IMG/VR virus record: IMGVR_UViG_3300027985_000843
Span: 62,001-126,000 of that record
Length of the DNA stretch: 64,000 nucleotides
Reading direction: 5' to 3' (one strand)
In this document: positions 1 to 64,000 of the stretch, piece by piece
How the letters are laid out: each line of letters opens with the position of its first letter
How positions within the stretch are numbered: position 1 is the stretch's first letter
The notes under the pieces: model-generated
The model's input: the letters and a program-made list of their open reading frames with translations, nothing else
Database searches by the model: none
What the model was told of the DNA's origin: nothing
Translations under genes and position numbers: made by a program

Positions 1-2
1 GC

Positions 3-911
3 GGATTCGAGGCAGCCTTCACCCTCGTTCTAGATGACACCCGCACACTGCCTGCTGGCGAGAAGCCCGACTTCGAAGCCTACCGCCGCAAGTGCAATGC
101 CTCCCTTAAGGACGGATCGATCACCGTAGGGCAGGAATACATGTGGGAAAAGGAAGAGGCGAGGAAGGAAAACGACAAGATGGCTGGCCGAGGTTATCGT
201 GACCGGAGCATCGGCTACCACCGGTACCGCCCCTACGGCAACCCCGGGCCGGGCCTCGTTGCCCGCGTTGCCAAGCACACTCGGTCAGGCAAGTGCACCT
301 ACGCTTGGATGAAGGAGAAGAGTACCAGGGAGGGCACGATTCGTTGCACCTTCACGTGCAGCCAGAAGCATGTGCTCAACGTCGAAGCCTACAAGCCGGG
401 GGACTACCACATCTTCTTCGACGATCCCCGCACACGGCAGGAATACCTCCAGTGGGCCCCTTTGCTTCTGACCGCAGAGGACTATCACGCGGAACTCCTG
501 AAGGTGAAGGACGTCCCCGATCCCCAACCAAAGAAGCAAAGTTCCTGGGAGGGCAAGGAACGCTACCGCTACCGGAAGCTTCACAAGGAACTCAGCGGTA
601 AGGTGGTGCAGCTTGTAAACGACATCGAGATGAAGAACGGCCGCGTTTACAAGGCCGGAACCGTTTGGCGGGTCAGGGAGGGTGGGAGCGGGCGAGACTT
701 CAGCCTCTCAGGCATCGATACAGACGGCGAGCATCTCGCACGTTGGATCAACGGTGCCCAGGTGTACGACTTCAAGGTCGTCGACGATCTACAGAAAGCC
801 CTCGGAGAGATTCCGGAGTGCCAAGTAGAGGATCCCCCCGAAGGGGAGGAGACTGAGGAAAAGGTATACGATGACGATGAGGAGGACGACATTGGTCTTC
901 ACCTGCCGTAG
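3..911 (+). CDS. Hypothetical protein, 5'-truncated at window edge, acidic C-terminal tail
   Basis: The frame of ORF 141..911 is open back to position 3 (GFEAAFTLVLDD...). Protein-like composition; one of only two convincing plus-strand genes. Confidence 0.75.
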   Translation, partial: GFEAAFTLVLDDTRTLPAGEKPDFEAYRRKCNASLKDGSITVGQEYMWEKEEARKENDKMAGRGYRDRSIGYHRYRPYGNPGPGLVARVAKHTRSGKCTYAWMKEKSTREGTIRCTFTCSQKHVLNVEAYKPGDYHIFFDDPRTRQEYLQWAPLLLTAEDYHAELLKVKDVPDPQPKKQSSWEGKERYRYRKLHKELSGKVVQLVNDIEMKNGRVYKAGTVWRVREGGSGRDFSLSGIDTDGEHLARWINGAQVYDFKVVDDLQKALGEIPECQVEDPPEGEETEEKVYDDDEEDDIGLHLP

Positions 912-1013
912 GGGCAGGGGGTAGCCGTGGCACTGAACCCACATGACCGCTAGGTCCCGCCGGTACTGTTCAAGGCTTACTCCTTCGGGTCTTCGTGGTG
1001 GCCTAAATCCCAT
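789..1013 (-). CDS. Possible small protein (74 aa)
   Basis: ATG lies 12 nt downstream of a CGGTGTATGAT motif, but the ORF overlaps the 3' end of the convergent plus-strand gene by 123 nt. Confidence 0.35.
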   Translation of the reverse strand: MGFRPPRRPEGVSLEQYRRDLAVMWVQCHGYPLPLRQVKTNVVLLIVIVYLFLSLLPFGGILYLALRNLSEGFL

Positions 1014-1360
1014 GACTCGACATCATACACCGAACCGCCCTCCCGCACGCCCAGCTCTTCCTCACTGAGGTATTCGGGGTGCCACCCGGCATGCACCTCT
1101 TGGTGGCAGTTGGAGCACAGCAGCACGCACTTGCTCAGCTCGGGCTCGATGGCCTGCCACGACAGCCGAGAGCTGATTTCGAAGTCCTTCTCCCGTGGGT
1201 CCATGTGATGGAACACCATGGCTGCCGGGCACTTGTCGTAGCCGCAGATACGGCACTTGCCACCGAGGTGAGCGATGGCCCTGTCTTTGACCTCTCGACG
1301 CCGCTGGGCTGCCTCGAAGTTTCGCTGCCAGCGGGCGTCAAGTTTCTCTGCGATCGTCAC
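977..1360 (-). CDS. HNH endonuclease (zinc-binding, phage type)
   Basis: CRICG...FHHMDP...KCVLLCSNCHQEVH pattern (CxxC, HH, N-CxxCH). Confidence 0.85.
   Translation of the reverse strand: MTIAEKLDARWQRNFEAAQRRREVKDRAIAHLGGKCRICGYDKCPAAMVFHHMDPREKDFEISSRLSWQAIEPELSKCVLLCSNCHQEVHAGWHPEYLSEEELGVREGGSVYDVESWDLGHHEDPKE
1026..1031 (-). promoter_or_regulatory. Class A motif (CGGTG-TATGAT)
   Basis: 12 nt upstream of ATG 1013. Confidence 0.45.
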
Positions 1361-1362
1361 TG

Positions 1363-1767
1363 CTAGCGAGCTGCCTTGTCGATTCGCTCTTCGGCTCCCT
1401 TGCTAGGAGCTTGCGGCATTGTCGTGCGGAGACGCTCGCCTGCCCACTTGGCTAGGAGCTGGAAGTCCGTGTAACCATCGAGACCATGCTTATCAGCAGC
1501 CCGACCGAGCCAGTAGTCTGCCGGCTTCTCCCGGTCGTCGCCCATCATCTTGATAGCTTCCGATCGAATCTTCTGGAACAGCTGCTTGTACTTCGCCTTG
1601 GGAAGTTGACCCCCGGCACCTGCAACCCGATCGGCGATGTCCCGCAGCTTACCTGCTAGGACGTCGCGGTCGGGCTTGCCGCCGGGGCCGTGGCCCTGGA
1701 TGAAGGCCATCAGGGAGCGGAGTTCCGCTTGCAGCTCCTGGGGAGACGCGATCTTCTGCATAGCCAT
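1363..1767 (-). CDS. Hypothetical protein, candidate virion-associated; start reassigned to ATG 1767
   Basis: ORF 1363..1815; the upstream in-frame part overlaps the divergent promoter region. Contains helical ...LRDIADRVAG. Confidence 0.75.
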   Translation of the reverse strand: MAMQKIASPQELQAELRSLMAFIQGHGPGGKPDRDVLAGKLRDIADRVAGAGGQLPKAKYKQLFQKIRSEAIKMMGDDREKPADYWLGRAADKHGLDGYTDFQLLAKWAGERLRTTMPQAPSKGAEERIDKAAR

Positions 1768-1774
1768 GGTACGG

Positions 1775-1787
1775 CATAGGAAGATCC
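1775..1787 (-). promoter_or_regulatory. Class B motif GGATCTTCCTATG
   Basis: 7 nt upstream of ATG 1767. Confidence 0.45.
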
Positions 1788-1789
1788 TC

Positions 1790-1795
1790 GGTGTA
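1790..1795 (+). promoter_or_regulatory. Class A motif (CGGTG-TATGAT)
   Basis: 10 nt upstream of ATG 1806. Confidence 0.7.
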
Positions 1796-1805
1796 TGATC
1801 TCCCC

Positions 1806-2030
1806 ATGGACCCAAACGAATGCCTTGCTCAGTTGCGGGAACTGGCCGCTAAGACGGTCGGCGAGCAACACCCCAACCTGGACGCTGAGGCCGCGTCAGC
1901 TTACCGCATGGCCGAACTGTTCGAAGGGCTCGACCAGTGGATCAAGCGGGGCGGTTTCCTCCCCGACGATTGGAAGCAGAAGCCCGACCAAGACGTGTCC
2001 CCGGACCTCCGGGAACTTCGCTCACACTAG
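1806..2030 (+). CDS. Small phage protein (MDPNECL...LDQWIKRGGFLPDDW type)
   Basis: ATG at 1806 is exactly 10 nt after GGTGTA. Resembles a small helical phage protein family from memory, not verified by search. Confidence 0.75.
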   Translation: MDPNECLAQLRELAAKTVGEQHPNLDAEAASAYRMAELFEGLDQWIKRGGFLPDDWKQKPDQDVSPDLRELRSH

Positions 2031-2031
2031 G

Positions 2032-3153
2032 TCACACGGTCGGCTCAAACCGAACCATGACCTCGGGTGGGATGGGCATACCCAGCACGTAGTGGGCGAA
2101 CGTCTCAGCGAAGTCCTCCCCCACGCCCGTCTTGGCGTACTGACTCACCGTGACGGTGTTGTTGTCCCCGATGAACACGTACTTCCGACCGGGCCGAACG
2201 AAGTTCCGTTCGAGCCACATCTCCCCTCGCTTGTATGCTGCGGTAGCATCCTTCTGCGACATCCCCGAGCCTGAGAAGGTATCCTTGAAGTATTCGATCA
2301 AGGGGACGTTCGGGTCCTTGAGGAACCCCACGGCCTTCGCAGGAGAGAAGTCCCCTCGAACAAGAGCCTGCCACATGTCCTGACGCGCCTCAAGAGTGAT
2401 ACCCTCTCCCTTGGAGTAGTTGTCCTCGTAGGCGTCTCTCTGGGGCCCTGAGAGCTTCTTGTGCCAGTAGCGGTGTCCAAGCTCGTGGACGAAGGTGTGG
2501 ACGTCGCTGAAGCGGAACCTAGCCTCCGCATTGAGCAAGACTATGTCGGGCGACTCCTTGTACATGCCCGCCCAGCTCTTCCGGCCCTTGTCCTCGGACC
2601 CACCGACGAGATAGACATCCCCGTACAGAATGCTACCGAAGCCCTTGGACTGTATCTTGCTCGAAGCGTCATCCAACAGCTTCATGGCCTCCGCATACTC
2701 TTCCGGGCGGTAGCCGAACTTGTTGATGATCTTGAACGGCCCGTGCTGGAAGTCCTTCTCGACCGTCCGATACGAGTCGAGGCGGTCCTGGACCCTCACG
2801 AGGGACTTGAGGGAATCCTCGATGCTTTCGAGCTGGATCGAAATCCAGGAAACAGCATCTTGTGTGGGGCCGCTCAGGTTCTTCTCAGCGAACGGATACT
2901 TGAGACGATGCAACCACTGAAGGACGCTCTTCATCTTCCGTTGCTCGTCCTTGCGCTCGAATCGAACACCATCGAGCATGGTCGCAAGAGGGCTCAGCTG
3001 CTCGCCCATCTTCCGGAACAGTTCGACGGCCCCCTCGGGGTCCTCTCGCAACTTCCGCTCGATCTGCGGGGCCATCTTCCGGAACAGCTGGACGTAGTCC
3101 TTGACCTTCGCGGCCAGGATGTATCGAGCTACGACCTTTCGGACGTCCGTCAT
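2032..3153 (-). CDS. Zincin-like metallopeptidase domain protein with N-terminal KVVARY motif
   Basis: HELGH (2473..2487) and downstream YAKT..GEDFAE (EDFAE at 2104..2118). ATG 3153 overlaps the upstream TGA (ATGA). Confidence 0.8.
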   Translation of the reverse strand: MTDVRKVVARYILAAKVKDYVQLFRKMAPQIERKLREDPEGAVELFRKMGEQLSPLATMLDGVRFERKDEQRKMKSVLQWLHRLKYPFAEKNLSGPTQDAVSWISIQLESIEDSLKSLVRVQDRLDSYRTVEKDFQHGPFKIINKFGYRPEEYAEAMKLLDDASSKIQSKGFGSILYGDVYLVGGSEDKGRKSWAGMYKESPDIVLLNAEARFRFSDVHTFVHELGHRYWHKKLSGPQRDAYEDNYSKGEGITLEARQDMWQALVRGDFSPAKAVGFLKDPNVPLIEYFKDTFSGSGMSQKDATAAYKRGEMWLERNFVRPGRKYVFIGDNNTVTVSQYAKTGVGEDFAETFAHYVLGMPIPPEVMVRFEPTV

Positions 3154-6100
3154 CGCTGGCCCCTGTTCGCCAAGTAGCGGGCGATGACGCGAGCCATCCG
3201 GATCTCTCCCGGGATGGTCACGTTGAGCCACTTGCGAATTTGGGGGAGGACCGTTCGAGGGCCGTAGGCGACCAGCATGCCGACAGCCTCACAGAACGCC
3301 TCCTCAGAGTTCTTGTTGGCGTACCCTGTGATGGGGTTGTTGGGGGTAGGCATTGTCGTGGTGCCCTCTTCCAACAGATCCTCGAAGTCTTGCTTCTTGG
3401 CAAGCTCTCGGTGGCGGCCGGCGTAGCCGGGCCACACAGCGTCGAGCTGGAGAGACAGAACGGGGTCCTTGTCCGCCAGGTACTCGGCGAACTCGTAGGA
3501 CCACATGTCCCCGGGCCACTTCGCGAGAAGCTCCCGGATGTCGAGGTCACCGTAATCCCCGTAGATGGCCTCCGACCAATAGTCCTTGGCTCCCCCGCCC
3601 AACAACTTCCACAGGTGGTGGCCCATCTCATGGGCCATCGTCTTGACGAGCTTGTCAGGGTTGCTGCTGACAGCTGCGGAGGCGTAGATCGTGATGGTCC
3701 CGTCGTGGTTGTATCGACCGCCTTCCCCGATCGTGGCTTCGAACTCGAAGATCATCGGGAGCTGATTCTTTGCCATCCACGGCATCCGCTCTGCGGACCT
3801 CTTGCGGAACAGCTTGAGGGCCTCCTTGAGCATCGCCATCTCTTCGGCGTTGTAGCGATCGTTCTGCTTGTAACCCCGGACTTCGATCCTGAAGCCCTCC
3901 AAGATGACTTGCTCTCGACCTGGAACCTCAGCCTGCAACGTCGCGGGCTCGTCGGGGTCCTTGTATCGGCGGTTGTTCGGGTCTTCATAGTAGTCGATGG
4001 CCTCCCGCACCGCTTTCCAGAACACCTGAGCCTTCCGCCTGATTCGCTTCTCCCACGCCTTGACATCCTGCTGGTACCGGCTGAATCGAACCGTCTCAGG
4101 CATGAAGTCCGTAGCCCTGTCGATGGGCAAGTCGGCTTCGATGTAGAAGTCCCATCCGGACTTGCGAAGCATGTAGTCGATGTTCTTGCGGACGTTTTCC
4201 TTGATCCGCTCATCGTACTTGAGCGACTTGTTCAAGAAGCGCTCGAACATCAGGTCGGCGAACCGCTTGCCCCACACATTGAAGGCTTCCTTGAGCCGGA
4301 TGGCCGTATCATAGTCCTTGACGCGAGGGACGTTCTTCATGAGGGTGAGGAAGTCAGCCCTCATCTTGTCGACCCATGGTTGATCGATCTGGACCAGCTC
4401 GGTTGCGTATCGAGCCACAACACGATTGACGAGGGAGGCCGCGAACGGAACCGGCTCGTAGTCCTCATCGGGGGTTACTTTGCAAGTCGGGCACGCCTGG
4501 CACACGTCGTCAGCCCGCTCTTTGAGCTGCTTGAGTCTACGCTTCTCCTTGGTCGCCCGTTCCTGTTCCTTGTACCAAGCATCCTCGTACTTGTCTTGGC
4601 CGGTCTCACACTTGCGCTCCAACCGTATTTGCTTCTGACGCTCACGCTCCATTTGGGCGATCTCTCGATCGGCGTTTTCCTGGAGCCACGCGTCATTCTC
4701 GTAGGGATGCTCCTCGATGTACTCCATGAACTGCTCGGCCCGTTCATCGGGGGTGCCTTTGAACTGGTTTTTGAGCTTGTTCCACAGGCCGTGATACTCG
4801 GACGGAATATTGTACTGTGCCCGCTCGTCTCGTTCCCTCCGACGTTCCCAGCCCCTCTGTTGTGGCGACAGCGCAATCCGGTCGGCCGACTTGTCCAGCC
4901 GATGCATGACCGTGCCGTCTTTCATGTACGTGTCTTCGAGGCCCGGGACAAGGTACTGACTCCGAAGCGTGGAAGCCTCGTGCCCGACAGCGGCAGCCGT
5001 TTCCTCCAGGGCCTTCTTGAACTCCTCCTTGAGGACGGCCTGCCGTTCCTTCGCGTCCGTGGGGAGCTTGCCCTTGCGGACAGCCTTGAGGCGCCGCTTC
5101 ATTTCCTCGTTGGCGTGCAGTCCCCGGATGTCTTTCGCCGTGATGTCGAACTTCTGAAGGTACGCATTGATCTTGGTCGCGTCGATCTTGCCTGTGTCAT
5201 GGCAGAACAGGCAGTCTTCGCCTTCCACGGCCTCGTAGGCATCCCGCAACGCCTTGACCAACGCTGCGCTGCTGACCGTTTTCTTCTGCTTGACGCCGGA
5301 CTTGCCAACGTAGGTGACCGTCGCCTTGCCTCGACCGAAGCTGACGTGATTCTTTTGCCAGCCGGTGACCCCGAAGTGACCATCCTTCGCTGAAGTGTCG
5401 TTGCCAACCCGCTCATACGTCTCGTCGATCAGCCCCACGGCCAGTGCCGTGAGGAACTTGTTCGGGTCGGAGGACTTGAGGTCCTTCGCCACCTGGGCCC
5501 GCAAGCCGTCGATGCTCTTGCGGAGCTTCTCGACGCGCTTCGCCTTCTCTCGGTTGCGGTGTTGGACCTGCCCTTCACTGTACTCGTAGACGGTCGTGGT
5601 TCCCTCACCGTCCTGCTTCGGAACCTGCTTCTTGTTCTTGTATCGAGCCGCCGTCCGCTTCTCCCGCTCGACCGGCTTGCCGTCGATGAGAATCTCGTGC
5701 GTCCGGTCAGCCCCATCGCCATCGACACCCGCGATGGCTTCACCGTCGACGTCGATGGAGGTCGAGTGGCCCACATCCCCAAGATACTTGATCTCGGCAA
5801 GCACCTTCTCGATGGCCTTGAGAGTGTCGCCCTCCACATCCACCTCGATAGTGTGGCGAGCCGCTTCCAGGTACCGGGCCACCACGCGTGTGGGGCCGTC
5901 TCCCCCGGGCCCATTCTCCCCGCACTCCCCCGTCTCGGGGCAGCGGTAGGCATCCCGGCCGTCGTCATAGATGGGCTCAGAGGGGCACTCAAGCAGGTCA
6001 GGGCCCGTTTGGCTAGGCAGGTCCCACAGGTGAGCCGCGACGACCCTGGTGGCCCCTCCTAGGGCCTCCAGGGCCGAGGTCACGCCGGGGATGACATCCA

Positions 6101-6425
6101 TGGCCGAGACCTCGCGAATGGGGACCCACTGATACTCGGACGATTCGTAGTTGAGCGTGGGCTCACCCTCCGAGTCGAACGTGTGGAAGTAGGTGACCGT
6201 CGCCGTGGGCATGTTGAGCGTGATGACCTTGGTCAGGTAGTTGACTGCGAGCCCCGCCTCTTCTTGCGTCTCCCGGATGGCCGCCTCCACCACGGCCTCG
6301 TCATCTTCGACACCACCCGTCGGGAAGTTCCACTTGCCGGGCATCCACGGAGCCGTAGGGCCTCGCTTGAGCAGCAGGACAGAGTCGCCTCGTTGAATGA
6401 TGGTGGCTGCAACGGTCTTGGTCAT
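3150..6425 (-). CDS. Multidomain fusion (1091 aa): Nudix hydrolase + unknown domain + DNA topoisomerase IB core + coiled coil + zincin metallopeptidase
   Basis: Nudix box GGVEDDEAVVEAAIRETQEEAGL; Topo IB motifs ERVGN, GKSG, AKDIR, VGH, SQYL; HEMGH (3618..3632) and YANKNSEEAFCE. ATG 6425 in ATGA overlap. Confidence 0.85.
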   Translation of the reverse strand: MTKTVAATIIQRGDSVLLLKRGPTAPWMPGKWNFPTGGVEDDEAVVEAAIRETQEEAGLAVNYLTKVITLNMPTATVTYFHTFDSEGEPTLNYESSEYQWVPIREVSAMDVIPGVTSALEALGGATRVVAAHLWDLPSQTGPDLLECPSEPIYDDGRDAYRCPETGECGENGPGGDGPTRVVARYLEAARHTIEVDVEGDTLKAIEKVLAEIKYLGDVGHSTSIDVDGEAIAGVDGDGADRTHEILIDGKPVEREKRTAARYKNKKQVPKQDGEGTTTVYEYSEGQVQHRNREKAKRVEKLRKSIDGLRAQVAKDLKSSDPNKFLTALAVGLIDETYERVGNDTSAKDGHFGVTGWQKNHVSFGRGKATVTYVGKSGVKQKKTVSSAALVKALRDAYEAVEGEDCLFCHDTGKIDATKINAYLQKFDITAKDIRGLHANEEMKRRLKAVRKGKLPTDAKERQAVLKEEFKKALEETAAAVGHEASTLRSQYLVPGLEDTYMKDGTVMHRLDKSADRIALSPQQRGWERRRERDERAQYNIPSEYHGLWNKLKNQFKGTPDERAEQFMEYIEEHPYENDAWLQENADREIAQMERERQKQIRLERKCETGQDKYEDAWYKEQERATKEKRRLKQLKERADDVCQACPTCKVTPDEDYEPVPFAASLVNRVVARYATELVQIDQPWVDKMRADFLTLMKNVPRVKDYDTAIRLKEAFNVWGKRFADLMFERFLNKSLKYDERIKENVRKNIDYMLRKSGWDFYIEADLPIDRATDFMPETVRFSRYQQDVKAWEKRIRRKAQVFWKAVREAIDYYEDPNNRRYKDPDEPATLQAEVPGREQVILEGFRIEVRGYKQNDRYNAEEMAMLKEALKLFRKRSAERMPWMAKNQLPMIFEFEATIGEGGRYNHDGTITIYASAAVSSNPDKLVKTMAHEMGHHLWKLLGGGAKDYWSEAIYGDYGDLDIRELLAKWPGDMWSYEFAEYLADKDPVLSLQLDAVWPGYAGRHRELAKKQDFEDLLEEGTTTMPTPNNPITGYANKNSEEAFCEAVGMLVAYGPRTVLPQIRKWLNVTIPGEIRMARVIARYLANRGQR

Positions 6426-7786
6426 TGTGCTTTTCCGTGAAGGTAGCGGTGCACCACCTGGAAGGCCAGCTTGGAGACAGGCTTGCCGCCAAATCCCGAG
6501 AGCCACAAGGTGCGACGCATCCGGTACAGAGCGTTGGGCGGCAACTTCTCTGGTGAAACCATGAACAAGACGAAGGTGTCGGCGAAGTCCTCTTTCTCGT
6601 CCGTGGTTCCATATTCGGTCGGAATCTGCAATTGCTCGTAGAGAGCCTTCAGAGCTTCCCCTACCTCAGGGTTCTCCCGCCGAAGAAGGTTGACCGTGTC
6701 GGGGGCGATGCGGAGTCCTGAGGAGTACCCCAGGCCCAAGATCTTCTTCTTGTGAGCAACCACCCTCTCCACTGTGCGATCGAAGTCAGGATCGTCTGGG
6801 GAATAGCCGTAGTTCGTTTTTACATAGAGCTGTGGATTCCGGATGACGTCGAAGAGTTGCTGCCCTCGCTTGGTGAGCCGAAATTGATTCGCCGCGATGA
6901 GCGGGTCACCCATCCCAGGGTCTCGAAGCCAGTAGGCAAATTTGACTTTGTCGAGCCCCTTGAGGCGGCGGGCCGTCTTGGCGGGGTTGAAGTCGTCTTT
7001 TTCGAGCAACGCGTAGTAGCGTTCCAGTTCGTTGGGCTTGATCTGATCCAACAAGCTTCGTGTGTCGTGGATGGGGTCCCAAGCACCGTCCCAGAACTCT
7101 CGGGCTTCTCCCTTGATGTAGGTCATGTGCACGAAGTGACCGAACTCGTGCATGAACGACCCCATAATCCACGATCCTGTTCCGAGCATCCGGTGGGGAC
7201 CGTCCTCGGTGAACATGGTCTTGCCCAACACGATGGTTTGCGCGTGCGAAACGTAAAGAGCGCCAGCATCATCCGTGTCCTGAAGGACAACTTTCTTGAC
7301 TCCTTCCTGGAGGAGTTCCGGCACACCGCGCTTCTTGAAGGTAGCCCGCAGAAAGTCGATCGCATCAAACAGCTTTTGCAGCCGCTTGGGCCCAAGACGG
7401 AACTGATCCGTGACTGGAAAGCCCTTGTACTGGAACTGGGCCGGCCCGATCTGGCCCAAGAACTGTTGGAGGGTCTGCTCGAACCGGTCGAGTTGGCCCA
7501 ACAGCTCCTGGTAGTCCTCCGGTTTTTGGTTGTCTGACAACGCCAAGAGAACGGGGCCTCTCGGCCGCATCGCGTCCAGAGTGGCCTCAGCGTCTCCACC
7601 GAAAGCCAGCAAAACCCAGTCAATGAAGCCCTTTTGCGTTGTGAGCATCAGGGCGTTGGGGGCGAACGTGTAGCGATCGAACACGTCCTTAGCCTGAGGA
7701 GTACCGAGGCGCACGGCCCGCACTTCTTGGGCAGCCCTCTGGAATGCTTCCAGATCCTTCTTGGCCTCTTCCCACTCTCGGGTCAT
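6422..7786 (-). CDS. Zincin-like metallopeptidase domain protein with C-terminal QVVHRYL motif
   Basis: GALY..., HEFGH (7136..7150), YGTTDEKEDFADTF. Confidence 0.8.
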   Translation of the reverse strand: MTREWEEAKKDLEAFQRAAQEVRAVRLGTPQAKDVFDRYTFAPNALMLTTQKGFIDWVLLAFGGDAEATLDAMRPRGPVLLALSDNQKPEDYQELLGQLDRFEQTLQQFLGQIGPAQFQYKGFPVTDQFRLGPKRLQKLFDAIDFLRATFKKRGVPELLQEGVKKVVLQDTDDAGALYVSHAQTIVLGKTMFTEDGPHRMLGTGSWIMGSFMHEFGHFVHMTYIKGEAREFWDGAWDPIHDTRSLLDQIKPNELERYYALLEKDDFNPAKTARRLKGLDKVKFAYWLRDPGMGDPLIAANQFRLTKRGQQLFDVIRNPQLYVKTNYGYSPDDPDFDRTVERVVAHKKKILGLGYSSGLRIAPDTVNLLRRENPEVGEALKALYEQLQIPTEYGTTDEKEDFADTFVLFMVSPEKLPPNALYRMRRTLWLSGFGGKPVSKLAFQVVHRYLHGKAQ

Positions 7787-8205
7787 CGTGCCGCCGCTCC
7801 TGCCACTTGGGCGAGGTTCTTGCCCATCGCCACGCGGGCCTTCTCTTTGGCGTACTGCTCCTGGCGGGCAGTTGCCTTGATCCGCAAGGTCTGTAAGTCC
7901 TTGCCCCGTTGGGTACCGAAAGGCGTGACGCTAATACCACGGTACGGCTTCTTTTCCTCCTGGAACGCGTCGTAGTCTCGCTGGTACCGCGCACTCAGCT
8001 CCTCAGCCTCTTGGCGGAGAGACTCCAAGCTCTTTGGGTCCGTTCCCGTACCCCAGCACTGAACACACAGGTGTTTGACTTGAGCCGTCTTCTCCACGTG
8101 GACACCCTCTCCCCCACAATGCTTGCAAGGGTCCAGCCGCACAGGAGGAACATTGAGCATTCGGGCCGCGTACCGGGCCACTACTCGGAAGAGAAGGTCA
8201 TGCAT
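7783..8205 (-). CDS. DnaJ-type zinc-finger plus coiled-coil protein with N-terminal RVVARY motif
   Basis: CKHCGGEG and CVQCWGTG (CxxCxGxG). ATG 8205 preceded by GGGAAGGTG. Confidence 0.7.
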   Translation of the reverse strand: MHDLLFRVVARYAARMLNVPPVRLDPCKHCGGEGVHVEKTAQVKHLCVQCWGTGTDPKSLESLRQEAEELSARYQRDYDAFQEEKKPYRGISVTPFGTQRGKDLQTLRIKATARQEQYAKEKARVAMGKNLAQVAGAAAR

Positions 8206-8219
8206 CACCTTCCCTGACG

Positions 8220-8232
8220 CACAGGAGAATTA
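8220..8232 (-). promoter_or_regulatory. Class B motif TAATTCTCCTGTG
   Basis: In the intergenic gap heading the 2032..8205 operon. Confidence 0.45.
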
Positions 8233-8264
8233 TCGCCAAGCACAGAGCTATGTACGGCGGGCTC

Positions 8265-9272
8265 TCACTGAAGAAGGCGCCACTTCAGATAGCGAAGACG
8301 ATCCCTGATCGACAGCTTGCTGCCGTACTTCTTGCCCGTCAGCTCATAGTGTTCGACCACTCGACGAATCAGCGTGTGGGGCTGAGGGTCTTTGGGGTCG
8401 AGCTTGCCGGCGAAGCCCGCTGCCTTCGTGTGGCCTCCCCCGCCGTGGACCTTGGCGAAGCTGGCACAGTCGAAGAACGTGTGGCTGCGAGTCGAAAAGA
8501 CGATCGAGGGCTCCCCGTCGATCATGAAGATGTTGAAGCCGACCAGCAGGTCCACGTTGGTGTCCAGATACTCGGCCGTGTCGCTGGTCAGCTTGACTCC
8601 CTCGATGACCGCAACGCGAGTGCCGCTGGACGTAGTGAACCGCCACGCATCGTCGCCCTTCTTCTTCGCTGTCTTGAGCTTGCGTTCGAGAAGGATGGGG
8701 CCGATCTCCAGCTTGGCGTCCAGATCGCGCAAGGACTTGTGCGAATCCCACGGCCAGAAGTCGATGGCCTCGGAGACCTCTCGGGCCTCGTGCCATCTCT
8801 CGTGCTTGTTCTGCCAAGTGTCTCTGATGCCGATGAGGGTTGCGAAGTCTTGGATCTTGTCGATGTCGGGGGTGTTGGGAACCGTCTTGCCGTAGCTCTC
8901 CATGAGCGGCTTGAAGACCTCTCTGAACACGAGCAGGGCCCCGCATACGCCTGGATCTTTCTTCTCGTCGCCGAAGACGCCGTTCTCGCCGAAGGCTTCC
9001 ACGACTCCCTGTTGTGTCTTGTGGTGGTCCAGCACGACAGCCCCCATGCCGATGAAGTCGTCGACCTGATCCTCGTGTGGAGAGAAGTCCGCGAAGATGG
9101 TGCCGGGTTCCACCGGTAGCGTCTGATGTTGCCTCGTCTTGTACTGCACGAAGGACACCTTCGCGTTCGGCAGGCAGTGCTTCAGCAGAAGCGCACTCGC
9201 GGTGCCGTCGGAGCAGTTGTCGTGGACCACGATGTGGTTGATGTGGCTAATCTTGTCGAGCGGGATAGGCAT
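8265..9272 (-). CDS. DHH/DHHA1 family phosphoesterase (NrnA/NrnB-like)
   Basis: HDNCSDG, DFS, LDHH, GGGGHTKAAGF motifs. Confidence 0.9.
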   Translation of the reverse strand: MPIPLDKISHINHIVVHDNCSDGTASALLLKHCLPNAKVSFVQYKTRQHQTLPVEPGTIFADFSPHEDQVDDFIGMGAVVLDHHKTQQGVVEAFGENGVFGDEKKDPGVCGALLVFREVFKPLMESYGKTVPNTPDIDKIQDFATLIGIRDTWQNKHERWHEAREVSEAIDFWPWDSHKSLRDLDAKLEIGPILLERKLKTAKKKGDDAWRFTTSSGTRVAVIEGVKLTSDTAEYLDTNVDLLVGFNIFMIDGEPSIVFSTRSHTFFDCASFAKVHGGGGHTKAAGFAGKLDPKDPQPHTLIRRVVEHYELTGKKYGSKLSIRDRLRYLKWRLLQ

Positions 9273-9970
9273 CAGCTTACTCCAAGAGTTCGTTGCTTGG
9301 CTCGGATCGTGTCGAACACCGAGTTGCGCAGTTTGGGGTCAAGAATCTTGTCGAGGGCCGTTCGGTTCTCGGCGTACCACTCCGACAGTTCCGAGTGGCT
9401 CGTCATGTTGTTGATCTTGACGATGTATGCTTTGACGAAGTCGTATTCGTGAACAGCCGTAGGCTGAAGCTGCTCGAAGGACTTCGCGGTGTCACTCTTG
9501 GTGGCGTCTGAAACTTCCGAGACCTTCGAGGAGATTTCGAAGGTCTGCCGGCCCATGTCCAACGCTTGATCCAGGGCATTGCGTGCCTGGGTTGCTTGTT
9601 CGAGGTTGCCCCCGAAGTATCCGTCAAGGATGAGCCGCAAGGCGTCGAACGCCGCCATGAAGACGGTAAGCTGCGCCTGCGTCTTCATGTTCGGGATCTG
9701 CTCTGCCAGCATCCGGAGCATCTGCCGCTCTTGGGCGTTCTGTCCGAACTCGGGCATGGGAGGGCTGTCCGTCTTGCTCGACTGCTCACCCCGCATGGCA
9801 GCGAAGTCGAAGTCGGGGAACGCTCGTCTGAGCAGCTCCTCGCCTTCCTTCGAGCCCAGAAATCGCTCCGCGATGTTCTGGACTGCCTTGTTGTAAGCCT
9901 CTTCCCCTTGCGTGTGTTTGATTTTGAGAAGCTCGTCCGCTGTCTTTTTCAAGACATCTTCTAGTCCCAT
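9272..9970 (-). CDS. Hypothetical helical protein
   Basis: Start moved to ATG 9970 (TGATG overlap with the upstream gene). Confidence 0.7.
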   Translation of the reverse strand: MGLEDVLKKTADELLKIKHTQGEEAYNKAVQNIAERFLGSKEGEELLRRAFPDFDFAAMRGEQSSKTDSPPMPEFGQNAQERQMLRMLAEQIPNMKTQAQLTVFMAAFDALRLILDGYFGGNLEQATQARNALDQALDMGRQTFEISSKVSEVSDATKSDTAKSFEQLQPTAVHEYDFVKAYIVKINNMTSHSELSEWYAENRTALDKILDPKLRNSVFDTIRAKQRTLGVS

Positions 9971-10260
9971 CACGACCTCGGTTTGCTGGCGTTTTTGATG
10001 AGCCACGAGTGGTACCTGTCCGCTCGCTCCTCCGCATCAGTTACACCGAGACGCCGCAAACCCCCCTCGAAAATTCCTCGAACTAGCGCAGGTGCCGCAA
10101 CAGGATCCGACATCGTTCGCCAACACGGCATGCAGTAGTCGAGCTTGTCTGGAGGCTCCTGCCCTTGACTACTGATGGTTTGCTTTTCCTTCTCCGTGAG
10201 CGTTATCGTGTGGATGCTGGCCTCGTCGAAGTCTCTGTGGCACATGCAGCAAGTCACCAT
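9970..10260 (-). CDS. Small zinc-ribbon-like protein
   Basis: CCMC ... CMPC. Start reassigned to ATG 10260. Confidence 0.65.
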   Translation of the reverse strand: MVTCCMCHRDFDEASIHTITLTEKEKQTISSQGQEPPDKLDYCMPCWRTMSDPVAAPALVRGIFEGGLRRLGVTDAEERADRYHSWLIKNASKPRS

Positions 10261-10832
10261 GGCAGCTCCCTGTGGAGGTCTTGTAGGTCCAGACCTCCAT
10301 CGATCTTCTCGCCAAGCAAGACAGCACATGCCATGGGGAAGTAGGCTTGTGCTGAGCCGAAGCGCTTCATGAGACGCTTCTCGGATGCCATCATCTCCAG
10401 GACCTCCGCCCGGGACACAAGCGTGCTCTCGTTGAATCGGTGCGGGTGGCAGTCCCGAGGGTTACCTCGCGAGAAGGTCGCCCGGCAGTGGGTGGGCCGG
10501 TTGTCGTAGGAGCGACACAGCCCGTCATCCCCGAGAAGGGGGCAGGGTCGGTTGCTCAGCATCCACACGGCCACGCTCTGTCCCCAGGTAGCCCTTGCAG
10601 CCTCCTGGAACTTGGTCCTGAGCCTCGTCGTCCAGAGCCCCTCTTCGTGCAACCCCTGATAGATCAGGAGCCCTTCCAGCAAAGAGATGTAGAGGGGGTA
10701 GTGGCAGCAGTGGTTGCACCCCTTCTTGCAGCTCACCCGGCCTTCCTTCAGCACCTTCAGGCGGAAGTCCACGGTGACCTTGGATCTCTCCGCACGGAGC
10801 TGCCGCACGGCCTGGGTCATGGCATCGTCCAC
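10254..10832 (-). CDS. YkgJ-family cysteine-cluster (Zn/Fe-chelating) protein
   Basis: CKKGCNHCC ... CPLL ... LCRSYDNRPTHCR. Confidence 0.85.
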   Translation of the reverse strand: MDDAMTQAVRQLRAERSKVTVDFRLKVLKEGRVSCKKGCNHCCHYPLYISLLEGLLIYQGLHEEGLWTTRLRTKFQEAARATWGQSVAVWMLSNRPCPLLGDDGLCRSYDNRPTHCRATFSRGNPRDCHPHRFNESTLVSRAEVLEMMASEKRLMKRFGSAQAYFPMACAVLLGEKIDGGLDLQDLHRELPW

Positions 10833-10835
10833 GCG

Positions 10836-11336
10836 TCAGTCCTCCATGTCAAAGTCGAAGTCATCGTCTGACGACAGCCGGCCGTACGCGGTCTTGGGAC
10901 GGCGGGGCCGATAAGGCTTCTCTGCCAGCCTCTTCCGATCCTTGGTGTTCATGAACGAGAATTTGACCTTCGCCTTGCTTACGCCCCTCTCGTGGTGAAT
11001 GAGGAGAATTTCACCCGGTCGAAGGCGTAACGCAGGGTTGAAGAAGATCGAGCCCCCGCTGCTGATCATGCCGCTCGGGACCCAATCGTCCAGGGGCTTG
11101 GTCATCTCCCCGTTGCGGGAGATGTTGAGGATGCGCCCCTTCGAGGCCCGCATCGGAAGGGCCATGAACGGCCAGTCCTGCGGAGTGTGTACCACCCGAA
11201 CACCGTCGACAGGCGTGTCTGGGACTTCGATCTTGGACCCCGACCAACTCGCCAGAGTGAGGGTCCTGTACTCGGAGCTGTGGAACGTGACCTTCCACAG
11301 CTGGCCGTCCGTCCAGACAATGTCGCCCAGCTTCAT
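10836..11336 (-). CDS. Hypothetical protein
   Basis: ATG 11336 lies 10 nt after GGTGTA; acidic C-terminus. Confidence 0.7.
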   Translation of the reverse strand: MKLGDIVWTDGQLWKVTFHSSEYRTLTLASWSGSKIEVPDTPVDGVRVVHTPQDWPFMALPMRASKGRILNISRNGEMTKPLDDWVPSGMISSGGSIFFNPALRLRPGEILLIHHERGVSKAKVKFSFMNTKDRKRLAEKPYRPRRPKTAYGRLSSDDDFDFDMED

Positions 11337-11346
11337 GCGGGCAGTA

Positions 11347-11352
11347 TACACC
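11347..11352 (-). promoter_or_regulatory. Class A motif (TGGTG-TATACT)
   Basis: 10 nt upstream of ATG 11336. Confidence 0.7.
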
Positions 11353-11354
11353 AA

Positions 11355-12569
11355 TCAGCTAGCAGCCTGGAACGGGTTGCCCTCTACGCCAGGGTCGCCG
11401 GTCAGGTCCACTCCGTAACGCTTCAGCTGCTCGCGCATGGCAACGTCGACCGTGGGGGACTTGCCCTTCGTGGCCGTCAGGATAGACTTCTTCACGCGGT
11501 ACACGCCGCGTGTCTCCGTTCGCTCGAAGGTCTCAGGCGTGTTCGTCGACAGGCAGTGCGAGACAGCCTCACGCGGATTCGAAGAGGTGGGCAGCCACTT
11601 CTTTTCCGTCAGACGCTCGACAATCTCGGGGGCACTCAGCGCATCCTTGCCCATTACACCGACGATCGCCACACGAAGGATCGGACGCCTGCCGTTGCCG
11701 GGATAGTCCGCCTCGTTGACCTTCTTGACCTTCTCAGCCTTCGGAGGGGCCGCCTTCTTCTCGGCCTTCGGGGGCTTCTCGGCCTTCGGCTTCGGAGCTG
11801 CCTTAGCCTTCGGAGGGGGCGCCGCCTTCGGCTTCTCAGCCTTCGGGGCCTTGGCTTTCGGAGCTGCCTTCGGCTTCTCAACCTTCGGGGCTGCCTTGGC
11901 CCGTGCCTTGGGGAACTGCGCGTTCGGCGACACCCGGTACTTACCGGTGGACATCCGCTCGAAAATCCTCGGGGTGTACTTCGACAAGTATGAACCAATG
12001 TAGGCGTTGAGGTCGGCGTTCTCCGGTTCCAGCCCGGTATCCTTCAGACGCGTCGCGACCTCCGACGCAAGCAGCGTGTCAGCACCCGTGACGAAGACCA
12101 TACGTTCCCACAAGGGGTTGTCCTTCGTCACCGGGATGGCTTTTTTCATCTCGGGCTCCACCTCGGTCTCCGGCGCCTTTGTCTCCTTGGGCTCTTCCGG
12201 TGCGGGTGCTGCCTTGGCCTTGGGCTCTTCGGGCTCCGGCTTCTTGGCCTCTTCCGGCTTCACCTTGGTCTTGGGAGTCTCCACCTTGGTCTTGGGAGTC
12301 TCAACTTCCGGTTCGCAGTTGGTGACAACGATTTCTGGCTCGTAGTCAGAATCGAGTGCCTGACCCTCGGAGATATCGGGGATGTCCAGGGTCCCCTCGA
12401 CCTTCATGAGCTGAGAGTCGATGGCGCTCCGTTCGGCTTGCCGACGGGAGATCTTCTTGTGCTTCTTGGCGATCTTCTGCAACAGGCGTTCGATTTCCTT
12501 GCGGTCCTCTTCGTCTGCCTTGTTGAGAGAATCACGTCGCTGGATGGCCTCGAAAATGGTGATGTTCAT
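11355..12569 (-). CDS. Histone H1-like Lys/Ala/Pro-rich protein with two winged-helix-like domains
   Basis: GAGGAG SD; two related blocks ending IFERMSTGKYRV and TFERTETRGVYRV, separated by KAAPK repeats. Confidence 0.75.
   Translation of the reverse strand: MNITIFEAIQRRDSLNKADEEDRKEIERLLQKIAKKHKKISRRQAERSAIDSQLMKVEGTLDIPDISEGQALDSDYEPEIVVTNCEPEVETPKTKVETPKTKVKPEEAKKPEPEEPKAKAAPAPEEPKETKAPETEVEPEMKKAIPVTKDNPLWERMVFVTGADTLLASEVATRLKDTGLEPENADLNAYIGSYLSKYTPRIFERMSTGKYRVSPNAQFPKARAKAAPKVEKPKAAPKAKAPKAEKPKAAPPPKAKAAPKPKAEKPPKAEKKAAPPKAEKVKKVNEADYPGNGRRPILRVAIVGVMGKDALSAPEIVERLTEKKWLPTSSNPREAVSHCLSTNTPETFERTETRGVYRVKKSILTATKGKSPTVDVAMREQLKRYGVDLTGDPGVEGNPFQAAS
11716..11910 (-). repeat. Low-complexity coding repeats (PKA/KAAP/KAEK)
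   Basis: Recurrent gccttcgg/ttcggagc units encoding PKAEKPKAAPPPKAK... Confidence 0.85.
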
Positions 12570-12619
12570 CTTGATCTCCTCTACATGTCTGGCGAGCTTG
12601 CCCCGTCCAAGGGGAGAGG

Positions 12620-12952
12620 TTAGGACCCTTTCGGGTGCTTTTCAACCCCTAAGTTGTCGACCACTACCAGCTGTTTCCTCGAAATGTCCACTGACCGCAC
12701 GTTTCGGTAGAAGCACTTTTTTAGCTGAAAACAAGTAGCTACCACATTTGGACCGGCCTTTAACCCGTCGCAGGACTGGCACTTGACCGAACCAAAGTTT
12801 GTTTGAAATCGAGCTTCCGCTGACTCCTGAACCAGGGAACGGGTAAGCCTCAGTATGTCCTGGACAAGTTTCCATACCTTACCCGGGTCAGGCTTGCGGA
12901 AGGCTTCGACGAATTGAAGCTCCAACTCGTCTAGGTCTTCTGGGGTGACAAC
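12620..12952 (-). CDS. Probable Cys-containing protein with no clear start codon (possible frameshift fusion to 12931..13179)
   Basis: The 3' part of ORF 12620..13231 reads as protein (…KCQSCDG…TCFQLKKCFY…). The 5' part is a shadow of real genes. Confidence 0.45.
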   Translation of the reverse strand, partial: VVTPEDLDELELQFVEAFRKPDPGKVWKLVQDILRLTRSLVQESAEARFQTNFGSVKCQSCDGLKAGPNVVATCFQLKKCFYRNVRSVDISRKQLVVVDNLGVEKHPKGS

Positions 12953-13179
12953 TCGCGGTCCAGGTCGACCTCGGAGACGATGTTCATCCGCTTGAGGGTC
13001 TGGGCCACCCGGTTGTCCTTGATGGCCTGTTCGAGCATCCGTACCCGCCGCAGGTCCCCGTTGGCCCTTGCCTGCTCGATCACCTTCATCGCCAGCTTGT
13101 GCCAGTCCGTGGGCGAGCTGGCCGTCTTGTTCTTGGCGGCCTGTTTCTGTACCGCCAGCCGTGTCCTTGCCATGGTCAA
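12931..13179 (-). CDS. Small basic hypothetical protein
   Basis: ATGA overlap with the upstream gene. Confidence 0.7.
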   Translation of the reverse strand: MTMARTRLAVQKQAAKNKTASSPTDWHKLAMKVIEQARANGDLRRVRMLEQAIKDNRVAQTLKRMNIVSEVDLDRELSPQKT

Positions 13180-13568
13180 GTCCCTTCATCGCCAGCCGTT
13201 TCGAGCACTTCAGGCACCGCTTCTTGAGCAAATGCCCGTATCTCCCTGGTCACACTTGCTGCTGTCCGGTTGATTGTGTCCTCGCTCAGAAGCTTGGCAA
13301 ACAACAGATGGGTCAGGCGGTGTTGGATCTCCTGACCTTGCTTGAGGGTCTCTACCTCAGCATTCAGCGTCTCCATGTCGGCCACCATGGCCGCCATCAA
13401 CCTGTGGGCCTCTTGGATGTCGGACTGCACTGACGTCAAGACAGGGAGAATGTTCTCCATCCCCTGTAGTTGTTTCAGTGCCTGGATGGCCGTGCTCAAG
13501 TTGCTGCTCGCCTTGGCGACCTTGGCCTTGGCCTTGGGCAGCGGAGGCCACTTCTTCTTCGTCTTCAT
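13176..13568 (-). CDS. Coiled-coil hypothetical protein
   Basis: Heptad-like helical composition. Confidence 0.7.
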   Translation of the reverse strand: MKTKKKWPPLPKAKAKVAKASSNLSTAIQALKQLQGMENILPVLTSVQSDIQEAHRLMAAMVADMETLNAEVETLKQGQEIQHRLTHLLFAKLLSEDTINRTAASVTREIRAFAQEAVPEVLETAGDEGT

Positions 13569-13609
13569 CTGTTGCTACTACGCTCGGGGTTGAGAACAGT
13601 TCGGAAGAA

Positions 13610-13969
13610 TCATCCGTTCCAGGGCATCTTGCCCTTGAATTGCGTGTAGAACGGAATGCTCTCAGAGTTGCGGTTGATCTCGGTCTGCATTTGGTCGCCT
13701 GGCCGGTCGGTCGGCAACCGAGGGGTCTTGGCCGCGAGGTTGATCAGGTAGGGGTCGCTCGTCACCCGGCACAGGTCCACTCGGGCCCGTTCGCTGCGTT
13801 GAAGCGAGTAGATGACCTGCTCCTCGCTCAGGGTGTCGAGGAGGCACACGCCGCCCTCTCCGTTCTCGTCCGCACCCTCGACCCATACGTTGTTCGCACG
13901 GTCTCGGTCGCAGTATGTCGTTCGGGCGGTGACTTCTTCGGTGGTGTCGTCGCTGCTACAGATCGTCAT
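13610..13969 (-). CDS. Hypothetical protein
   Basis: ATG 13969 in ATGA overlap with the upstream stop. Confidence 0.6.
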   Translation of the reverse strand: MTICSSDDTTEEVTARTTYCDRDRANNVWVEGADENGEGGVCLLDTLSEEQVIYSLQRSERARVDLCRVTSDPYLINLAAKTPRLPTDRPGDQMQTEINRNSESIPFYTQFKGKMPWNG

Positions 13970-14253
13970 GTGTTCACCCAATCCGCTCGGAATACCAACA
14001 TCTTGTCGGCTTCACTCGTGGCGGTCAAATGAACGCGGATGTAAAGATGATCTTCGAACCGACGGACCGCATACCTCTGCACGGAGAACTTGCACACGCG
14101 CGTGCCCTTCACGTGAGACATGAGCTTCCGAACGAAGTCGTTGGAATTTTCAGTGGGGATGGCGTCCACGGCCTCTTGTTCGGTGAAGTCCTCGGAGTCA
14201 CCTGGTTCCAAGCCCCCAAACAGAGCCGTCAACATGTGTCCCTGATCACTCAT
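13966..14253 (-). CDS. Hypothetical protein
   Basis: ATG 14253 in ATGA overlap with the DUF1848 stop. Confidence 0.65.
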   Translation of the reverse strand: MSDQGHMLTALFGGLEPGDSEDFTEQEAVDAIPTENSNDFVRKLMSHVKGTRVCKFSVQRYAVRRFEDHLYIRVHLTATSEADKMLVFRADWVNT

Positions 14254-15071
14254 GGTAGCACCCACAACCCCTTGGTGGTGTTCTTCTTGGCCGGGGCCAG
14301 CGACTTGTCCGCTGCGTAGCAGTATTTGCAGCCCATGACGCACGCCTCGTTGACCGTAAACGGGTCAACAGCATGAGCACAACCACAGGCTTCGTGAGAA
14401 ACGCCCTCTCCCTGGAAGCGGCGGCCGTCCTCACACACACCGTACCTGAGATTGACCGGCCGTGGAAGCCTGAAGTTGTCGAGAGTGCGATCTTCGTTGC
14501 ACACGAGAACCTTCAGCCCCCGCGCCTGTTCGGCCATCCGCTGCAAGAGCCTCTGACGGGTCGGTAGAGACCTCTTCTCGGGCAGCAGGTCGTTGTCCTG
14601 GAGGAAGGCCACGTAGACGCTCCTGACCCCAATAGATTCGACCCGAGAGGCTATCTTGGCGAACCTGTCAACCACGTCCTCCACAACGGGCACTGGACTG
14701 AATCGCCAAGTGATGTTCTCCGCCCCGAACTTGTCCACAGCCCGACCCATGAGATCCAAGCTCTGATCCAGACCCGGTGCTCCGATCTCGACCTCCTCCC
14801 ACCCTGTGATGGTCATGTGGATAACCAATGGGTAGGGTTTGAGCAGGTCCGCGTTCTTGATGAGAGTGATGGGCTTGCGGCTCCAGAAGATCAAGCCCAG
14901 GGTGTCCTCGGGGGCGAGAGACCATCGGCTCGGAACCGCAGTTCGGGGGTCGAAGGCCGCCATCCACCCCTGCTGAAGCTGGGCTCGGAACCACGGCCAT
15001 TTGGCGGCAGGCAGGTCAGTCCACCGCGACAATGAGTAGGGTAATCCTTCGGCTTTTCCGCTACGAATCAT
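14250..15071 (-). CDS. DUF1848 family protein (radical-SAM-like C-terminal Cys cluster)
   Basis: SLSRWTDLPA..W..F, IFWSRKP, MTITG, WRFSPV, CGC...C..GCKYCYA. Confidence 0.8.
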   Translation of the reverse strand: MIRSGKAEGLPYSLSRWTDLPAAKWPWFRAQLQQGWMAAFDPRTAVPSRWSLAPEDTLGLIFWSRKPITLIKNADLLKPYPLVIHMTITGWEEVEIGAPGLDQSLDLMGRAVDKFGAENITWRFSPVPVVEDVVDRFAKIASRVESIGVRSVYVAFLQDNDLLPEKRSLPTRQRLLQRMAEQARGLKVLVCNEDRTLDNFRLPRPVNLRYGVCEDGRRFQGEGVSHEACGCAHAVDPFTVNEACVMGCKYCYAADKSLAPAKKNTTKGLWVLP

Positions 15072-15082
15072 TGGGTTGATCT

Positions 15083-15088
15083 TACACC
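15083..15088 (-). promoter_or_regulatory. Class A motif (CGGTG-TAAGAT)
   Basis: 11 nt upstream of ATG 15071. Confidence 0.7.
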
Positions 15089-15118
15089 GGCAAGACCAAC
15101 CGCAAGCTCGGGAAACGC

Positions 15119-16396
15119 CTACCCTTGAGAAGCCACTCGCTTCTCGGTGGCCTCACCGCCACCCTTGTACTTGATGATGGGGGGCTGCTTGTCCGTGACG
15201 GTGTCCTTCGTCACGGTGATGGATTCCACGTTGGATCGTTTGCCTGCATACTCGAAGGTGAGCGGGATCGTGATGTCCTCCACCACGCTTCGCAAGGCCC
15301 GCGCCCCCGTGGGCTTGCTCATCACCTTCCGCGCGATGGCTTGCAGAGCCTCTTCCTCGAACGTCAGCTGGATACCGTCCATGCTGAACAGGGCGATCAA
15401 CTGTTTGATCAAGGCGTGCTTTGGCTGAGTGAGGATCTGGACGAGCTGCTCTTCCGTGAGGGGGAGAGTCGTGGTCATGATGGGCAGGCGCCCCTTCAAT
15501 TCGGGGATGATTCCGAATTCCAGGATGTCGTCCTCTTCCGCCAACTCGTAGACGTCTGTCTTCGTGAGTTCACGCTTCGCCTGTGCGACGCCGAACCCCA
15601 TTTTGCTGCCCTTGTTTATCCGCTGTTTGACGATGTCATCCAAACCACCCTCGAAGGACCCGAGGCAGATGAACAGGACGTTGGAGGTATCGAACATCGT
15701 GGTCGGCTGGTCGACGGACACCATGCGGGAGGTCCCGAGCGGGAGGTTGACCCTGCTCCCCTCGACCAGCTTGAGCAACGCCTGTTGAACGCCTTCCCCG
15801 GTAACGTCACGGAATCCAGAAGCTCCGCGCCCCGACTTGCGGGCAATCTTGTCGATCTCATCGATGACACACACACCCCACTGAGCCTTCTCGGTGTCAC
15901 CGCCGGCCGCCGCGACGAGCCCTTGAAGGATGGACTCGACGTCATCCCCGACGTAGCCCGTTTGGGTGAGCTTGTTGGCATCGGCGACATGCATGGGCAC
16001 GCCTAGCATGTCGGTGAAAGCACGGATGACCTCCGTCTTTCCCGAACCCGATGGGCCCAGGATCAGGATGTTGCTCTTGTCTATCCGAACATGGTCCCCG
16101 CCGCCTCCCTGCCGGAAATACTCTCGGCGAAGATAGTGCCGGTACACAGCCACGGCGACGTCTCGCTTGAGTTTTTCCTGACCGATGACATGCTCGTCGA
16201 GGAATGCTTTGATCTCTTTCGGCGGGAGGAGAGGCTTCTCGGCTTCCTCGTGCACGTGCTCCTTCGCGTCCTTGTACAACGTCTCGTGCACCAAGTCGCT
16301 GCACCGGTTGCAGATGAAGGGGCCGCCCTCGTTGCCAATGAGGGTCTTGACTTCGTTTTCGGGTCGCTTGCAAAAACTGCACTGTCGCTTGGGCAT
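15119..16396 (-). CDS. clpX: ATP-dependent Clp protease ATP-binding subunit ClpX
   Basis: N-terminal CSFC..ICNRC zinc domain, GPSGSGKT, GYVG, IDEIDKI, GEGVQQALLK, GARALR. ATG 16396. Confidence 0.95.
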   Translation of the reverse strand: MPKRQCSFCKRPENEVKTLIGNEGGPFICNRCSDLVHETLYKDAKEHVHEEAEKPLLPPKEIKAFLDEHVIGQEKLKRDVAVAVYRHYLRREYFRQGGGGDHVRIDKSNILILGPSGSGKTEVIRAFTDMLGVPMHVADANKLTQTGYVGDDVESILQGLVAAAGGDTEKAQWGVCVIDEIDKIARKSGRGASGFRDVTGEGVQQALLKLVEGSRVNLPLGTSRMVSVDQPTTMFDTSNVLFICLGSFEGGLDDIVKQRINKGSKMGFGVAQAKRELTKTDVYELAEEDDILEFGIIPELKGRLPIMTTTLPLTEEQLVQILTQPKHALIKQLIALFSMDGIQLTFEEEALQAIARKVMSKPTGARALRSVVEDITIPLTFEYAGKRSNVESITVTKDTVTDKQPPIIKYKGGGEATEKRVASQG

Positions 16397-16398
16397 GC

Positions 16399-16629
16399 CT
16401 AGCCTATACACCGATCGCAGGCGGAAAGCTTCAAATCCTCTATCTTTTCGCCTGTATGACAAGGACACACCAGCACGTATTCCTTCTGCCACGAACCCGA
16501 AGCGATCCGCCAACCCTCGGCCTGAAGGACCTTCTTGGCCTCACCGAAGGTATCGGAGTCAGTTTCGAAGTAGAGGGGCTGAAGGTATTGGCAGCCTTCG
16601 ACGTCGCACACGGCATTGAAGAAAATCAC
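16399..16629 (-). CDS. Small Cys-rich protein
   Basis: GTG 16629 overlaps the nitrilase stop (GTGA); CDVEGC..CPC..CDRC. Confidence 0.6.
   Translation of the reverse strand: MIFFNAVCDVEGCQYLQPLYFETDSDTFGEAKKVLQAEGWRIASGSWQKEYVLVCPCHTGEKIEDLKLSACDRCIG
16407..16412 (-). promoter_or_regulatory. Class A motif (CGGTG-TATAGG)
   Basis: 10 nt upstream of clpX ATG 16396. Confidence 0.7.
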
Positions 16630-17372
16630 GGCACTTCCGCGTACACGATGCAGGGAGCGGACCACGCGAGTCCCTCACAAGTCACCTTGTTGTTCGGACT
16701 GATGATGCAGCTGCCACCCTCTCCGAAGTCGTTGTTGGCCTCTCGACCGTAACGGTTGGCGACCACGAGCCACGTCTTGTTGCTCTCGGCGAACTCGATC
16801 CAACGGTTGGCGGGGAAGCCCCCGTTACCCCAGTTGGTCGAGAAGGCCACGATGTCGGCGTCTCCCGGCTCGTAGAAGTCGTCCATCCCTGGGCCCTTGT
16901 CTCGGACGTCACGACAGATGAGCAGGCCCACCTGATGGCCGTACAGCCCGACTATGGGCGGGCTGTCCTTGCCCGCCTCAGCCCACAAGAAGTCCTGGCC
17001 CCAGCGGTTGACCTTTCGGTAGGTCGAGTAGTTCCCGTTCGGCAACACGATGGCCTGACTGTTGTACAGCCGAAACAACCGGTCGGGAACGGAATCGTCT
17101 GCGACACGCTCAGCAAACCCCCACACGATGGCAACGCCGTGCTGAACAGCTAGCTCCTGGAACAATCGGAACGTCTCCCCCTCCCCTACCGTTTCAGACA
17201 GGGGGAACGCTTCGTGGAAGCCCATCATGCTGTAGCCCGACAAGCACAGTTCGGGCAACACGATGAGTTTGGCCCCCTGCTGGATAGCCACCAGGATCAT
17301 CCGGACTGCGGTGTCACGGTTGATGGCAGGCTGACTGTACTCGGGTCGGAATTGGACAGCGGCGACCTTCAT
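16626..17372 (-). CDS. Carbon-nitrogen hydrolase (nitrilase/amidase superfamily)
   Basis: MKVAAVQF start; catalytic E (LPEL), K (YRKVN), C (LICRD). Confidence 0.9.
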   Translation of the reverse strand: MKVAAVQFRPEYSQPAINRDTAVRMILVAIQQGAKLIVLPELCLSGYSMMGFHEAFPLSETVGEGETFRLFQELAVQHGVAIVWGFAERVADDSVPDRLFRLYNSQAIVLPNGNYSTYRKVNRWGQDFLWAEAGKDSPPIVGLYGHQVGLLICRDVRDKGPGMDDFYEPGDADIVAFSTNWGNGGFPANRWIEFAESNKTWLVVANRYGREANNDFGEGGSCIISPNNKVTCEGLAWSAPCIVYAEVP

Positions 17373-17959
17373 GACACGTCCCTGGGCATTGCCCCGTCGA
17401 GGGGAATGAGGCGGTCGGCGACCCTCCAGTGAGGAGTGCCCCACCGGGACTGGGCCTGACGCATGCTAGCTGCCACGAGAGTGTCGCGGATGTTCTGCGG
17501 AACCTCCACGTCAAACTCGTGCTCGATCCACGACAGTTCTCGGGAGACAGTGGTGGTCACAGACGGGAACTTCTCAATGAGGGCCCTCGTGTCCCTCACA
17601 TGCTCCGGCGTCAAGGCATCCGGCCCAAATCGAGAGACTCTCCAGATGGGCCGAATGACGATGCCGTTCAAGTCCAACCGGGCCGCCCTCTTCGTGGGAA
17701 AGTAGGGCAGGATGGTGAAGGTCCACAAGTTCCAGCCAAGCCCCGACGACGCAAGCACAAGGTTGTGTGGCTTGAGCCACCAGCCCGTTGAACCGAGAGG
17801 GTCCAGCCCCTCGATCTTCGAGGCCGTCTTGCTGAGCGTTTGGGTTCCAAGAGCTTCCATGACCTGCATGGTCTTGGCTGCCAAGTCATACTCCCCGAGG
17901 GAAGCCATCACCTTGGCTGTCTCTTGAATCTCCGCGTAGACTTGCTTCAAAGTCATCAT
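17369..17959 (-). CDS. Hypothetical protein
   Basis: Long ORF in gene-dense array, preceded by a class B motif. Confidence 0.7.
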   Translation of the reverse strand: MMTLKQVYAEIQETAKVMASLGEYDLAAKTMQVMEALGTQTLSKTASKIEGLDPLGSTGWWLKPHNLVLASSGLGWNLWTFTILPYFPTKRAARLDLNGIVIRPIWRVSRFGPDALTPEHVRDTRALIEKFPSVTTTVSRELSWIEHEFDVEVPQNIRDTLVAASMRQAQSRWGTPHWRVADRLIPLDGAMPRDVS

Positions 17960-17973
17960 CGTTGGACACGAAC

Positions 17974-17986
17974 AATCAAAGGACTA
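17974..17986 (-). promoter_or_regulatory. Class B motif TAGTCCTTTGATT
   Basis: Upstream of ATG 17959; the TAG is the upstream stop. Confidence 0.4.
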
Positions 17987-18370
17987 GCCCCTGATGTCCA
18001 AGAACTGTCTCTCCCACAGCTCGACGGCAGGGCCTCGGTAGAGTCGCTGCTTGTTGGGGTCCGAGGCCATGTGCATCTTCGTGATGGGCAGCTTCCCCCG
18101 ACGCCCGTCAGGCAGGTCCACGTTGTAGCCCACACCATTGGGCGTGATGGTGGCGCGGTCTCGCAAGGACGTGTCCTTGAGGGCTTTCGGAAGGTCGGGG
18201 TGGCCCGTCCGGAACCGAACGAAGGACATGGTCCCAACTTCCAATACACCAAGAACCTCCAGCGTCTTGAAGGAAATTCCCTGGTTCACAGCCGCCTGCA
18301 TGATAGCCCACACGGTCTCGTGAGGCTGCTCGCCCCTGTGGCACTGAAGTGCTGCATATAGTTCTGCCAT
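17984..18370 (-). CDS. Hypothetical protein
   Basis: ORF in array with GAGGGTG SD-like leader. Confidence 0.65.
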   Translation of the reverse strand: MAELYAALQCHRGEQPHETVWAIMQAAVNQGISFKTLEVLGVLEVGTMSFVRFRTGHPDLPKALKDTSLRDRATITPNGVGYNVDLPDGRRGKLPITKMHMASDPNKQRLYRGPAVELWERQFLDIRG

Positions 18371-18378
18371 CTCACCCT

Positions 18379-19878
18379 CTACCTGTATGTCATTGCCGTA
18401 GCATCACGAACAGTCTCATCGAAACAATGCTTACCCCCGAGCAAGAGGGCCGCCGCCGGAGCCTTTATCCGGACCTTCTCGGACATCTGTTTGGAGATCC
18501 GCCGGATGGCCCATTGGGCATGCTCGTCCTCTCGCATACGCGAGAAGTGATACAGCTCCCGAAGGTTGGCCGTTATCGTGATCCGACGTCTGTGCGCGTT
18601 CGTAAGCACGTAGTCGGCGGCTTGCACCGGCGCCCCTCGGCCAGCCAGCGACTTTCGGAGCTTCCTCCAAACATCGTCCGTATGGTCCATGATGTCCATG
18701 AACCTCTCCCGTTCGTTGATCTGATCGATCATCGGCGGCACCGTCACGCCCAGATTGACGTCGTAGGGACCCCATTGCTGGGTCGTCATGCGGTGTCGTT
18801 TGACGTGGGCCAAGACACTGGCGTCGATGACCAACTCGAACTGGAACACCGCTTCCTCGAAGGCTCTGGGAGGCGCGTCGAACTTCGACATGTGCGAGAA
18901 GACCTTGAGGATGATCTTCTGCTTGTCCTGTTTGGGTAGAACAGACGCTGCATACAGGCACCTATTCATGGGCCCGCGACCAGCGGCAAACAGCAATGCC
19001 CCTACGACTGACGTGTCCGGTTCCGGCGTGTAGTTGACGAGCTGTACCTCGTTGAGCGTGACGGGCAAGAGGTACATCTCGACGTCACTGGTGGCAGCTT
19101 GCAGGTCAGCGGCCGCGTGCTCGAAATAGCGGTCTTGCAAGGTGACTCCGTGGGCCTTTTCGAAGCCCTCTTCGTCGGCCAGGATGATGAGCGACGGAGC
19201 CACAGCCTTGGCCTGCTCGAACAACTTCTGGCCCAGCTCTCGGACTTCCGAGAGGGGCGACCGTCTGAATCGTCTGATGATCAACTCCAGATTTCGGGCG
19301 TTGGCCGTGAAGCCCAGTTGTAACTCCGTAGCCAGCGGGACCACGTAGCGAGCATCCTCTTTGGCCCACCCCTCGATCTTGGCCCGGTCTTGCTTCTTCG
19401 TCAGGCCGGGATTCGCTGCCACCTGGGCCGCCGTGAGCTTGGGAAGCAACTCGTGGTAGCACGCAACTTGGGCCGCAACGAGGTCCTTCACCATCTGCGT
19501 CTCGGTCTCGTCGAACTCCGACGGCAGAACCCAGTCACCATCGAGCGTGATGTAGCGTTGGGACTTCTCTGTGTACGAGCAGAGTCTGTGCCATTCGAGA
19601 GACTCAACCGCGAGTCGAGACAGCCCAAGGATGTCGAAGTTGAACACCGCGTGCTCGGCGACCGAATGATGGCCCAGGCCGAACACGATAGTCTTGTTCG
19701 ACTTGCGGGAGGATTCGACCTCAGCCCGGGCCTGTTCTCTGAGAAGCGGGACCGGATCAGGCGATCTGCTGATGCGGGCATACGCTGCGGACAGGGTCTC
19801 CGGAGTGAACTCCCCCTCTCCCGATCTCAGAACTTCGGTGTCGCCGTTATGCCCGGCGAGGATGACTTGCAAGCTCAT
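18379..19878 (-). CDS. thyX: FAD-dependent thymidylate synthase, long two-domain form
   Basis: GHHSVAEH, HRLCSYTEKSQRY, EDARY, NAR; second copy with KRHRM, N.RELYHF.RMREDEHAQWAIR. Confidence 0.9.
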   Translation of the reverse strand: MSLQVILAGHNGDTEVLRSGEGEFTPETLSAAYARISRSPDPVPLLREQARAEVESSRKSNKTIVFGLGHHSVAEHAVFNFDILGLSRLAVESLEWHRLCSYTEKSQRYITLDGDWVLPSEFDETETQMVKDLVAAQVACYHELLPKLTAAQVAANPGLTKKQDRAKIEGWAKEDARYVVPLATELQLGFTANARNLELIIRRFRRSPLSEVRELGQKLFEQAKAVAPSLIILADEEGFEKAHGVTLQDRYFEHAAADLQAATSDVEMYLLPVTLNEVQLVNYTPEPDTSVVGALLFAAGRGPMNRCLYAASVLPKQDKQKIILKVFSHMSKFDAPPRAFEEAVFQFELVIDASVLAHVKRHRMTTQQWGPYDVNLGVTVPPMIDQINERERFMDIMDHTDDVWRKLRKSLAGRGAPVQAADYVLTNAHRRRITITANLRELYHFSRMREDEHAQWAIRRISKQMSEKVRIKAPAAALLLGGKHCFDETVRDATAMTYR

Positions 19879-20447
19879 GATACCCTTCCCTTGGTCCACG
19901 CCTGGACCTCTTTGATAACGTGCTCCCACGAGGGGACCCGGAGATCGTCGCAGTCGATCACCCGTTGGTTGTTGCGGGAGTTCCAGACCATGCCCACACC
20001 ATCCGGGTGAGCATCCATCCAGGACCGAACGTTGTCTGGGCTGTCATCGACGATGAAGTCTCCATCAACGACTGACTTGTCCTTCGTGTATACCTGGTGG
20101 TTTTTGCTGATGTTGAACACCCGAACCAGATAGTTCGAGCGCTCCTCCGCCCAGCTCAGTGCGGAGGTCACAGTACGAACGTCGGCGACCTGTTGTAGCC
20201 TCCAAACAGCATCGAGGGCCTCCGGGTGGGGCTTCAAACGAAGGCTCCAACCGGGAGTGTGGATGACCGCCATCACCAGTTGGAGCTGTCGTTCGTTGAG
20301 GACCTTGAAGAGGTCCCACTCTTGGGGCCCCTCCTCAAGAGTCCACTTGCGGCCCAAGATATCCGAGATGAGCTTCTCCGCCTCTGTCTCGAAGTCGACC
20401 ATCACGTCGTCTACGTCCAACAGGACGCGGGGTTTGATTCTAACCAT
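19875..20447 (-). CDS. 5'(3')-deoxyribonucleotidase (HAD superfamily)
   Basis: LLDVDDVMVDF (DxD) and KSVVDGDFIVDD. Confidence 0.85.
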   Translation of the reverse strand: MVRIKPRVLLDVDDVMVDFETEAEKLISDILGRKWTLEEGPQEWDLFKVLNERQLQLVMAVIHTPGWSLRLKPHPEALDAVWRLQQVADVRTVTSALSWAEERSNYLVRVFNISKNHQVYTKDKSVVDGDFIVDDSPDNVRSWMDAHPDGVGMVWNSRNNQRVIDCDDLRVPSWEHVIKEVQAWTKGRVS

Positions 20448-20694
20448 TCAGCATGTCCTCGAAGTCGTCCAGTTTTGGGTCATCGTGCAGCAACCTCGAC
20501 CACGCATCCGTCTTGCCCTCAGGTCCTTTGGCTACCACGGACATGGCAGCACTCACCTCGTCGAACTCCTTCTGAGTTCGGCACTTGGCGAGCATCTGTC
20601 GGAAGGTAGCGGCCTCGTCGGTTTTGACCTTGCCGGCCTTGACGAGGAATTCGAGGGACGTGAGGTAGCGTTGCTTGGTGTATCGGCGGCTCAC
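20440..20694 (-). CDS. Small hypothetical protein
   Basis: GTG start 10 nt after GGTGTA. Confidence 0.7.
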   Translation of the reverse strand: MSRRYTKQRYLTSLEFLVKAGKVKTDEAATFRQMLAKCRTQKEFDEVSAAMSVVAKGPEGKTDAWSRLLHDDPKLDDFEDMLNG

Positions 20695-20699
20695 GCCAC

Positions 20700-20921
20700 C
20701 TACTTACACCGGCGGTACCCCTGTCTACCGTCTACCATCGTAAATTCTAGATGCCCTTCGACAGCCATCTCTTCGAGAAGATCCTCAGTCTCGGCGAGCG
20801 ACCAGCACAGACCCAGGTCCAAGCTCACCTCCCCGACACACAGGAGGCGACGCTTACGAGCGGCTAGCTCAAGAACCTTCGTCTTCGCCTTCTCCCTCGA
20901 CAACTTCTGGATCTTCTCCAT
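20700..20921 (-). CDS. Small winged-helix-like hypothetical protein
   Basis: Helix pattern ...GEVSLDL...ETEDLLEEMAVEGHL; start uncertain. Confidence 0.5.
   Translation of the reverse strand: MEKIQKLSREKAKTKVLELAARKRRLLCVGEVSLDLGLCWSLAETEDLLEEMAVEGHLEFTMVDGRQGYRRCK
20705..20710 (-). promoter_or_regulatory. Class A motif (CGGTG-TAAGTA)
   Basis: 10 nt upstream of GTG 20694; overlaps the upstream stop. Confidence 0.55.
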
Positions 20922-21171
20922 GGTCTTCCCCGTGCGAGCCCAACAAGGCCAACTCATCAGGCAACAGTAAGCTTTCCAACCCGACGGGCTTGTGATCGTC
21001 GAGCTGGACCACTTTCCGGATGTCTGCTCCCTCGTCGGTCAGCCTTTGCTTGAACGCCTCGACGTCTGGAACAGACACCGAGAAGACGTTGATTCCAGGC
21101 CCCAGCTGCACGATGGGGTCACTCAGGACGATGATGTCCTTGGCGAAGACCTGAAAGGAGTAGAAACCCAT
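20869..21171 (-). CDS. Small hypothetical protein
   Basis: AAGGA SD upstream of ATG 21171. Confidence 0.6.
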   Translation of the reverse strand: MGFYSFQVFAKDIIVLSDPIVQLGPGINVFSVSVPDVEAFKQRLTDEGADIRKVVQLDDHKPVGLESLLLPDELALLGSHGEDHGEDPEVVEGEGEDEGS

Positions 21172-21198
21172 ATCTGTCCTTAACGGGCTATCGATGAT

Positions 21199-22407
21199 TT
21201 AGACCATGAAGGCATCGTAAACGACGCCTGTCACGGGGATGTACTTGAGGTGGTCGGTATTGATCCGAAGAGCGTAGGTCAGGTCAGAGGTGACAGTCCA
21301 CTTGTCGAACAGCTCCTGACTCATCACATCGAAAACGTCGGGAAGCAAAAGCTCACCCACCTTGGCCTGCTGGAACCCCACGAGGGGCGCCCCCTCAACC
21401 ACCAGGACGGAGACCCCCGGCTTGGCCTGAAGAACCCTACCGGCGAGTTCGGGAGGCGTGATCCAGAACAGAGCCATGTCGCCGAAGTGCTCCGGCCCAA
21501 GTTCGTCAGCCTTGATGACCTCGTTGTTCGCCCAGGCTGTGCTACCAAGACGCGCCACCTCCCGGGCGATCTCTCGCACCCACCCGTTGGACAGGGAGGT
21601 GCGCAGACCCCGAGGGACATCGTACTTCAGGTTGAAGGCCCGGATGTCTTGGACCGGCGTCAGTATGTGACCCCTTGCCCTCTTGACCAGGACGCCCTCA
21701 GGACGCGCTTTCTCCGGGTCCAGGACTCCCAGGTCCAGATGGCGGAGAAAGGCCCAAGACGCCCCTCCTAGGGCCTCCAGAAGCTCTTTCGGAGTGTGCC
21801 CGGCGTAGCGCTTGGCAATCTCCCGTCGCCCGTCCCTCGTGACCACGAGGTGGGCAGGGTCACCGGCCTCTCGCAAAAACGTCGTCTGGTGCCCACGTGC
21901 GACGAGTTCCGAACAGACAGCAGCCTCTCGCTGGAAGTCGAACTGCCACGAGGTGACGAACGCCTCGATGTCCGGCCGGATGCGGGGTAAAGGTTGAGCA
22001 AGCCTGCCCGTCCCCTCCCGAGGGACCGGGGCTGGTGTCTCGATGTCCTCGGGACGAAGAACGATGAGCACCTTTCCCGTGTCTTGCGAGACCAGGCACA
22101 CGCCAGGTTCGATCTGAGCATGTTCGTCTGCAAGGTACAGGGCCGCCTCGTAGGCTTCCGTTGCCCTCTCCGCCCCCCACAGACCCGCCAAGGCCGAACC
22201 AACCGCGTCCGCCACCTCCTCCGGTGACTTCCCTTGGTCCTTGGCAGTCATGAAGATCTTCCGGATACGTGTGCTGTGCGTGATGTCCGCACGGGCCTGG
22301 AGAAGATCGGCAGCCGTCGTATTGGCCTTTGATTCAACAACAGGGTTCAGTCGGTTCTCGATAGCAAGAGAACCGGCCGAAGTCGGTTTGACAAGATTGC
22401 CTGCCAT
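21199..22407 (-). CDS. Hypothetical protein (402 aa)
   Basis: Long ORF directly after the AAA ATPase; no recognisable motif. Confidence 0.75.
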   Translation of the reverse strand: MAGNLVKPTSAGSLAIENRLNPVVESKANTTAADLLQARADITHSTRIRKIFMTAKDQGKSPEEVADAVGSALAGLWGAERATEAYEAALYLADEHAQIEPGVCLVSQDTGKVLIVLRPEDIETPAPVPREGTGRLAQPLPRIRPDIEAFVTSWQFDFQREAAVCSELVARGHQTTFLREAGDPAHLVVTRDGRREIAKRYAGHTPKELLEALGGASWAFLRHLDLGVLDPEKARPEGVLVKRARGHILTPVQDIRAFNLKYDVPRGLRTSLSNGWVREIAREVARLGSTAWANNEVIKADELGPEHFGDMALFWITPPELAGRVLQAKPGVSVLVVEGAPLVGFQQAKVGELLLPDVFDVMSQELFDKWTVTSDLTYALRINTDHLKYIPVTGVVYDAFMV

Positions 22408-22408
22408 G

Positions 22409-24007
22409 TCAGCCCTTGGATGTCTTGATCGAGTGGAAGCTCTTAAAGCTCTGGCCCTGAGGGTCAGAGGCGAACCGCGCCCGGATACCGTCGTTCACGT
22501 CCTCGTCGAAGCCAACCCACTCAAGAACCTCGGCCAATTCTTCGGCCATCGTCTTGAAGATGCGAGGCTTCGTCTTGAGCTGCGTAGCAAGGATCTCCTC
22601 GTCGAGGTCATCCTTGTCAGCGTCGAAGGATTCCACGAGAGCCGCCCCGATGGCCTGCTCGATCTCGCGCCCGACCATGTTCTTTGCGTGATCCGAGAGA
22701 ACGGCGAGCTGATAGTTGTCGGGGTTGCGTCCTCGCTTGGCGAGGTGGATCTTCAGGATGGCGACGCGTTCATCGTCCGACGGCAGGTTGAAGAAGAAGC
22801 GTTCGTCCATGCGGTTGACGAACTCGATCGGCATGGTGCTCAGGCTGTTGGCCGTCATCGCCAGGCAGATGGGGGCGGACGTCTCCTGAAGCCAGTTGGA
22901 CAGAATGCCAATGGTTCGGCTCGTGGTGCCCGCGTCACTCATGGCTGAGGACTGGCCGCCGGACAGGCTCTTCTCTGCCTCATCCATCCACACGACGCAG
23001 GGAGCGACAGACTCGATCAGGTTGATGGCCCGATAGACGTTGGCCTCCGTCTGGCCCACGGCCGAACTGCGGAGCTTGCCCATCTCCAGAAGGACGGCGG
23101 GCAGATTCCATTCGTTCGCCATAGCCTTGACCGAGAGCGACTTGCCGCAACCCCATACCCCCACGAGGAGCACCCCCTTGGGAGGCCGGAGGCCGAACTC
23201 CTGCCCGATGGGCGTCCACGAAGCCTTCGTCTTGCCCGCCCACTGCTTGAACCGGTCGTTGCCTCCAACGTCATTGAAGGATGTTGTCGATGTGTCGACG
23301 TACGTGAGCAAGTCCGTCTTGGCAAGCTGGTTTTGCTTGAACTGCGCAATGAGGCGAGGGTCGATGCGCCGAGGGTTGGTTGCGTCTTCCTTCGTCGAGA
23401 TGATGCTCTGCGAGATCGCCATCGACGCTTCGTAGTGGGTCAAACCTCGGAACGCCTTCGCCAGAGACGTCGGGTCCTTGGGGCGCGTCACGCCTTCCAG
23501 CTCTTTGCACACCTTATCGATGAGTTCGACCACGGCGCGGTCCTCCAGCCCCGTGTCGTGCACCACCTGGATGTACCGTTGGAGCTTGGCCGGGATGACC
23601 GGGCGAGGCCCAACGAAGATGATGATCTTGACGACGCGATCGTCCTGGTGAAGTTGGTGGGCAATGTTCAGGAATCGCCGCTGAACCATTGCGTCAGACA
23701 AGAGACGATCGGGATCGGTGAAGATGTAGAAGTTCTGCTTCTCCCGTGGTTCGTCCTGGTACACGCGAATCAGGGCTCGGTGGATGTCCCGAGTCTGCTC
23801 GTCGCTCTCCTGGTGAGCACGCGTGCCCCAGTCGGTCACCAACCGCTCAAGAGGCACCATGCCGAACGCGTAGTTGAAGACGAACGTGTTGTCCTTGTAT
23901 TGCTTCAAGCCCCGATTCAGCTTCGCCAGGAAGACATCTTCCTCTTCTGTGACGTAGTACAGAAATCGAGTCATCGACCTCAAGTGGTAAAGCATCTCAG
24001 GGTTCAT
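22409..24007 (-). CDS. AAA+ ATPase, Ycf46-like
   Basis: Walker A GVWGCGKS, Walker B WMDEAEK, MTAN, N-terminal inactive domain; AGGAGG SD. Confidence 0.85.
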   Translation of the reverse strand: MNPEMLYHLRSMTRFLYYVTEEEDVFLAKLNRGLKQYKDNTFVFNYAFGMVPLERLVTDWGTRAHQESDEQTRDIHRALIRVYQDEPREKQNFYIFTDPDRLLSDAMVQRRFLNIAHQLHQDDRVVKIIIFVGPRPVIPAKLQRYIQVVHDTGLEDRAVVELIDKVCKELEGVTRPKDPTSLAKAFRGLTHYEASMAISQSIISTKEDATNPRRIDPRLIAQFKQNQLAKTDLLTYVDTSTTSFNDVGGNDRFKQWAGKTKASWTPIGQEFGLRPPKGVLLVGVWGCGKSLSVKAMANEWNLPAVLLEMGKLRSSAVGQTEANVYRAINLIESVAPCVVWMDEAEKSLSGGQSSAMSDAGTTSRTIGILSNWLQETSAPICLAMTANSLSTMPIEFVNRMDERFFFNLPSDDERVAILKIHLAKRGRNPDNYQLAVLSDHAKNMVGREIEQAIGAALVESFDADKDDLDEEILATQLKTKPRIFKTMAEELAEVLEWVGFDEDVNDGIRARFASDPQGQSFKSFHSIKTSKG

Positions 24008-24031
24008 CAGTCATTCCTCCTACACACTTCA

Positions 24032-24037
24032 TACACC
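24032..24037 (-). promoter_or_regulatory. Class A motif (CGGTG-TATGAA)
   Basis: Immediately after the terminator; 24 nt upstream of ATG 24007 with AGGAGG SD in between. Confidence 0.65.
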
Positions 24038-24058
24038 GATCACTTGGCAGAAAGACGC

Positions 24059-24094
24059 AAAAAGCCCCGCCCATTCAGGGAGTGGACGGGGCTT
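24059..24094 (-). terminator. Rho-independent terminator
   Basis: Minus strand AAGCCCCGTCCACTCCCTGAATGGGCGGGGC followed by TTTTT, directly after the stop at 24130. Confidence 0.8.
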
Positions 24095-24129
24095 ACGTGT
24101 CCCTTGGTTGCAGACGCGTGGCGAGTAGG

Positions 24130-24459
24130 TCAGCCGAATGCGCCGAAGCACACGAGGCGAATCGTGCCGTCCTTCTGCTCCTGGCGGGACTCGACGGTGT
24201 GGCCTTCCAGCATGCAGCGCTCGCGGATCTGGGCCTCGGAGTAATACTTGCGCAAGGCTCCGAGTTCCTTCTGCGAGTGAATGTCGGTGTCGCCGGTGAT
24301 GCGGCCGGTCGACAGATTGATCTCGGCTCCGCGCATCAGACCACTGGTGATCCGAATGCGGTCGCCGTTCTCGGTGAAGCTCATGCCGGCCGTCTTGATC
24401 GCTTGGACGGCGAGCTTCTTGTTCGTGATTTGCGTCTGTGTCGTGATCTTGTGACTCAT
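24130..24459 (-). CDS. DUF1257 (Ycf35-like) family protein
   Basis: MSH..T..T.IT...L...A start and YSE..I.......G..V...Q..DGTIRLV end; AGGA SD. Confidence 0.7.
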   Translation of the reverse strand: MSHKITTQTQITNKKLAVQAIKTAGMSFTENGDRIRITSGLMRGAEINLSTGRITGDTDIHSQKELGALRKYYSEAQIRERCMLEGHTVESRQEQKDGTIRLVCFGAFG

Positions 24460-24489
24460 GGGGTCAGTCCTTTCCAGCTAGCCGCTAAG

Positions 24490-24678
24490 CTAGCCGACGA
24501 TCCTCTCGTGCACGTCGTCGCATTCGGGACCGGTCTGTTCGTCGCTGATCTCATCGCCGAGGGTGCTGGCGAATTGGCGCACCTTGCTACACTGCGTTCC
24601 TTCTTGGCGCTCCAGGACGTTCGTAATGACCTTGCCGTCTTCCTGGATGATGTGCTCCCACCGCATTTGCTCAGCCAT
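24490..24678 (-). CDS. DUF2997 family protein
   Basis: IIQEDGKV...V....G..C..V......LG pattern; GGGAG SD; adjacent to the DUF1257-like gene. Confidence 0.65.
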   Translation of the reverse strand: MAEQMRWEHIIQEDGKVITNVLERQEGTQCSKVRQFASTLGDEISDEQTGPECDDVHERIVG

Positions 24679-24688
24679 GATGTTCTCC

Positions 24689-25294
24689 CTATCCTAACCG
24701 AATCTTGGCTCCGGGTTTGACGACTTGCAAGCCGTCAGTCTCTCCGCCCTTCATGGGCTCCCATTGATCAAACACCGGCTGGCTCGGTTTCGTGTCGACT
24801 TTTTTGCCCCCGAGCATCATTTTTGATCGGGTTGGGGTGTTCATCAGACCCGGAGGTGCCGGTATAGTAGAGGGCACCGGCTGCGTGTCAGGGGCCGAAT
24901 CCATAGACTCTGGCGGGGGTTCAGGCATGCCGGAGGGCGGGGGAGCAGGGTCCGTGGGGACCGTTTCAACAAGCTCCAGCTCAGGCAGGTCGTCGGGCTC
25001 CTCAGGGGCATCCTGCGGGATATCCTGCGGGCTAACCCATCCTTGTACAGACCCCACGTCCAGGAACTTCTTCGACTGGAACTGAGTGAACTGGGGGTCA
25101 TTAGGATCCATGCGAGGAACATCGAGAAACAGCCGCTTTTCCCAGTCCCGCACGCGAGATTCGAATCGGCTACTGCCGTGTTGGCTTCGACCACATTCTG
25201 GTTGGAGACAACGTGCACAGAACTGGGCCTCAAAGTCTCCCACAGGGACCTTGAACTCGTTGCACTCCTTTAGGTAGTCCTGCTTTCCAGCCAT
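24689..25294 (-). CDS. Hypothetical protein, N-terminal Cys cluster and Pro-rich linker
   Basis: C..........FCARC...EC; preceded by a class B motif. Confidence 0.7.
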   Translation of the reverse strand: MAGKQDYLKECNEFKVPVGDFEAQFCARCLQPECGRSQHGSSRFESRVRDWEKRLFLDVPRMDPNDPQFTQFQSKKFLDVGSVQGWVSPQDIPQDAPEEPDDLPELELVETVPTDPAPPPSGMPEPPPESMDSAPDTQPVPSTIPAPPGLMNTPTRSKMMLGGKKVDTKPSQPVFDQWEPMKGGETDGLQVVKPGAKIRLG

Positions 25295-25309
25295 TTGTAT
25301 AGGGGATCC

Positions 25310-25322
25310 TATCGAAAGATTA
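25310..25322 (-). promoter_or_regulatory. Class B motif TAATCTTTCGATA
   Basis: Upstream of ATG 25294; the TAA is the polA stop. Confidence 0.45.
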
Positions 25323-28265
25323 CGTAAGGTTCACTAGGTCGTAGGTGCCCGCCCCGAGATTGCGGTCGGCCAGTCCCCGGCCAAACTCCTCAGGGTCAAT
25401 CTTAATGCCCAGCTTCGGGTCAATCAAGATGCCCCCACTTTCGTCGATCACTTGGAGCGTCTTGAACTTGCTTTGACCGCTTTCGCCGCCGAACGGCTCA
25501 GCCCCCTTGATCACCTGCGCCACAATCCGAACAGACTGCCGAGTAAGGTAGGTGCTCGGAATAGCAAACACGGCCACCTGACCATCTTGACTCGGAACAG
25601 GCTTCGGCTTAGAGGTCGGCGCGGGCGGGGGAGTCGAAGCCTTTGAGGTAGTCGTAGGCTTCGACTCCGAAGCCTGCATGGGTTCTGGTTCGGGAGCGTT
25701 CTCGTCATCCTTGACCAACGGAGCATCCGCCGGTGCCTTGTTGGACCGAGGTTCGTCCTCGAAGGGCAGACGCCAGTTCTCTCCCTTGGGCTCGACGATG
25801 TCCAAGAACCACTGGGGCAAGGGCTCTTCGGGCTTGTCCTTGTTCAAGAAGTACGTCGTCTTGCCCTTCATGACGTCTTCCCAGTCGAACTTGGCGTCCC
25901 AGCTCTTGCCGACCAGGGGCTCGACGTAGAAGGGGATGTCCCAACCCACGATGCGAGGAGGACTCTCCATGACACGCACGAGTTCGGGCAGGACTTCCAT
26001 GAGCCGATCCTTGCGAACCTCGAAGACGATTTCATCGTGCACGGTCATGAGCATGCGGACAGAATCGTCACCGTTGTCCTTGAGCCAACCCTTGCTGTGA
26101 AGAAGCTTGGTCAGCTTGACCAAGCTGATCTTCAGGATGTCAGCACCCGACCCCTGAATCGGGTAGTTCGTGCTCTGTCGCTCGCAAGATGCTCGTATCT
26201 TCCGAGCGTCCTTCTCATCCACCACCATCCGAGAGGGGTGCTTCTTGGTTCGGGTCGTGTACTCACCCACCTTGATGTCGGCGTCGGGGATGGACACGAA
26301 CCGACCAAACCCCGTCGTAATGCCCCTGTTCTTCTTGACAGATGTGTGCTGCTGCTTGACCCATCCGGAGAACACAGGCACGGAAGCATCGAAGGCTTCC
26401 TTCTTGCGGGCCGCCTCGACCTTATCGCAGCCGGTGGCGCGTTGGATGGCACCCACACCGCCACCGTAAATCAGCGAGAAGTTGGCGATCTTGCCTGCCG
26501 TTCGTTCCTTCTTGTGGTTCTTCGTGATGTGCGGGCCAAAGAACGCCTGGGCCGTAAGGGTGTGCAGGTCGCCGGTGCCCTCCAGGAACTCGTGCCGCCA
26601 CTTGGGCTCTTTCGACACGCATGTGACGACGCGAAGCTCTTGGCCGGCGTAGTCGATCTTGACCAAGACATAGCCCTCGTGAGCCACGAAGAGCCGGCGG
26701 AGAGAGTTGGCGACTTTCGGCCGCTTCGGGTCGGTCTTGGCAGGTATCCCGTGGATGGGCACGCCCGCGAAGCCTTGGTCGGGGTCTCCTTGAGGTGCCG
26801 TGAATCGACCCGTGGCAGCTCCCGTCTGCTGGAAGTTAAAGCGCAGCTGTCCGTGCTCGTCCGTGTTGGATGCGAGCTTGGTGAGGTACGTCCCGATGAT
26901 CTTGTCGATCTGTCGGTACATCACGATCCACCGAAGGACCTCCACCTCCTGGTTGTTCTCGTAGATGGCCTCCAGTGTCTTGGCGTCCGTCTTGTACTGT
27001 CCGCTGGACTCGTTCTTTTCCGGCTTGTTCGGTAAGTCGAGGCCGCGTTTCGTGAACAAGAAGTCCGAGAGCTGCGCAGTGCTCGATGGGTTGAACTTCT
27101 CGAAGCCCTTGGCCTTCGCAGCCGCCACGAGCTTGTCTTCGAACTCCTGCCGCTCGGTGTACGCCTCTTCGAGCAAGGCATCGATCTCGCCCTTGTCCAC
27201 GAGCGTGCGGGAGCGCTCCATTTCCCGGGCACCCTGGGCCGACTGCTTCTCCAGACGAAGGATTCCTCTGAACTTGGGCTTGTATGACGGCCCCACAGGG
27301 CTCTTGTAGCTGTACTTGAGGCCCTTAACCGTGTGTTTCCAGGCGACCTTCTTGGTCTCGCACAGAAGCTCCGTGCAGATGGCATCCGAGCAAGCGTACA
27401 GAACGACGCTCGAACCATCCGTCGGCCGGAGGACGGAGAACTTCCGCAGCTCCTTCGGAACCACAGGCTCGAAGAGCTGCGCGAATTTGATCATCTCATA
27501 GGGGTAGATCGCCCCTGTCTCCGGGTCCTGGATGCTCAGATGCTCCTCGGCATTCTCCTTGAGCCCCAGAATGTCTTCTGTGTACAGCACGTAGGTGGAC
27601 AGCATGCCGTCCTGGAAGCTGTCCGGGTGCCAGAAGTAGATGCCCGTGATCGGATACAAGAACTCCTGGTCGAACTTCGCGTGCCAGAAATAGATGACGA
27701 CGCGGGGAGGTATCTCGAACTGGGGCGAGGCATACTGGTCCGGCGCATCCTTCACCACCACCGGCTGAGACGCCAAACACAGCCGCTTGATCTCGGCGTT
27801 CGTCTCCTGGAGGGGAAGGTTGGGATTGGGTTCACCCATTTCCGCCAAGAATTTGTGCCCGATCGGAAGATAGTGCCCGACGCCCTTGACCGAGATGCAG
27901 TAGCCGACGATCTTGTGACGCGTGTGCGGCTTGCCCTCCTTGTCGTAGTCGATTCGGTTGTCCAGACCCTCGGTCTCCAAGTCCAGAGCACATCTGCCAT
28001 GCTCAATGGCCGAATCCACCAAGGCTCTGACTTCGTCGATGGTCTTGACCAGCCGGAACTCGTGGAACTGCATCCACGGTTTTCTGAGTGCCTCCGTCTT
28101 GATTTGGTCCGCTGTTTTGATGTCGCCAACGAAGTCTTCCAGGTCATCGCAACCCACCCCATCAACGGGGGGCGGTGGCGTCTCGACTTTCGGTGTGGCC
28201 TTCGGAGCTGCTTCGGCGAAGCTCTCCAGGTCGAGGTCGTCATCCACCACGTTCATGTCTTCCAC
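25320..28265 (-). CDS. polA: DNA polymerase family A with 3'-5' exonuclease, no 5'-3' nuclease domain
   Basis: Exo I LDLETEG, Exo II WHAKFD, Exo III YACSDA; motif A DYAGQELR, motif B RTAGKIANFSLIYG, motif C TVHDEIVF. Confidence 0.95.
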   Translation of the reverse strand: MEDMNVVDDDLDLESFAEAAPKATPKVETPPPPVDGVGCDDLEDFVGDIKTADQIKTEALRKPWMQFHEFRLVKTIDEVRALVDSAIEHGRCALDLETEGLDNRIDYDKEGKPHTRHKIVGYCISVKGVGHYLPIGHKFLAEMGEPNPNLPLQETNAEIKRLCLASQPVVVKDAPDQYASPQFEIPPRVVIYFWHAKFDQEFLYPITGIYFWHPDSFQDGMLSTYVLYTEDILGLKENAEEHLSIQDPETGAIYPYEMIKFAQLFEPVVPKELRKFSVLRPTDGSSVVLYACSDAICTELLCETKKVAWKHTVKGLKYSYKSPVGPSYKPKFRGILRLEKQSAQGAREMERSRTLVDKGEIDALLEEAYTERQEFEDKLVAAAKAKGFEKFNPSSTAQLSDFLFTKRGLDLPNKPEKNESSGQYKTDAKTLEAIYENNQEVEVLRWIVMYRQIDKIIGTYLTKLASNTDEHGQLRFNFQQTGAATGRFTAPQGDPDQGFAGVPIHGIPAKTDPKRPKVANSLRRLFVAHEGYVLVKIDYAGQELRVVTCVSKEPKWRHEFLEGTGDLHTLTAQAFFGPHITKNHKKERTAGKIANFSLIYGGGVGAIQRATGCDKVEAARKKEAFDASVPVFSGWVKQQHTSVKKNRGITTGFGRFVSIPDADIKVGEYTTRTKKHPSRMVVDEKDARKIRASCERQSTNYPIQGSGADILKISLVKLTKLLHSKGWLKDNGDDSVRMLMTVHDEIVFEVRKDRLMEVLPELVRVMESPPRIVGWDIPFYVEPLVGKSWDAKFDWEDVMKGKTTYFLNKDKPEEPLPQWFLDIVEPKGENWRLPFEDEPRSNKAPADAPLVKDDENAPEPEPMQASESKPTTTSKASTPPPAPTSKPKPVPSQDGQVAVFAIPSTYLTRQSVRIVAQVIKGAEPFGGESGQSKFKTLQVIDESGGILIDPKLGIKIDPEEFGRGLADRNLGAGTYDLVNLT

Positions 28266-28696
28266 TAATCACCTCCTCGAACCACCACAACATACACCCC
28301 GGCCCGCCACTGTTCGATCGCCTCCGACGCAGCCCGACGCAAGGCATCGTCCGCTTCCGTCAGCTCGAAGCACCACGGCATCTTCTGAGACGCATGGTGG
28401 CACTCAGGCCCCTGAAGAGGGCACCGACGATCGTTGGGGGGCCGCTTCTCTCGAAACCAGCACTGCCGGGCCTCCAAGGGGACTTTTCGAAGAGCGCCCT
28501 CGGGAGGTATCCCGAGGGCATCCACGAGTGGGCGCGACCAACCATGCAGGGCATGATCGATCGTGTCCTTGTCCACCACGGTCACCAAATCACCATAGGC
28601 CGTGCCCTTCAGGACGGCCCAGTTTTTCTCCCATCCGTTCAGGAGGAGCAAGTGCAGCTCCCCCTTCTCGCGGGTCAGTAGTTTGACGTGCCTCAC
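28265..28696 (-). CDS. Cys-containing hypothetical protein, start reassigned to GTG 28696
   Basis: GTGA overlap with the stop of hidden ORF 28693..28857. Confidence 0.65.
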   Translation of the reverse strand: MRHVKLLTREKGELHLLLLNGWEKNWAVLKGTAYGDLVTVVDKDTIDHALHGWSRPLVDALGIPPEGALRKVPLEARQCWFREKRPPNDRRCPLQGPECHHASQKMPWCFELTEADDALRRAASEAIEQWRAGVYVVVVRGGD

Positions 28697-28857
28697 TGTG
28701 ACTGCTTGAGGACAAGGACGATGAGGCCCACCGATGTGATGACACTCACACAGCCGAGGACAAACACTGACAGCCACAGTTGAAATGTGGCCTTTTTCAA
28801 GCGGTCGAGTTCCTGTATGATCTCAGGAGCAAGCTGAACTCGCTGGATTTTAGACAT
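28693..28857 (-). CDS. Small single-pass membrane protein (54 aa), absent from the ORF track
   Basis: Hand translation MSKIQRVQLAPEIIQELDRLKKATFQLWLSVFVLGCVSVITSVGLIVLVLKQSQ*; overlaps both neighbours and fills the gap. Confidence 0.7.
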   Translation of the reverse strand: MSKIQRVQLAPEIIQELDRLKKATFQLWLSVFVLGCVSVITSVGLIVLVLKQSQ

Positions 28858-29512
28858 GACTGATCTCCTCGATGGGAACGGACCGCACTTTGGCCCCGAT
28901 CTTCTCCAATAGACCCCTGAGCACCTTCTCTCCCTGAGTCGGCGTCAACATCCCCTTGCCCACCTTGTAGTGGAGGCGGTCGAGGATGGACCCGGCGGTG
29001 AGATAGCCCTGCAAGTCCCTCAGCTTGTAGTAGGAATCCCTAGAGGACTTCAGACGGCTCTCACAGGCCGCGTAGAGCCGCTCGAAGCTCTCCAAGGCCA
29101 TGTTCCCCATGTCGGCCCGGAAGGTGGCTTCCTTGGGCATCTCCGACGGCGTGATGCCGTATTCTCGCTCGATGCTCGCCACCACGGAACTGAAAGACAT
29201 CTCTTCGGCCGCGTGGAACTTGCGCCACAAGGCCACAACGTCCCACCGCTCCTGACAGACGAAGCACCAGGCATGGGATCGGCTCCGCCCGTCCGAGGGG
29301 TAGACGCGAGCGCTAGGCTTGTTGTCCTGCCCATGGAAGGGGCAGCGGAACTGCTCCTCTCCGTCGACGGAAGCAAGCTCCACGCCCCCGTTACGAAGCA
29401 CGTCGTGGGCGGTCACCTTGTCGTGGATGACGTCCACACGTTGCCGCAGCCAAGAGAACCAAGCCTCCTTGGACTCGATCTCCTTTCGGACGTCGTTCTC
29501 GGAAGTTGCCAT
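28850..29512 (-). CDS. CHC2 zinc-finger protein (DnaG zinc-binding domain without TOPRIM)
   Basis: CPFHGQDNKPSARV...WCFVC. Confidence 0.85.
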   Translation of the reverse strand: MATSENDVRKEIESKEAWFSWLRQRVDVIHDKVTAHDVLRNGGVELASVDGEEQFRCPFHGQDNKPSARVYPSDGRSRSHAWCFVCQERWDVVALWRKFHAAEEMSFSSVVASIEREYGITPSEMPKEATFRADMGNMALESFERLYAACESRLKSSRDSYYKLRDLQGYLTAGSILDRLHYKVGKGMLTPTQGEKVLRGLLEKIGAKVRSVPIEEISHV

Positions 29513-29515
29513 GCG

Positions 29516-30976
29516 TCACACCATGCTCAGGATGTCGTCCGGATCCTCGCACCCCATGCCATGCCCCTCCACCTGCGTGACGTCGAAGTTCTTGAGACGC
29601 CGACAGGTGAAGTTCACCTTGACGATGGTCCGGTCGAACAAGGGGTTGTCTCGGTTCTTGAGGTTGCAGCAGACCGTTGTGCCCGCCTGTCTATGGGCCT
29701 GGTTGAGATAGGTGGTCGTGATGACGTCGGCGCTCCTCTCTGCCTCGTTCGCGTAGCTGAGGGCCCGCATCTTGTATACACCATCGGCCTTGTCGGCCTG
29801 GTCCTTACCGTCACGGTTGATCTGGAAGAGCATGAGCAGAGGGATGCCCTCGCCGCCGTTGAAATGCAGGGCGAGCTTCTTCCCGTCCCGGAGGACAGAG
29901 TTCAGCTCGATGGTGTAGTTGGTGTTGTGTCGGCGAGGCTTCACCAGGCCGCCGTGGTCGATGACCAGCAGCCCGATTTCCATCTGCCGGTGCATCAGCT
30001 CGGCTTCGATTCTGATGTCGTCCAACGTCACGTCACGGTCCGGACACCAGATCTCGAACCGGGCGTATTCGGGGTTGTTGGCGAAGTCGTTCAGGACGAG
30101 ATCGTAGAACTTCTCCTCCTCCAGCGACAGCTCCCCGTCCCGCACCTTGCGGTAGTCCAAGGGTTCATAGCCCATGGCCGCGAACTTGCCGTTCGCCGAG
30201 TGAAGAACGTGGATGATTCGCTGGATCTGCTCAAGAGGCATTTCCAGCGACACGTAGAACACGTTCGCTCTGAATCGGGTGACGAGGTTGTACGCCCAGT
30301 TGAGCGCAAAGGTGGACTTCAATTCACCCGCAAAGCCTGCGTGGACCCACATCTCGCCACGCTTGATGCCCCGGCACACCTTGTCGATGTCGTTGATGCC
30401 CGTGAGCTTGCCGTACGCCTTGCTTTTGTCGTGCTTGGCCGCGAGGTACGCTTCCCACGAGTTGTCCGTAAGGACCCTCAGGTTGCCCCTGGTTCTGGTG
30501 TTGGCCTCCCTCGGTAGCAGGTCGACGGCTCGGGCACTGTAGAACAGGTGGGCGTCCGAAGTACCTCGATAGATCTTCTTCTCTCGCCCCTCCTGCACTT
30601 CCATGCCCTTGCTCACCACCTCTTGGGCGTCCTTGAGCAACTTGAGCATCTTGACCTTGTTCTGGTCGTCCAGCAGTTGCTTGAGCAAGAAGCCATAGTT
30701 GGCGTACGTGTAGACGGGCTGTCCCTCGATGTCCTTTAGCCGCTCCAACGCCTCGACGTTGTTGGCCTTCGTGAAGTAATCCTCTACCGTCTGAGCCGAC
30801 GGGAGGTTGGGCAAATTGTGCTCGAAGTAGGACTTGACGAATCTGAAGATTTGCTCGTCATCCGGCCGGTTCCACTGGATGTTCGAGCCCAGCAAGTAGC
30901 GGAAGTTGACCGACAGGGCCTCCGGGTCAATCTTACCGTCCTCGAAGTCAATGATCGATCTGAGAAGACGAATCAC
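29516..30976 (-). CDS. DnaB-like replicative helicase
   Basis: Atypical Walker A AGFAGELKST, YVSLEM, LLVIDH, FQINR, ERSAD, KNR. Confidence 0.85.
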   Translation of the reverse strand: MIRLLRSIIDFEDGKIDPEALSVNFRYLLGSNIQWNRPDDEQIFRFVKSYFEHNLPNLPSAQTVEDYFTKANNVEALERLKDIEGQPVYTYANYGFLLKQLLDDQNKVKMLKLLKDAQEVVSKGMEVQEGREKKIYRGTSDAHLFYSARAVDLLPREANTRTRGNLRVLTDNSWEAYLAAKHDKSKAYGKLTGINDIDKVCRGIKRGEMWVHAGFAGELKSTFALNWAYNLVTRFRANVFYVSLEMPLEQIQRIIHVLHSANGKFAAMGYEPLDYRKVRDGELSLEEEKFYDLVLNDFANNPEYARFEIWCPDRDVTLDDIRIEAELMHRQMEIGLLVIDHGGLVKPRRHNTNYTIELNSVLRDGKKLALHFNGGEGIPLLMLFQINRDGKDQADKADGVYKMRALSYANEAERSADVITTTYLNQAHRQAGTTVCCNLKNRDNPLFDRTIVKVNFTCRRLKNFDVTQVEGHGMGCEDPDDILSMV

Positions 30977-31836
30977 CAGCGGCCTCCCTTTCCCTTCTTG
31001 AACTTCGACTTTGGCTGGGCCTTGGGCCTCGACAGAAGCTCCACCTCGTCACCCGCGTCGTCCGACTCATCAGGTTCGGGTTCGTAGGGGTCAGGCTCCT
31101 CCTGGCTGAACTCCTCCTCCGGCTCTACGTCGGTGACCGACAATCCCAAGTCATCGTCGCTGCGTTCGCCCACGTACCGCCTCCCAGGGTCGACCGGCTC
31201 AACATCGACGGATTCGAAGTGCGTTCGGAGATACTCCTCCACTTCTTCACTCCGAGAATGCAGCCACGGTCGGTCTTCCTCGTGGATGACCCACACAGCA
31301 GCCTGCATGGCTTCCCGGATCATCAAAGTCTCCAGCAAGGCACCGGCCGCCGCCCTGTTGGGGTAGCCGATAAAGCCAAGCCGAAGGATGATGAGGTCGT
31401 AGTCCTCCACGAAATCCGACAAGGAGTTGAACACCTCGCGGACCTCCCTGGAGGCCAACGGTTGGTTGCGATACTGCTCGTTGCCGACGTAGACGTTCTT
31501 GATTTGCTGATCTGTGATGATCTTGAAGTTGAATTTCAGGCCCTTGCAGCCCAGGACCCACTTGAGGTGAGGCAGCAAGTTGGGCCACGGGCAGTCGAGG
31601 AACAGGTTATCCCCTGTCCGGTCCACGGAGGGCGGTTCCCCCTTCGTCATCTGGAACAGAGGGCTGGACGTCACGTGGGTGGAGCTACTGATCTCCGGAC
31701 CCAGCTTCTCTCGGAGCAAGATTGAGAGCATGTTCCGACAGGGCCGGTCCGTAAATTCATCGACGGGCACCGAGCCATTCCCATCGCAGCCGGGAAGTCT
31801 CGGCAGCCCACACCTCGGGCATTTGGATTCTGCCAT
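30973..31836 (-). CDS. Hypothetical protein, possibly degenerate DnaC/IstB-like helicase loader
   Basis: DLIILRLGF...ALLETLMIRE...AVWV pattern resembles the loader C-terminal half; position immediately upstream of DnaB; no P-loop seen. Confidence 0.45.
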   Translation of the reverse strand: MAESKCPRCGLPRLPGCDGNGSVPVDEFTDRPCRNMLSILLREKLGPEISSSTHVTSSPLFQMTKGEPPSVDRTGDNLFLDCPWPNLLPHLKWVLGCKGLKFNFKIITDQQIKNVYVGNEQYRNQPLASREVREVFNSLSDFVEDYDLIILRLGFIGYPNRAAAGALLETLMIREAMQAAVWVIHEEDRPWLHSRSEEVEEYLRTHFESVDVEPVDPGRRYVGERSDDDLGLSVTDVEPEEEFSQEEPDPYEPEPDESDDAGDEVELLSRPKAQPKSKFKKGKGGRW

Positions 31837-31845
31837 TAGTCTCCC

Positions 31846-33627
31846 TTACACCGACTTTGAATTTTGCAGCATCTTGACAAGGCTTCGCAGGTCGCTGCCA
31901 CCTGTGTCGAACTTGAGAGCCCCAACAGCTCCCTCGCCCAGCACCTTGTCGATGAACCCTCGCTTGTTTCGGAGCAGGGTCAGCACGTGGTGGTCGATCG
32001 TCTTGCTGTCGGCGGCCTTCTCTTTGCCCGGCCGCATTGCCACGAGATGGAACACGAGCACGCCCTTGTGGGGCGAGCCGATTCTGACCATTCGTCCAAG
32101 GATCTGGAGGTAGTTTCCCCACGACCAGGGGGCGTCGTAGAAGACGGTGGCCGCCGCCATCTGGAGGTTGATGGCTTCCGACCCGGCATCTGTGATGAAC
32201 ACGACGTTGATGCCGCTGTCCGGGTCCTGGAACTTCTTCTGGTTGCTGCGTCTGACCTTGTCGTCCGTCTCCTTGCCCGTGATGCGGGTCGACTCGATGC
32301 CCTGCTTCTTCAGGATGGCCTGGAGTCTCGGCACGAGGGAGGCGAAGCGGGTGTAGACGATGACCTTCTGATCGTCCAGCTGCTCCGAGAGCAGGTCGAC
32401 CAATGCCTGTTCCTTCGACCCCAGGGAATTCACCCTGTATCGCTTCGGATCGTCAATGAGGTCGGCGTTGACACCCGAGCCCTCACCGAACCCCAACATT
32501 GCGAGCGAATTGACGACCTGCTGGCAGTAAATGAGGGACACCAGAGCCTTGTTGTCCTCGTAGACCTTCATCTCGCCGTCGCCCAGCTCGAACACGCCGG
32601 TGAGGGCCTCTGCGTACTTCAGCTCCTCGGGACGCGACAGCTCAACCACGATCTCTCGCGTGGTGAGCGTGGGCAGCTCTTTCGCCACCATGTGCTTCTT
32701 GCGGCCAAGGAAGAACGGATCGATGGTCGATCTGAAATGGTCGAGGTTCTTGTACCCCTTGATGATGGGAACTCGGGCCTTGCCCATCTTCTTCAACTCG
32801 ACGAAGCAATAGGAGTCGTGGAACTTCGATTGGGTGGTGAACAGCCCGGGCCGAACCACGCCGTAGATGCAGTAGCCCTCGAACAGTCGGTTCTTCAGAA
32901 GGGTGGCCGTCAGGCCGTAACATCTGTTCGCCTTCCGGCTCAGGAACTGAGCGATTTCCCACGTCTTGGTACGCTTCGACTTGAAGGCCGTCGCCTCGTC
33001 GAACACCACCGTGAGCTTTTCGATCGATCCCGTGATTTCGTCGAGGAGCCCTGGCTTGACAGGCTTCTTTGGATCTGGCTTGCCGTCCGGCTTCAATGGC
33101 TGAAAGCCGCCCTCATTCCAGTCCCGAACCAGCAGGGCGTAGTTCGTGATCAAAACGGCAGGTTTCTTGCTGTCTCGCCACTTCTGGTATGCCTCAGTTC
33201 GGAGGTCAAGAGCTGACTTGCCCTTGGTCGGCTTGGCCGAGGCCACGATGGGCTCGACCCCCACGAGGAAGCGTCTGATCTCGTCCGCCCATTGCTCGAT
33301 GGCGCTTTTGGGGGCAACCACGATGACCTTGTGGTCTGATTCGGCCTTCGAGTCCCACAGGTAGGCCATGGCGGCAAGAGTCTCCACCGTCTTGCCCAAA
33401 CCACAGTCATCCCCAAGCACCATCCGCTTGAGCGTCATCATGTGATAGACGCCCTGCACTTGGTAGTATCTGAGGGTGAAGTCTTCCTCACCCCCTCCGA
33501 TACTCGTGATTCTCTGTCTGAGCCACTTGCATGGCTTCAAACTCACTGTCTTGGATGCCCGTACTTCTTTGAGTCTCTCGTAGGCTTTCGCCATCGAAGG
33601 AGACAACTCCGCCATCGGTTCCAGCAT
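31846..33627 (-). CDS. SNF2-family (SF2) helicase/ATPase
   Basis: GDDCGLGKT, VFDEAT, LTAT, GSEAINLQ, QILGRMVRIG. ATG 33627 lies 10 nt after GGTGTA. Confidence 0.9.
   Translation of the reverse strand: MLEPMAELSPSMAKAYERLKEVRASKTVSLKPCKWLRQRITSIGGGEEDFTLRYYQVQGVYHMMTLKRMVLGDDCGLGKTVETLAAMAYLWDSKAESDHKVIVVAPKSAIEQWADEIRRFLVGVEPIVASAKPTKGKSALDLRTEAYQKWRDSKKPAVLITNYALLVRDWNEGGFQPLKPDGKPDPKKPVKPGLLDEITGSIEKLTVVFDEATAFKSKRTKTWEIAQFLSRKANRCYGLTATLLKNRLFEGYCIYGVVRPGLFTTQSKFHDSYCFVELKKMGKARVPIIKGYKNLDHFRSTIDPFFLGRKKHMVAKELPTLTTREIVVELSRPEELKYAEALTGVFELGDGEMKVYEDNKALVSLIYCQQVVNSLAMLGFGEGSGVNADLIDDPKRYRVNSLGSKEQALVDLLSEQLDDQKVIVYTRFASLVPRLQAILKKQGIESTRITGKETDDKVRRSNQKKFQDPDSGINVVFITDAGSEAINLQMAAATVFYDAPWSWGNYLQILGRMVRIGSPHKGVLVFHLVAMRPGKEKAADSKTIDHHVLTLLRNKRGFIDKVLGEGAVGALKFDTGGSDLRSLVKMLQNSKSV
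31847..31852 (-). promoter_or_regulatory. Class A motif (CGGTG-TAAGGG)
   Basis: 10 nt upstream of ATG 31836; overlaps the SNF2 stop. Confidence 0.55.
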
Positions 33628-33637
33628 CCCGCAACTA

Positions 33638-33643
33638 TACACC
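33638..33643 (-). promoter_or_regulatory. Class A motif (CCTTCGGTG-TATAGT)
   Basis: 10 nt upstream of ATG 33627. Confidence 0.75.
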
Positions 33644-33654
33644 GAAGGTGATAG

Positions 33655-33963
33655 TTACCGACGGATGAAATGAGCCTTATTGCGACGAAACGCTATCTGC
33701 TGAGCCTCGTCCATGGCCCTATGAATTTGCTCGGTGGTCGCGCCAGCATCCATAGCCGTTCGCAGAGTGGCAGAGACCTCCCGCGACAGAATAATCTCCG
33801 CCTGTATGGGGACCTTCGCTTTGCGCGGCATCCGCATATCCGCATCAAAAGACGACGTCACGATAGCCGGCGTCTTGTGCAAGTACACCTTCACCCATGT
33901 CGCCCTCAGGCGACGCAGGCTCAGGAACACATTCATCCTTCGAACACGACTCAGACGATTCAT
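33655..33963 (-). CDS. Basic hypothetical protein
   Basis: ATG 33963 lies 13 nt after GGTGTA. Confidence 0.6.
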   Translation of the reverse strand: MNRLSRVRRMNVFLSLRRLRATWVKVYLHKTPAIVTSSFDADMRMPRKAKVPIQAEIILSREVSATLRTAMDAGATTEQIHRAMDEAQQIAFRRNKAHFIRR

Positions 33964-33976
33964 GTCTGTAGTACGA

Positions 33977-33982
33977 TACACC
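33977..33982 (-). promoter_or_regulatory. Class A motif (CCTTCGGTG-TATCGT)
   Basis: 13 nt upstream of ATG 33963. Confidence 0.6.
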
Positions 33983-34000
33983 GAAGGCAAGAGTTCGGAA

Positions 34001-34534
34001 CTATCTTACTTCGCACGTACCGGGAGGTGCCGGATCGGGCACACCATCCCACCAAGTGCTCACGAGCTTCGCCACCCCCTTTGTCTCCACAGCAAAGACA
34101 ATCGTGAGCCGGGACGGGGTCGTGTAGCGAATCTTTTGCCCCTGTTCGATCATGGCCGACAACACGCCATAGAAGGGGTCGTTCCTCTTGCGAAGGGCGT
34201 GTGCCTCCTTGGCCCATTCGACGAAGGCTTTCTGCACGTCTTTGACGGAGACTTTGCGAAGATCCATCCGGTATTGAGCGTGCGGGCCGATGAGCACCTT
34301 GGTGACGATGCTCTTGGTCTTCTCCACTTGCAGGTCGTAGACCTTGGCCGCGTCAGGATTGGACAAGGGCTTGCCGTTCTCGACCTGCTCGACCAGCTTG
34401 TCCTTGAGGCGCGGGTTCTGGATCTCTTGATCCACTCGCTGGACCACCTGGCAAGGGCCTCCTGGCCGCCCAAGAGGCGGGTTCAGGTCGGCAAGGAATC
34501 TCCGAACGACACCTTCTGCGGTTGCATGCGTCAT
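34001..34534 (-). CDS. DUF4258/RelE-like fold protein with N-terminal VVRRFL motif
   Basis: HAQYRMDLRKVS..DV ... LTIVF...KLVSTWW; ATGA overlap. Confidence 0.6.
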   Translation of the reverse strand: MTHATAEGVVRRFLADLNPPLGRPGGPCQVVQRVDQEIQNPRLKDKLVEQVENGKPLSNPDAAKVYDLQVEKTKSIVTKVLIGPHAQYRMDLRKVSVKDVQKAFVEWAKEAHALRKRNDPFYGVLSAMIEQGQKIRYTTPSRLTIVFAVETKGVAKLVSTWWDGVPDPAPPGTCEVR

Positions 34535-35142
34535 GGGTTCCAGAAGCTGAAGGTCAGCGAGAAGTTCCAGTTGTGGTGCCAGCTGCCCCACGTCAAACCG
34601 TAGCCGCTGTAGGCCCCGAAGTTCTCCGTGAGGTCGATGCCCACCCCACCACCGATGCTGCGGTAGCCCAGGGCGGCATTGAGGTTGACCCAGTCGTAGT
34701 ACAGGAAGTCGGCCATGAAGCCCGCATCCGTCACATCGCGGAACTCTTGCGAGTCCCCATAGAGGGCTTCCAAGGGCAGCAACCCCATGTACGCCTTCGG
34801 CCGGAAGCGGAAGCCCCAGATCGGCGGCTTGTGCATCGCGGCGATCACGTGGACCTCACCCTCAGCCTTGACTTCGTAGTTGCACCAGGTCATCCGCAGA
34901 GTGTAGGGCTCCGGAGCATTCCCCGTGAAGAAGACTCGGCCGTCCCTGTCCACGACAATCCGGATGGGGTCCAGCTCGAACGTTGGCTTCTCGTCGAGCT
35001 GGCACTGCTTCTCCCGAAGCAACGTGGCGAAGACACGCATGTCCTTCTCGGGCACGCACATCGACGGCTCCGCACACTCTTGAGCCGACGCCACCGACGA
35101 CAATAGCAGGACCGCCAGAACGAACAGCCACCGGTGCATCAC
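34531..35142 (-). CDS. Secreted or outer-membrane protein (signal peptide, aromatic beta-strand C-terminus)
   Basis: MMHRWLFVLAVLLLSSVASA|QE signal; alternating strands ending NWNFSLTFSFWNP. Confidence 0.65.
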   Translation of the reverse strand: MMHRWLFVLAVLLLSSVASAQECAEPSMCVPEKDMRVFATLLREKQCQLDEKPTFELDPIRIVVDRDGRVFFTGNAPEPYTLRMTWCNYEVKAEGEVHVIAAMHKPPIWGFRFRPKAYMGLLPLEALYGDSQEFRDVTDAGFMADFLYYDWVNLNAALGYRSIGGGVGIDLTENFGAYSGYGLTWGSWHHNWNFSLTFSFWNP

Positions 35143-35888
35143 TGTCTCCTCTCCAGACGAGCTTTCAGCTCACGGGTGGCCGCCGCCAGCTCCTTGAGGT
35201 TCTGCGTCGAGCTGGGGCTGCCTTCGCCCGTGTTGATCCAGTTCCAGAAGTCGGGCGTCTCACACAGCTCGCACGAGGTCCCGGACTCCTTCCAGTCTTT
35301 CGACCCCCGCTCGTAACCCCACCCGAGCCCATAGTGGTGGGCAAGGGAGTTCATACACGCCTCACAGGCCGTAGCAGCCACGAGAATCGAGTCTTCAACC
35401 GACAGGGGCCGGAGGACCTTGCCATGCCTCAAGGCCGCTTCCTGGACCTCCTGGGACGACGGGCGAGCCATTGCGAGAGCGAGGTCTGTCGGCCAAGTCG
35501 ACTCGCCCGACAGGAGTGTGTAACTGCCGCTCGAATCCCACTTGTCCGGCCAAGGCTCGCCGATGTTCCGAACTTGTGTCCCTTTGCAACGTGCGCACTC
35601 CCGACCCTCTACCCCCTCGACCCACCCGTAAGTCTTGCGAAGGTCCTCTTCCGGATGAGGGCAGGTCGCAACCTCTTCGGGCAGAATCGTCCGAAGGATG
35701 GAATGCCGAAGGGACGCAGGCATCCGGTCGTGCTGGTAGATGTACCCAGGGGGAGGGACATGCCCGTCGCCGGTGCTGAAGTCGGGAATCCACCGCTCGC
35801 CCGCCTCGTTCTCGAACCACAGGGACGGGAGCAGCTGGAACCTCTGAGCGAGGCGGTAGCGAAAGACGATGCGAGCTGCGAGGTTCAT
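35139..35888 (-). CDS. Cys-rich hypothetical protein with N-terminal RIVFRY motif
   Basis: ATG 35888 in ATGA overlap; CPH, CARC, CEAC, CELC. Confidence 0.7.
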   Translation of the reverse strand: MNLAARIVFRYRLAQRFQLLPSLWFENEAGERWIPDFSTGDGHVPPPGYIYQHDRMPASLRHSILRTILPEEVATCPHPEEDLRKTYGWVEGVEGRECARCKGTQVRNIGEPWPDKWDSSGSYTLLSGESTWPTDLALAMARPSSQEVQEAALRHGKVLRPLSVEDSILVAATACEACMNSLAHHYGLGWGYERGSKDWKESGTSCELCETPDFWNWINTGEGSPSSTQNLKELAAATRELKARLERRQ

Positions 35889-36643
35889 AGAGAGCCCTCG
35901 ATGTCTGTCTGTTTGCGTTGCCAATACGCCTTAACACCGCGTGCAATACTGGCCTTGTGCTCTTCAGACAGTTCGCTCGGACCTTTACCCTTACGGCCTC
36001 TAGAGATTCGGGCCAGGGTTTCCGGAGTTCTCTTTCGACCCCTGTTTGCCGCAGCCACCTTTTCTACATGTTCAGGGGATAACTTCCGACCCACGCGAGC
36101 CGCAGCCATTTTGGCTTTGGTCTCCTCGGACAAGGGTTTTCCTTTGAGTGCTTCGGACACCTTTCTTCCGACCTCCGGATCTCTTTTCTTGCCCTTTTTG
36201 GCCTGAGACATTTTAGCTCTGGTCTCTGGGGATAGCTTCCTCCCTCTCAAGGCAGCGGCTACTTTGGCAACAGCTTCTGGCGACTTTTTTCGTCCTTTCA
36301 TGACTTTGGATAGCTTTTCCTTAGTCTCAGAACTCAGGGATTTACCACCCAAGCCCCCACTATCCAAGTTGTAGCCACGTGTCAGGTCGGTTGAGCTGTA
36401 GTGCTTGATCCAACGACGCTCTGCACAAAGGGCGTCGTCCTCTGTGTCGAATTCTTCCAGCACTTCCACCACGAAATTGTCGATGCCGTGCTTTCTCATG
36501 GCTCTGACAATCAACATATGGTGATGACTTCTTTTGGAAGCACTCACGTGCTGAGCCCATCGATGGCTCATATGGTTGGTCTTGCCCACATAGACCTTAC
36601 CATTCACAAGATTCTTGATGAGGTACACGCACGGCCGTTTCAT
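35885..36643 (-). mobile_element. Free-standing GIY-YIG homing endonuclease with tandem NUMOD3 repeats
   Basis: VYLIKN..NGKVYVGKT, R...H, E, GYNL..GG; about eight 17-aa K(L/R)S.E...K.S.A..G repeats; lower GC (31/60 in line 36241). Confidence 0.9.
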
Positions 36644-37176
36644 TGGTACCTCCTAAGCAAGTCGTCCACCTCCTCAGCAGATACACCGGAGTTGTCTTTC
36701 ACCGAAACAACAAAAGTTCCAGGTTGAACAACGATGACCTAGTCTACACTTGAAGAATGAACTCCGTCGGGAAGCACGATCTCGACGGGATCCTTCTCTC
36801 CAGGTGGAACAATCTTGACGATGCCCGGGTCACCAAACAGGCCAGGCTTTTCGATGGGCACAACCACTGCTTGCGTCTGCCCCTTCGAGTCTGGCGTCCC
36901 GGGAGGGATGAGCTTGCCATCCTTGTCCACTCGGGCCTTCGGCACAGAGTTGGCGACGTCGATGGCCTTGTTGCCTGTGGCCTTCTTGTCCTCCTTGCCG
37001 AACAGCTTGTTGAGCAACCCACCGATCTGGACATCCTTCACGCCGAGAACAACAAGGATGATGGCACCCACCACGATGAGGATGGCCGGGAGGGGCGCGG
37101 CGATCCAACGGAAGACCCGCTTGATCCACGTCCAAGAAGCATCCCAGAAGGTGGGTTCCTTCTCCGCCTCACTCAT
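36640..37176 (-). CDS. N-terminally anchored membrane protein with an in-frame TAG at 36739..36741
   Basis: TM segment PLPAILIVVGAIILVVLG; 32 sense codons continue in frame after TAG to a TGA overlapping the next ATG. Confidence 0.65.
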
Positions 37177-37591
37177 CGCCCGCTGGCTCCGGGGCCTTCG
37201 CGGCAGGCAGGTCGCTCTCATCGACGATGTCGAACTTCTTGAGCACGATCTTCTTCAGGATCTTGTAGATGAAGCCCGAGAAGAAACCAACCACGATCCC
37301 GAAGAACAGACGAGCTGAGAAGCTATCGAGCCCCTGAGGGAAGGGGTACATCGTCGCCGCCGTCGCTGTGACGCTGCCCCAAGCCACTGGCAGAACGTAG
37401 AGAATCACCTCGTTCCACCACCGAGCGAAGGTCGTCTTGTAGGTTGCGCCGGCTACGTTGGCATCGACCACCTTCTTGGCCGTCGGGATGGCCGTCTCGA
37501 CCACCTTGCGGGTCAGGAAGGTGAGGATCCAGCACATCAGCCCAAAGATGAGCGTGTGCCAACCGAGAAAGTTCGTGAGTGCTTGTTCCAT
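37169..37591 (-). CDS. Holin-like three-TM membrane protein
   Basis: Three hydrophobic segments and a charged C-terminal tail; AGGAGG SD. Confidence 0.6.
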   Translation of the reverse strand: MEQALTNFLGWHTLIFGLMCWILTFLTRKVVETAIPTAKKVVDANVAGATYKTTFARWWNEVILYVLPVAWGSVTATAATMYPFPQGLDSFSARLFFGIVVGFFSGFIYKILKKIVLKKFDIVDESDLPAAKAPEPAGDE

Positions 37592-37628
37592 GATAATGGC
37601 CTCCTACTAGGAGCCTCGAACAATAAGA

Positions 37629-37865
37629 CTAGGAGCCGTCGTCGACGTTGACATCTTCGGCGATCTCGACCCGGTGGTCGTTGGTCGGCAACGTGCCAGC
37701 GGCCCATTGATTGATGCGGTTGATACGTTCGAGCACGTTCGCCCTCTGCTCTTCTGTGAGCACAGGATTACCAAGAGAGTCCCGAAGCTGCGCGAGGCTC
37801 TTGGATGCAGTCGCCCTACGGCGTACCGTAGGAATGCTCAGGTAGTTCTTGTGGTTGACAGCCAT
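37629..37865 (-). CDS. Small hypothetical protein
   Basis: GAGG SD; helical hairpin composition. Confidence 0.65.
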   Translation of the reverse strand: MAVNHKNYLSIPTVRRRATASKSLAQLRDSLGNPVLTEEQRANVLERINRINQWAAGTLPTNDHRVEIAEDVNVDDGS

Positions 37866-37873
37866 CAGTTACC

Positions 37874-40800
37874 TCAGTCCATGCTCAGCGGAGTCTTCTT
37901 GGCAAGGTCGATCGAGGTCGGGTCGACATCGAAGCGGACGTTGTCAGACACGAGAGGGTGACCAGGCAGGCGATACAGGTCGACAGCTGAGACTGTCTCA
38001 CCCGTGCCATTGGTGCCGCTCTGAATCACGATATTCCGAGTCGTGCCAGTCTTGAGCTGCGTGCCGGAAGTCACAACCAACAGCATCAGCTCACCACCCG
38101 CAGACACCTCGGTCGAACCGATGTTCGTGACCGTGTTGCGAACCAGGTACGCCGATCCCGCGAGAACCGTGGAGAAGCTCGGGGAGGTGCCTGCCGTCTG
38201 GAACTGCATCGCGAACTCGCCACCCGGATGCGGAGGGAAGGCCGTGAAGCCCGAGCCGCCTCGGTTGGTTCTGAAGTTCACCAGCAGTCCGTAGTTGCCC
38301 TGCTCGCCGTCGACGTGGACGACAACCTCGCCCGGCTGACCGGACGACAGGCTGGACGTCCCCACCAACAGTCCCGCCGCCTCATAGGAAGAGTTGACCG
38401 CAATGCTGCTCGGCAAGATACCCGGCCCGTACGAGTCCGTGTACATGAACGGGGTGGGGACTTGGCTGCTCACGCCACCGATGAAGTCGCCCTTGAAGTC
38501 CTTGTCCAGCAACCCAGCTCCGAGCGGGAGCCGTTCAATGCACCCGTGGTAGGCCGTTCCGATAGCCCCTGCATGTGTTGAGTCCAAAGCGGCGAGGGCG
38601 AGGGTCGGGCGAGGATCAAGGGCTGAAGTGATAGGATTGGTCCAGTCCTCATAGCCCACGTTGCGGAAGTCGAGCGAGGTCGCAGAGGGCGAGAGGTCTC
38701 CAGAGAGGCGCCCCGTCCCAAGCGTCGTGAGGAAGCTGCGGGAAGCCAGGACCTCCAGCGCCTTCTGATTCGGTCGTGTGAGGGCTGCCTCATTGAGTTC
38801 CGTCGACAGGAGTTGGTAGAGCGTCGACGTCAGAAGCGGCCCCTGCTTGTGTTGGATGTCCTGTTGCAAGGTCTGACTACCCCACGCGTCGCCCTGGTAC
38901 GGGGTCCGTGAGTAGTTGACCGCGATCTCGTCGCTGTTGATGGCCGGGGCCGGGATGACGAGGTTCGGGGTGGACGTCTCCGCCTGAGAAATGGGGCCGT
39001 AGTTATTCGTTCGAGTGGCGCTCTTCGTTTCGAGCCGCTCCCGAGTCAGGACGAAACGGAAGTCGCTGTTGAGGTCGAAGCTCCCCCGGTCGAATCCGAA
39101 GATGTTCGCCTCGATGACGTAGTGCCCCGCTGCGAAGGACGAGATGAGGTTCGGGCTCTTCGTGATGTCGATGGCTTCGGCATTGAGGATGAACGTGCTG
39201 TCACCGTCGTCATCGATCTCGATCCAGAAGACAGGGCCGTTGAAGTTCTGCCGCAGCAAGTTCGCTGCCCCACCACCCACGTACTGTCGGGTGGTCGCGT
39301 CGTAATTCGACCCGTTGTCGCTGTAGTCCTCCGCCTCGTACACCGCGAACAACCGAGCGATGCCGTAGAAGGGCGGCATCTCCAGGCCCTCTCGACCAAG
39401 AGCCCGGGTCTCCGTGTACTGCCGCATGCCGGCGTACGTGATGCCGCTGTAGGTGAGCTGGGCATTGTAGGTCGCCGCTGCCGGAGCTGGGTACGTGTTG
39501 AGGTCCGCTGTCGAGAACACCGCGTAGGACAAGCTGCCGTTCTCGAAAGGCACGAAGTTCTTCTCTGAGGCGGGCCCGGTCGTCTTGTCGCCCTTGGTGG
39601 TGAGCACCATGAAGTTGACGCCCTCATCCCACACCGTGTTGTCCGTGTGGATGATGGGAGCATGCACCGCACCCCAACCTGGGATGAGCTTGCGAGGCAT
39701 CGGCATGCAGATGTTGTTGGTGTTGGTGTCCGGGTCGGTCTCACCAGCGAACAGCTCCAGTGGGTCCGTAGTCGCCCACTTGGCAGCACCGCTGATATCG
39801 TTCAGGGGCATGAGCCCTTGCGTATGATAGACGGTAAACGTGCTGACGGCCGCCGGTGCGGTTCTGTCAAGGACAAGGTTGTGGGCGTCGCTCACAGACG
39901 ACACGTAGTAGAAGCCCGTGGCCGCCCCGGTGTCGATGACGATCACGTCCCCTTGGAGGATGGATGCGAGGAAGTTCGCCGAAGCACTGTTGAACGCGGT
40001 TGTGCCGTTCGTGGTGCCGTCCGCGTAGGTCATGACCACCGTGTCCGTGTTCCAGTTGATGTTCGCGCCGTCGAGCGTCTGGAACGTTTGCGGCAGCACG
40101 ATGCGTCGGAACGGGGTCAAGATGACGGTCTTGCTGCCCGGGTCCACATAGGCGGAGGCCGTGACGGGCAACAGGTTGTTGTACACCGAGTCCCTGTACT
40201 TGGACCACAGCGGCGCCCAGGCCGTCGACAGCGGGGTGTTGTCCGCCGGCACACCGATCTGGGGGAGCAAGATTTCCGTGCTGCCGCTGAGGTACGAGAC
40301 GCTGTGAATGAGGTCAGGACGACGGCTGATACCTCGACCCGGCCCCCACATGACGTGGAAGGTGATGATCAGGTGCCTGTCCGTGGGCGAGGGGTCGATG
40401 TTCAAGAGAGTGATCACGAGGTCATCGTTGGGCCCTGTGATGGGGGTCACAGTGAAGTCGACGCCCTCCACCATGGGGGTAGCCATGCCATCGACACGGA
40501 TGGACACAGCCCCTGCGTTCGATAGGAACTGAACTTGGTCAGCGTCCGCCGCAGGCAGGCTGTTCTTGAGTTGAGCGATCGGAATGGTCAGGATGTCGCC
40601 CGCATCGAAGACCCCGATGCCGCCTCCTTGATTGGTATGCACACCCGTCAGCCCAAGAGACCAGCTCGTGGTGATGGGCGTTCCAGAACCCGTGCCGGGC
40701 GTCGCGATGAACTCCATCGACTGGATCATGGCCGCATCTGAGTACACCGTCCGATACCCGTCAGGAGCATCGAGCAAGGTGACGCCGAGAGCAGGGGCCG

Positions 40801-42178
40801 ACGCAGAGATCTTGTCCTGATACGACACGAACGGGCCTTGGGGTCCAGCACCCGACCGCTTCCACGTGCCTCGCAACTCGCCTCTGAGCAGCTTGTCGAG
40901 ACCCTGGTACAGCATCGAGTTGTAGTCGAACCCGTTCGGGTTGACTGTGTGGCGCAGGTCGAGGATGTCCGTCTTGACGATTTGGTCGCTGTACAGCTCG
41001 TCGGGCCGACCCGACAACACAGCGATCGTCGCCCCCGCCTTGTGGACTTCGGCCTTCGTGCCGAGGTACCCACGGTTGGTCAGAGTCATGGTCGTACCGG
41101 TGATCACCGAGTAGGTCATGATCTCATCGTCGACCTTGATCACGACGGAGGAAGCCGGGGTGAGAGGAAGCGGGATGCCCGTGGCCGACACAAGTGTGAG
41201 CGACACATCGGCCGCAGTGATATTCGCCGCCAGGGTCGGGGTGGCCGTGAAGGTTGTCGCCCCTGTTCTGTCAGTCGCAGTGGGGTTACGATTGAACCCA
41301 CCATTGAGGTTCTGACCAGGGTCGCCGTCCCATGCCACGCTGTTGCGCCGGAACACGGCACACAGGGGGATTGCGTAGACGTAGCCGTCCACGGTCCCCA
41401 GAGCGTTGTCGGTCCCGTCGCCGGCCCTCCAGAGCCCCGCATCGCCCAATTCCTGACGCATGTTGGTGAAGGTGTAACTTGTGTCGGCAGCAGCCGCGCC
41501 ACGAGCCTTGACCACCGTCGGATCGAACCCGTCTGGATAGGAGGTGAGGCCCACGAGGCCACTCACCACTCGGATGCGGTATTGCAGTTGCACTCGCTGG
41601 GCCGTCTCGATGCCCAGAGCAGGGTCCTTCATGTCGTCGGCCAAGTAGGTGTAGCCACCCTCGACGTTGCCGTACCGATAGACGGTGGCCGCCCCCGGCT
41701 TGTTGGTCAGGCTGGGGTTGGGGGCGAGCTTTGCCTGCCACACCTCAAGGAAGGCAAAGTCAATCCGGCTGTCCCCCGAGTTCGAGGGAGGCGGGTCGAG
41801 CTTGATCTTGTTCCACGTGTCCGCATCATTGGGGCTGCCCGGAGGGGTGCCCGTGCCGGTGCCCGTAACGGGGATCAACCAGCCATTGACACACGCCCAC
41901 TGGACAGCCATGACCTCGCCAGTCTTTTGTTGACCGAATCGGAACCAGTTGGACCATGACGCGCTCGTGAGGTAGTCGTCCCCTGAGTTGGTCACGTTCG
42001 ACAACCAACCCGAAGGCGTTCCTCGCAAGGTCAGAATCCGACGCCAGTCGTCGGTAAGCTGTTGCAAGAAGTTGAACTCAGCGTCCATCGGGGGCTTTCC
42101 CTGTTGCAGGATGACCTGCACCATGGCCGCTTGATTGGGGTTGAGAACCCGCGAGACGCCTGTTCCAAAGTTCGTCAT
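37874..42178 (-). CDS. Large virion structural protein (baseplate/tail-associated), paralogue of 44832..47396
   Basis: 1434 aa, G/T/D-rich beta composition; N-terminal blocks shared with the 854-aa protein. Confidence 0.75.
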   Translation of the reverse strand: MTNFGTGVSRVLNPNQAAMVQVILQQGKPPMDAEFNFLQQLTDDWRRILTLRGTPSGWLSNVTNSGDDYLTSASWSNWFRFGQQKTGEVMAVQWACVNGWLIPVTGTGTGTPPGSPNDADTWNKIKLDPPPSNSGDSRIDFAFLEVWQAKLAPNPSLTNKPGAATVYRYGNVEGGYTYLADDMKDPALGIETAQRVQLQYRIRVVSGLVGLTSYPDGFDPTVVKARGAAAADTSYTFTNMRQELGDAGLWRAGDGTDNALGTVDGYVYAIPLCAVFRRNSVAWDGDPGQNLNGGFNRNPTATDRTGATTFTATPTLAANITAADVSLTLVSATGIPLPLTPASSVVIKVDDEIMTYSVITGTTMTLTNRGYLGTKAEVHKAGATIAVLSGRPDELYSDQIVKTDILDLRHTVNPNGFDYNSMLYQGLDKLLRGELRGTWKRSGAGPQGPFVSYQDKISASAPALGVTLLDAPDGYRTVYSDAAMIQSMEFIATPGTGSGTPITTSWSLGLTGVHTNQGGGIGVFDAGDILTIPIAQLKNSLPAADADQVQFLSNAGAVSIRVDGMATPMVEGVDFTVTPITGPNDDLVITLLNIDPSPTDRHLIITFHVMWGPGRGISRRPDLIHSVSYLSGSTEILLPQIGVPADNTPLSTAWAPLWSKYRDSVYNNLLPVTASAYVDPGSKTVILTPFRRIVLPQTFQTLDGANINWNTDTVVMTYADGTTNGTTAFNSASANFLASILQGDVIVIDTGAATGFYYVSSVSDAHNLVLDRTAPAAVSTFTVYHTQGLMPLNDISGAAKWATTDPLELFAGETDPDTNTNNICMPMPRKLIPGWGAVHAPIIHTDNTVWDEGVNFMVLTTKGDKTTGPASEKNFVPFENGSLSYAVFSTADLNTYPAPAAATYNAQLTYSGITYAGMRQYTETRALGREGLEMPPFYGIARLFAVYEAEDYSDNGSNYDATTRQYVGGGAANLLRQNFNGPVFWIEIDDDGDSTFILNAEAIDITKSPNLISSFAAGHYVIEANIFGFDRGSFDLNSDFRFVLTRERLETKSATRTNNYGPISQAETSTPNLVIPAPAINSDEIAVNYSRTPYQGDAWGSQTLQQDIQHKQGPLLTSTLYQLLSTELNEAALTRPNQKALEVLASRSFLTTLGTGRLSGDLSPSATSLDFRNVGYEDWTNPITSALDPRPTLALAALDSTHAGAIGTAYHGCIERLPLGAGLLDKDFKGDFIGGVSSQVPTPFMYTDSYGPGILPSSIAVNSSYEAAGLLVGTSSLSSGQPGEVVVHVDGEQGNYGLLVNFRTNRGGSGFTAFPPHPGGEFAMQFQTAGTSPSFSTVLAGSAYLVRNTVTNIGSTEVSAGGELMLLVVTSGTQLKTGTTRNIVIQSGTNGTGETVSAVDLYRLPGHPLVSDNVRFDVDPTSIDLAKKTPLSMD

Positions 42179-42200
42179 TTTTTCCTCATTCTCATCTGCG

Positions 42201-42833
42201 TCAGTAGACGACAGCCCAGCTTCCTACCCAGAGGCGTCGACCAGAAGAATTGGTGACCCTGAGGACGAACTGCGTACCTTGTTGCCACGCCGGGATGTTG
42301 AACTGCACTCCGTCCGTGACTCCGCTGGAGTAGGACACGCCGTTGTCGAAACTGGCTTGCACAGTCAAGTCTGTGGTGGCCCCTTCGGTGTACTTGCGGA
42401 GCACCACTCCATCGATGTCGTTGTCCCAACTCAGCTCGAAGACCTCCCACGTCATGATGGCCGCCGCCGGAGCTGCCCCCGTCAACGCCACCGCCGACGA
42501 GATGAGAAGACCCCCGTCTTGAATGGATACGTTTCCTCGGTCACCCAGGCCCACTCCAGATGACGCAGCCGCGTTCCAGTTGGTCGCGTCGATACCTTCG
42601 TCATAGCTGATGTAGGTGAAGCCTGGGTAGAAGGCGAGAAGACCCGCGAACTTGTCGGAAAGCAATGCCGTGAGGTTTGCCGGCGTTCCGTCGATCGGAA
42701 CACCAAAAGGCACGTTCACCACGAAGCTTCCGTTGAGCGTTTGAGTGTCTCCGAACTCCAGGGGGATCGTGTCGTTGATCTCCGAGTTCGCGAGGACAGG
42801 GGTGTGCCCGTCAATCAGGAAGATGCTCCCCAT
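42201..42833 (-). CDS. Putative virion structural protein
   Basis: Beta-rich composition; tail gene context. Confidence 0.65.
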   Translation of the reverse strand: MGSIFLIDGHTPVLANSEINDTIPLEFGDTQTLNGSFVVNVPFGVPIDGTPANLTALLSDKFAGLLAFYPGFTYISYDEGIDATNWNAAASSGVGLGDRGNVSIQDGGLLISSAVALTGAAPAAAIMTWEVFELSWDNDIDGVVLRKYTEGATTDLTVQASFDNGVSYSSGVTDGVQFNIPAWQQGTQFVLRVTNSSGRRLWVGSWAVVY

Positions 42834-42834
42834 A

Positions 42835-44832
42835 TCACCACTCTCCCACCTTGGTCATGTAGATGTAGTTTGAAGGTCCAGCCACAATCCCCTTCCAGAT
42901 CGTTTCCGACCCGATGCCAGCGTTGGGGAGTGCATCCCCTGCTGTCTGGAACTGGAAATTGGCATCCCACGTGATGACTGCGCCGCCACTGACGTTGTTG
43001 ACGCAGACCGTGAGTGTGTCGCCGGCTGCCCTGACGTGGGTGATGTAGTCGGTATCGATGTTGATGACCATCGTGACGCCGTCGCTGATGCGGGCGTCCA
43101 CGACCGACCCGTCAATGCTCGGGTGCCAGGTCAAGGTACGATCCGGAACAGCAGTGGCCGAGCCGATGATGAAGAACGTTGTCTGTCGAGCAAGCAACGT
43201 GCACTCGATCGAACCGTCTCCCCGCAAACCACCGCGAGCTTCCATAAGGTGGGTGCGCGGGTTATGCCCTCCGAAGACCAGGGCGTATGGCTTGAAGCCC
43301 GTAGCAGCGATCTCAGCCCGCGTTCGGGCTCGGGCGTAGAAAGCAAAATGCCCGGGGTCAACCTCATCAGACCCTGTGACAGTCGGATCGTCAGTCAACG
43401 TCGGCGTGACGGCATTGTAGCCGTACCCAAGCAGCACCGGGTCGGTGTGTGTGTCGATCTTGGCCCGAAGTGCTTGTGTGCCGACACCCGAGAAGTGTCG
43501 CGTCTTGATGAACCGGAACGTGACTCCCGTGGTGGCTGCACCCGAAGGGAACTCAGGGCTGTCACCCGCGATGGTCCTGACCAACGCCCTTCGTTGGTCC
43601 TCGGCCGGAACAGGGCTGGCAGCGTGAGGCCCGCCAAAGAGCGTCGTAATGACGTACGCCTGCTTTTCGCCGCCGGGCAGGGTCACTTCGATCATGTCGG
43701 AGCCAACCGCAACCTCTGACAGATCGTCACCCGAGGTACTCTCCCAGAAGTAGTCCCCGGTTGCCAAACGAATGGTTCGACGATCGTCCGCCGTTGCTCC
43801 CGCATCCGGGTTCAGGGCGGTCCCTGTAGAGTTCGCAGCCCCTACACGTGTTTTGACGTTGCCTGCCCCGATGGTCGAAGCCACCAGGTCGCGCTCGATG
43901 ACGTCCATCCGGCTTGCGAAGCTCAAGGAGTAGGCATTCGTTCGTTGCGACACCGAAACGGTGTTTCTTTGCTGAAGAACTCCCACGAAGCCCGTGCCGC
44001 CGTCGTAGTTCGCCAAGGACGAGGTCCCGATAACAGACGGGCCCGCAGTGACCAAGAAGTTGGCCCAGTACGGATCCGGCTGAGGGCTGCTGTAGTTGTA
44101 GGCGTTCGCAGTGGCCTGCACTGTGACTGCCTGGCCTGTCCGTTGGATGAGGCCACCGTCGCCGGCACTGTTCAGGGTCGGGGATCCTGCAACAGACGTG
44201 GACCGATTGTATCGCTCCTGGAGGCCGGACAGAGCTGCCTCAGACAATGTGGTGGTTGGCGTAGCGTCCCACGCGACCAGCACGTTGCTCAGCATGGCCT
44301 GGAAGCGTTGCTCATAGATGGGCTGCTCCGGCACGAAGCGTCTTGCCGTAGCCAGGGCGCCGGTTGTGAAAGCCCCGAGCGTAGTCCTCTTCGAGAACTT
44401 GAACCGATACTGGGTCGAGGCAGGAATGGGGGCACTCAGGTTGAACGTGATGACGCTCGAAGTGAAGGCACCGGTGCCAATCGTAGCCCCTGTGATACCC
44501 GTGATGTAGATGGGGAGGTTGTTCGTGCCCGTGACCCGGCTGTCGGTGATGGTGTCGACAAGATCGAAAACATCGCCCACATGTTCGCCGGTGTAGCCCA
44601 ACCAGAAGGGGCCGTAGACGCTCGCATCCACCGCGAACGAGGTGTCTGTCAAAGAGAGGTTGACGTCCATTTCTGTCGGGACGGCGATCTCCTGGTTGAG
44701 AGATGCGAGAAACGTGGCAAGCATTGCCTCCGTCCCCGCGCTCGTCTGGAAGTCCGATGCCGCAGAGGCCACATTAGGGTGCAGCTTGCCTGCACCGACC
44801 TGCACGAGAGACAGAGCCTTTGAAGACGGCAT
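42835..44832 (-). CDS. Putative tail fibre/structural protein
   Basis: ATG 44832 in TGATG overlap; T/G/A-rich, fibre-like C-terminus. Confidence 0.65.
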   Translation of the reverse strand: MPSSKALSLVQVGAGKLHPNVASAASDFQTSAGTEAMLATFLASLNQEIAVPTEMDVNLSLTDTSFAVDASVYGPFWLGYTGEHVGDVFDLVDTITDSRVTGTNNLPIYITGITGATIGTGAFTSSVITFNLSAPIPASTQYRFKFSKRTTLGAFTTGALATARRFVPEQPIYEQRFQAMLSNVLVAWDATPTTTLSEAALSGLQERYNRSTSVAGSPTLNSAGDGGLIQRTGQAVTVQATANAYNYSSPQPDPYWANFLVTAGPSVIGTSSLANYDGGTGFVGVLQQRNTVSVSQRTNAYSLSFASRMDVIERDLVASTIGAGNVKTRVGAANSTGTALNPDAGATADDRRTIRLATGDYFWESTSGDDLSEVAVGSDMIEVTLPGGEKQAYVITTLFGGPHAASPVPAEDQRRALVRTIAGDSPEFPSGAATTGVTFRFIKTRHFSGVGTQALRAKIDTHTDPVLLGYGYNAVTPTLTDDPTVTGSDEVDPGHFAFYARARTRAEIAATGFKPYALVFGGHNPRTHLMEARGGLRGDGSIECTLLARQTTFFIIGSATAVPDRTLTWHPSIDGSVVDARISDGVTMVINIDTDYITHVRAAGDTLTVCVNNVSGGAVITWDANFQFQTAGDALPNAGIGSETIWKGIVAGPSNYIYMTKVGEW

Positions 44833-47396
44833 CAGCTTCTCCTGTTGTTGAGCAAGTTGCCCTTGAGCCGGTACACGCTGGCACACGTCTCATTGTTGGC
44901 AAGGTCACCCGCAATGAACCCGACCGAGTTACGGTCGTCGAATCTGGCCCATCGGGAGATGAGCACCAGAACCAGCTCTCCCTTCGGACCGAAAGACGTG
45001 TCGCTCGACAACTCGGCCAAGAGGGGTTGAATCACCTTGTGCTTCTTGGGGTCAGACAAGGGTTGGGCGTACGAGTTCGGGCTGTACTCGGTGGTGGGCA
45101 CGTCGTTGAAGTACGCTCGCCCCTCGATGTCCACGTCGCCGCCAAGCCGCGAGAAGGTCAGCTTGTCCGGTGCCGGAACCATAGGGATCAAGGTCTCCAG
45201 CTGCACGAAGCCTGTGTTCGCGTCGAAGTTCGATACGTAGATCGAGCTTGCCCCGTCCAGCTCATGGTCTCCTGAGAACGTGCCACCCGAAGTCGGATAG
45301 ACGGCCGCCGCGAGGTACTGGTAGGGGAAGGGGTATGCCTCGATCTGCGCTCCGCTACCAGCGGTCAGGGTGTAGAGATAAGGGGCGATGTACCTCGGGA
45401 TGACCGTGAGGCTTGTGCCGAGAAAACTGTCAGGCACCGTCATGGGGGCCCGGGCCTCGTAGTAGACGGTCACCTGCTCCCCGTTCTGCGGGTAGGGCCG
45501 GGCCGCTCGGTACTCCACAAGGATAGTGTCTCCAGGAGCTGAGCCGAAGGCTGCCGAAGCACCGTCTGTGAGGACGAAGCCCGACGCGTCAATGGTCACG
45601 GCGCCGCCGTAAGGCGTGCCATTGACCTTGACGTTGTCCAGAGAGGCCACCCGGTCTGGCAGGACGATGCGGTTTTGCGAACCATCCGACAGGAACGTGA
45701 ACGTCACCTGCGTGGTTCGATAGACCAGCTCCATCTCGCGGTTCGCCCAGTACAGGTTCGCGTATTCATCCGAAGCGTAGTCTGCTGGCAAGCTTCCCGG
45801 ATTGTTGACGCTGAATGAAGACGCTCCGTAGTCCGCCGTCGGCGTCTTGGTGAGACCCTGACCGGCGGGGTACGCGATCTCCACGTACAGGTACAGGGTC
45901 TCGTTCGTCACACCGGCGGGCACCGTGCCGATGTCCAGAGAGATGCTCCCTTGAGGCAGGGCCCCCAAGCCTGTGGCGGCGTAGTTGCCGATGTCCTCTT
46001 GGCCCACAGACCCCGAGAACTTGCCCTGGACGATGTCCAAGATACTCACGTCGGAGGGTGCCCTGCTCGCCCAGTTGTAGGCCGCGTAGGGGTAAACCGG
46101 AAGGGCCGACGGGTCGATTGTGACGACCTCGTTGTTCACCCACGTGGCGCCAGCCGGGGTGAAGGCAAGGCACACAATCTCGTGAATGACGCGGTCCGAG
46201 AACCGTCGTCGGACCCCGTCGAACTGACCGATGAACTCGGCTCCGGGAGTATCGCCCGTCGTTGTACCGTCACCAGGGAGCACGCCCACTTCGTCAGCCC
46301 ACAAAACGGTGTTGCCATCCATTCCGCCGCCGATGAGGGTTCTCGTGAGTTCGGTCCTCAAGGCGTTGTCGAAGAGGAAATGAGTGTTCTTCTCAGTGAC
46401 TTCCCTGTAGTTCCAACCTTCGGGGGCAACACCCGTCCGAAGGTCGATGATGTCTCTTGCGTCGACGATGTCGTAGAAGAGGCCGTCAGGGCGGTCTGAG
46501 GGGCCAGGAGAGGCAACCCCGCCGTTGTGGTTAGAGTTGCGATCGAACGCTGCCGTGTTCCGCCGCACCACCGCCATCAGGGGGAGGGCATACATGTAGC
46601 CATCGACCGTGCCGAGGGTGTTCGTGGGAACGCCGTCGCCCGCACGCCATAGGCCGGGGTCGCCGGCTGCTGACTGAGAGGTGTAGGGGAACAGAGTCGC
46701 CACGCCATCCGGAGCGGCCGCCGCTGCCGGGACCGAGTTGGCGACCACAGAAGGGTCGTTCATGCCGTAGGGGTAGGCAAACAGGTCGACGCCCTGAATG
46801 ACCCGAAGGCGATACTGGATCTGGACCCTCTTCGTAGACTCGGCACCCAAAGAAGCATCGAGGATGTCGTCAGCGAAGTTGAGGGTCACGTCGTCGCCCC
46901 CAGAGATCTTGACATTACCAAACCACCAGATGCGGCCGGCTGGGCTCTTGCCATCCGTGGAAGGCGAGGGCGAAAGAAGTCGCCGCCACACCTCAAGAAC
47001 CACCAGGTCCACCCTCTTGGCGCCAGCCCCTGCGGGCCCCGCTCCGAGGTCGAGGCTGTTCTTCGTCCCACCCGCCGCATTGGTGTAGCCAACTCGAATC
47101 AGCCACCCGTTGACGGTAGCGTACAGGTCCTGAGGGATTTCCAGGTCGTCAGCGGTAGCACTCGCTGCGAAGATCGCCGAAGTCATGTTCGACGTGTTGA
47201 GGAAGTCGTCCGATAGCCAACCCGAAGCAAAGGATCGTTTGCCGAGTCGGCGCAGCTCATTCTGGGAAACATCCTGGGCAAGGTTCAGTTCCTTGTCCAG
47301 GACCGGCTTCGACGCCTGGTAGACACCCGTTTCCCAATTGCGGCCCTCGGGATCCAAGTACCCGCTGACGCCCGCTCCGTAATTCTTGGTGGTCAT
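44832..47396 (-). CDS. Virion structural protein, paralogue of 37874..42178
   Basis: Shared motifs QxxKPxLDxExN, LEVW, RVQxQYRxRV, GLWRAGDG, LGTVDGYxYAxPL, RPDxL, DIxDLR. Confidence 0.75.
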   Translation of the reverse strand: MTTKNYGAGVSGYLDPEGRNWETGVYQASKPVLDKELNLAQDVSQNELRRLGKRSFASGWLSDDFLNTSNMTSAIFAASATADDLEIPQDLYATVNGWLIRVGYTNAAGGTKNSLDLGAGPAGAGAKRVDLVVLEVWRRLLSPSPSTDGKSPAGRIWWFGNVKISGGDDVTLNFADDILDASLGAESTKRVQIQYRLRVIQGVDLFAYPYGMNDPSVVANSVPAAAAAPDGVATLFPYTSQSAAGDPGLWRAGDGVPTNTLGTVDGYMYALPLMAVVRRNTAAFDRNSNHNGGVASPGPSDRPDGLFYDIVDARDIIDLRTGVAPEGWNYREVTEKNTHFLFDNALRTELTRTLIGGGMDGNTVLWADEVGVLPGDGTTTGDTPGAEFIGQFDGVRRRFSDRVIHEIVCLAFTPAGATWVNNEVVTIDPSALPVYPYAAYNWASRAPSDVSILDIVQGKFSGSVGQEDIGNYAATGLGALPQGSISLDIGTVPAGVTNETLYLYVEIAYPAGQGLTKTPTADYGASSFSVNNPGSLPADYASDEYANLYWANREMELVYRTTQVTFTFLSDGSQNRIVLPDRVASLDNVKVNGTPYGGAVTIDASGFVLTDGASAAFGSAPGDTILVEYRAARPYPQNGEQVTVYYEARAPMTVPDSFLGTSLTVIPRYIAPYLYTLTAGSGAQIEAYPFPYQYLAAAVYPTSGGTFSGDHELDGASSIYVSNFDANTGFVQLETLIPMVPAPDKLTFSRLGGDVDIEGRAYFNDVPTTEYSPNSYAQPLSDPKKHKVIQPLLAELSSDTSFGPKGELVLVLISRWARFDDRNSVGFIAGDLANNETCASVYRLKGNLLNNRRS

Positions 47397-47404
47397 GCTC
47401 TACC

Positions 47405-48052
47405 TCAGAACGTCAGTCTCCAGGTGATCTCAAGCGTGCTCGTTGCCGGCTTGTTGATCACCGCGAAGGTCAGGTAGTTGATGAGCGTTTCGTAGCTCGT
47501 CAAATCCACCGTCGGGTCATATGTCCCGTTGGGCGGCGACACGGGGTTCTTCACAGCGAGGTTGGTGTCGATGTTGCCACCAACGAGCCCCATCTCGACC
47601 AGGGGACCCACAGCTTCAGACTCAGTGAAGATGGTGGTGAAATCGACGATGTTGGTGGGGTAGGCTACCGGTAACGCACTCCCGTCGATGAACTGGGTCG
47701 TGGAGAAGGTCTTGCGGGTGACCTCGGAATACAGGGCCCGCTGGGTGATGGTGGGCGCGGGAGGGCTCATGGGGTCCCATCCGGAATCCCCTGTGCCCAC
47801 CGCCAAAACGTAAGCCCCCTTTGGGGGCTCGGCGTTGTCCTTGACCAACCTGGCGATGAGAATCGACGCGTCGGAGACGACCAGGTTTCGCTTCACCTGT
47901 TCGAGCTGAAGCTCCCCCGTCTTGCCATCCCTCATTCGGAAGAAGACATCGCCTCGGATTTTGATCCGAGCATCCTCTTCGTGCCGGTTGTTCAGCGCTG
48001 ACTTGAAAGTGCTTCCGGCAGCCCGGAAAGCCTCAAGAATCCTCATGTTCAT
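47405..48052 (-). CDS. Baseplate/tail-fibre attachment-type protein
   Basis: NLVV...LAVGTG...AL..E..RK...EAVGPL.EMGL...LEITWRLTF pattern typical of tail-fibre N-terminal domains. Confidence 0.65.
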   Translation of the reverse strand: MNMRILEAFRAAGSTFKSALNNRHEEDARIKIRGDVFFRMRDGKTGELQLEQVKRNLVVSDASILIARLVKDNAEPPKGAYVLAVGTGDSGWDPMSPPAPTITQRALYSEVTRKTFSTTQFIDGSALPVAYPTNIVDFTTIFTESEAVGPLVEMGLVGGNIDTNLAVKNPVSPPNGTYDPTVDLTSYETLINYLTFAVINKPATSTLEITWRLTF

Positions 48053-48080
48053 CTCCTCTTGGCTTCACCGAATGTGCAAG

Positions 48081-48093
48081 CATAAGAGGATTA
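48081..48093 (-). promoter_or_regulatory. Class B motif TAATCCTCTTATG
   Basis: Intergenic, upstream of structural gene ATG 48052. Confidence 0.5.
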
Positions 48094-48096
48094 GGG

Positions 48097-49332
48097 TCAG
48101 GGCTGGAGGCTGATGTTGGTTGTGGTTCCGGCTGGGACAGGGGTCAGGTTGTCGGCTGTGGAGAACGGCGTGCCGACGCCATCGTACAAGGTCCACGTGC
48201 TCACATTGAGAAGCGACACGCGGCTCTGATCGAAGGTCTCTTGGAGAATAGCATCTGCCGGGCCATCGACAGGAGCTGCGACGGTGTCCTCTCGAAGGTC
48301 GGACAGGTTGACCTGAGCGAGCCCCAGACGATCAGCCGTGGCCCACAAGACGTTGTTTCCGAGGGTCGCCGAATAAGTCTGGTTCGGGCCCCACGTCATC
48401 AAGGGCTCAGGGTCCGGCAAAGAGGGCATCGTGTAGGTGTCGTAGGCCCTCGTGCAGCACGATACCGAGTCCACCTGGATGGTCGAGTTGGCAATGGCAG
48501 CTTCGAGGGCTGGCGAGAAGAAGATCTGTCCAAGGGGCTGGCCCAGAAGTCCGCCGGACACTTCTCCTGAGAAGTTCGAGATGTCGATGGAGATAGGGAT
48601 GCCCCTCATCGGGGTTTGCATCTCGCCCCACTGGAACATGTCGTAGGTGGGGTTCAGGTTCAGGCCGCCCACCGTCTTGACGCCCGGGTTCGTGATCTGA
48701 ACCACGTAGTAGCCGCCGGGGACCATCTCGGAGTCCAGCTCCAACGTCACTCGTTGGGCAGGGGTTGGCCCATAGATCGTTGCCGACGTGACAGTGATGG
48801 GGGTCAGGTTGAGATCCGTGACCTGGTAGCTGCCCGCACTCACGATTGCCGCGTTCTGCTCCATCTCTGTCGAGAACACGAGCTGGATCTTGGTCCTGCT
48901 CTGAGCTGAGGCGAAGAAGACGGGAGCTGTACCAAACCCTGCGAAGATGGCCGTTCGATGGGCTGGATCAAGAGTGTCTCCCACAGAAGACCGTGCATCG
49001 GCCACCGTGAGGGTGTAGATCGGTTGCGTCAGCTGGTCGGTCGTGAGCCAGACCGTGGAAGAGGTTGGACCGATAGCTACCGACGAGATGCCCAGGATCG
49101 GAACCGTACTGTAGTTTGCCGTATTCAGTACGGGGGCGTAGCCAAAGTCCAGGGCCTGGCCGAACTCCACCTGAACAAGGAAGGGGCTCAAGGCGGTCGC
49201 GCTCACGACTCGGAGGGGGAGCGTGAGAGCAACCGCTTCAGAGACGCCCACCGTCTCCGGAATTTCTACCGGACCGCTGAGACCTGTGGCCCAAGGGCTC
49301 GTTCCGTACGGGTATATACCCCAACCAGGCAT
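48097..49332 (-). CDS. Structural protein with Ig-like repeats
   Basis: Two V.F......A.....NY.......I.S...V.L......Y.L.V repeats. Confidence 0.65.
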   Translation of the reverse strand: MPGWGIYPYGTSPWATGLSGPVEIPETVGVSEAVALTLPLRVVSATALSPFLVQVEFGQALDFGYAPVLNTANYSTVPILGISSVAIGPTSSTVWLTTDQLTQPIYTLTVADARSSVGDTLDPAHRTAIFAGFGTAPVFFASAQSRTKIQLVFSTEMEQNAAIVSAGSYQVTDLNLTPITVTSATIYGPTPAQRVTLELDSEMVPGGYYVVQITNPGVKTVGGLNLNPTYDMFQWGEMQTPMRGIPISIDISNFSGEVSGGLLGQPLGQIFFSPALEAAIANSTIQVDSVSCCTRAYDTYTMPSLPDPEPLMTWGPNQTYSATLGNNVLWATADRLGLAQVNLSDLREDTVAAPVDGPADAILQETFDQSRVSLLNVSTWTLYDGVGTPFSTADNLTPVPAGTTTNISLQP

Positions 49333-49349
49333 GTTCTGCTCCTACGTGG

Positions 49350-49673
49350 TCAGACTTGATGTGCTCCCGAGAAGAAGGGCAGCGCCCTGAGCTTCGTGTA
49401 GAGAGCGGCTCGGAGGTCCCCTGTCACCAAGGCTTCCTTGAACTCCTCCCCTGACAGCTGCAAGGCATCTTCTACGGCCCGAGCCATCTGAGGCGTCATG
49501 AAATCGTGAAGGTGAAGGGGGTTCTTGCCGTTTCGCCTGGTTTTGTCATTGGCCCAGACCATGAGCATCCCCTTCGCAGTACCTCCCTCGAAGTCCACGA
49601 TGATCTGGGGCATCACACGCCAATAGTTGCCTGTGACCCCCATGCTGTTTTCGACGATTTTCCACAGTGCCAT
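49350..49673 (-). CDS. Small tail-fibre assembly/chaperone-like protein
   Basis: GGAGG SD; position after the fibre genes; YWR...W.....R..GK pattern. Confidence 0.5.
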   Translation of the reverse strand: MALWKIVENSMGVTGNYWRVMPQIIVDFEGGTAKGMLMVWANDKTRRNGKNPLHLHDFMTPQMARAVEDALQLSGEEFKEALVTGDLRAALYTKLRALPFFSGAHQV

Positions 49674-49674
49674 G

Positions 49675-49974
49675 CTATTCCTCCGAGATTCCGATCAGGG
49701 TCACATTGGTCACAGGATCCCCACTTGGAGGATTGGTGTCGGGAGACCCAGCGGATGTCCAGATCTCCCAGTCTCCCGTGACCGTATTCCATGCTCGCAT
49801 GCGGTACCGATATTGCGCTCCGATGGGCACGGGGTAAAACTTCCAGTCTGCTGGCTTGCCCCTGTGAACCGAGCCGCCAAACATTTCTCTAGGCACAACA
49901 GTCGCCGCCCGCCCAAGATAGGCCGTCGAACTGTTGGGATCCAGAGGAATAATTTGTGCGTCGTAGCTAGCCAT
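49675..49974 (-). CDS. Small protein, duplicate B (paralogue of 50945..51190)
   Basis: WKFYPVPIGAQYRYRMRAWNTV..DWEIWTS.GSP...PPSGDPVTNVTLIG..EE shared. Confidence 0.8.
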   Translation of the reverse strand: MASYDAQIIPLDPNSSTAYLGRAATVVPREMFGGSVHRGKPADWKFYPVPIGAQYRYRMRAWNTVTGDWEIWTSAGSPDTNPPSGDPVTNVTLIGISEE

Positions 49975-50945
49975 CAGGCAATCTCCGGAACGGAACCATC
50001 CCAGGGGAAGATCAGGTGCCCGAACTGCGCGAACTGATTGGTGGCGTCACCGGGGTAGGTGCTTCCAGTAGCGAGGGACGTGCTCCCCCACCAGAGGTCA
50101 TACATGGAAGCCTTGCGGCCACGATGTGCCCCGGTACTGCTGAACAGCCCGATGGGCATCACAGGCCATTCCCCTGTGTCATCGTCCGGCCAAGCCATGT
50201 ACTCCCCGACCATGGCAGAGGAGTACCCCTCACAGGTCATGTAGCACGCGAAGACGTCTGAACTTATGCCGGTGTAGATCTTGGCGGCGTCGTTCCAGTA
50301 CACGAAGGTCGCCATGTTGGTCGCGTCGCTGGTCTGGACTCCTCCAACAGGAAGAGTAAAGCCAGTGATCGGGGTGGCTGGCATACCCAGAAGGCCAATC
50401 CACGTAGGAACATTAGCCTTGCAAACGATGAAGTAGGTGACTTCACCGTCTGTGCTGTGCATCACGTGAACCTTGTAGGTCTCTGCCGAGTTGGCGGACC
50501 AGCCTCCGCCATTGACCAAAACGACCTGGTCCCCCGCCGTAGGCGGGGTGTCTGCGGTACCGTCAGTGCCCGTCCCCCCACTGCCCGGGGCTCCAAATGC
50601 GCCAGAAGGCGATAAGGTGATGGTTCCATAGACTGGAAAGGATGCGTTGGAGAAGTCAAACAGGATCTGCTGCCCTGTGACGGGATTCTTTGCCACCAGC
50701 CAAGAACTCCCCAGGGTGATGTTGCTAGGGTCATTCAACCAACGATCCGTGGCATCGTTGTTTCCGAAGCCGCCTCCGCCGCCAGCACCGCTCGACCCCC
50801 ACGGAACCCATGGATTCGAACCAAAGCTGAACAAGGAGTTCATCACAGCGAGCGGAGGGGTTCTGGGACTCAGCGACGCGCTGCTGTTGTAGACAGTCTG
50901 GTTGACATTGAACTGCCAGCTTTTGACAACTACAGGAAGGGCCAT
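49974..50945 (-). CDS. Putative receptor-binding/structural protein, duplicate A (paralogue of 51190..52149)
   Basis: MALP..VK.WQ..VNQ start and DDDTGEWP...HRGRK.S.YDLWWGST end shared. Confidence 0.75.
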   Translation of the reverse strand: MALPVVVKSWQFNVNQTVYNSSASLSPRTPPLAVMNSLFSFGSNPWVPWGSSGAGGGGGFGNNDATDRWLNDPSNITLGSSWLVAKNPVTGQQILFDFSNASFPVYGTITLSPSGAFGAPGSGGTGTDGTADTPPTAGDQVVLVNGGGWSANSAETYKVHVMHSTDGEVTYFIVCKANVPTWIGLLGMPATPITGFTLPVGGVQTSDATNMATFVYWNDAAKIYTGISSDVFACYMTCEGYSSAMVGEYMAWPDDDTGEWPVMPIGLFSSTGAHRGRKASMYDLWWGSTSLATGSTYPGDATNQFAQFGHLIFPWDGSVPEIA

Positions 50946-51190
50946 TACTCCTCCGTGACTCCGATCAGGGTTACGTTAGTTACAGGGTCTCCGCTGGGAG
51001 GGATGAGGTTAGGGGACCCCGTCGAAGTCCAAATCTCCCAGTCATTCAGCACGGTGTTCCAGGCCCGCATCCGGTAGCGGTATTGCGGCCCAAGAGGCAC
51101 AGGATAGAACTTCCAATTACCCTTCTGAACCAGAATGATCTTCCCGCTGTAGAAGCCTAGAGGAATATACTGTCCGTCAGCTGTAGCCAT
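50945..51190 (-). CDS. Small protein, duplicate B'
   Basis: ATG 51190 in TGATG overlap. Confidence 0.8.
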   Translation of the reverse strand: MATADGQYIPLGFYSGKIILVQKGNWKFYPVPLGPQYRYRMRAWNTVLNDWEIWTSTGSPNLIPPSGDPVTNVTLIGVTEE

Positions 51191-52149
51191 CAGGACACCT
51201 CCGGTGCAACCCCGTTCCACGGAAAGATCACGTGGCCTAGCTGCACGAACTGGTATGTCAGGTCGTCCGGAAAAGCCGTGCCCACGGCAACAGCCGTGCT
51301 CCCCCACCATAGGTCGTAGACAGAACCTTTGCGCCCACGGTGGGATCCCGTGGTGGAAAGAAGCCCCATAGGCATGATGGGCCATTCCCCAGTATCATCA
51401 TCCTGAGAGGTCAGCCATTCCCCAACCATCTGGCTGGTAGCTCCCTCACAGGTAACGTACATGCCGATGTTGTCTGACCCTATTCTAGTGATCATCGGGG
51501 CGACATCGTTCAGAGCGGCATACGTGGTAGCACTGGAAGATCCATTCCCAGTGCACACGGCCATAGGCGTGGTCCACGGAGTGATGGGATTACTTGGAGC
51601 GTCAAACAACCACAGAAGGCCACATATGCTGCTGGTTGTCGTGACGACCCTGGTGCACTCTCCGTCGGAAGAGTGCATTACGTGCAACTTGAAAGTGAGG
51701 GTGGTACTGTGTGTGAAGGCCCCGTTGAACGCGGTCCACTGGTCCGCAGCCGTCGGAGGGGTTGCAGCAGCGCCATCCGTGCCAGTGCCTCCAGAAGCCG
51801 GAGCCCCGAATCCCCCAAGAGGGGAAACGAAGATTCGTACGTACCCTGTACCTGTGCCGTTGTACATGTAGAAGCAGACCTGCATCCCCGTGACCAGGTT
51901 CTCCAGCACGATCCATCTGTTGCCAGAACCGATGTCCGCTGTTGTGGTCCACCGGTCTACGCCGTCGTTGTTCCCGAACAACCCGGACTCGTTGCTGGAC
52001 CCCCACGGAACCCAGGGATTGGACGCGAACCCCACCATGCTGTTCTTGATGGCAAGAATCGTGACACGACCATTTTCATTCCAATTGGCCGCAGAGATCA
52101 GTTGATTGACGGCATATTGCCAAGTCTTCACTTTCGGAGGTAAAGCCAT
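51190..52149 (-). CDS. Putative receptor-binding/structural protein, duplicate A'
   Basis: Start reassigned to ATG 52149. Confidence 0.75.
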   Translation of the reverse strand: MALPPKVKTWQYAVNQLISAANWNENGRVTILAIKNSMVGFASNPWVPWGSSNESGLFGNNDGVDRWTTTADIGSGNRWIVLENLVTGMQVCFYMYNGTGTGYVRIFVSPLGGFGAPASGGTGTDGAAATPPTAADQWTAFNGAFTHSTTLTFKLHVMHSSDGECTRVVTTTSSICGLLWLFDAPSNPITPWTTPMAVCTGNGSSSATTYAALNDVAPMITRIGSDNIGMYVTCEGATSQMVGEWLTSQDDDTGEWPIMPMGLLSTTGSHRGRKGSVYDLWWGSTAVAVGTAFPDDLTYQFVQLGHVIFPWNGVAPEVS

Positions 52150-52150
52150 A

Positions 52151-53272
52151 TCACCACTCCACAATCAGCTGAGCTGACTTGCAGGTCACAGTGTTTCCGC
52201 CACCAGCTGTCGCGATCCATAGACGAGCCTCGAACACTCCCGCCCCCGTGAAGCCGGCAAAGGCGGCCGTTACCGTGGCCTCGACCATCGTAGCCACGAG
52301 AGCGTTGGAGCTGACCTCAGACCCGCTTACCGGGGCCGGGGAACCGCCTGCTAATGAGTCCGCAGTGTCAAACAGGTCGGCCGTAGCCTCGTAGCCAGCC
52401 GCCGCATTTGTGGTCTCCAAAACGCACCGGAACTTGATCGTTCTGGTCGCCGGCCATCGAGACGCATCGATGTAGTCAGCCCCGATGACGGTTGCCACAC
52501 CCGTGGTGTCTGTCGCCAGGTTCTTGTGCAGATCGTAGACAATCCGGTCAGGGATGTCGGCGTAGTTCGTGCCGTTCTTCGACGCCTGGATCCGTCCGTC
52601 GGTGTTGTTCCATCTGAACCCCGGCTGGTTCGACGAAGAGCTGTTCTGAAAGTACCAATACTTGTCCCCGGCATCCTCGTTGCCGAACCGAATGGCAGTC
52701 CCTCGAATCCAAGTTGCGGTGAACGAGGTCTTGCCAATGAGCGTTGTGTAGCTGCCCTTTGCAGTCTCAGCGTCTCCGATGACGATGCACGTGGTCGTGG
52801 TGGCACTGTCTACGCTGGCGTTGGACCCGACCAGGATGTTCGAGTTGCCAGAACAGGCAAGCGAATAACCGGCCCGGTACCCCATGCAGACGTTGTACGT
52901 ACCGTACATGTAGTACCCGGCATACGCCCCGTAGCCGGTACTGTAGTTTCCGGTCGAGTTGTAGTAGCCCGAGTAGTAGCCCATCCACGTCGAATAGAGC
53001 GAAGTCCAGAACGCCGCCTGTGTGTTGACCCCTAGGGCCGTCTTGTACGGGGAGACAGATTGCGTGTATCCAGTCGGGATCGTCGGCGGATACGTGTAGG
53101 TCCACCACCCGTTGGCGTCGTCCCACGAGATGATGTAGGTATCCCCGAGGTAAGCACCCTCCTCGACAGGGAGCCCTGCGATCGTTTCCACGGCCGCGCA
53201 ACCAAGGCCGAGAGGTATGTCCAGTGCCGAGACAACACCGAGTTGCGTGACCTTGTAAAGTCCAATGGGCAT
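52151..53272 (-). CDS. Tail-fibre/adhesin-like protein with Tyr/Gly-rich repeats
   Basis: GYYSGYYNSTGNYSTGYGAYAGY...GYRAGY...GNSNILVG repeats. Confidence 0.65.
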   Translation of the reverse strand: MPIGLYKVTQLGVVSALDIPLGLGCAAVETIAGLPVEEGAYLGDTYIISWDDANGWWTYTYPPTIPTGYTQSVSPYKTALGVNTQAAFWTSLYSTWMGYYSGYYNSTGNYSTGYGAYAGYYMYGTYNVCMGYRAGYSLACSGNSNILVGSNASVDSATTTTCIVIGDAETAKGSYTTLIGKTSFTATWIRGTAIRFGNEDAGDKYWYFQNSSSSNQPGFRWNNTDGRIQASKNGTNYADIPDRIVYDLHKNLATDTTGVATVIGADYIDASRWPATRTIKFRCVLETTNAAAGYEATADLFDTADSLAGGSPAPVSGSEVSSNALVATMVEATVTAAFAGFTGAGVFEARLWIATAGGGNTVTCKSAQLIVEW

Positions 53273-53284
53273 GAATCAACCTCT

Positions 53285-54805
53285 CTACGCCGGGCCGCCG
53301 CCACTAAGGTCTTCGAAGGCCGCTGTGATGAAATCCCCGTTGTAGGCCACGATGCCTCCCCACTTTCGAGCTGGCATCGTGTCCGTGAACAGGGAAACGC
53401 TCCACCCCACGGTGTCTATGACCGCCGCGTTGCCTCCTGAAACGGAACTCTGGGCATCGGTGACAAGGGCCACTCCAGAACCCAGGTCATCGAAGTGTAC
53501 GGTATCGGGCTGGGTCATCTCGCCCGAGGGCGATAGGTTCAGTGCGGCCCCGACCTGCGTGCAGGTGGTGTCGAACCGCATCAGGGTGGCGGCCTCTGTA
53601 GTCACGTAGACGTAGGTACCGTCGAAGGCAGAGTCCATACTGTTGCCTATCTCGACAGAAGCTGTGACCGTGAGAAGGTCGACAGGATTGAGCTTACGCA
53701 GCGTCGATATCCCCGACTTCCCAGTCAGCCACAGATAGCTACCGTAGTACCGAAGGTTTCTGGCACTGGCTGCCCAACCACCGTCACCATTGTAGTTGGA
53801 GACAGATGGCGTCACAGCACCAAAGGCAGCCCCCAGACAGGCCGCCGTGGACCACTTGAAGATGCCATCTCCTGTGTTGTCAAACCCGCAGGCGTAGAAG
53901 TTCCCCGCGTTGTCCGCGCACACCCCATTGAGGGTTGGACCAAGCCCAGCATCAACCAACGAGCCCCATCCAACAACTGTCCTGGTGGCCTTCGAGATGA
54001 TAGCTACGGCCCCTCTGTTCCAACACGAGCAGTAGATGTAGTCATCATCCTGCGCCATGGACCGCACACCGTACTGACCGTCCTTACCTATATTCACAGT
54101 GGTGATCAATGTGTTGTCGGTCAGGTCCATGACCCAAACAACAGCCTGCTCTGCGCTCGCTTCGTACCCGGGATGCTGTTGGGCGATCCACAAGATGTCC
54201 CCATCCCGAATGACCTCTCGTGGGTAGCTCGGGTTCACCTCGGGTGCCACCTTCACGAACAGGCCATTTTCGGCTGAGTCCGAGAGGGTTGCCCGCATGG
54301 TGTCGATACCAACCACCCGCTGCTGACTGTCGCTGGCCGGACTCCAGTCGGCAAGGTCCCCACCCAAGTTGGTGACCGTGAAACCGTTCTGCAAGAGGTC
54401 CTCTACGATGGCCTCCCAAACCTCGGACCAGGCTCTGTCGTTGACACCGTAGTCCGACTCCCCACCCTCCTCGTCAACGGCCGGGAGGGCCCATCCTCGG
54501 TCAGCCGCAGCCCCCACAGAGTCGTATCGAGCACGGATCACCTTGACGACCACGTCATCGTCCGTCGTAAGTTGGATCCGGTAGGTGCCCACTACGTCCG
54601 GCGTGATGCTTGCTGTAGCTGCGGTGGGATTCGAGATCGTGGCTTCACTCAGACGGGGAGCATTGAGAAGCTCCCACAGGTACGTCGTACCCGTGCCGCT
54701 GGAGGTCATGTCCACGACCTGGCCTAGCCAGATGTCGTTCCGCGCCTTCCCCGCAACACCAGGCCCGGCTCCGAGCGGTTGGTCGAAAGTGATCTCAGCA
54801 GCCAT
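53285..54805 (-). CDS. Structural protein: PKD/Ig-like N-terminus plus beta-propeller-like C-terminus
   Basis: YLWELL..P......SN.TAATAS.TPDV.GTY.IQLT; repeated blade-like units (DDYIYC, GSYLWL, GTYVYV). Confidence 0.65.
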   Translation of the reverse strand: MAAEITFDQPLGAGPGVAGKARNDIWLGQVVDMTSSGTGTTYLWELLNAPRLSEATISNPTAATASITPDVVGTYRIQLTTDDDVVVKVIRARYDSVGAAADRGWALPAVDEEGGESDYGVNDRAWSEVWEAIVEDLLQNGFTVTNLGGDLADWSPASDSQQRVVGIDTMRATLSDSAENGLFVKVAPEVNPSYPREVIRDGDILWIAQQHPGYEASAEQAVVWVMDLTDNTLITTVNIGKDGQYGVRSMAQDDDYIYCSCWNRGAVAIISKATRTVVGWGSLVDAGLGPTLNGVCADNAGNFYACGFDNTGDGIFKWSTAACLGAAFGAVTPSVSNYNGDGGWAASARNLRYYGSYLWLTGKSGISTLRKLNPVDLLTVTASVEIGNSMDSAFDGTYVYVTTEAATLMRFDTTCTQVGAALNLSPSGEMTQPDTVHFDDLGSGVALVTDAQSSVSGGNAAVIDTVGWSVSLFTDTMPARKWGGIVAYNGDFITAAFEDLSGGGPA

Positions 54806-54813
54806 GTGCTTCC

Positions 54814-57800
54814 TCAGCTAATCGAGACCTGGACCACTCCCGCTCCAGGGTCTCGTACAATGTGGTAGGTATGGTAGGCGCCATCGAGATAATCGAACGT
54901 GATCGAACCCAGGACGTTTCCATTGTTCAGGTCAATCACAAGAATGTAACGTTCTGCGAGCGGGGTCGTGATGAAAGCCAAGGCCACCGTCAGGTTCGGA
55001 GCCGACAATCCAGCTCGGATCTGCGTATCGTCCGTCCCCAAAGTTCCGTCATCCAACACCCGCATCCGGAACTGGGCCTCGGTCCGAAGGCCGGGGGCAT
55101 CGGGCAACGGAGTGTTGTTCCGATAGACCGTCTTCGTTCCTCCAGCGAGCGTGCCGTAGGTCAGAACACTTGAGAAGACCGTGGTGGTCACCTGGGCCGG
55201 GCTGTCGCTCACGAGCCCCCATGGGGTGGGAGCCGCCGTATCGTCCTCAGGCAGCACGTCGCCCTCGTAGGTCAGGCAGACTTCCTTCGTGTACTCCAGT
55301 TTCAAGCTCGGCATGCAGCCACAGCCGTCCGAGAAAGGCTTGATGAGTTCGGGCTCGCCCGTCGTCTGCTCGATGACGTCAAGACAGGAGTACAGCACAT
55401 CATCAGGCACGATGAGCTTGTATCTCAAGGCACCGTTGTTGAGCGTGAAGTCCCCCTCGTTGTTCAGAATGTCCTCGGGCTTGTTGAAGGCCGAAACGTA
55501 TTCCTGGACAGGGTAGGGGGCTCGCGTCTCGAACGCCTGCGTCAGAGGCACAAGAGGTGTCCCCTCATTGAGCGTCGTGAAGGCTCTCAAGGCAGGATCT
55601 GCGAGAAAGTCAGGATCCGTCTTCGGCACGATGCCCGTGGAGCTGCTCTTGTAGTCCGTCAGGTCATGAGGGATCTGTGTGTAGAGGCGCTCCGGTGAAG
55701 ACATGGCGTTCCACTGGTTCATGGTCTCGTGGTGAGGAACGATCCGAAGCTCCGTCGGCGACCTCGTGAGGCCGTATCGAACGAAGTCCCACGAGGACTG
55801 GGACAGATCCTCGACGGCGAAGGCACCGAAGGCGATGGCTGCGAGCCCGCCTGACAGGGTGCGAACAAGCCCCGACCCACTGGCGGGCAGATCGATCGCA
55901 TCGTAGCCAACCTGGACCAGCGGTTGAGTGCCGGCATCCAAGAACAGCGAGACCGTACCGGAAGAATCCCTCGCGAGCCGGTATTTGTGCTGTGTCGTCC
56001 AGTCCGTCTCTTCGGCGACCCGGTAGTCCACCTCTGAGGGCTGATGAGGGAAGGCCGCCGTCATCACCAGGGTGGTCGGGGTCGCCGCCGACACTTCGTA
56101 GATGCCCGTGTTGGGACCGTTGTCGATGATGACTTGGTCGCCAGCCACGACATTGGCCGCCACGAAGCTGGCATTGCTGTCGGTAAGCACGTTCCCGGCG
56201 ACTGTGGCGCCCCTTCCTGCGACTTTCATCGAGACGTGGTAGTCCCGGAGGGTCCCGGTGGTCGTGCCCTTCCAGAGGCCCACGTAGTGGCGTACATCGC
56301 TCCTCACCCGCCAAGCGTTGCAGTAGGCCCAGTCGATGACCGACTCGCTGCCAACACTTGCAGGGGTCGAGGCACCGAAGCTCACCTGGCCCGAGGGCGA
56401 AAGCCCAGGTGACGCAAAGGAGCTGTACGCGAGGCTGCCTGTGAACGTCCCGTCAACGAAGAGACTCACCAGGTCGCCCGAGGTGCTCTTTCGGAATCGG
56501 TACGTGTGGAACGCCCCGTCATCCCAGTTGAAGGCGAACCGGACAAGCACCGAGCCATCCGAATGGAGGGACACGTACTTGATGCCCAGGACCTCTTCGA
56601 GCAGGAGCCCTACGGACCGAGTCCCGTCGTAGACCTGACCAAAGGCCCCAGCATAGCCGCCAACGTCCAAGGTGTAGGACACGACCTTGCAACGGAACTC
56701 CAACATGTAGTCGATGGCTGCCGCGATGACCCTGTCGTCCGAGCCCGAAGGGGCAACGTCATCGAAGTAGTAGACCAGGCCATCCGTCGTCGACGCGTCG
56801 GTGATGCGGAGAATGCGGCCCGCCATCTCAGCCGTCTGCGTACCCGCCGAGAGCCACGAGAAGGGCGTGAAGTCCCCGGGGAGCGACCGACCGCCATAGC
56901 TGATCTTCGGAAGCTCTTGATCCGAGAGGAGGCACACCTGCATGAGGCGCGTGCCATCGTCGACAGCGAACATGAGCCCGTTGGGGTCGAAGCCGTGAGT
57001 GTAGGTCAGGAGTTGTACTTGAGCATCCACGACCAGCTCGGACGAGACTTCCAGGAGGGGCTCGAACCGCAGGTATCCGTGGAAGTCCCCTCCCAAAAGT
57101 CCCACGTCCGTCACATCCGACGCGCTCGTGGAGTCCAAGAGCAGGTAGTCCGACGACAAGATGGTGCTCGTCCCGTGGAAGCCAACCGGAGTCCACGGCT
57201 TCGAATCCATCTCCGGAACCACGTTGGCCTCGTAGTCGACGAAGCTCGAAGGCGATGTCTGAACAGGGTTCGTTGGCTGAGTGAGATAGCGGACGAAGTC
57301 CCAGTCCGAAGTGCTTCGGGCAGGACGAGAGAGGGAACCGAAGAACACCCCTTGGATGGCATCAAAGGGAGCGTTTAGCTCTTCGAGGAAGGGAAGATCA
57401 TCAGGAGACACCCGAAGGACTTCGTCGATGCTCCCGTCCACGTAGACACGGAGCACGCCATCGGTGCTGCGCATCACGCGGTAGCTGCGGATGACATTCC
57501 AGTCGATCTCGACCGGGGCATCCGTCGAATTACCGGAACCGTCCAAGCCACCAATCCAAGCCGTGACGTCTGAGGGATCGTCTCCGTAGCCCCTCTTGAG
57601 GATACCAAACTTCTTGACACCACCCTCTTCGAGGAATCCCACGATGAAGGCCACGTTGTCGTCAGAGTAACCCGCTGCCACGCCCGAGAACACGCCGGTG
57701 AACTCCGTGACCGTCGTGAGCGTGAACCTCCACGACAGGGCAAAGACGTGCGGGAAGGTCGTGTCAATCTCCCGCGTCCAGAAGATGGGCTGGCCCGTCG

Positions 57801-60069
57801 GATAGGGGCCCGAAGTGTCGTCCACCACGATGAGGTGACCGGACGAAATGGTCGCCGTGCCCACGCCCTTCCGCACCCAAGGATTGACCGTCAGGTTCTC
57901 GGGAAGGACCGAGCCCTCGTAGGCCACGAACTCCTCCGAGAGGAGTCGCTGAGGTGGGGGGTATGCGATCCGATGAATCGGCGTATTGAACACGAGTAGT
58001 GAGGGATCGTTGAAGACCGCCGTGTATGCTCGTTCGTACGCCCGGTAGTGAAGCTCCCGCTCCTCCGGTTGGTCGAGAAGGGCTCTCATATCATCCGGGT
58101 CGTAATCGCCCGGTCGGATGAGAACGTTGTTGTACCTGTACTGGTGCTGAGTTGGTGAGCCGGGTTGGCCGTAGTTACGGTTCCAGGCATTCATGCGGAA
58201 CTCAGCCGAATTGAATCGCCGAACGTCGACCGTGGGGTTGCAACACCAGGAATAGTCGATTGCGACGTCGTCAGAGGGGGCAGGAGCCGCTGAAAGAACA
58301 ATCTGGCCCAGGAGCCCAATGACGGCCTCTGGTGTCACAGGGGCGCCGTTGATTCGCACTGTGACGTCCGAGGGGTCGTCAGCAATGATTCCGTCTCTCG
58401 GATCGAAGACCTCCCACGAGAAGACTGTGACATCCGGCAAGGAGAAGCTCGCTTGGACGCGGACCTGGGTCGAGGTCACAACCGACGTGATTCGGTAGGT
58501 GCCGTCGTTGGTCGAAACGCCGCCGCTGTCCAGCGTAAGGAACATGCCCACATGATCGTTCGTGAGAGCTGCTCCCGTGAGGGTGATCAGGGCGAAGCTG
58601 TTGAAGGTCACCCCAGCTCCCGACTGGAGAGTGAGAGGGGGCTTCGCAATCGGGCCCTTGTCCGAGAAGATGCTACGAGGAGCCAGTGGCGCGGAGGCCA
58701 CCGAGAAGATGGCCGTGTTGTATGTCGGGTCGACTGGGTTGCCAGCGACATCCTTCGGGGTATTGGTCGAGACGGTCAGTGTGTAGTCCCCAGTGCCCAT
58801 ACCGCTCGTGTACAAGGCCACAATGTCCGTGGCACGAGAGGACACGCTTCGAACACCAACCGTGGTGGGTCCGGTGATGCTGTAATCGCTCGGATTGAAC
58901 AAGTTGTCCATGTCCGGCTGCATCGGCTGGTCGAACTGCACGAGAACGGCACCCTCGTCCCCTGTCATGGTGGTTCCAATGACTCGGGGGGCCCACACGA
59001 CAGACGGGTCCACGTAGGCATGACCACCGAAGTCAATACGCTCGCACGTCGTGGTGAGAAGGCGTTCTGCTGAGATCCGATAGGATTTTCCCGCCGTAAC
59101 CTTGGAAGTCTCGATGCGAATCTGCGTGACGCCGCTGATGACTCGCCATTCGACCTTGGCCGAGACTCTTGTCGTGGCGAACAACGTGGCCGTCTCACCG
59201 GGCCACGGCGTCAAGTTCGATGTCGTGACGGTGATGGTGTTGAAGGACGAGACCCCGATCGTTGGTGAAGGGATGGTCTTGTCGCCATCGCGCCGGGCCA
59301 GGTAGAGGACTTCGACGATCGGGTCCGCCAGAGTCAGCCGCGAGTCATCCAGACGGTACTCGTAGACCGTGTCGGTCAAGCCCACTGTCTTGCTCACGTA
59401 GGCCAACGGCCCCTGGACATAGCCGTTCAGGACGTCCATCAAGGGGAGCGGTCGCTCCAGCTCCAGAAGGATGGGCGCATCCCCCAGAGGGTTGATGCTG
59501 GCAATCTTGTGGATGCCCTGGTTGGTGCCGTTGGTGATCTCAAGGTACTGGCCGACCGGGCTGTAAGCCATAGCCGCCCTGTTCCCAGGGATGTTGAACA
59601 CCTTAGACTCAGTAGCTCCCTGGCTCCCATAGACGACATAGCCCGAAGACCCGGACTCGAAGACGTTGTACTCTCTGGTGAGCCTGAGAATCTTGGGAGG
59701 GACCCCGCCGTCGGTAGGCTCCACGCGCAGGGGGATGGTCGCCGCGACACCTCGGGGGGACCAGCTCAGGGGCTTGGGCAGGGTGACCCGGAAGAGCTGC
59801 GACGTAGGCGTACCTGCAAGCACGTCGACTTGGCTGAGCACTGTCGTTTCAGAGACCTCGACCATCTCGGAGATCTCTGTTGACTGGGTCTGCGCCACCG
59901 AAGCCGATTCGACGAGGGCAGCCGCTTCGCTTACGTTGACGTTCCTACCGAGGACCAGGGCCTCTGAGGTCGTGACGGTCTCGCCAATGGCCTCAGCGGT
60001 GCCCTGGGCCTCAGCTAGAGCTTCAGATGTGGTTACAGTCTCACTGCCCCCACCCGGATAATCGGCCAT
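54814..60069 (-). CDS. Very large baseplate/tail structural protein (1751 aa)
   Basis: Ig-like and repeated lectin/LamG-like blocks (Y.G..LPE...PW; W....H.YR..R). Confidence 0.75.
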   Translation of the reverse strand: MADYPGGGSETVTTSEALAEAQGTAEAIGETVTTSEALVLGRNVNVSEAAALVESASVAQTQSTEISEMVEVSETTVLSQVDVLAGTPTSQLFRVTLPKPLSWSPRGVAATIPLRVEPTDGGVPPKILRLTREYNVFESGSSGYVVYGSQGATESKVFNIPGNRAAMAYSPVGQYLEITNGTNQGIHKIASINPLGDAPILLELERPLPLMDVLNGYVQGPLAYVSKTVGLTDTVYEYRLDDSRLTLADPIVEVLYLARRDGDKTIPSPTIGVSSFNTITVTTSNLTPWPGETATLFATTRVSAKVEWRVISGVTQIRIETSKVTAGKSYRISAERLLTTTCERIDFGGHAYVDPSVVWAPRVIGTTMTGDEGAVLVQFDQPMQPDMDNLFNPSDYSITGPTTVGVRSVSSRATDIVALYTSGMGTGDYTLTVSTNTPKDVAGNPVDPTYNTAIFSVASAPLAPRSIFSDKGPIAKPPLTLQSGAGVTFNSFALITLTGAALTNDHVGMFLTLDSGGVSTNDGTYRITSVVTSTQVRVQASFSLPDVTVFSWEVFDPRDGIIADDPSDVTVRINGAPVTPEAVIGLLGQIVLSAAPAPSDDVAIDYSWCCNPTVDVRRFNSAEFRMNAWNRNYGQPGSPTQHQYRYNNVLIRPGDYDPDDMRALLDQPEERELHYRAYERAYTAVFNDPSLLVFNTPIHRIAYPPPQRLLSEEFVAYEGSVLPENLTVNPWVRKGVGTATISSGHLIVVDDTSGPYPTGQPIFWTREIDTTFPHVFALSWRFTLTTVTEFTGVFSGVAAGYSDDNVAFIVGFLEEGGVKKFGILKRGYGDDPSDVTAWIGGLDGSGNSTDAPVEIDWNVIRSYRVMRSTDGVLRVYVDGSIDEVLRVSPDDLPFLEELNAPFDAIQGVFFGSLSRPARSTSDWDFVRYLTQPTNPVQTSPSSFVDYEANVVPEMDSKPWTPVGFHGTSTILSSDYLLLDSTSASDVTDVGLLGGDFHGYLRFEPLLEVSSELVVDAQVQLLTYTHGFDPNGLMFAVDDGTRLMQVCLLSDQELPKISYGGRSLPGDFTPFSWLSAGTQTAEMAGRILRITDASTTDGLVYYFDDVAPSGSDDRVIAAAIDYMLEFRCKVVSYTLDVGGYAGAFGQVYDGTRSVGLLLEEVLGIKYVSLHSDGSVLVRFAFNWDDGAFHTYRFRKSTSGDLVSLFVDGTFTGSLAYSSFASPGLSPSGQVSFGASTPASVGSESVIDWAYCNAWRVRSDVRHYVGLWKGTTTGTLRDYHVSMKVAGRGATVAGNVLTDSNASFVAANVVAGDQVIIDNGPNTGIYEVSAATPTTLVMTAAFPHQPSEVDYRVAEETDWTTQHKYRLARDSSGTVSLFLDAGTQPLVQVGYDAIDLPASGSGLVRTLSGGLAAIAFGAFAVEDLSQSSWDFVRYGLTRSPTELRIVPHHETMNQWNAMSSPERLYTQIPHDLTDYKSSSTGIVPKTDPDFLADPALRAFTTLNEGTPLVPLTQAFETRAPYPVQEYVSAFNKPEDILNNEGDFTLNNGALRYKLIVPDDVLYSCLDVIEQTTGEPELIKPFSDGCGCMPSLKLEYTKEVCLTYEGDVLPEDDTAAPTPWGLVSDSPAQVTTTVFSSVLTYGTLAGGTKTVYRNNTPLPDAPGLRTEAQFRMRVLDDGTLGTDDTQIRAGLSAPNLTVALAFITTPLAERYILVIDLNNGNVLGSITFDYLDGAYHTYHIVRDPGAGVVQVSIS

Positions 60070-60149
60070 CAGGCTGCCTTTCGAGGCTCCAACACCCTCA
60101 CGTCAACAATCACCTTGACTCTCTAAGTGACCGTAATCACTCAGGAAGT

Positions 60150-60662
60150 TCAACCCAGGGTAATTGTATACGTGAGCGTCAAAGTGTCGTTGGTCGCCAA
60201 GGTACGCTGAGTGAACAGAACCTCGTGGGCCATGACGCCCGCCGACACCGCCGTGAACAGAGCAGACTTCTGGACTGCTTGCGAAGCTCCGGTGTAGGTG
60301 AAGACCTTCGTCACCATCGTCTGGTTGCCAGAACCAGTAGCGAGGGTCACGGTCCCCTGGGCTCGCGTCAGACCGTCCGCCGCCAGTTCCGACGTGAGAG
60401 TCGTGTCCGTCTCGGCGACCGCCGTGGCGTCGTTGGACAAGCCGATGAAGTTGAAGCCGTTGGTCAGGATGCCGCCACCCGCCGTGGTGTCGTAGCACTG
60501 GGTGTGCAGCTGGACCCGGCCGGCGTTGGTGATCAGGTTGTGGACAACCTCGTCCTCGTCCACTTCCTTCCGAAGCCAGATGCCTCTGACCTCGTCGAAG
60601 TCGTAAGCCACTTCATGGTGCACGCGAACGGCTGCCCGGGGGCCTGTCATGATGATCTGCAT
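60150..60662 (-). CDS. Small baseplate/tail protein
   Basis: AGGAG SD then ATG 60662; NLITNAG...IGL.ND....DTTL..E....GL.R pattern. Confidence 0.7.
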   Translation of the reverse strand: MQIIMTGPRAAVRVHHEVAYDFDEVRGIWLRKEVDEDEVVHNLITNAGRVQLHTQCYDTTAGGGILTNGFNFIGLSNDATAVAETDTTLTSELAADGLTRAQGTVTLATGSGNQTMVTKVFTYTGASQAVQKSALFTAVSAGVMAHEVLFTQRTLATNDTLTLTYTITLG

Positions 60663-60686
60663 TGGTGTCTCCTGTTCAGGCCAGCT

Positions 60687-60699
60687 CATAAATAGAACT
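60687..60699 (-). promoter_or_regulatory. Class B motif AGTTCTATTTATG
   Basis: Intergenic, upstream of structural gene ATG 60662. Confidence 0.45.
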
Positions 60700-60703
60700 G
60701 GTT

Positions 60704-61510
60704 TCAAAAATCCGAAGAGTGGTCTTCGCCCGTGACGGTCTGGTTGACCTTCTTGCCCAAGCGGTCCCGGTCCCGCATGCCACACCAGTAAGACCGGAAG
60801 TCCTCGTAGTAGTAGCTCGCCATCCGCCACCGATACTCGTCCAGGACTCTCCCCGTCGGGTCGTTGGGGTTGTAGTTGTCGGTGAAGATGTACCGAATCC
60901 TGAACAAGGTGTGGGCGGGCCGGATGATGTCCAGGATGAGCTTGAGGGCCCGTTGCAGCTCGAACAGATTGGACGGGAAGACCCCGCCCGTCAGGATGTC
61001 CACCCGGAACCCAAACTGATCCGAGATGTCGAGACCCGAAGCCCCCTCCCGCTGCAACACGAAGTTCTCGTAGACCGTACCGCTGTCGAAGAACAGGTCG
61101 GAGGCATCCTGCATCGAGTCAGGAATCGAGCCCTGAAAGTAGATGCGGATGATGTTGATCAGGAAGGTCCGGAACTCCTCATCGTCAAACTCCAGGCCAG
61201 GCAGACGGCCATTGAGGAACACGAGGTAGCCGATCATCGAATACAGGAAGTCGGACCTGGTTTTCGTGAAGTCCAGGTCCATGTTCGCGTCTTCGAGAGC
61301 CAACTCGATCTTCGCCAGCTCGACCGCCACCGCCTTGACTTCGAGCGTGTAGTTCGGCCCCTGGATGGTGCTGATGTAGTTCGACGGCAGTAGCCCTAGA
61401 AGCGTCGAAAACACCGTCTGAGCACGTTGCAAGACCCGGAGGTTGTACTCCTTGCCTCGCCGCTCGATGTTGAAATTTACCCGAGCTGGATCGATCGTAA
61501 AGCGTGCCAT
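60704..61510 (-). CDS. Baseplate wedge protein (tail protein I / gp7-like)
   Basis: LP.NY......., DFLY..IG, IIRPAHT motif; follows baseplate J-like gene. Confidence 0.7.
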   Translation of the reverse strand: MARFTIDPARVNFNIERRGKEYNLRVLQRAQTVFSTLLGLLPSNYISTIQGPNYTLEVKAVAVELAKIELALEDANMDLDFTKTRSDFLYSMIGYLVFLNGRLPGLEFDDEEFRTFLINIIRIYFQGSIPDSMQDASDLFFDSGTVYENFVLQREGASGLDISDQFGFRVDILTGGVFPSNLFELQRALKLILDIIRPAHTLFRIRYIFTDNYNPNDPTGRVLDEYRWRMASYYYEDFRSYWCGMRDRDRLGKKVNQTVTGEDHSSDF

Positions 61511-61512
61511 CC

Positions 61513-63999
61513 CTACGTCGTAGCCTCCCTGAAGGTCAAGGTCAGGTCACCGAGTTCGAGGCTCTCCACCTCGGAGGCTTGCAGATCATGCGGGCCGCGA
61601 TCGTTGTAGATCACGTAGCTCGCAGCGTAGTCGTGGTTGGTCGGGTCGTCTGCTGGTGTGCCGCCCGTTGCCAAGCTCACAACCACGTGGTTGGCTGTCC
61701 GTTCCAACCTCTCAGCCTCGATGGCGGCCGGAGTGGTCAGCCCCGTCTCAGCCGTGATGGTCGCGTCATCGCTGTAGCCCGTGATGGTCGCCCCGTCGGC
61801 CCCGATGATGTACGCCCCGGCCCCGTAGCTGCCTACCAGGGCGAGGGTGGTCGATAGGGCCATCGCCACGTCGTCCTGGAACACGCCCCGGTGCATCGTC
61901 ACAGGGCCACCCCCGTCGATGGTCGGATACCTCAGGGCGTTGGTGAGGATGTACACCTGGTTGTCGCCCGAGTCGAGTACCGAGAGCCGAGCATACGAAG
62001 AGAAGAGGGCCTCTCGAATCTTGCGGGACTCGTCTGCGTAGCCCATCTTCGCCAGAGGGATGACTTGGAAGTCGACCCCCGTGGTCGAGTCGATCGCATT
62101 GATGAGGTCCGACTGCGCGGACCCTTGCCCAACAAGCTTCTGATTCAGCTCCGTCGAAACATTGGTACGGACGATCGGATCGGTTGTGTCCTTTTTCGCT
62201 CCCGCCTTGAGCTGGATGGTTGTCTCTAGGTCGATGGCATTCAAGACGGCCTGTTTCGCGAGAACGTCTGCCGTCACGTGCCGCTGCTTGTTGAGAGCCC
62301 GCTGGAACTCCTGAAGCAAGTCGTTGATCACGTAGGTCACGGCGAAATTCTCGTCATGGCTGTAGTCCACACTCACCGTCTGACCACTGAGGATGGCCGA
62401 GGTGGTCGTGCGGACGACGGCCGCCGGAGTTGTTGCGGTGCCCTCGATGATCTCGAAGTCGGGGGCCACAGTGCTCGGGCCGTCGTATTCGATGGTCCGG
62501 TCTTCCGAAAAGACTCGAAGCGTCGCTGTGTTGATGCCGATGGCTGCGAGCTTCTCCGAGAAGAAGCCGATCATGACATGCGTCTCATTGTTGACCGTGA
62601 GAACATCGCCCGACGGCACACCTCCCACCTGGTTGATGGAGATGTAGTCCTGGGCGATGGTGCTCTCGCCATTCCACAGAGGATCCTCCGTCTTGTACAG
62701 GTCGTAGCCCGCCGTGGAAGACAGAGTCCCAGACACCTCCCCGACAACCGACGTGACCCGCCGAACCGGCTGCAAGGTCGGGATGAACTTGTTCACACTG
62801 CGATATCTCACGTCCGCGTGAATGACGTTGTCGATGGCAGTAACGAACGACTGAATGCTCACATCCAGCTGGAACGTCTGGTAGTCGAGGAGAACCACGC
62901 CAGCCAAGTCGTAGTCGAGCCCCTGCGTCACGTTTCGGACCCCGAGTCCCTGGGCGATGTTGTCGAGAATCTCCACCAGCGGCGTGTCGACCGTTACCCG
63001 AGGATCAGTCACGCGGAAGATCAGGTTGACTGCATCCACGATCTGGCATTGCGTATCTCTCAGGACCTCGAAGGTGAAGGCAAACGTCTCCGTGACGGTC
63101 CGCTCTCGAACACCTTGGATCCAAATGTCCACCTTGCCGCCGATGTGCTTGTCTCGAACCTCATCGTAGTCGCGCATCATGAGGTCGTCCCCGGACTTTA
63201 CGACCTTGGCCCGTACGATGCCCTGCTGCTCGGCTGCGGTGGCAGCATAGCCGCCTTCCGTGCCCGTATCGACCGAAACGAAGCCAAGCTGCGCCCGGAC
63301 TGCGAGATCGTGGTTGCTTTCACGGTCCGTACCGAAGACGGTGGCCTCGGTGTTCGTCACGTTCATGCTTCCAGTCGCGGAGGCCGACTGGAAACTCGTG
63401 ATGGCCCCCGCCGACACATTGCCGTTGGCTCCGGGGTTCTCCGCCGTGATGGTGACAATCAGCTCGTACCGCTGCGTGTCGAAGTTGTAGTAGGCGTCAG
63501 CGTCTGCTGCTGGCAACAGGTAGGTGCCGCTCACGAGGAAGCGGACGGTGCCTGTCGACACGATGGTGCCCGAGGCGATCGTGATGTCCCGCGCGGGGCG
63601 AGTGGTCGTATAGAACACGGCCTGCCCTGTGGCCGGGCGGCCCGCAAGACGAGTCCGCTGGAAATTGCCCGCGAGCTTCTCAAACTGCGTGTCGATCAGC
63701 TGCTGAACCGCGATGTCCGTCGCGAACCCTAGAGCCGCCTTGAGGGCTGACTTGTAGGAGGACGAGGCCACCGCATCGGACACCTCGTCGCCATTGGCGT
63801 CATCGATGGGCAACAGGGTGAGGAAGCTCTGCGACCTGTGGACGAAGTCGAGGATGAACCAGATGCGCTCGGCCTCCGAGGCGAACGGATCAATCGACAC
63901 GTCCCGAGTGGTCGACCCGGGGAGCAAGCTGATCTCCTCGTTGACCCGCTTGATAGCGTCGAGGAAGTTGAGTGTCACCTGAAGCTGGGTCCGATCCGG
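61513..63999 (-). CDS. Baseplate J/gp6-like protein, 5'-truncated at window edge
   Basis: Frame open to 63999; LAGNF..TR....ATG.A.F, I..GT.V, A...G..GN...G.I, G.D.ES..DL..R, GGKVDIWI. Confidence 0.85.
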   Translation of the reverse strand, partial: PDRTQLQVTLNFLDAIKRVNEEISLLPGSTTRDVSIDPFASEAERIWFILDFVHRSQSFLTLLPIDDANGDEVSDAVASSSYKSALKAALGFATDIAVQQLIDTQFEKLAGNFQRTRLAGRPATGQAVFYTTTRPARDITIASGTIVSTGTVRFLVSGTYLLPAADADAYYNFDTQRYELIVTITAENPGANGNVSAGAITSFQSASATGSMNVTNTEATVFGTDRESNHDLAVRAQLGFVSVDTGTEGGYAATAAEQQGIVRAKVVKSGDDLMMRDYDEVRDKHIGGKVDIWIQGVRERTVTETFAFTFEVLRDTQCQIVDAVNLIFRVTDPRVTVDTPLVEILDNIAQGLGVRNVTQGLDYDLAGVVLLDYQTFQLDVSIQSFVTAIDNVIHADVRYRSVNKFIPTLQPVRRVTSVVGEVSGTLSSTAGYDLYKTEDPLWNGESTIAQDYISINQVGGVPSGDVLTVNNETHVMIGFFSEKLAAIGINTATLRVFSEDRTIEYDGPSTVAPDFEIIEGTATTPAAVVRTTTSAILSGQTVSVDYSHDENFAVTYVINDLLQEFQRALNKQRHVTADVLAKQAVLNAIDLETTIQLKAGAKKDTTDPIVRTNVSTELNQKLVGQGSAQSDLINAIDSTTGVDFQVIPLAKMGYADESRKIREALFSSYARLSVLDSGDNQVYILTNALRYPTIDGGGPVTMHRGVFQDDVAMALSTTLALVGSYGAGAYIIGADGATITGYSDDATITAETGLTTPAAIEAERLERTANHVVVSLATGGTPADDPTNHDYAASYVIYNDRGPHDLQASEVESLELGDLTLTFREATT

Positions 64000-64000
64000 A

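Follow-up and report, generated by a model that had tools for sequence, protein, structure and literature searches.

A start-codon-spaced GGTGTA word in a clade of huge phages as a candidate -10-only promoter of leaderless mRNAs

A hydrothermal-vent phage genome and its huge-phage relatives carry, in front of many genes, the oriented word (C/T)GGTGTA at a fixed distance from the start codon. We call this element class A. The word, its orientation and its fixed spacing are real, and the signal is much stronger than was first noted. On balance, and in the absence of RNA data, we lean towards class A being a clade-specific early/middle promoter that consists of a -10 element only, is probably read by a phage sigma factor and gives leaderless mRNAs.

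The source record (G000) is a 371,739-bp virus genome from a hydrothermal-vent metagenome, with a GC content of 60% and an estimated completeness of 78%. The window is the whole 64-kb stretch of this record that was analysed. It contains 38 copies of GGTGTA compared with 14.2 +/- 3.9 in shuffled sequences, and 12 copies of YCGGTGTAW compared with 0.95 +/- 1.05; neither count was reached in any of 100 shuffles. Over the whole record, YCGGTGTAW is present 73 times and the reversed word nine times. The distances from the 259 GGTGTA copies of the record to the first downstream ATG form a single sharp peak, with 50 copies at 10 nucleotides (N10), 23 at N11 and 0 to 8 at other spacings. Control words give 0 to 5 at these two distances, and nine control hexamers 0 to 10 at any spacing before ATG. 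A genome-wide check of upstream regions by an unbiased scan (all hexamers at 26 spacings before ATG) ranked GGTGTA-N10 first (z = 22). In G000, 75 of the 418 gene calls start N9 to N12 downstream of GGTGTA. The 16 copies located past 37.8 kb in the window are background: 11 are on the plus strand, all antisense to minus-strand late genes, and nine of these 11 lie inside called genes, where the coding strand reads TAC-ACC.

The sites identified in the window are as follows ('promoter' is to be read as putative throughout).

1011-1033, minus strand: class A core TCGGTGTAT, N12 to ATG 1013 of a 74-aa ORF (789-1013)
1788-1808, plus strand: class A promoter TCGGTGTAT, N10 to ATG 1806 of a 74-aa ORF (1806-2030) with a positive coding score
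10041-10049, minus strand: class A core TCGGTGTAA (GGTGTA 10042-10047) in an intergenic gap, 71 nt before ATG 9970; possibly a leadered promoter
11334-11354, minus strand: class A promoter TTGGTGTAT, N10 to ATG 11336 of a 166-aa gene (10836-11336)
11642-11662, minus strand: class A core TCGGTGTAA (GGTGTA 11655-11660) within gene 11355-12569, N10 to an out-of-frame ATG with no 50-aa ORF; an orphan or an internal promoter
15069-15090, minus strand: class A promoter CCGGTGTAA, N11 to ATG 15071 of a DUF1848 protein (14250-15071)
16394-16414, minus strand: class A promoter TCGGTGTAT, N10 to ATG 16396 of a ClpX-like ATPase (15119-16396)
20692-20712, minus strand: class A promoter CCGGTGTAA, N10 to GTG 20694 of an 84-aa gene, the first of the NT5C/ThyX operon
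24005-24039, minus strand: class A core TCGGTGTAT, 24-nt leader with GGAGG, ATG 24007 of an AAA ATPase
28263-28298, minus strand: GGTGTA-TGTT (GGTGTA 28293-28298), 27-nt leader with GAGGAGG, GTG 28265 of a family A DNA polymerase (PolA)
31834-31854, minus strand: class A promoter TCGGTGTAA, N10 to ATG 31836 of a 287-aa gene; kept in 6 of 12 orthologous loci
33625-33645, minus strand: class A promoter TCGGTGTAT, N10 to ATG 33627 of an SNF2 helicase
33961-33984, minus strand: class A core TCGGTGTAT, N13 to ATG 33963 of a 102-aa ORF
36641-36689, minus strand: class A core CCGGTGTAT (GGTGTA 36682-36687), 38-nt leader with AGGAGG, ATG 36643 of a GIY-YIG/NUMOD3 endonuclease

The ORF at 789-1013 is doubtful as a gene: its coding score is weak and it overlaps the end of a plus-strand gene. 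A terminator-like hairpin (24065-24080) is located just upstream of the AAA ATPase core.

The initial annotation, made from the sequence alone, had given ten of these sites, and all its coordinates and spacings held: N10 at 1806 (plus strand), 11336, 16396, 20694 (a GTG), 31836 and 33627, 11 nt at 15071, 12 at 1013, 13 at 33963, and 24 at 24007 with GGAGG in between. The hexamers it had read at such sites (TATGAT, TATACT, TAAGAT, TATAGT and TATCGT) are also correct. It had not listed the leadered PolA and GIY-YIG copies, the orphan at 11655-11660 or the copy at 10042-10047. Its claim that the motif corrects ORF start calls held as well. The GTG inside GGTGTA is in frame, five codons upstream of the N10 ATG, and is chosen by the ORF caller (for example, 33642 instead of 33627, and 1791 instead of 1806). 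This GTG was rejected as the true start: TAA or TAG follows it directly in many copies, and at such GGTGTAA and GGTGTAG sites the immediate stop means that the word is not coding.

Genes with a class A start lack a Shine-Dalgarno (SD) sequence. An SD-like 4-mer is present within the last 10 nt of 9 of the 75 class A starts, compared with 8% of random 10-mers, and ATG is the start codon of 89% of them compared with 71% of strong-SD genes. Nor does the word behave as an SD or start-associated signal, which would pair with the 16S 3' end 5 to 9 nt before the start; only GGUG could pair, and this is 12 nt from the AUG. No phage IF1, IF3 or S21, factors that possibly favour leaderless initiation, was found.

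The class A consensus is y-C-G-G-T-G-T-A-t-g-k-T-nnnn-g-C-ATG. Information in the PWM is confined to positions -18 to -7 and -1/+1 and is approximately zero from -45 to -19. There is thus no -35, and the requirement for one is absent as in extended -10 promoters. The implied register (T-12, A-11, C-1 and A+1, the last being the A of the ATG) has the geometry of the -10 element of the sigma-70 family and, with the N10/N11 peak, meets that of a leaderless promoter. T-12 and A-11 never vary. TG stands immediately 5' of the TA (-14/-13) in each of the 53 N10 sites, whereas the canonical extended -10 has it at -15/-14. T-7 is found in 48 of 75 to 72% of G000 sites, depending on the count, and is also kept in the relative G007; in two others, G004 and G002, it carries no information although GGTGTA is invariant there. 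The initial reading as GGTG + TAnnnT, an extended -10, thus needs refining: the conserved element is GGTGTA at -16 to -11. With its TG offset by one position and T-7 dispensable in two relatives, class A appears distinct from the canonical TGnTATAAT. Neither does it meet the criterion for a bipartite ECF-type promoter (-35 ..AAC and -10 CGT.. with a 16-17 nt spacer), since it has no -35. Such a layout does fit a separate, lineage-variable promoter motif, class B (TTCCGAAC-N17-CGTAGTA). Canonical sigma-70 promoters and intrinsic terminators are present only at shuffle level in positions 1-40 kb of the window.

Class A is a property of the clade. GGTGTA-N10-ATG is the top hexamer/spacing signal in G000, G004, G007 and G002 (GC 55-64%), and enrichment over the reversed word, approximately 3- to 50-fold, extends to all nine relatives (89-529 kb, GC 43-64%); in each of these nine related huge phages the element precedes dozens of genes. 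Individual positions are only partly conserved, with 28 of 75 orthologous N-termini (37%) keeping the motif. The ClpX orthologues of G002, G004 and G007 all retain GGTGTA-N10-ATG, and the SNF2 helicase has GGTGTA 10-13 nt before its ATG in six of nine related loci, two of these being identical there. Sixteen diverse bacterial genomes, none of them from Deinococcota, showed no enrichment. INPHARED contains no near-identical phage DNA; the closest PolA match, LR745208.1 (31% identity), shows no enrichment (9 vs 4). Attempts to identify the host were uninformative: a search of genome contigs with the ClpX sequence alone found no kin, a ClpX alignment search gave kin at 36-46% identity over many phyla, and a protein atlas search gave no useful taxa.

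Several contexts indicate that class A acts on transcription and not on translation. Cores lie approximately 24-38 nt upstream of genes with their own SD (for example, GGAGG). Besides the 75 close starts, 16 genes have a core at a distance of 22-80 nt, and in several of these a good SD separates the core from the start codon. A tRNA gene has its 5' end 11 nt downstream of another core. There are five divergent, back-to-back class A pairs, one of which fills the 33-bp gap between two start codons and leaves no room for leaders. A further core is located between a Cas12m-like gene and the CRISPR array of that gene. Class A genes concern replication, nucleotide metabolism, ClpX, ligase, methylase and many small genes. 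No class A element precedes the portal, terminase, protease or baseplate genes; structural genes have an SD and lack class A.

Two tandem sigma-like genes are conserved across the clade. The product of one (303 aa) matches Pfam Sigma70_r2 with 29.3 bits (cut-off 24), over profile positions 1-38 only. In structural comparisons its model superposes on domain 2 of sigB, SigW, RpoE, sigma70, sigma32, SigC and other sigma factors, at best with Z 7.9 (rmsd 2.2 A over 79 residues), and sigma domain 2 makes up approximately half of its top 50 matches. It has no Sigma70_r4 match, and residues 218-303 match assorted helical and winged-helix folds, none of which is sigma 4. All three complete relatives retain the 303-aa protein together with a second, ECF-like one. 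Weak structural matches of a 286-aa sigma-like protein include the phiEco32 sigma complex (9m7y_F). The models are of limited quality (pLDDT 62-70, all Z scores below 8). Sequence-profile searches of the sigma-like proteins against the PDB gave no sigma match, and Foldseek gave nothing below E = 0.26 for either model, with sigma factors over-represented among the weak rows. Support for a sigma-70 family protein with domain 2 only is thus moderate, and the assignment, predicted from a model, remains weak. Class B could not be paired with one sigma gene by phylogenetic profile because both genes are clade-wide. A further phage protein, of 225 aa, is built of sigma region 4-like HTH units. No Rpb1, Rpb2 or T7 RNAP match in Pfam, and none to PF00562, PF00623 or PF00940, points to a phage RNA polymerase of the phiKZ/AR9 or T7 type, and the DFDGD motif occurs in no large protein of G000, G002, G004 or G007; since G000 is 78% complete, a polymerase gene could be situated in the missing part.

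In the mechanism that we propose, host core RNA polymerase would associate with a factor of the sigma family. The likeliest candidate is the sigma-like protein encoded by the phage itself, with domain 2 and no recognisable domain 4. The factor would bind GGTGTA (-16 to -11), DNA opening would begin at A-11, and RNA would start 11 nt downstream. At about three-quarters of gene-proximal class A sites (C-1, A+1), +1 would be the A of the ATG. A transcript starting there would have no 5' leader or SD and would be translated as a leaderless mRNA; class A would thereby drive early/middle functions. The sequencing runs that contain this stretch are all DNA, so that start sites are an inference from geometry. 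Promoter function and the identity of the reading factor are likewise inferred. The initial proposal of a leaderless promoter for replication and accessory genes is nevertheless supported by every sequence test run: the geometry, the lack of an SD, the preference for ATG, the SD-led leadered copies, the tRNA copy, the divergent pairs and the lack of the word at the portal, terminase, protease and baseplate genes. Where that proposal left open a host- or phage-specific element, the latter is favoured by conservation of the word over 43-64% GC, the absence of enrichment in the 16 bacterial genomes and the co-occurring, conserved sigma-like genes.

The rival that survives best, and which remains possible, is that the host primary sigma reads the motif as a -35-independent, extended -10-like promoter and that the leaderless layout copies a host habit (as in Deinococcus-Thermus or Actinobacteria). 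By analogy with gp39 of Thermus phage P23-45, a phage protein may then disable sigma region 4, and the 225-aa protein could interfere with host sigma. T-12, A-11, T-7 (72% in G000), C-1 and A+1 fit sigma-A geometry. Deinococcus radiodurans has TANNNT 6-7 bp before approximately one-third of its ORFs (PMC12340547), the middle and late promoters of P23-45 are of the extended -10 class without a -35 (PMC3950348), and the sample is from a hydrothermal vent, with a GC of 60%. Since T-7 is kept in G000 and G007 in the Deinococcus-Thermus TANNNT layout (PMC12340547), host sigma is not excluded. Against this explanation, T-7 is uninformative in G004 and G002 despite their invariant GGTGTA, the TG is one position off the canonical place, the word is common to phages of 43-64% GC that are unlikely to share one host, and the 16 bacterial genomes show no enrichment, though none is from Deinococcota.

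A translation signal acting at the RNA level (an unusual ribosome-binding or start-associated sequence in polycistronic mRNAs) is very unlikely. Start-associated sequences are reported to occur in Cluster K mycobacteriophages, and GGUG could pair with CACC, which lies close to the 3' end of the 16S rRNA. The fixed distance to the start codon and the many sites only a few bases after the upstream gene would suit such a signal. However, with 12 nt separating it from the AUG, GGUG is too distant for an SD, the conserved UA is unpaired with 16S, a tRNA 5' end follows the word at equal spacing, genes with their own GGAGG follow it at 24-38 nt, and the divergent pairs require promoters in a 33-bp gap that is otherwise empty. 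Mycobacteriophage L5 has asymmetric 'stoperators', and a comparable operator, bound by a repressor or activator of the phage and with the real promoters elsewhere, would explain many oriented copies of an asymmetric 8-9-mer, two of which make a perfect 14-bp palindrome (ATACACCGGTGTAT), but it too is very unlikely: an operator needs neither the single-base register with the start codon nor the C-1/A+1 pair, class A sites carry no other promoter-like signal, and 71 of 73 copies are non-palindromic.

The preferred reading, a clade-specific promoter served by a phage factor, has partial counterparts. Like class A, the middle and late promoters of Thermus phages phiYS40 and P23-45 (extended -10 class) are of the -10 type only, without a -35, and are used after the earliest phase (PMC3950348); most phiYS40 middle and late mRNAs are reportedly leaderless (Sevostyanova et al. 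2007). Those promoters are read by host sigma-A and have TG at the canonical place, whereas the class A clade has the GGTGTA word, a T-7 that is dispensable in part of the clade, and its own sigma-like genes. In Deinococcus-Thermus, the '-10 motif adjacent to ORFs' is a TANNNT with the start codon 6-7 bp downstream. It shares with class A the 6 nt between hexamer and ATG, coexisting SD-led genes and leaderless mRNA, the last being inferred for class A (PMC12340547). It is cellular, sigma-A-dependent and degenerate, whereas class A has six invariant bases up to -16 and belongs to a phage clade. T4 late promoters (TATAAATA) are read by gp55, a sigma-family protein cut down to a domain 2-like core. 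They resemble class A in being -10-only (8 bp, no -35) and in relying on a phage-encoded, sigma-like factor that lacks a functional domain 4, which for class A is inferred. They differ in sequence, in giving late mRNAs with leaders and an SD, and in that class A would be early/middle with no known clamp-dependent activation. ECF-like phage sigma factors (such as phiEco32 gp36 and the SPO1 gp28 and gp33/34 cascade) redirect host core polymerase to phage promoters (PMC12276001, PMC8948821, PMC13401047), but these are bipartite and leadered, and nearer to class B than to class A.

To our knowledge, the transcription programme of no metagenomic huge phage is known, and only a handful of cultured phages have one described. 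(C/T)GGTGTA-N10/11-ATG provides a sequence rule that corrects gene starts where callers take the motif's GTG, and would outline the early/middle regulon of ten or more huge phages. It also offers a candidate sigma/promoter pair of unusual specificity, with six invariant bases at -16 to -11, no -35 and a dispensable T-7. A 12-bp portable promoter that needs no UTR would be of practical interest. If the reading is true, wholesale leaderless expression beside SD-led late genes bears on translation bias during takeover. A bolder reading, which we find attractive but would not yet back, is that the clade (240-530 kb, some members with CRISPR-Cas12) runs a self-contained cascade of its own sigma factors, in which at least two promoter classes (the invariant A and the lineage-variable B) start RNA on the start codon, and at least a quarter of phage genes and even a suppressor tRNA are leaderless. 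Were this so, phage genes could go on being translated after a shutdown of SD-dependent initiation or of host transcription.

The class A core, (C/T)GGTGTA, is concentrated at a fixed distance before start codons. GGTGTA is found 38 times in the window against 14.2 expected and the longer YCGGTGTAW 12 times against 0.95; across the whole virus record, the latter occurs 73 times compared with 9 for the reversed word. The distance from GGTGTA to the first downstream ATG (whole record, n = 259) is exactly 10 nt in 50 cases and 11 nt in 23, with 0 to 8 cases at each other spacing, and nine control hexamers reach a maximum of only 10 to 11 at any spacing. When all hexamers are scored at spacings 0 to 25 before every ATG, GGTGTA-N10 (10 nt between GGTGTA and the start codon) ranks first (z = 22). 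In oriented upstream intergenic DNA there are 74 copies against 7.5 expected, a ten-fold enrichment. The ten positions and spacings reported in the initial annotation were all correct on re-check. That annotation would have been refuted by a motif equally common at random positions with the same spacing; this is not the case, as the shuffle, control-hexamer and spacing counts all favour the motif.

The window spans bases 62,001-126,000 of a single 371,739-bp IMG/VR record (CheckV completeness 78%, GC approximately 60%) with 47 tRNA genes and one tmRNA. A minus-strand island (genome 247554-276034) carries 46 of the tRNA genes and the tmRNA (tag ANDNSAMPVAA). The runs containing window DNA are hydrothermal-vent metagenomes, with no RNA run among them. 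Gene calling with a codon-usage model gave 418 genes at 88% coverage. The relevant features are:

Window 1-37.8 kb: replication/accessory module (NUDIX-topoisomerase IB fusion, DUF1848, ClpX-like ATPase, C-N hydrolase, ThyX, 5'-nucleotidase, AAA ATPase, family A DNA polymerase, primase, DnaB-like helicase, SNF2 helicase, GIY-YIG endonuclease)
Window 3150-6506 (-): 1118-aa fusion of a NUDIX domain and the catalytic core of a eukaryotic-type topoisomerase IB
Window 35885-36643 (-): GIY-YIG/NUMOD3 homing-endonuclease-like gene at the replication/structural module border, carrying a class A promoter of its own and a leader with an SD
Window from 37.8 kb: structural module, large proteins with weak tail/virion matches
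Record approximately 138-212 kb: continuation of the structural module (portal, terminase, prohead protease, baseplate hub)

Past window 37.8 kb, all 11 plus-strand copies of GGTGTA are antisense to minus-strand late genes and 9 of them fall within gene calls, reading TAC-ACC along the coding strand. The copies in this region are background.

Alignment of the 53 N10-ATG sites gives the consensus y-C-G-G-T-G-T-A-t-g-k-T-n-n-n-n-g-C-A-T-G. Information is limited to -18 to -7 and to -1/+1; there is no conservation at -45 to -19 and class A therefore has no -35 element. Numbering from the ATG, whose A is +1, places the invariant TA at -12/-11, a frequent T at -7 and a C at -1. This layout is the open-complex geometry of a sigma-70-family factor, with start sites that are inferred rather than measured. 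A canonical extended -10 is ruled out because the TG directly abuts the hexamer (the canonical TG lies one base upstream). In window 1-40 kb, canonical sigma-70 promoters are no more frequent than in shuffled sequence.

Altogether, 75 of the 418 genes start 9 to 12 nt from GGTGTA. Only nine of these starts have a Shine-Dalgarno (SD)-like 4-mer in the last 10 nt, near the random level of 8%; such a 4-mer is present at -18 to -5 in 210 other genes. ATG is used at 89% of class A starts compared with 71% of strong-SD genes. GGTGTA cannot be coding, since a stop codon directly follows the in-frame GTG in the GGTGTAA and GGTGTAG copies. It is also independent of the start codon because it lies 22-80 nt upstream of 16 further genes; in the window, the AAA ATPase, PolA and GIY-YIG genes have the core upstream and a good GGAGG-type SD within the leader. 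One tRNA gene (anticodon TTA) also has a core 11 nt ahead of its mature 5' end, in the same register as before ATGs. This tRNA (genome 1336-1430) would read the UAA stop; TAA terminates 50 of the 418 gene calls, and there is no sign of genome-wide recoding. Another core separates a Cas12m-like gene from its CRISPR array. At this locus (genome 349108-352940, outside the window) the array has 19 repeats, each of approximately 36 nt, and adjoins the 764-aa Cas12m-like protein (PDB 23vw_A, E 3.9e-20); a single repeat copy also occurs at genome 6013. Back-to-back class A copies are found at five divergent gene pairs. At genome 322,480-322,514 only 33 bp separates the two start codons and no leader is possible, as the gap holds only TACACC|GGTGTA and two spacers. 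Where two divergent cores abut, at 322480-322514 and 326171-326184, they make a perfect 14-bp palindrome, ATACACCGGTGTAT. In the absence of measured start sites, class A is likely to act on transcription and give leaderless transcripts, and is probably a promoter with +1 at or beside the ATG.

Nine related virus records (89-529 kb, GC 43-64%, three complete) were recovered via the SNF2 helicase. GGTGTA-N10/11-ATG exceeds the reversed word in all nine (for example, 88 vs 3, 51 vs 1, 63 vs 3 and 44 vs 4; weakest, 23 vs 8), and GGTGTA-N10 is the top hexamer/spacing combination in three fetched whole or in large part. The yGGTGTA core and C-1 are invariant among the compared phages; T-7 is retained only in the present record and its relative G007, and carries zero information in relatives G004 and G002. 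Six of the nine related loci have GGTGTA 10-13 nt ahead of the SNF2 orthologue's ATG (identical there in two), although the flanks have diverged. The N10 arrangement is kept before ClpX in 3/3 genomes examined and the motif at 28 of 75 orthologous N-termini overall. A scan of 16 bacterial genomes from many phyla revealed no GGTGTA enrichment; nor was any found in LR745208.1, a huge phage that is more distantly related.

The phage (78% complete record) has no detectable RNA polymerase of the multisubunit or T7 type, and a host core enzyme is therefore assumed. Two adjacent sigma-like genes lie at genome 282,040-283,859 (-). The 303-aa product passes the Pfam Sigma70_r2 threshold and its model, which contains an insertion, aligns with the domain 2 structures of numerous sigma factors (best Z 7.9), with no sigma-4 match; the 286-aa product has weak ECF-type matches over two domains. 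Both are conserved, mostly adjacent, in the closest relative, all three complete relatives and G005. A further 225-aa protein (genome 218306-218983 (-)) has two Sigma70_r4-like HTH stretches without region 2, possibly a regulator or sigma-4 mimic.

The main rival, that host sigma-A reads class A, is not excluded and the host is unidentified. In its favour, sigma-A of Deinococcus-Thermus uses a TANNNT placed 6-7 bp ahead of ORFs (PMC12340547), and phage P23-45 has promoters without a -35 that host sigma-A reads (PMC3950348). Against it are the loss of T-7 in part of the clade, the invariance of GGTGTA in phages that differ widely in GC and the lack of enrichment in the 16 bacterial genomes. On balance, we lean towards a phage-encoded factor as the source of specificity, over host sigma-A acting by itself. 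By inference only, the domain-2-only 303-aa sigma would suit the -10-only class A, a pairing resembling T4 gp55. The initial reading, in which class A is a promoter for leaderless early/middle transcripts, is supported, and refined to a clade-specific GGTGTA at -16 to -11 with a phage sigma as probable reader.

A second motif, class B, is TTCCGAAC-N17-CGTAGTA-N5(-7)-ATG. Its approximately 60 copies lie mainly at the record ends (0-13 kb and 290-371 kb) before small genes, with one in the window:

Window 13568-13625 (-): sole class B copy, before the ATG at 13568

Class B varies by lineage: TTCCGAAC...CGTAGTA in this record and G001, GGTTGATC-N16-TGTAGGA in G004 and GGGTTAAGATC-N13-TGTAGT in G007. 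The 303-aa gene is preceded by its own phage's class B promoter in this record, G001 and G005. A leadered class B promoter drives the sigma-like pair; further upstream, TTGACT-N18-TAGGAC with A-tracts may be a weak host-type promoter. The words AGATGAAAA and CCAGATCCA recur upstream of SD-led structural genes (intergenic regions, genome 151-200 kb), possibly as a third (late) class. We infer that class B is a bipartite ECF-sigma-style promoter (..AAC at -35, CGT at -10) with its unmeasured RNA start on the ATG; it would suit the two-domain ECF-like 286-aa sigma, again by inference alone. Class B lends support to the leaderless-promoter reading of class A and, since it too is placed relative to the ATG, the leaderless design would be a general habit of the phage rather than an accident of one motif.

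What the first reader, a model, noticed from the sequence alone, without database searches (positions are those of the whole stretch)
2032..8205. Recurrent 'RVVARY(L)' peptide tag on unrelated proteins and at polyprotein domain junctions: candidate virion-cargo targeting or cleavage system
Seen: exact VVARY occurs four times in unrelated sequence contexts (3121..3138 KVVARYIL, 4407..4424, 5868..5888, 8170..8187). Variants occur at 3171..3191 (RVIARYL), 5640..5657 (RTAARY), 6027..6047 (RVVAAHL) and 6440..6460 (QVVHRYL). All four genes of this operon carry it, always near the N-terminus, the C-terminus or a domain junction. Codons differ between copies (AAG GTC GTA GCT CGA TAC; CGT GTT GTG GCT CGA TAC; CGC GTG GTG GCC CGG TAC; CGA GTA GTG GCC CGG TAC), so it is conserved as peptide, not as a DNA repeat. 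I did not find it in the replication or tail proteins. Known: T4 internal proteins use an N-terminal capsid-targeting sequence, and jumbo-phage head proteins are processed by prohead proteases at short motifs. Inference: an amphipathic helical tag that directs packaging into the head or maturation cleavage, letting the phage load and swap enzymatic effectors for injection.
Basis: partly seen in the sequence, partly recalled or inferred. Interest (0 to 1): 0.9.

Follow-up and report, generated by a model that had tools for sequence, protein, structure and literature searches.

The report
Portable terminal peptide tag, jumbo phage
A short, conserved helical peptide (R-V-V-x-R-Y/F-L-x-A) is stuck onto the ends or domain junctions of many unrelated proteins of an uncultivated 372-kb phage and its relatives, and the comparative evidence best fits an address label that loads enzymes into the phage head, although nothing here proves it.

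Summary
VVARY occurs four times in the six-frame translation, all in one tightly coupled four-gene operon (expected 0.018). The window is part of a 371,739-bp phage-G-like jumbo phage contig. Orthologues down to 35-45% identity keep the peptide at the same N- or C-termini. About 25 BLAST-unrelated protein families in 94 related loci carry it at an end (37 N-terminal and 14 C-terminal hits, against 4 and 4 for the reversed pattern). AlphaFold models it as a low-confidence helix detached from the fold.

In a sister clade the same attachment point on the zincin orthologue carries a different 25-residue peptide. That peptide resembles the C-terminal tail of that clade's prohead protease. The large protein encoded between portal and protease carries the motif in 19 of 29 orthologues. 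In several relatives the tagged genes lie inside the head module.

My best reading (about 0.5) is a prohead-docking, cargo-loading tag on a polyvalent NUDIX-topoisomerase IB-zincin protein and its neighbours. Cleavage at the motif is unsupported.

- Three carriers are distant zincin paralogues, not unrelated proteins.
- RTAARY travels with the topoisomerase module.
- RVVAAHL and the DHH copy are weak.

I rate it a new variant of a known kind.

The parts
7783..8208 (-). ORF4, 140-141 aa, a small protein made of tag, Zn-ribbon (CxxC...CxxC) and long helices. The ATG at 8205 is the likely start.
   Evidence: weak DnaJ_CXXCXGXG match; 10 orthologues; tag residues R7 V8 R11 A13 A14 R15 at least 90% conserved; AF2: helix 2-15 at pLDDT 54-61, then a loop
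8170..8187 (-). Tag copy RVVARY, N-terminus of ORF4
6422..7786 (-). ORF3, 454 aa, zincin-like (HEFGH ... EDFADTF), distant paralogue of ORF1
   Evidence: no Pfam or PHROG family
6440..6460 (-). Tag variant QVVHRYL, 6 residues from the C-terminus of ORF3
3150..6428 (-). ORF2, about 1091 aa counted from the ATG at 6428 (the longest ORF starts at 6506). It is a polyvalent protein: NUDIX, small domain, topoisomerase IB, charged/coiled region, zincin-like domain (HEMGH).
   Evidence: NUDIX 3e-17, Topoisom_I 1.5e-22; zincin, hhalign E 5e-6; the modules are separate genes in L002, L004, L006
6027..6047 (-). Weak tag-like RVVAAHL just after the NUDIX domain (uncertain)
   Evidence: lacks the R and Y/F of the consensus (PSSM)
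5868..5888 (-). Tag copy RVVARYL at an inter-domain linker of ORF2
   Evidence: (18.2 bits)
5640..5657 (-). RTAARY, an element immediately N-terminal to the topoisomerase IB module. Orthologues have KVAARY, RVAARY, RVVAKY or NVAAKY at the same junction.
4407..4424 (-). Tag copy RVVARY at the junction before the zincin domain. It corresponds to the N-terminal tag of the stand-alone zincin genes in L002, L004 and L006.
3171..3191 (-). Tag copy RVIARYL, 6 residues from the C-terminus of ORF2
   Evidence: A-type tag in window/L002/L004; B-type tag at the same point in L010/L011
2032..3153 (-). ORF1, 373 aa, zincin-like (HELGH ... EDFAETF) with an N-terminal tag
   Evidence: 23 homologues, all metagenomic; AF2 mean pLDDT 88; residues 1-13 below 50; no significant PDB match
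3121..3138 (-). Tag copy KVVARY, residues 6-11 of ORF1
8346..8363 (-). Tag-like RVVEHY near the C-terminus of the DHH phosphoesterase gene 8265-9272 (uncertain)
   Evidence: phrog_4771; 9.1 bits; orthologues in L003/L006 lack it
35856..35873 (-). Tag copy RIVFRY, 6 residues after an internal Met (MNLAARIVFRY...) of ORF 35139-35924. Function unknown.
34496..34513 (-). Tag variant GVVRRF, N-terminal (MTHATAEGVVRRFLADL) of ORF 34001-34534. Function unknown.
   Evidence: (12.5 bits)

Best explanation
The motif is a portable docking peptide about 10 residues long: an amphipathic basic helix with consensus [R/K/N]-V-[V/A/L]-x-R-[Y/F/W]-h-x-A. It has been appended to N-termini, C-termini or inter-domain linkers of many different proteins in a lineage of phage-G-like jumbo phages. 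All copies would be read by one common receptor.

The most likely receptor is a component of the assembling prohead: scaffold or core, the inner capsid surface, or the site used by the prohead protease tail. On that reading the tagged enzymes are enclosed in the head and leave with the DNA. In this window they are a NUDIX-topoisomerase IB-zincin polyvalent protein, two further zincin-like proteins, a Zn-ribbon protein and two unknowns.

Shown: the tag is real, conserved, portable, swappable and structurally detached. Inferred: the receptor is in the prohead, the cargo is ejected, and the enzymes act early in infection.
For: (1) Non-random occurrence in the window.
(2) Conservation in orthologues. 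In the ORF1 family (23 sequences) RV[VA]xRY sits 4-8 residues after Met in most members, and when an extra N-domain is present the tag sits behind it. In the ORF4 family the tag is among the most conserved columns down to 42% identity.
(3) Portability. Over 1202 unique ORFs from 94 loci there were 37 N-terminal, 14 C-terminal and 55 interior matches, against 4, 4 and 13 for the reversed pattern. The carriers fall into about 25 BLAST-unrelated clusters. They include DUF5662, 2H-SAK phosphoesterase, GNAT, zincins, NUDIX and topoisomerase IB. 2H, GNAT, NUDIX and zincin domains are typical of virion-delivered polyvalent proteins (PMC5512222).
(4) Modularity. Modules fused in ORF2 are separate genes with terminal tags in relatives. 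The zincin orthologue ends in the A-type tag in window/L002/L004, but in a different 25-residue peptide (LRSxxIRLAHxxPxLRPxLLPLLK) at the same point in L010/L011.
(5) Link to the head:
- In L012, L009, L008 and LR745208.1 the topoisomerase/zincin/tagged genes lie between the portal gene and the protease-scaffold-MCP genes.
- In L002/L005 they directly follow a head gene.
- In L028, L048 and L072, arrays of 2-4 tagged genes lie a few kb downstream of the MCP gene, directly after it in L028.
- 26 of 431 ORFs downstream of the head gene are tagged, against 3 of 355 upstream.
- The large conserved protein encoded between portal and protease carries the motif in 19 of 29 orthologues, 17 of them at aa 45-100 (reversed control 1 of 29). 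The window phage's own copy has RVVARF at aa 692-697.
- The window phage's head module also encodes a small basic protein starting MDDLARRVAIRY.
(6) Protease tail. In the complete 485-kb relative LR745208.1, a pattern built from the B-type tag hits 9 N-termini and, apart from those, only the C-terminal tail of the prohead protease. Shuffling predicts 0.4 hits per proteome. Prohead proteases are known to be targeted into proheads by their C-terminal region: SPN3US in PMC7411985; HK97, Duda et al. 2013, recalled from memory and cited in that paper.
(7) AlphaFold2 models the tag as a helix with the lowest confidence in the protein, separated from the core by a break. This is as expected for a peptide that folds on a partner.
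Against: - There is no virion proteomics, and no cultured phage carries this tag. The nearest cultured relatives are Tunturi_5 (MCP 49% identical) and phage G (39%). Tunturi_5 shows no such motif in the 41 kb examined around its head module; of the phage G proteins checked only gp13 has a tag-like stretch (TAARYAA), and phage G uses a different N-terminal peptide.
- In the window phage the operon lies about 125 kb from the head module (contig 64-70 kb versus 189-210 kb). It sits among nucleotide-metabolism and replication genes.
- The enrichment near head genes is modest: about 6% of ORFs there against about 2% elsewhere in the window. It lacks a proper genome-wide baseline for the A-type tag.
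- In the A-type clade the protease tail (..KGRLYxLG) resembles the tag only loosely.
- No receptor was identified and no cleavage site was seen.
- In LR745208.1 the B-tagged genes are scattered over the whole genome.
Confidence: 0.5

Rival explanations
1. The motif is the recognition or processing site of the co-encoded zincin-like metallopeptidases. These would cut the polyvalent protein at its junctions and trim the termini of partner proteins.
For: Three paralogous HExxH proteins lie in the same operon. Iyer et al. 2017 predict that zincin-like peptidases process polyvalent proteins. In ORF2 the motif sits at the domain junctions.
Against: Stand-alone proteins keep the motif only 4-10 residues from their ends, where cutting would release nothing useful. 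Many tagged genes in relatives are small proteins clustered by the capsid gene. No conserved scissile residue flanks the motif (PSSM). The interchangeable B-type peptide resembles the prohead protease tail, not a zincin substrate.
Confidence: 0.13
2. The tag tethers proteins to a different hub that is not the prohead. That hub could be a multi-enzyme complex of the operon's products, the membrane, or the replication or transcription machinery, giving co-localisation rather than packaging.
For: The operon is translationally coupled and lies next to DHH phosphoesterase, thymidylate synthase, AAA+ and replication genes. An amphipathic helix can bind many kinds of partner. Tagged genes are scattered over the genome of LR745208.1.
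Against: This does not explain the tag on the conserved portal-adjacent head-module protein, the position of tagged genes inside head modules, or the similarity to the protease tail. The strict sequence conservation argues against generic membrane binding.
Confidence: 0.15
3. The tag is a recognition or tethering signal for a ClpX-type unfoldase. The phage encodes one, and ClpX reads short peptides at protein ends. The result would be timed degradation or remodelling of the tagged enzymes.
For: Window 15119-16513 encodes a ClpX-like protein with the C4 zinc finger and AAA+ module. ClpX substrates and adaptors use short terminal peptides. From memory, the ClpX-binding tail of the adaptor SspB has an Arg-Val-Val core; this is a lead, not a test.
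Against: The complete relative LR745208.1 has both kinds of tag but no homologue of this ClpX. ClpX is not near tagged genes in any related locus. Internal copies and variable distance from the termini fit a degron poorly.
Confidence: 0.07
4. There is no common function. The similarity reflects shared ancestry of the zincin paralogues plus chance.
For: Three carriers are paralogues. Several listed variants are weak: RVVAAHL, the DHH copy and RTAARY.
Against: The paralogues carry the tag at different ends, outside the aligned core. Enrichment at termini is 9-fold (N-terminal) and 3.5-fold (C-terminal) over the reversed pattern, across about 25 unrelated families. The tag is conserved in orthologues.
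Confidence: 0.03

Closest known systems
Capsid targeting sequence of phage T4 internal proteins and Alt (Mullaney and Black 1996, as summarised in PMC7411985)
   Same: A short peptide on otherwise unrelated proteins, sufficient in T4 to load them into the prohead. The cargo leaves with the DNA.
   Different: The T4 signal is strictly N-terminal and is removed by the prohead protease at a defined site. Here the tag also occurs at C-termini and junctions, the sequence is unrelated, no cleavage site is evident, and the phage is of the HK97-fold, phage-G lineage.
C-terminal prohead-targeting region of prohead proteases (HK97 gp4, Duda et al. 2013, from memory; SPN3US gp245, PMC7411985)
   Same: A terminal segment outside the catalytic domain brings the protein into the prohead. 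In the sister clade the cargo tag and the protease tail match one pattern.
   Different: Those regions are known only for the protease itself, not as a signal shared with many other proteins. In the window's own clade the resemblance is loose.
Encapsulin cargo-loading peptides (review PMC7355545)
   Same: A short terminal peptide on diverse enzymes that docks on the inner face of an HK97-fold shell. It can sit at either end.
   Different: The shell here is a true phage capsid with portal, protease and scaffold-like genes. The capsid protein hits phage-capsid families, not encapsulin. The consensus is different.
Polyvalent proteins of phages and conjugative elements (Iyer et al. 2017, PMC5512222)
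   Same: ORF2 combines disparate enzymatic domains with a zincin-like peptidase in one polypeptide. Tagged proteins in relatives carry 2H-SAK, GNAT and NUDIX domains.
   Different: Classical examples are tied to the virion by MuF or portal fusions. Here no MuF domain was detected (Pfam), and a short peptide appears to take that role.
Encapsulation peptides of bacterial microcompartments (from memory)
   Same: An amphipathic helix at the N-terminus, C-terminus or between domains of unrelated enzymes, joined by a flexible linker.
   Different: A different shell type and no sequence relationship. This is a functional analogy only.

Membership tests
T4-type capsid targeting sequence | Short N-terminal peptide shared by otherwise unrelated head-internal proteins | tested here: inconclusive
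   The peptide is shared by unrelated proteins. It is N-terminal in most cases but also C-terminal and internal. Head-internal location is not shown.
T4-type capsid targeting sequence | Removed by the prohead protease at a conserved cleavage motif next to the signal | tested here: not met
   The PSSM of 48 instances shows no conserved residue beyond h-x-A after the aromatic position. There are no processing data.
T4-type capsid targeting sequence | Tagged proteins present in virions; tag sufficient for packaging | not testable with these tools
   The phage is uncultivated, and no cultured relative with the tag was found.
Polyvalent proteins (Iyer et al. 2017) | Two or more domains of disparate biochemical activity in one polypeptide | tested here: met
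   NUDIX plus topoisomerase IB plus a zincin-like domain in ORF2.
Polyvalent proteins (Iyer et al. 2017) | Zincin-like metallopeptidase domain predicted to process the polypeptide | tested here: met
   The domain is present: HEMGH and a downstream E-x-x-F-x-E element, homologous to the ORF1 family. Its processing role is not tested.
Polyvalent proteins (Iyer et al. 2017) | Encoded with, or fused to, virion packaging components (MuF, portal, late genes) | tested here: inconclusive
   Not met in the window, where the neighbours are nucleotide-metabolism genes. Met in relatives L012, L009, L008 and LR745208.1, where the orthologous genes lie between portal and protease.
Encapsulin cargo-loading peptide | Shell protein is an encapsulin with no portal or tail genes | tested here: not met
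   The head module has portal, prohead protease and a major head protein of phrog_2522, related to phage G gp27.
ClpX recognition or adaptor-tether peptides | Co-occurrence with the cognate ClpX | tested here: not met
   ClpX-like gene present in the window. It is absent from the complete tag-bearing genome LR745208.1 and from the fetched flanks of the zincin-related loci L002-L014. Host ClpX is not testable.

The most novel reading that the evidence does not exclude
Phage-G-like jumbo phages use a lineage-wide system of interchangeable 'zip-code' peptides, with at least two flavours that can replace each other at the same attachment point. One flavour is shared with the prohead protease tail. 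The peptides load arbitrary enzymes into the capsid for co-injection. If so, the injected enzyme repertoire of uncultivated huge phages could be read directly from genome sequence, and the tag could be reused to load foreign proteins.
Probability: 0.4. Interest if true: 0.8.

Novelty: new variant of a known kind. Interest (0 to 1): 0.66.

Why it matters
Huge phages carry hundreds of genes of unknown role, and almost none are cultured. A sequence-readable address label would have three uses:
- It would mark which of their enzymes travel inside the particle and act first in the host. Here these would be a NUDIX hydrolase, a type IB topoisomerase and zincin-like peptidases; in relatives, 2H phosphoesterase and GNAT.
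- It would show that head-loading signals can sit at either end of a protein and be swapped between clades.
- It would offer a compact tag for loading proteins into large HK97-fold capsids.

Even if the receptor is not the prohead, a conserved 10-residue peptide shared by about 25 protein families points to an unrecognised hub in this lineage. I found no description of it in the searchable literature.

Tried and rejected
- Megablast of the operon against 50,697 phage records gave no match.
- tblastn of ORF2 found only partial hits, to the topoisomerase in LR745208.1 and to NUDIX elsewhere.
- Pfam and PHROGs gave nothing for ORF3, most tagged proteins, the 965-aa head-module protein, the scaffold-like protein or the B-tagged proteins.
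- Foldseek of the ORF1 model against the PDB gave no significant match; the best E-value was 0.23, to assorted zincins.
- The head region of Tunturiibacter phage Tunturi_5 shows no tag.
- Phage G virion proteomics could not be linked to its own N-terminal peptide: the main texts do not list those proteins and no supplements are held. The HK97 protease paper is not held.
- I looked for a shared promoter-like motif upstream of the operon and of the head genes and saw nothing obvious.
- I looked for Y-versus-F co-variation between cargo tags and protease tails within the A-type clade and found none.
- The ClpX idea is weakened by the absence of ClpX in LR745208.1.


Full report
WHAT THE WINDOW IS. 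The window matches IMGVR_UViG_3300027985_000843 at 100% identity. That is a 371,739-bp viral contig, and the window corresponds to about contig 62-126 kb. Almost all genes are on the minus strand. PHROG and Pfam searches identify:
- a DHH phosphoesterase, a thymidylate synthase, two AAA+ proteins (one ClpX-like), a DNA polymerase, a DnaB-like helicase and an SNF2-type helicase;
- very large tail-fibre-like proteins from 37.8 kb onward.

The phage's head module lies elsewhere on the contig (locus L066, contig 189-210 kb). It contains portal, a 965-aa protein, a 235-aa protein, prohead protease, a 418-aa scaffold-like protein, a 207-aa protein and a 293-aa major head protein. The capsid protein is 83% identical to that of the uncultured 485-kb phage LR745208.1, 49% to Tunturiibacter phage Tunturi_5 and 39% to Bacillus phage G gp27. 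This is therefore a phage-G-like jumbo phage.

THE OBSERVATION. VVARY occurs four times in the six-frame translation, only in genes 2032-8208 on the minus strand.
- Shuffling gives 0.018 expected copies.
- A looser pattern gives 9 observed against 1.1 expected.
- The four genes overlap by ATGA at each junction, so they form a translationally coupled operon.
- Two more N-terminal copies lie at 35856-35873 and 34496-34513.

WHAT THE CARRIERS ARE.
- ORF2 is NUDIX (aa 31-133), then topoisomerase IB (aa 315-513), then a C-terminal HEMGH domain.
- ORF1 (HELGH) and ORF3 (HEFGH) share with that C-terminal domain a collinear HExxH and a downstream E-[DE]-F-x-[DE] element.
- ORF1 versus ORF3 gives BLAST E 0.001. 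The ORF1 family versus the ORF2 C-domain gives hhalign probability 86%, E 5e-6. These three are distant paralogues of a zincin-like family that has no Pfam model. An AlphaFold model of good confidence has no significant PDB neighbour.
- ORF4 is a small Zn-ribbon protein.
- ORF2 fits the polyvalent-protein class of Iyer et al. 2017: disparate enzymatic domains plus a zincin-like peptidase.

THE MOTIF IS A CONSERVED, PORTABLE TAG.
- In 23 homologues of ORF1, all metagenomic, RV[VA]xRY follows the initiator Met by 4-8 residues in most sequences. Where an extra N-terminal domain exists, the motif sits behind it.
- In the ORF4 family the tag columns are at least 90% conserved while overall identity falls to 42%.
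- In related loci the modules fused in ORF2 are separate genes that keep the motif at their ends. Stand-alone zincins in L002 and L004 have it at both ends, and L006 has four consecutive tagged genes.
- Over 1202 unique ORFs from 94 loci, the pattern [RKQN][VI][VALI]x[RK][YFW] occurs 37 times within 25 residues of the N-terminus, 14 times near the C-terminus and 55 times inside. The reversed pattern gives 4, 4 and 13.
- The terminal carriers form about 25 BLAST-unrelated clusters. Among them are DUF5662, a 2H-SAK phosphoesterase and a GNAT acetyltransferase.
- A PSSM from 48 instances extends the consensus to [R/N]-V-[V/A/L]-x-R-[Y/F/W]-h-x-A. On a helix this places the two arginines on one face and V, V/A/L, Y/F, h and A on the other.
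- AlphaFold2 models the tag as a helix of the lowest confidence in the protein, separated from the core by a break. In ORF1, residues 1-13 have pLDDT below 50 against a mean of 88. In ORF4, helix 2-15 has pLDDT 54-61.

TAG SWAPPING. More distant relatives (L008-L012 and LR745208.1) carry a second, longer peptide, LRSxxIRLAHxxPxLRPxLLPLLK, at the N-termini of several proteins.
- The zincin orthologues align up to the end of the catalytic domain. They then end either in the short tag (window, L002, L004) or in the long one (L010, L011), at the same attachment point.
- I fetched the complete 485-kb genome of LR745208.1 in pieces and called 675 ORFs. The long peptide occurs on nine proteins, always right after a Met, and these are scattered over the genome.
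- The only other match to the pattern is the C-terminal tail of the prohead protease. Shuffling predicts 0.4 matches per proteome. The same holds for L008.
- The short tag is also present there at five N-termini, including the two zincin homologues.

LINK TO THE HEAD.
- In L012, L009, L008 and LR745208.1 the topoisomerase, zincin and other tagged genes lie between the portal gene and the protease-scaffold-capsid genes.
- In L002/L005 they follow the 213-aa head gene directly.
- Sixty non-redundant loci were chosen only by that head gene. Seventeen of them have tagged genes, with 26 of 431 downstream ORFs tagged against 3 of 355 upstream.
- The 965-aa family encoded between portal and protease carries the strict motif in 19 of 29 orthologues, 17 of them at aa 45-100 (reversed control 1 of 29). 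The window phage's own copy has RVVARF at aa 692-697.
- The window phage's head module also encodes a small basic protein beginning MDDLARRVAIRY.
- Prohead proteases are brought into proheads by their C-terminal region: SPN3US in PMC7411985; HK97, recalled from memory. T4 loads internal proteins through a short N-terminal targeting sequence (PMC7411985).

MECHANISM PROPOSED. The tag is a docking helix that binds one receptor in the assembling prohead, possibly the site used by the protease tail. Any protein carrying it at an accessible end or linker would then be enclosed and later leave with the DNA. The polyvalent ORF2 would carry several copies.
- Shown: reality, conservation, portability, modular exchange and structural detachment of the tag.
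- Inferred: the identity of the receptor, packaging, ejection and early action.
- Cleavage at the motif has no support.

WEAKNESSES.
- There are no proteomic data, and no cultured phage with this tag was found.
- The window's operon is about 125 kb from the head genes and sits among nucleotide-metabolism genes.
- The enrichment near head genes is modest and has no full-genome baseline for the short tag.
- In the window's clade the protease tail resembles the tag only loosely.

RIVALS. The alternatives I kept are:
- a recognition site for the co-encoded zincins;
- tethering to another hub;
- a ClpX signal, weakened because LR745208.1 has tags but no such ClpX;
- chance plus paralogy, disfavoured.

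NOVELTY. Searches of the held literature found the T4, phiKZ/SPN3US and polyvalent-protein precedents. They found no description of this peptide or of terminal tags in phage-G-like phages. I rate it a new variant of a known kind (prohead or cargo targeting peptides), with function unproven.

Noticed in passing
L008-L012; LR745208.1 (L095, L097-L106): A second, nearly invariant 25-residue N-terminal leader, (M)TTLRSKLIRLAHxNPxLRPxLLPLLKEA, sits on nine otherwise unrelated proteins of one 485-kb genome. Similarity ends abruptly after it, as for a removable leader. None of the carriers has a Pfam family.
   Followed up: partly
L096 (Bacillus phage G, record 3.3-44 kb): Several phage G proteins around the portal, protease and capsid genes begin with another recurrent basic peptide, [K/S]-R-[L/I]-[I/K]-K-K: gp5, 9, 10, 13, 17, 20 and 38. 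gp13 continues with TAARYAA. This may be the equivalent tag in the cultured prototype.
   Followed up: partly
window 15119-16513 (-): A phage-encoded ClpX-like unfoldase with the C4 zinc finger, AAA_2 and D2-small domains. No ClpP-like gene is next to it; the upstream neighbour 16626-17444 is a carbon-nitrogen hydrolase.
   Followed up: partly
L002 1920-4703; also L005, L025, L035, L048, L052, L072: In several relatives the prohead protease gene is about 920-945 aa instead of about 490. In L002 it contains Hint/intein and LAGLIDADG matches, so it appears to be an intein-interrupted prohead protease.
   Followed up: no
L066 8650-9906 and orthologues: The scaffold-like protein has a highly conserved C-terminus, D-L-S-x-L-W-x-S-A-P-D-[VI]-S-x-x-F, in both clades. 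This is a likely capsid-binding end, and it is distinct from the cargo tag.
   Followed up: no
L066 1214-3046 and orthologues: The portal proteins end in a conserved ..[VI]-A-x-x-[LM]-[GS]-L..-G-R-F C-terminus. The first part loosely resembles the tag (ERVAKYMSL in the window phage).
   Followed up: no
window 7786-7830 (-), alignment A4: The ORF4 family has an almost invariant C-terminal end, ..GK-x-[LM]-A-[RKQ]-x-A-G-A-A-A-R. This may be a second terminal signal on the same small protein.
   Followed up: no
window 3150-6428 (-): A type IB topoisomerase fused to a zincin-like peptidase recalls the repair of topoisomerase-DNA adducts by SprT/Wss1-type metalloproteases. Iyer et al. 2021 (PMC7824862) note phage-specific topoisomerase I and 1-3 SprT-like peptidases in some jumbo phages.
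   Followed up: no
window 34001-35924 (-): Two tagged genes of unknown function flank a gene (34531-35142) whose product starts with a hydrophobic stretch resembling a signal peptide (read by eye, no predictor run). This is a second small tagged cluster, between the helicase and the tail genes.
   Followed up: no
window 37874-42178 and 44832-47396 (-): Two very large tail-fibre-like proteins share a 39% identical N-terminal region of about 300 residues, so they are paralogues.
   Followed up: no
L094 427-4515 (Tunturiibacter phage Tunturi_5 gp321): The nearest cultured relative encodes a 1362-aa protein annotated MutT/NUDIX hydrolase inside its structural module. It may be a counterpart of the tagged NUDIX polyvalent protein that uses another means of packaging.
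   Followed up: no

What the first reader, a model, noticed from the sequence alone, without database searches (positions are those of the whole stretch)
3150..6425. Nudix - unknown - topoisomerase IB - coiled coil - metallopeptidase fusion, segmented by the tag
Seen: one 1091-aa ORF holds an intact Nudix box (~6425-6050), an acidic Cys spacer, a small unknown domain (~5865-5660), a Topo IB core (~5640-4885), a charged coiled coil with CQACPTC, and a HEMGH zincin (~4400-3195). Each junction carries a tag copy or variant (RVVAAHL, RVVARYL, RTAARY, SADRIAL, RVVARYA, RVIARYL). Known: the Topo IB catalytic pentad (vaccinia R130, K167, R223, H265, Y274) matches ERVGN, GKS, KDIR, VGH and SQY (Tyr codon 4953..4955). 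I know of no such fusion. Inference: a polyprotein cut into separate enzymes, or several small tagged genes fused by loss of stop codons. An injected Topo IB plus Nudix could relax the entering genome and destroy nucleotide alarm signals.
Basis: partly seen in the sequence, partly recalled or inferred. Interest (0 to 1): 0.85.

Follow-up and report, generated by a model that had tools for sequence, protein, structure and literature searches.

The report
Tag-jointed multi-enzyme protein of a jumbo phage
A 372-kb uncultured phage encodes one 1091-residue protein that strings a Nudix hydrolase, a type IB topoisomerase and a zinc protease together, with the same short peptide tag at every joint; hundreds of related proteins shuffle the same modules at the same tag.

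Summary
Window 3150..6425 (-) is one uninterrupted 1091-aa gene. It has a Nudix domain, a type IB topoisomerase with the full R-K-R-H-Y pentad (Tyr491 = nt 4953-4955), a helical charged module and a HEMGH...E zincin. Six copies of an RVVARY-like tag sit at the joints (5 regex matches against at most 1 in 20,000 shuffles).

AlphaFold gives confident separate domains, and every tag lies in a low-confidence linker (pTM 0.49).

The fusion is not unique. A search of 1.84 billion representative proteins gave 774 clusters at E<1e-30. In the best 150 (318-2952 aa), the Topo IB and zincin modules occur in any order, always bounded by the tag. One protein (59% identical) is Nudix-Topo-zincin.

In stand-alone relatives the tag sits about 5-6 residues after the Met, or about 3-5 residues before the stop. 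Related jumbo phages carry the modules as separate genes.

Relatives carry ART-PolyVal, poly(A)-polymerase-type nucleotidyltransferase (PolyA_pol), 2H phosphoesterase and SprT domains. I file the protein as a new variant of the phage "polyvalent proteins" of Iyer et al. 2017, which lists neither Topo IB nor a junction tag.

Fusion of tagged genes is supported. Cleavage at the tags and injection into the host are untested. I read the tag as a shared docking or addressing peptide that may also be the zincins' cut site.

The parts
3150..6425 (-). The 1091-aa gene (stop codon included)
   Evidence: ATGA overlaps with both neighbours
6060..6425 (-). MutT-like Nudix domain, aa 1-122; Nudix box at 6249-6317
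   Evidence: Pfam NUDIX 3.2e-17; PDB and NCBIfam nearest are MutT/NudG/NudI/RppH; AF2 pLDDT 85-95
6027..6047 (-). Tag copy 1, RVVAAHL (aa 127-133)
   Evidence: in a pLDDT<50 linker
5889..6026 (-). Acidic, Gly/Pro-rich spacer with CPS...CPETGEC (aa 134-179)
   Evidence: its start is shared with P0079; pLDDT 25-31
5868..5888 (-). Tag copy 2, RVVARYL (aa 180-186)
5658..5867 (-). Small domain of unknown function (aa 187-256)
   Evidence: 56-70% identical to segments of P0152 and P0014, where it is the C-terminal part of a roughly 180-aa tag-bounded module; no family match; the Atlas lead to the Topo IB N-domain is weak
4890..5657 (-). Type IB topoisomerase module (aa 257-512). It begins with tag copy 3, RTAARYK (5637-5657). 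Catalytic Tyr491 is at 4953-4955.
   Evidence: pentad at least 90% conserved in 23 relatives
4869..4889 (-). Tag copy 4, degenerate, SADRIAL (aa 513-519)
   Evidence: homologous position carries RVADRYL in P0152 and KIAALYQ in P0014
4425..4868 (-). Charged all-helical module ending in CQACPTC (4482-4502) and VPFAAS (aa 520-667)
   Evidence: 59-62% identical to modules of P0152 and P0014; also in P0010 and P0058; AF2 long helices, pLDDT 50-80
4404..4424 (-). Tag copy 5, RVVARYA (aa 668-674)
3192..4403 (-). Gluzincin-type metallopeptidase module (aa 675-1078): HEMGH at 3618-3632, EEAFCEA at 3285-3305
   Evidence: HExxH and one Glu invariant in 51 homologues; AF2 pLDDT 92, pTM 0.85; only weak fold matches to M1/M61/LF/SprT zincins
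3171..3191 (-). Tag copy 6, RVIARYL (aa 1079-1085), six residues before the stop
2032..3153 (-). Downstream gene, 373 aa: N-terminal tag KVVARYI (3118-3138) plus a second, unrelated zincin (HELGH 2473-2487, EDFAETF 2098-2118)
6422..7786 (-). Upstream gene, 454 aa: a third zincin (HEFGH 7136-7150, EDFADTF 6572-6592) with C-terminal tag QVVHRYL (6440-6460)
   Evidence: the module recurs in P0006, P0014, P0059, P0138 and P0145
7783..8205 (-). First gene of the run, 140 aa: N-terminal tag RVVARYA (8167-8187) plus two CxxCxGxG DnaJ-type zinc-finger motifs
   Evidence: conserved with the same tag in L017
35139..35888 (-). Fifth tagged gene, 29 kb away: MNLAARIVFRYRLAQRF... plus a Cys-rich domain that is the first module of P0152

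Best explanation
This is a genuine single gene of a 372-kb uncultured jumbo phage from a hydrothermal-vent metagenome. It belongs to the class of phage 'polyvalent proteins'. It is a beads-on-a-string chain of independently folding modules: a MutT-like Nudix hydrolase, a Cys/acidic spacer, a small unknown domain, a catalytically complete Topo IB, a charged helical module and a gluzincin protease. Each joint carries a conserved amphipathic tag of about 10 residues (h-A-x-R-V-A-A-R-Y/F-h) that lies in a flexible linker.

Shown: the chain arose by fusion and shuffling of genes that each carry the tag at an end. The same modules occur as separate tagged genes, or in other orders, in hundreds of related proteins.

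Inferred: the tag is a shared docking or addressing peptide, read by one common partner of all tagged modules. Candidates for that partner are the tag-flanked zincins themselves or a capsid or scaffold surface. The working analogy is the T4 capsid-targeting sequence or an encapsulin cargo peptide. In fused proteins the same tag would also mark where the three zincins of this four-gene operon cut the chain. The freed enzymes would then act on nucleic acids and nucleotides: DNA relaxation by Topo IB, and NTP or RNA-5'-end pyrophosphohydrolysis by the Nudix.

The confidence of 0.55 is for the whole statement. I put the shown part (real gene, polyvalent class, fusion of tagged modules) near 0.9 and the inferred role of the tag near 0.4-0.5.
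For: The ORF is intact and the domains are verified.

Full-length AF2: Nudix, Topo and zincin are each confident, pTM is only 0.49, and all six tags lie in or at the edge of segments with pLDDT<50. In the zincin-only model the fold scores pLDDT 92, while the N-terminal tag is below 50 and the C-terminal tag helix is about 70.

The family is large and shuffled: 774 representative clusters at E<1e-30, with Topo and zincin in any order in proteins of 318-2952 aa.

The tag sits exactly at the N edge of every Topo module and at both edges of zincin modules. Adjacent modules share one tag.

There are 236 tags in 150 proteins against 0-3 in shuffles. 22% lie in the first 26 residues (expected 2.3%), most often 5-6 residues after Met. 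11% lie in the last 32 residues, usually 3-5 residues before the stop.

The copies differ at synonymous codon positions.

Related phage loci have the modules as separate, ATGA-coupled genes.

Relatives carry ART-PolyVal (2e-42), PolyA_pol, 2H phosphoesterase, SprT-like, GNAT and HAD_SAK_1 domains. These match the polyvalent-protein concept, in which zincins are the hub and autoprocessing was proposed (PMC5512222).

62 of 94 relatives of 800 aa or more contain HExxH.

The module is almost absent from cellular genomes: 2 MAG contigs among 185,579 species.
Against: No experiment or proteomic data exist. No cultured phage carries the zincin module.

Cleavage at the tags is not shown, and about a third of the long relatives have no HExxH in cis.

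The gene's neighbours are DNA-metabolism genes (DHH phosphoesterase, Dam methylase, RNase HII, DNA polymerase) and not virion genes, so packaging and injection have no contextual support.

No tag receptor was identified.

The tool returns no model coordinates, so I could not see whether a tag docks in the zincin cleft.

The Topo-to-helical-module joint (4847-4866) is a contig break in the independent Logan assembly, and no other assembly carries it.
Confidence: 0.55

Rival explanations
1. Pure polyprotein. The tag is only the scissile site of the zincins, and the protein is cut into six pieces, like an RNA-virus polyprotein whose protease is flanked by its own sites.
For: Zincin modules carry a tag on both flanks. 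There are three zincins in one four-gene operon. The tags lie in disordered linkers. Autoprocessing was proposed for polyvalent proteins.
Against: Stand-alone modules keep whole tags 5-6 residues from the N-terminus or 3-5 residues from the C-terminus, where cutting would release only a few residues. One third of long relatives lack HExxH.
Confidence: 0.25
2. Uncut multi-enzyme scaffold. The tags are docking helices that gather tagged proteins, fused or separate, on a common hub such as a replication or repair factory. The protein works intact inside the infected cell and is not injected.
For: Terminal tags occur on free-standing modules. The genomic context is DNA metabolism. The modules of relatives are nucleic-acid repair and processing enzymes.
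Against: This gives no role for three tagged proteases. No hub was identified.
Confidence: 0.25
3. Chaperone handle. The tag has a hydrophobic core flanked by Arg, which resembles the published DnaK-binding pattern (from my own knowledge). It would recruit Hsp70/DnaJ to unfold or refold the modules, for example during passage through the tail.
For: The first gene of the operon pairs the tag with two DnaJ-type CxxCxGxG motifs, and this gene is conserved in L017.
Against: The Pfam hit to the DnaJ zinc finger is below threshold (18.9 bits against 32.7). The tag is far more conserved than chaperone sites usually are. No test was possible.
Confidence: 0.08
4. Assembly artefact. Two related phage sequences were joined at a shared module boundary, or stop codons were lost through sequencing error.
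For: Logan contigs of the source sample break at 4847-4866, right after tag 4. The 40-mer across that point is found only in the source contig.
Against: The two Logan contigs overlap by 20 identical bases, have equal depth (11.8 and 12.2) and show no differences from the window. The frame is kept. The tag-to-helical-module join also occurs in P0152 and P0014, and the Nudix-Topo-zincin order in P0001, from other samples.
Confidence: 0.04

Closest known systems
Polyvalent proteins of phages and conjugative elements (Iyer, Burroughs, Anand, de Souza, Aravind 2017, PMC5512222)
   Same: Phage-encoded chains of unrelated enzymatic domains. The zincin-like metallopeptidase is the commonest hub. Architectures are shuffled. 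Relatives carry the signature ART-PolyVal domain.
   Different: That paper's text lists no Topo IB domain, no conserved junction peptide and no jumbo phages. There is no MuF, portal or lysozyme fusion here. The three zincins match no Pfam, NCBIfam or PHROG family.
Poxvirus and bacterial type IB topoisomerases (vaccinia Top1; D. radiodurans TopIB, PDB 2f4q)
   Same: Pfam catalytic core and the R-K-R-H-Y pentad. From my own knowledge, vaccinia Top1 is packaged in virions and aids early transcription.
   Different: Only the last hairpin of the N-terminal domain is present, preceded by tag plus KxKK. The domain is embedded in a multi-enzyme chain. Topo IB genes annotated in cultured jumbo phages (PaBG, Xanthomonas and Rhizobium phages) are only 25-31% identical.
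T4 capsid-targeting sequence on internal proteins, and encapsulin cargo-loading peptides (from my own knowledge)
   Same: A short conserved peptide sits at the extreme end of otherwise unrelated proteins, joined by flexible linkers.
   Different: The sequence is unrelated. Here the peptide occurs at N-termini, at C-termini and internally. No link to a capsid or shell protein was shown.
RNA-virus polyproteins with a protease flanked by its own cleavage sites (from my own knowledge)
   Same: The protease module is bracketed by the same short motif that separates the other modules.
   Different: This is a dsDNA phage with a metallopeptidase. Cleavage is not shown, and the modules also exist as separate genes.
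'Swiss Army Knife' RNA-repair proteins (Pfam HAD_SAK_1 family description)
   Same: Relatives fuse HAD_SAK_1, 2H phosphoesterase and poly(A)-polymerase/CCA-type nucleotidyltransferase modules to the same Topo and zincin modules.
   Different: These modules are absent from the window's own protein.

Membership tests
Type IB topoisomerase | Catalytic core profile (Pfam PF01028) above the gathering score | tested here: met
   80.6 bits against 23.7, aa 288-486
Type IB topoisomerase | Catalytic pentad Arg-Lys-Arg-His/Asn-Tyr | tested here: met
   The alignment to 2f4q puts ERVGN, GKSG, KDIRG, VGHE and SQY opposite frvgsd, gkhgv, kdfrt, lgn and gsy. The pentad is at least 90% conserved in 23 relatives.
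Type IB topoisomerase | N-terminal beta-sheet DNA-binding domain | tested here: inconclusive
   Only the part equivalent to 2f4q residues 62 onward aligns. In relatives the module starts at the tag. The upstream small domain gave only a weak Atlas lead (0.62) to Top1B_N_bact.
Type IB topoisomerase | Relaxes supercoiled DNA through a 3'-phosphotyrosyl intermediate | not testable with these tools
   Needs a relaxation assay with a Y491F control.
Nudix hydrolase | Nudix box GX5EX7REUXEEXGU and the domain profile | tested here: met
   Box at aa 37-59. PF00293 scores 63.2 bits against 21.1.
Nudix hydrolase | Assignment to a substrate subfamily | tested here: inconclusive
   Best NCBIfam hits are MutT, NudG, NudI and RppH, all far below their cut-offs. 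The PDB best hit is a MutT-related protein at 7.9e-9.
Zincin (gluzincin) metallopeptidase | HExxH helix plus a downstream Glu as third zinc ligand | tested here: met
   H277, E278, H281 and E387 are invariant in 51 sequences. The assignment of the third ligand is inferred from conservation.
Zincin (gluzincin) metallopeptidase | Match to a curated peptidase family or a solved zincin fold | tested here: inconclusive
   Pfam gives only Peptidase_M64 at E 0.63. The PDB profile search found nothing. Foldseek best is E 7e-3, TM 0.22, to M1 aminopeptidases, with M61, LF and SprT lower.
Zincin (gluzincin) metallopeptidase | Proteolytic activity and its cleavage site | not testable with these tools
   Needs expression of wild type against the E933A mutant, with mass spectrometry.
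Polyvalent proteins (Iyer et al. 2017) | Several unrelated enzymatic domains in one phage or plasmid polypeptide, with variable architectures among relatives | tested here: met
Polyvalent proteins (Iyer et al. 2017) | Zincin-like metallopeptidase as hub, and signature domains such as ART-PolyVal in the family network | tested here: met
   Three zincins in the operon. ART-PolyVal in 3 of 24 relatives, best E 2.2e-42.
Polyvalent proteins (Iyer et al. 2017) | Packaged in the virion and delivered with the DNA | not testable with these tools
   The neighbours are DNA-metabolism genes and there is no MuF or portal fusion. Needs virion proteomics.
T4-type capsid-targeting sequence | Short N-terminal peptide shared by unrelated head-internal proteins and removed by the prohead protease | tested here: inconclusive
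   The shared terminal peptide is met (52 N-terminal tags, mode 5-6 residues after Met). Head location and removal are untested. C-terminal and internal copies have no T4 counterpart.

The most novel reading that the evidence does not exclude
Huge phages use one short peptide (h-A-x-R-V-A-A-R-Y/F-h) as a universal plug-and-play code. Any enzyme module that carries it, whether fused or free, is recognised by one machinery that loads it (into the capsid or a viral factory). Dedicated tag-flanked gluzincins cut it free. This would be a polyprotein and cargo-addressing system in dsDNA phages that explains how hundreds of shuffled effector chains stay functional.
Probability: 0.3. Interest if true: 0.85.

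Novelty: new variant of a known kind. Interest (0 to 1): 0.62.

Why it matters
Polyvalent proteins are thought to be the toolkits that phages deploy at the start of infection. How their many domains are sorted, released and kept interchangeable is not known. A conserved joint that marks every module boundary across hundreds of protein clusters gives a concrete and testable handle. It predicts where processing or docking happens. It defines module borders for dozens of domains with no known function. It suggests a portable tag that could address any protein to the same phage machinery. It also adds Topo IB to the list of enzymes that phages distribute in this form, a parallel to the virion-packaged Topo IB of poxviruses.

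Tried and rejected
- DNA-level repeat or recombination site: rejected. The tag copies differ at synonymous positions, and the repeat finder found no shared DNA unit at the tags.
- Internal translation starts at the tags: no consistent in-frame start codon precedes the internal tags.
- Tat signal resemblance (RxFL): rejected by eye. There is no twin Arg and no hydrophobic stretch.
- Family assignment of the three zincins: Pfam, PHROGs and NCBIfam gave nothing usable. The PDB profile search found nothing.
- The three zincins are not recent paralogues. They share only the HExxH and E-D-F-A-E regions.
- Small unknown domain: one extra homologue only. The Atlas lead to the Topo IB N-domain scores too low to use. 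The AF2 model is low-confidence there.
- A first full-length alignment (A3) was misaligned and was replaced by the collinear A4.
- Literature search for the tag strings and for Topo IB in jumbo phages: no paper on the tag.
- Search for the Topo-to-helical joint in other assemblies: only the source contig has it.
- One search used a mistyped pattern and means nothing.

Full report
**1. What is there**

The window is part of IMG/VR contig IMGVR_UViG_3300027985_000843, 371,739 bp. Runs holding the stretch are labelled hydrothermal vent metagenome. The window encodes a phage-type DNA polymerase, a helicase and tail-like proteins.

On the minus strand, 3150..6425 is one uninterrupted gene of 1091 codons. 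It is the third of four co-directional genes whose stops and starts overlap as ATGA at 7783-7786, 6422-6425 and 3150-3153.

**2. Domains**

- Nudix. Pfam places NUDIX at aa 4-106 (3.2e-17). The Nudix box is complete at aa 37-59. The nearest solved or curated relatives are MutT, NudG, NudI and RppH-type enzymes, all below family cut-offs.
- Topo IB. Pfam places Topoisom_I at aa 288-486 (1.4e-22). The alignment to Deinococcus TopIB (2f4q) puts ERVGN, GKSG, KDIRG, VGHE and SQY opposite the catalytic Arg, Lys, Arg, Asn/His and Tyr.
- Zincin. The C-terminal 420 residues have HEMGH and a downstream EEAFCEA. In an alignment of 51 homologues, H, E, H and one Glu are invariant. AlphaFold models this module with pLDDT 92 and pTM 0.85. 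Foldseek finds only weak similarity to gluzincins (M1 and M61 aminopeptidases, lethal factor, SprT), best E 7e-3. No sequence profile in Pfam, PHROGs, NCBIfam or the PDB recognises it.
- Charged module. Residues 520-667 are predicted as long helices.
- Spacer and small domain. Residues 134-179 and 187-256 have few homologues and low model confidence.

**3. The tag in this gene**

Six copies or variants lie at aa 127, 180, 257, 513, 668 and 1079. The pattern R[VIT][VIA]A[RA][YH] occurs five times. Only 54 of 20,000 shuffles of the protein had a single match and none had two.

The copies use different synonymous codons, so selection acts on the peptide.

In the full-length AlphaFold model the three enzymes are confident. 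The overall pTM is only 0.49. Every segment with pLDDT<50 (124-194, 215-260, 514-524, 646-672) contains or abuts a tag. The modules therefore look like independent beads joined by flexible, tag-bearing linkers.

The neighbours carry the tag too:
- The 140-aa first gene has it 6 residues after Met, followed by two DnaJ-type CxxCxGxG motifs.
- The 454-aa gene is a second zincin (HEFGH) that ends in QVVHRYLHGKAQ.
- The 373-aa gene starts MTDVRKVVARYIL and is a third zincin (HELGH).

The three zincins resemble each other only around the metal ligands.

A fifth tagged gene lies at 35139-35888.

**4. Relatives**

A full HMMER search of 1.84 billion representative proteins gave 4849 hits at E<=1e-3 and 774 below 1e-30.

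In the best 150 (318-2952 aa), the Topo module (query aa 256-515) and the zincin module (aa 665-1085) are sharply delimited. They occur alone, in either order and at any position.
- P0001 (59% identity, from a different metagenome) is Nudix-Topo-zincin without the two small modules.
- P0032 is Nudix-Topo.
- P0152 and P0014 contain the small domain and the helical module in other orders.

Where the tag sits:
- The Topo module always begins with RVAA(R/K)(Y/F)KxKK.
- The zincin module has a tag on both sides, and adjacent modules share one tag.
- A position-weight scan finds 236 tags in the 150 proteins, against 0-3 after shuffling.
- 52 tags sit at N-termini, most often 5-6 residues after Met. 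27 sit at C-termini, usually 3-5 residues before the stop.

In 13 related jumbo-phage loci the zincin is usually a separate 416-473-aa gene beginning M-x(3-5)-tag. Topo IB lies in ORFs of 386-1272 codons with other partners, such as a HAD_SAK_1 phosphatase. The zincin can be fused to a poly(A)-polymerase-type nucleotidyltransferase.

Pfam domains in 24 giant relatives include PolyA_pol (11), ART-PolyVal (3, best 2e-42), 2H phosphoesterase, SprT-like, GNAT and DUF3990.

The zincin module is missing from cultured phages. It is found in one uncultured 485-kb phage and in only two MAG contigs among 185,579 reference genomes.

**5. Interpretation**

The family fits the 'polyvalent proteins' of Iyer et al. 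2017. These are phage proteins that combine many conflict-related enzymes, with zincin-like peptidases as the commonest hub and proposed autoprocessing. That paper lists neither Topo IB nor a junction peptide. Topo IB genes have been noted in some jumbo phages as ordinary genes.

The comparative data show that this gene is a fusion of tagged modules.

What the tag does is inference. Protease modules bracketed by the tag, and tags sitting in flexible linkers, argue for cleavage. Complete tags at fixed distances from the ends of free-standing modules argue for a docking or addressing role, because a bare cut site would be pointless there.

I therefore favour a shared docking peptide that may double as the zincins' recognition site. 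The rivals are in the fields above.

Injection with the DNA is possible by analogy. It is not supported by gene context, which is DNA metabolism: DHH phosphoesterase, Dam methylase, RNase HII and DNA polymerase.

**6. Assembly check**

Logan contigs from the source sample match 2900-6700 without a single difference or gap and with equal depth (11.8 and 12.2). They end and restart at 4847-4866, directly after the fourth tag. The 40-mer across that point occurs only in the source contig. Raw reads were not available. A chimeric join there is unlikely but not excluded.

**7. Verdict**

The feature is a new variant (Topo IB, three unclassified zincins, a conserved junction tag) of a known kind (phage polyvalent proteins). 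It is of clear interest because the tag makes processing and addressing directly testable.

Noticed in passing
window 35139-35888 (-): A fifth tagged gene lies far from the cluster. It starts MNLAARIVFRYRLAQRF (a double tag) and continues as a Cys-rich domain homologous to the first module of P0152. It sits next to a GIY-YIG homing endonuclease gene (35885-36643).
   Followed up: partly
window 4847-4866: The independent Logan assembly of the source sample breaks its contigs here, immediately after the degenerate fourth tag. Depth is equal on both sides. The cause could be strain-level module variation or a coverage gap.
   Followed up: partly
window 7783-8205 (-): The tagged 140-aa protein has two CxxCxGxG motifs of the DnaJ zinc-finger type. 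It is conserved, with the same N-terminal tag, upstream of P0001 in L017 (4165-4590).
   Followed up: partly
window 2992-3040, 3058-3106, 3783-3831, 4248-4296: A helical motif (..LFRKM.. / ..LKEA(F/L)..(W/F)(G/R)KR..) is repeated, twice in the downstream zincin gene and twice in the C-terminal zincin module (direct-repeat family D1).
   Followed up: no
relatives P0020, P0029, P0053, P0064, P0075, P0130 and others; L012 12792-16559; L009 4165-5727: After many Topo modules comes a conserved basic-then-acidic stretch, ATKSxAEKEDEE...P-KKKPPRxDLRR...D-rich...LSLNYK, which ends in a tag. The window's protein lacks it.
   Followed up: no
L017 6001-8520 (P0001): After its zincin and tag, the closest relative carries the first roughly 35 residues of a second zincin module and then a stop. 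This looks like the remnant of a module duplication or a recombination at the tag. In L017 a DRAT-type ADP-ribosyltransferase gene takes the place of the window's 454-aa zincin.
   Followed up: partly
window 8265-9272 (-) and 9272-10006 (-): A DHH phosphoesterase and a 244-aa unknown protein lie upstream of the tagged cluster. They keep that position in related jumbo-phage loci L003, L006 and L007.
   Followed up: no
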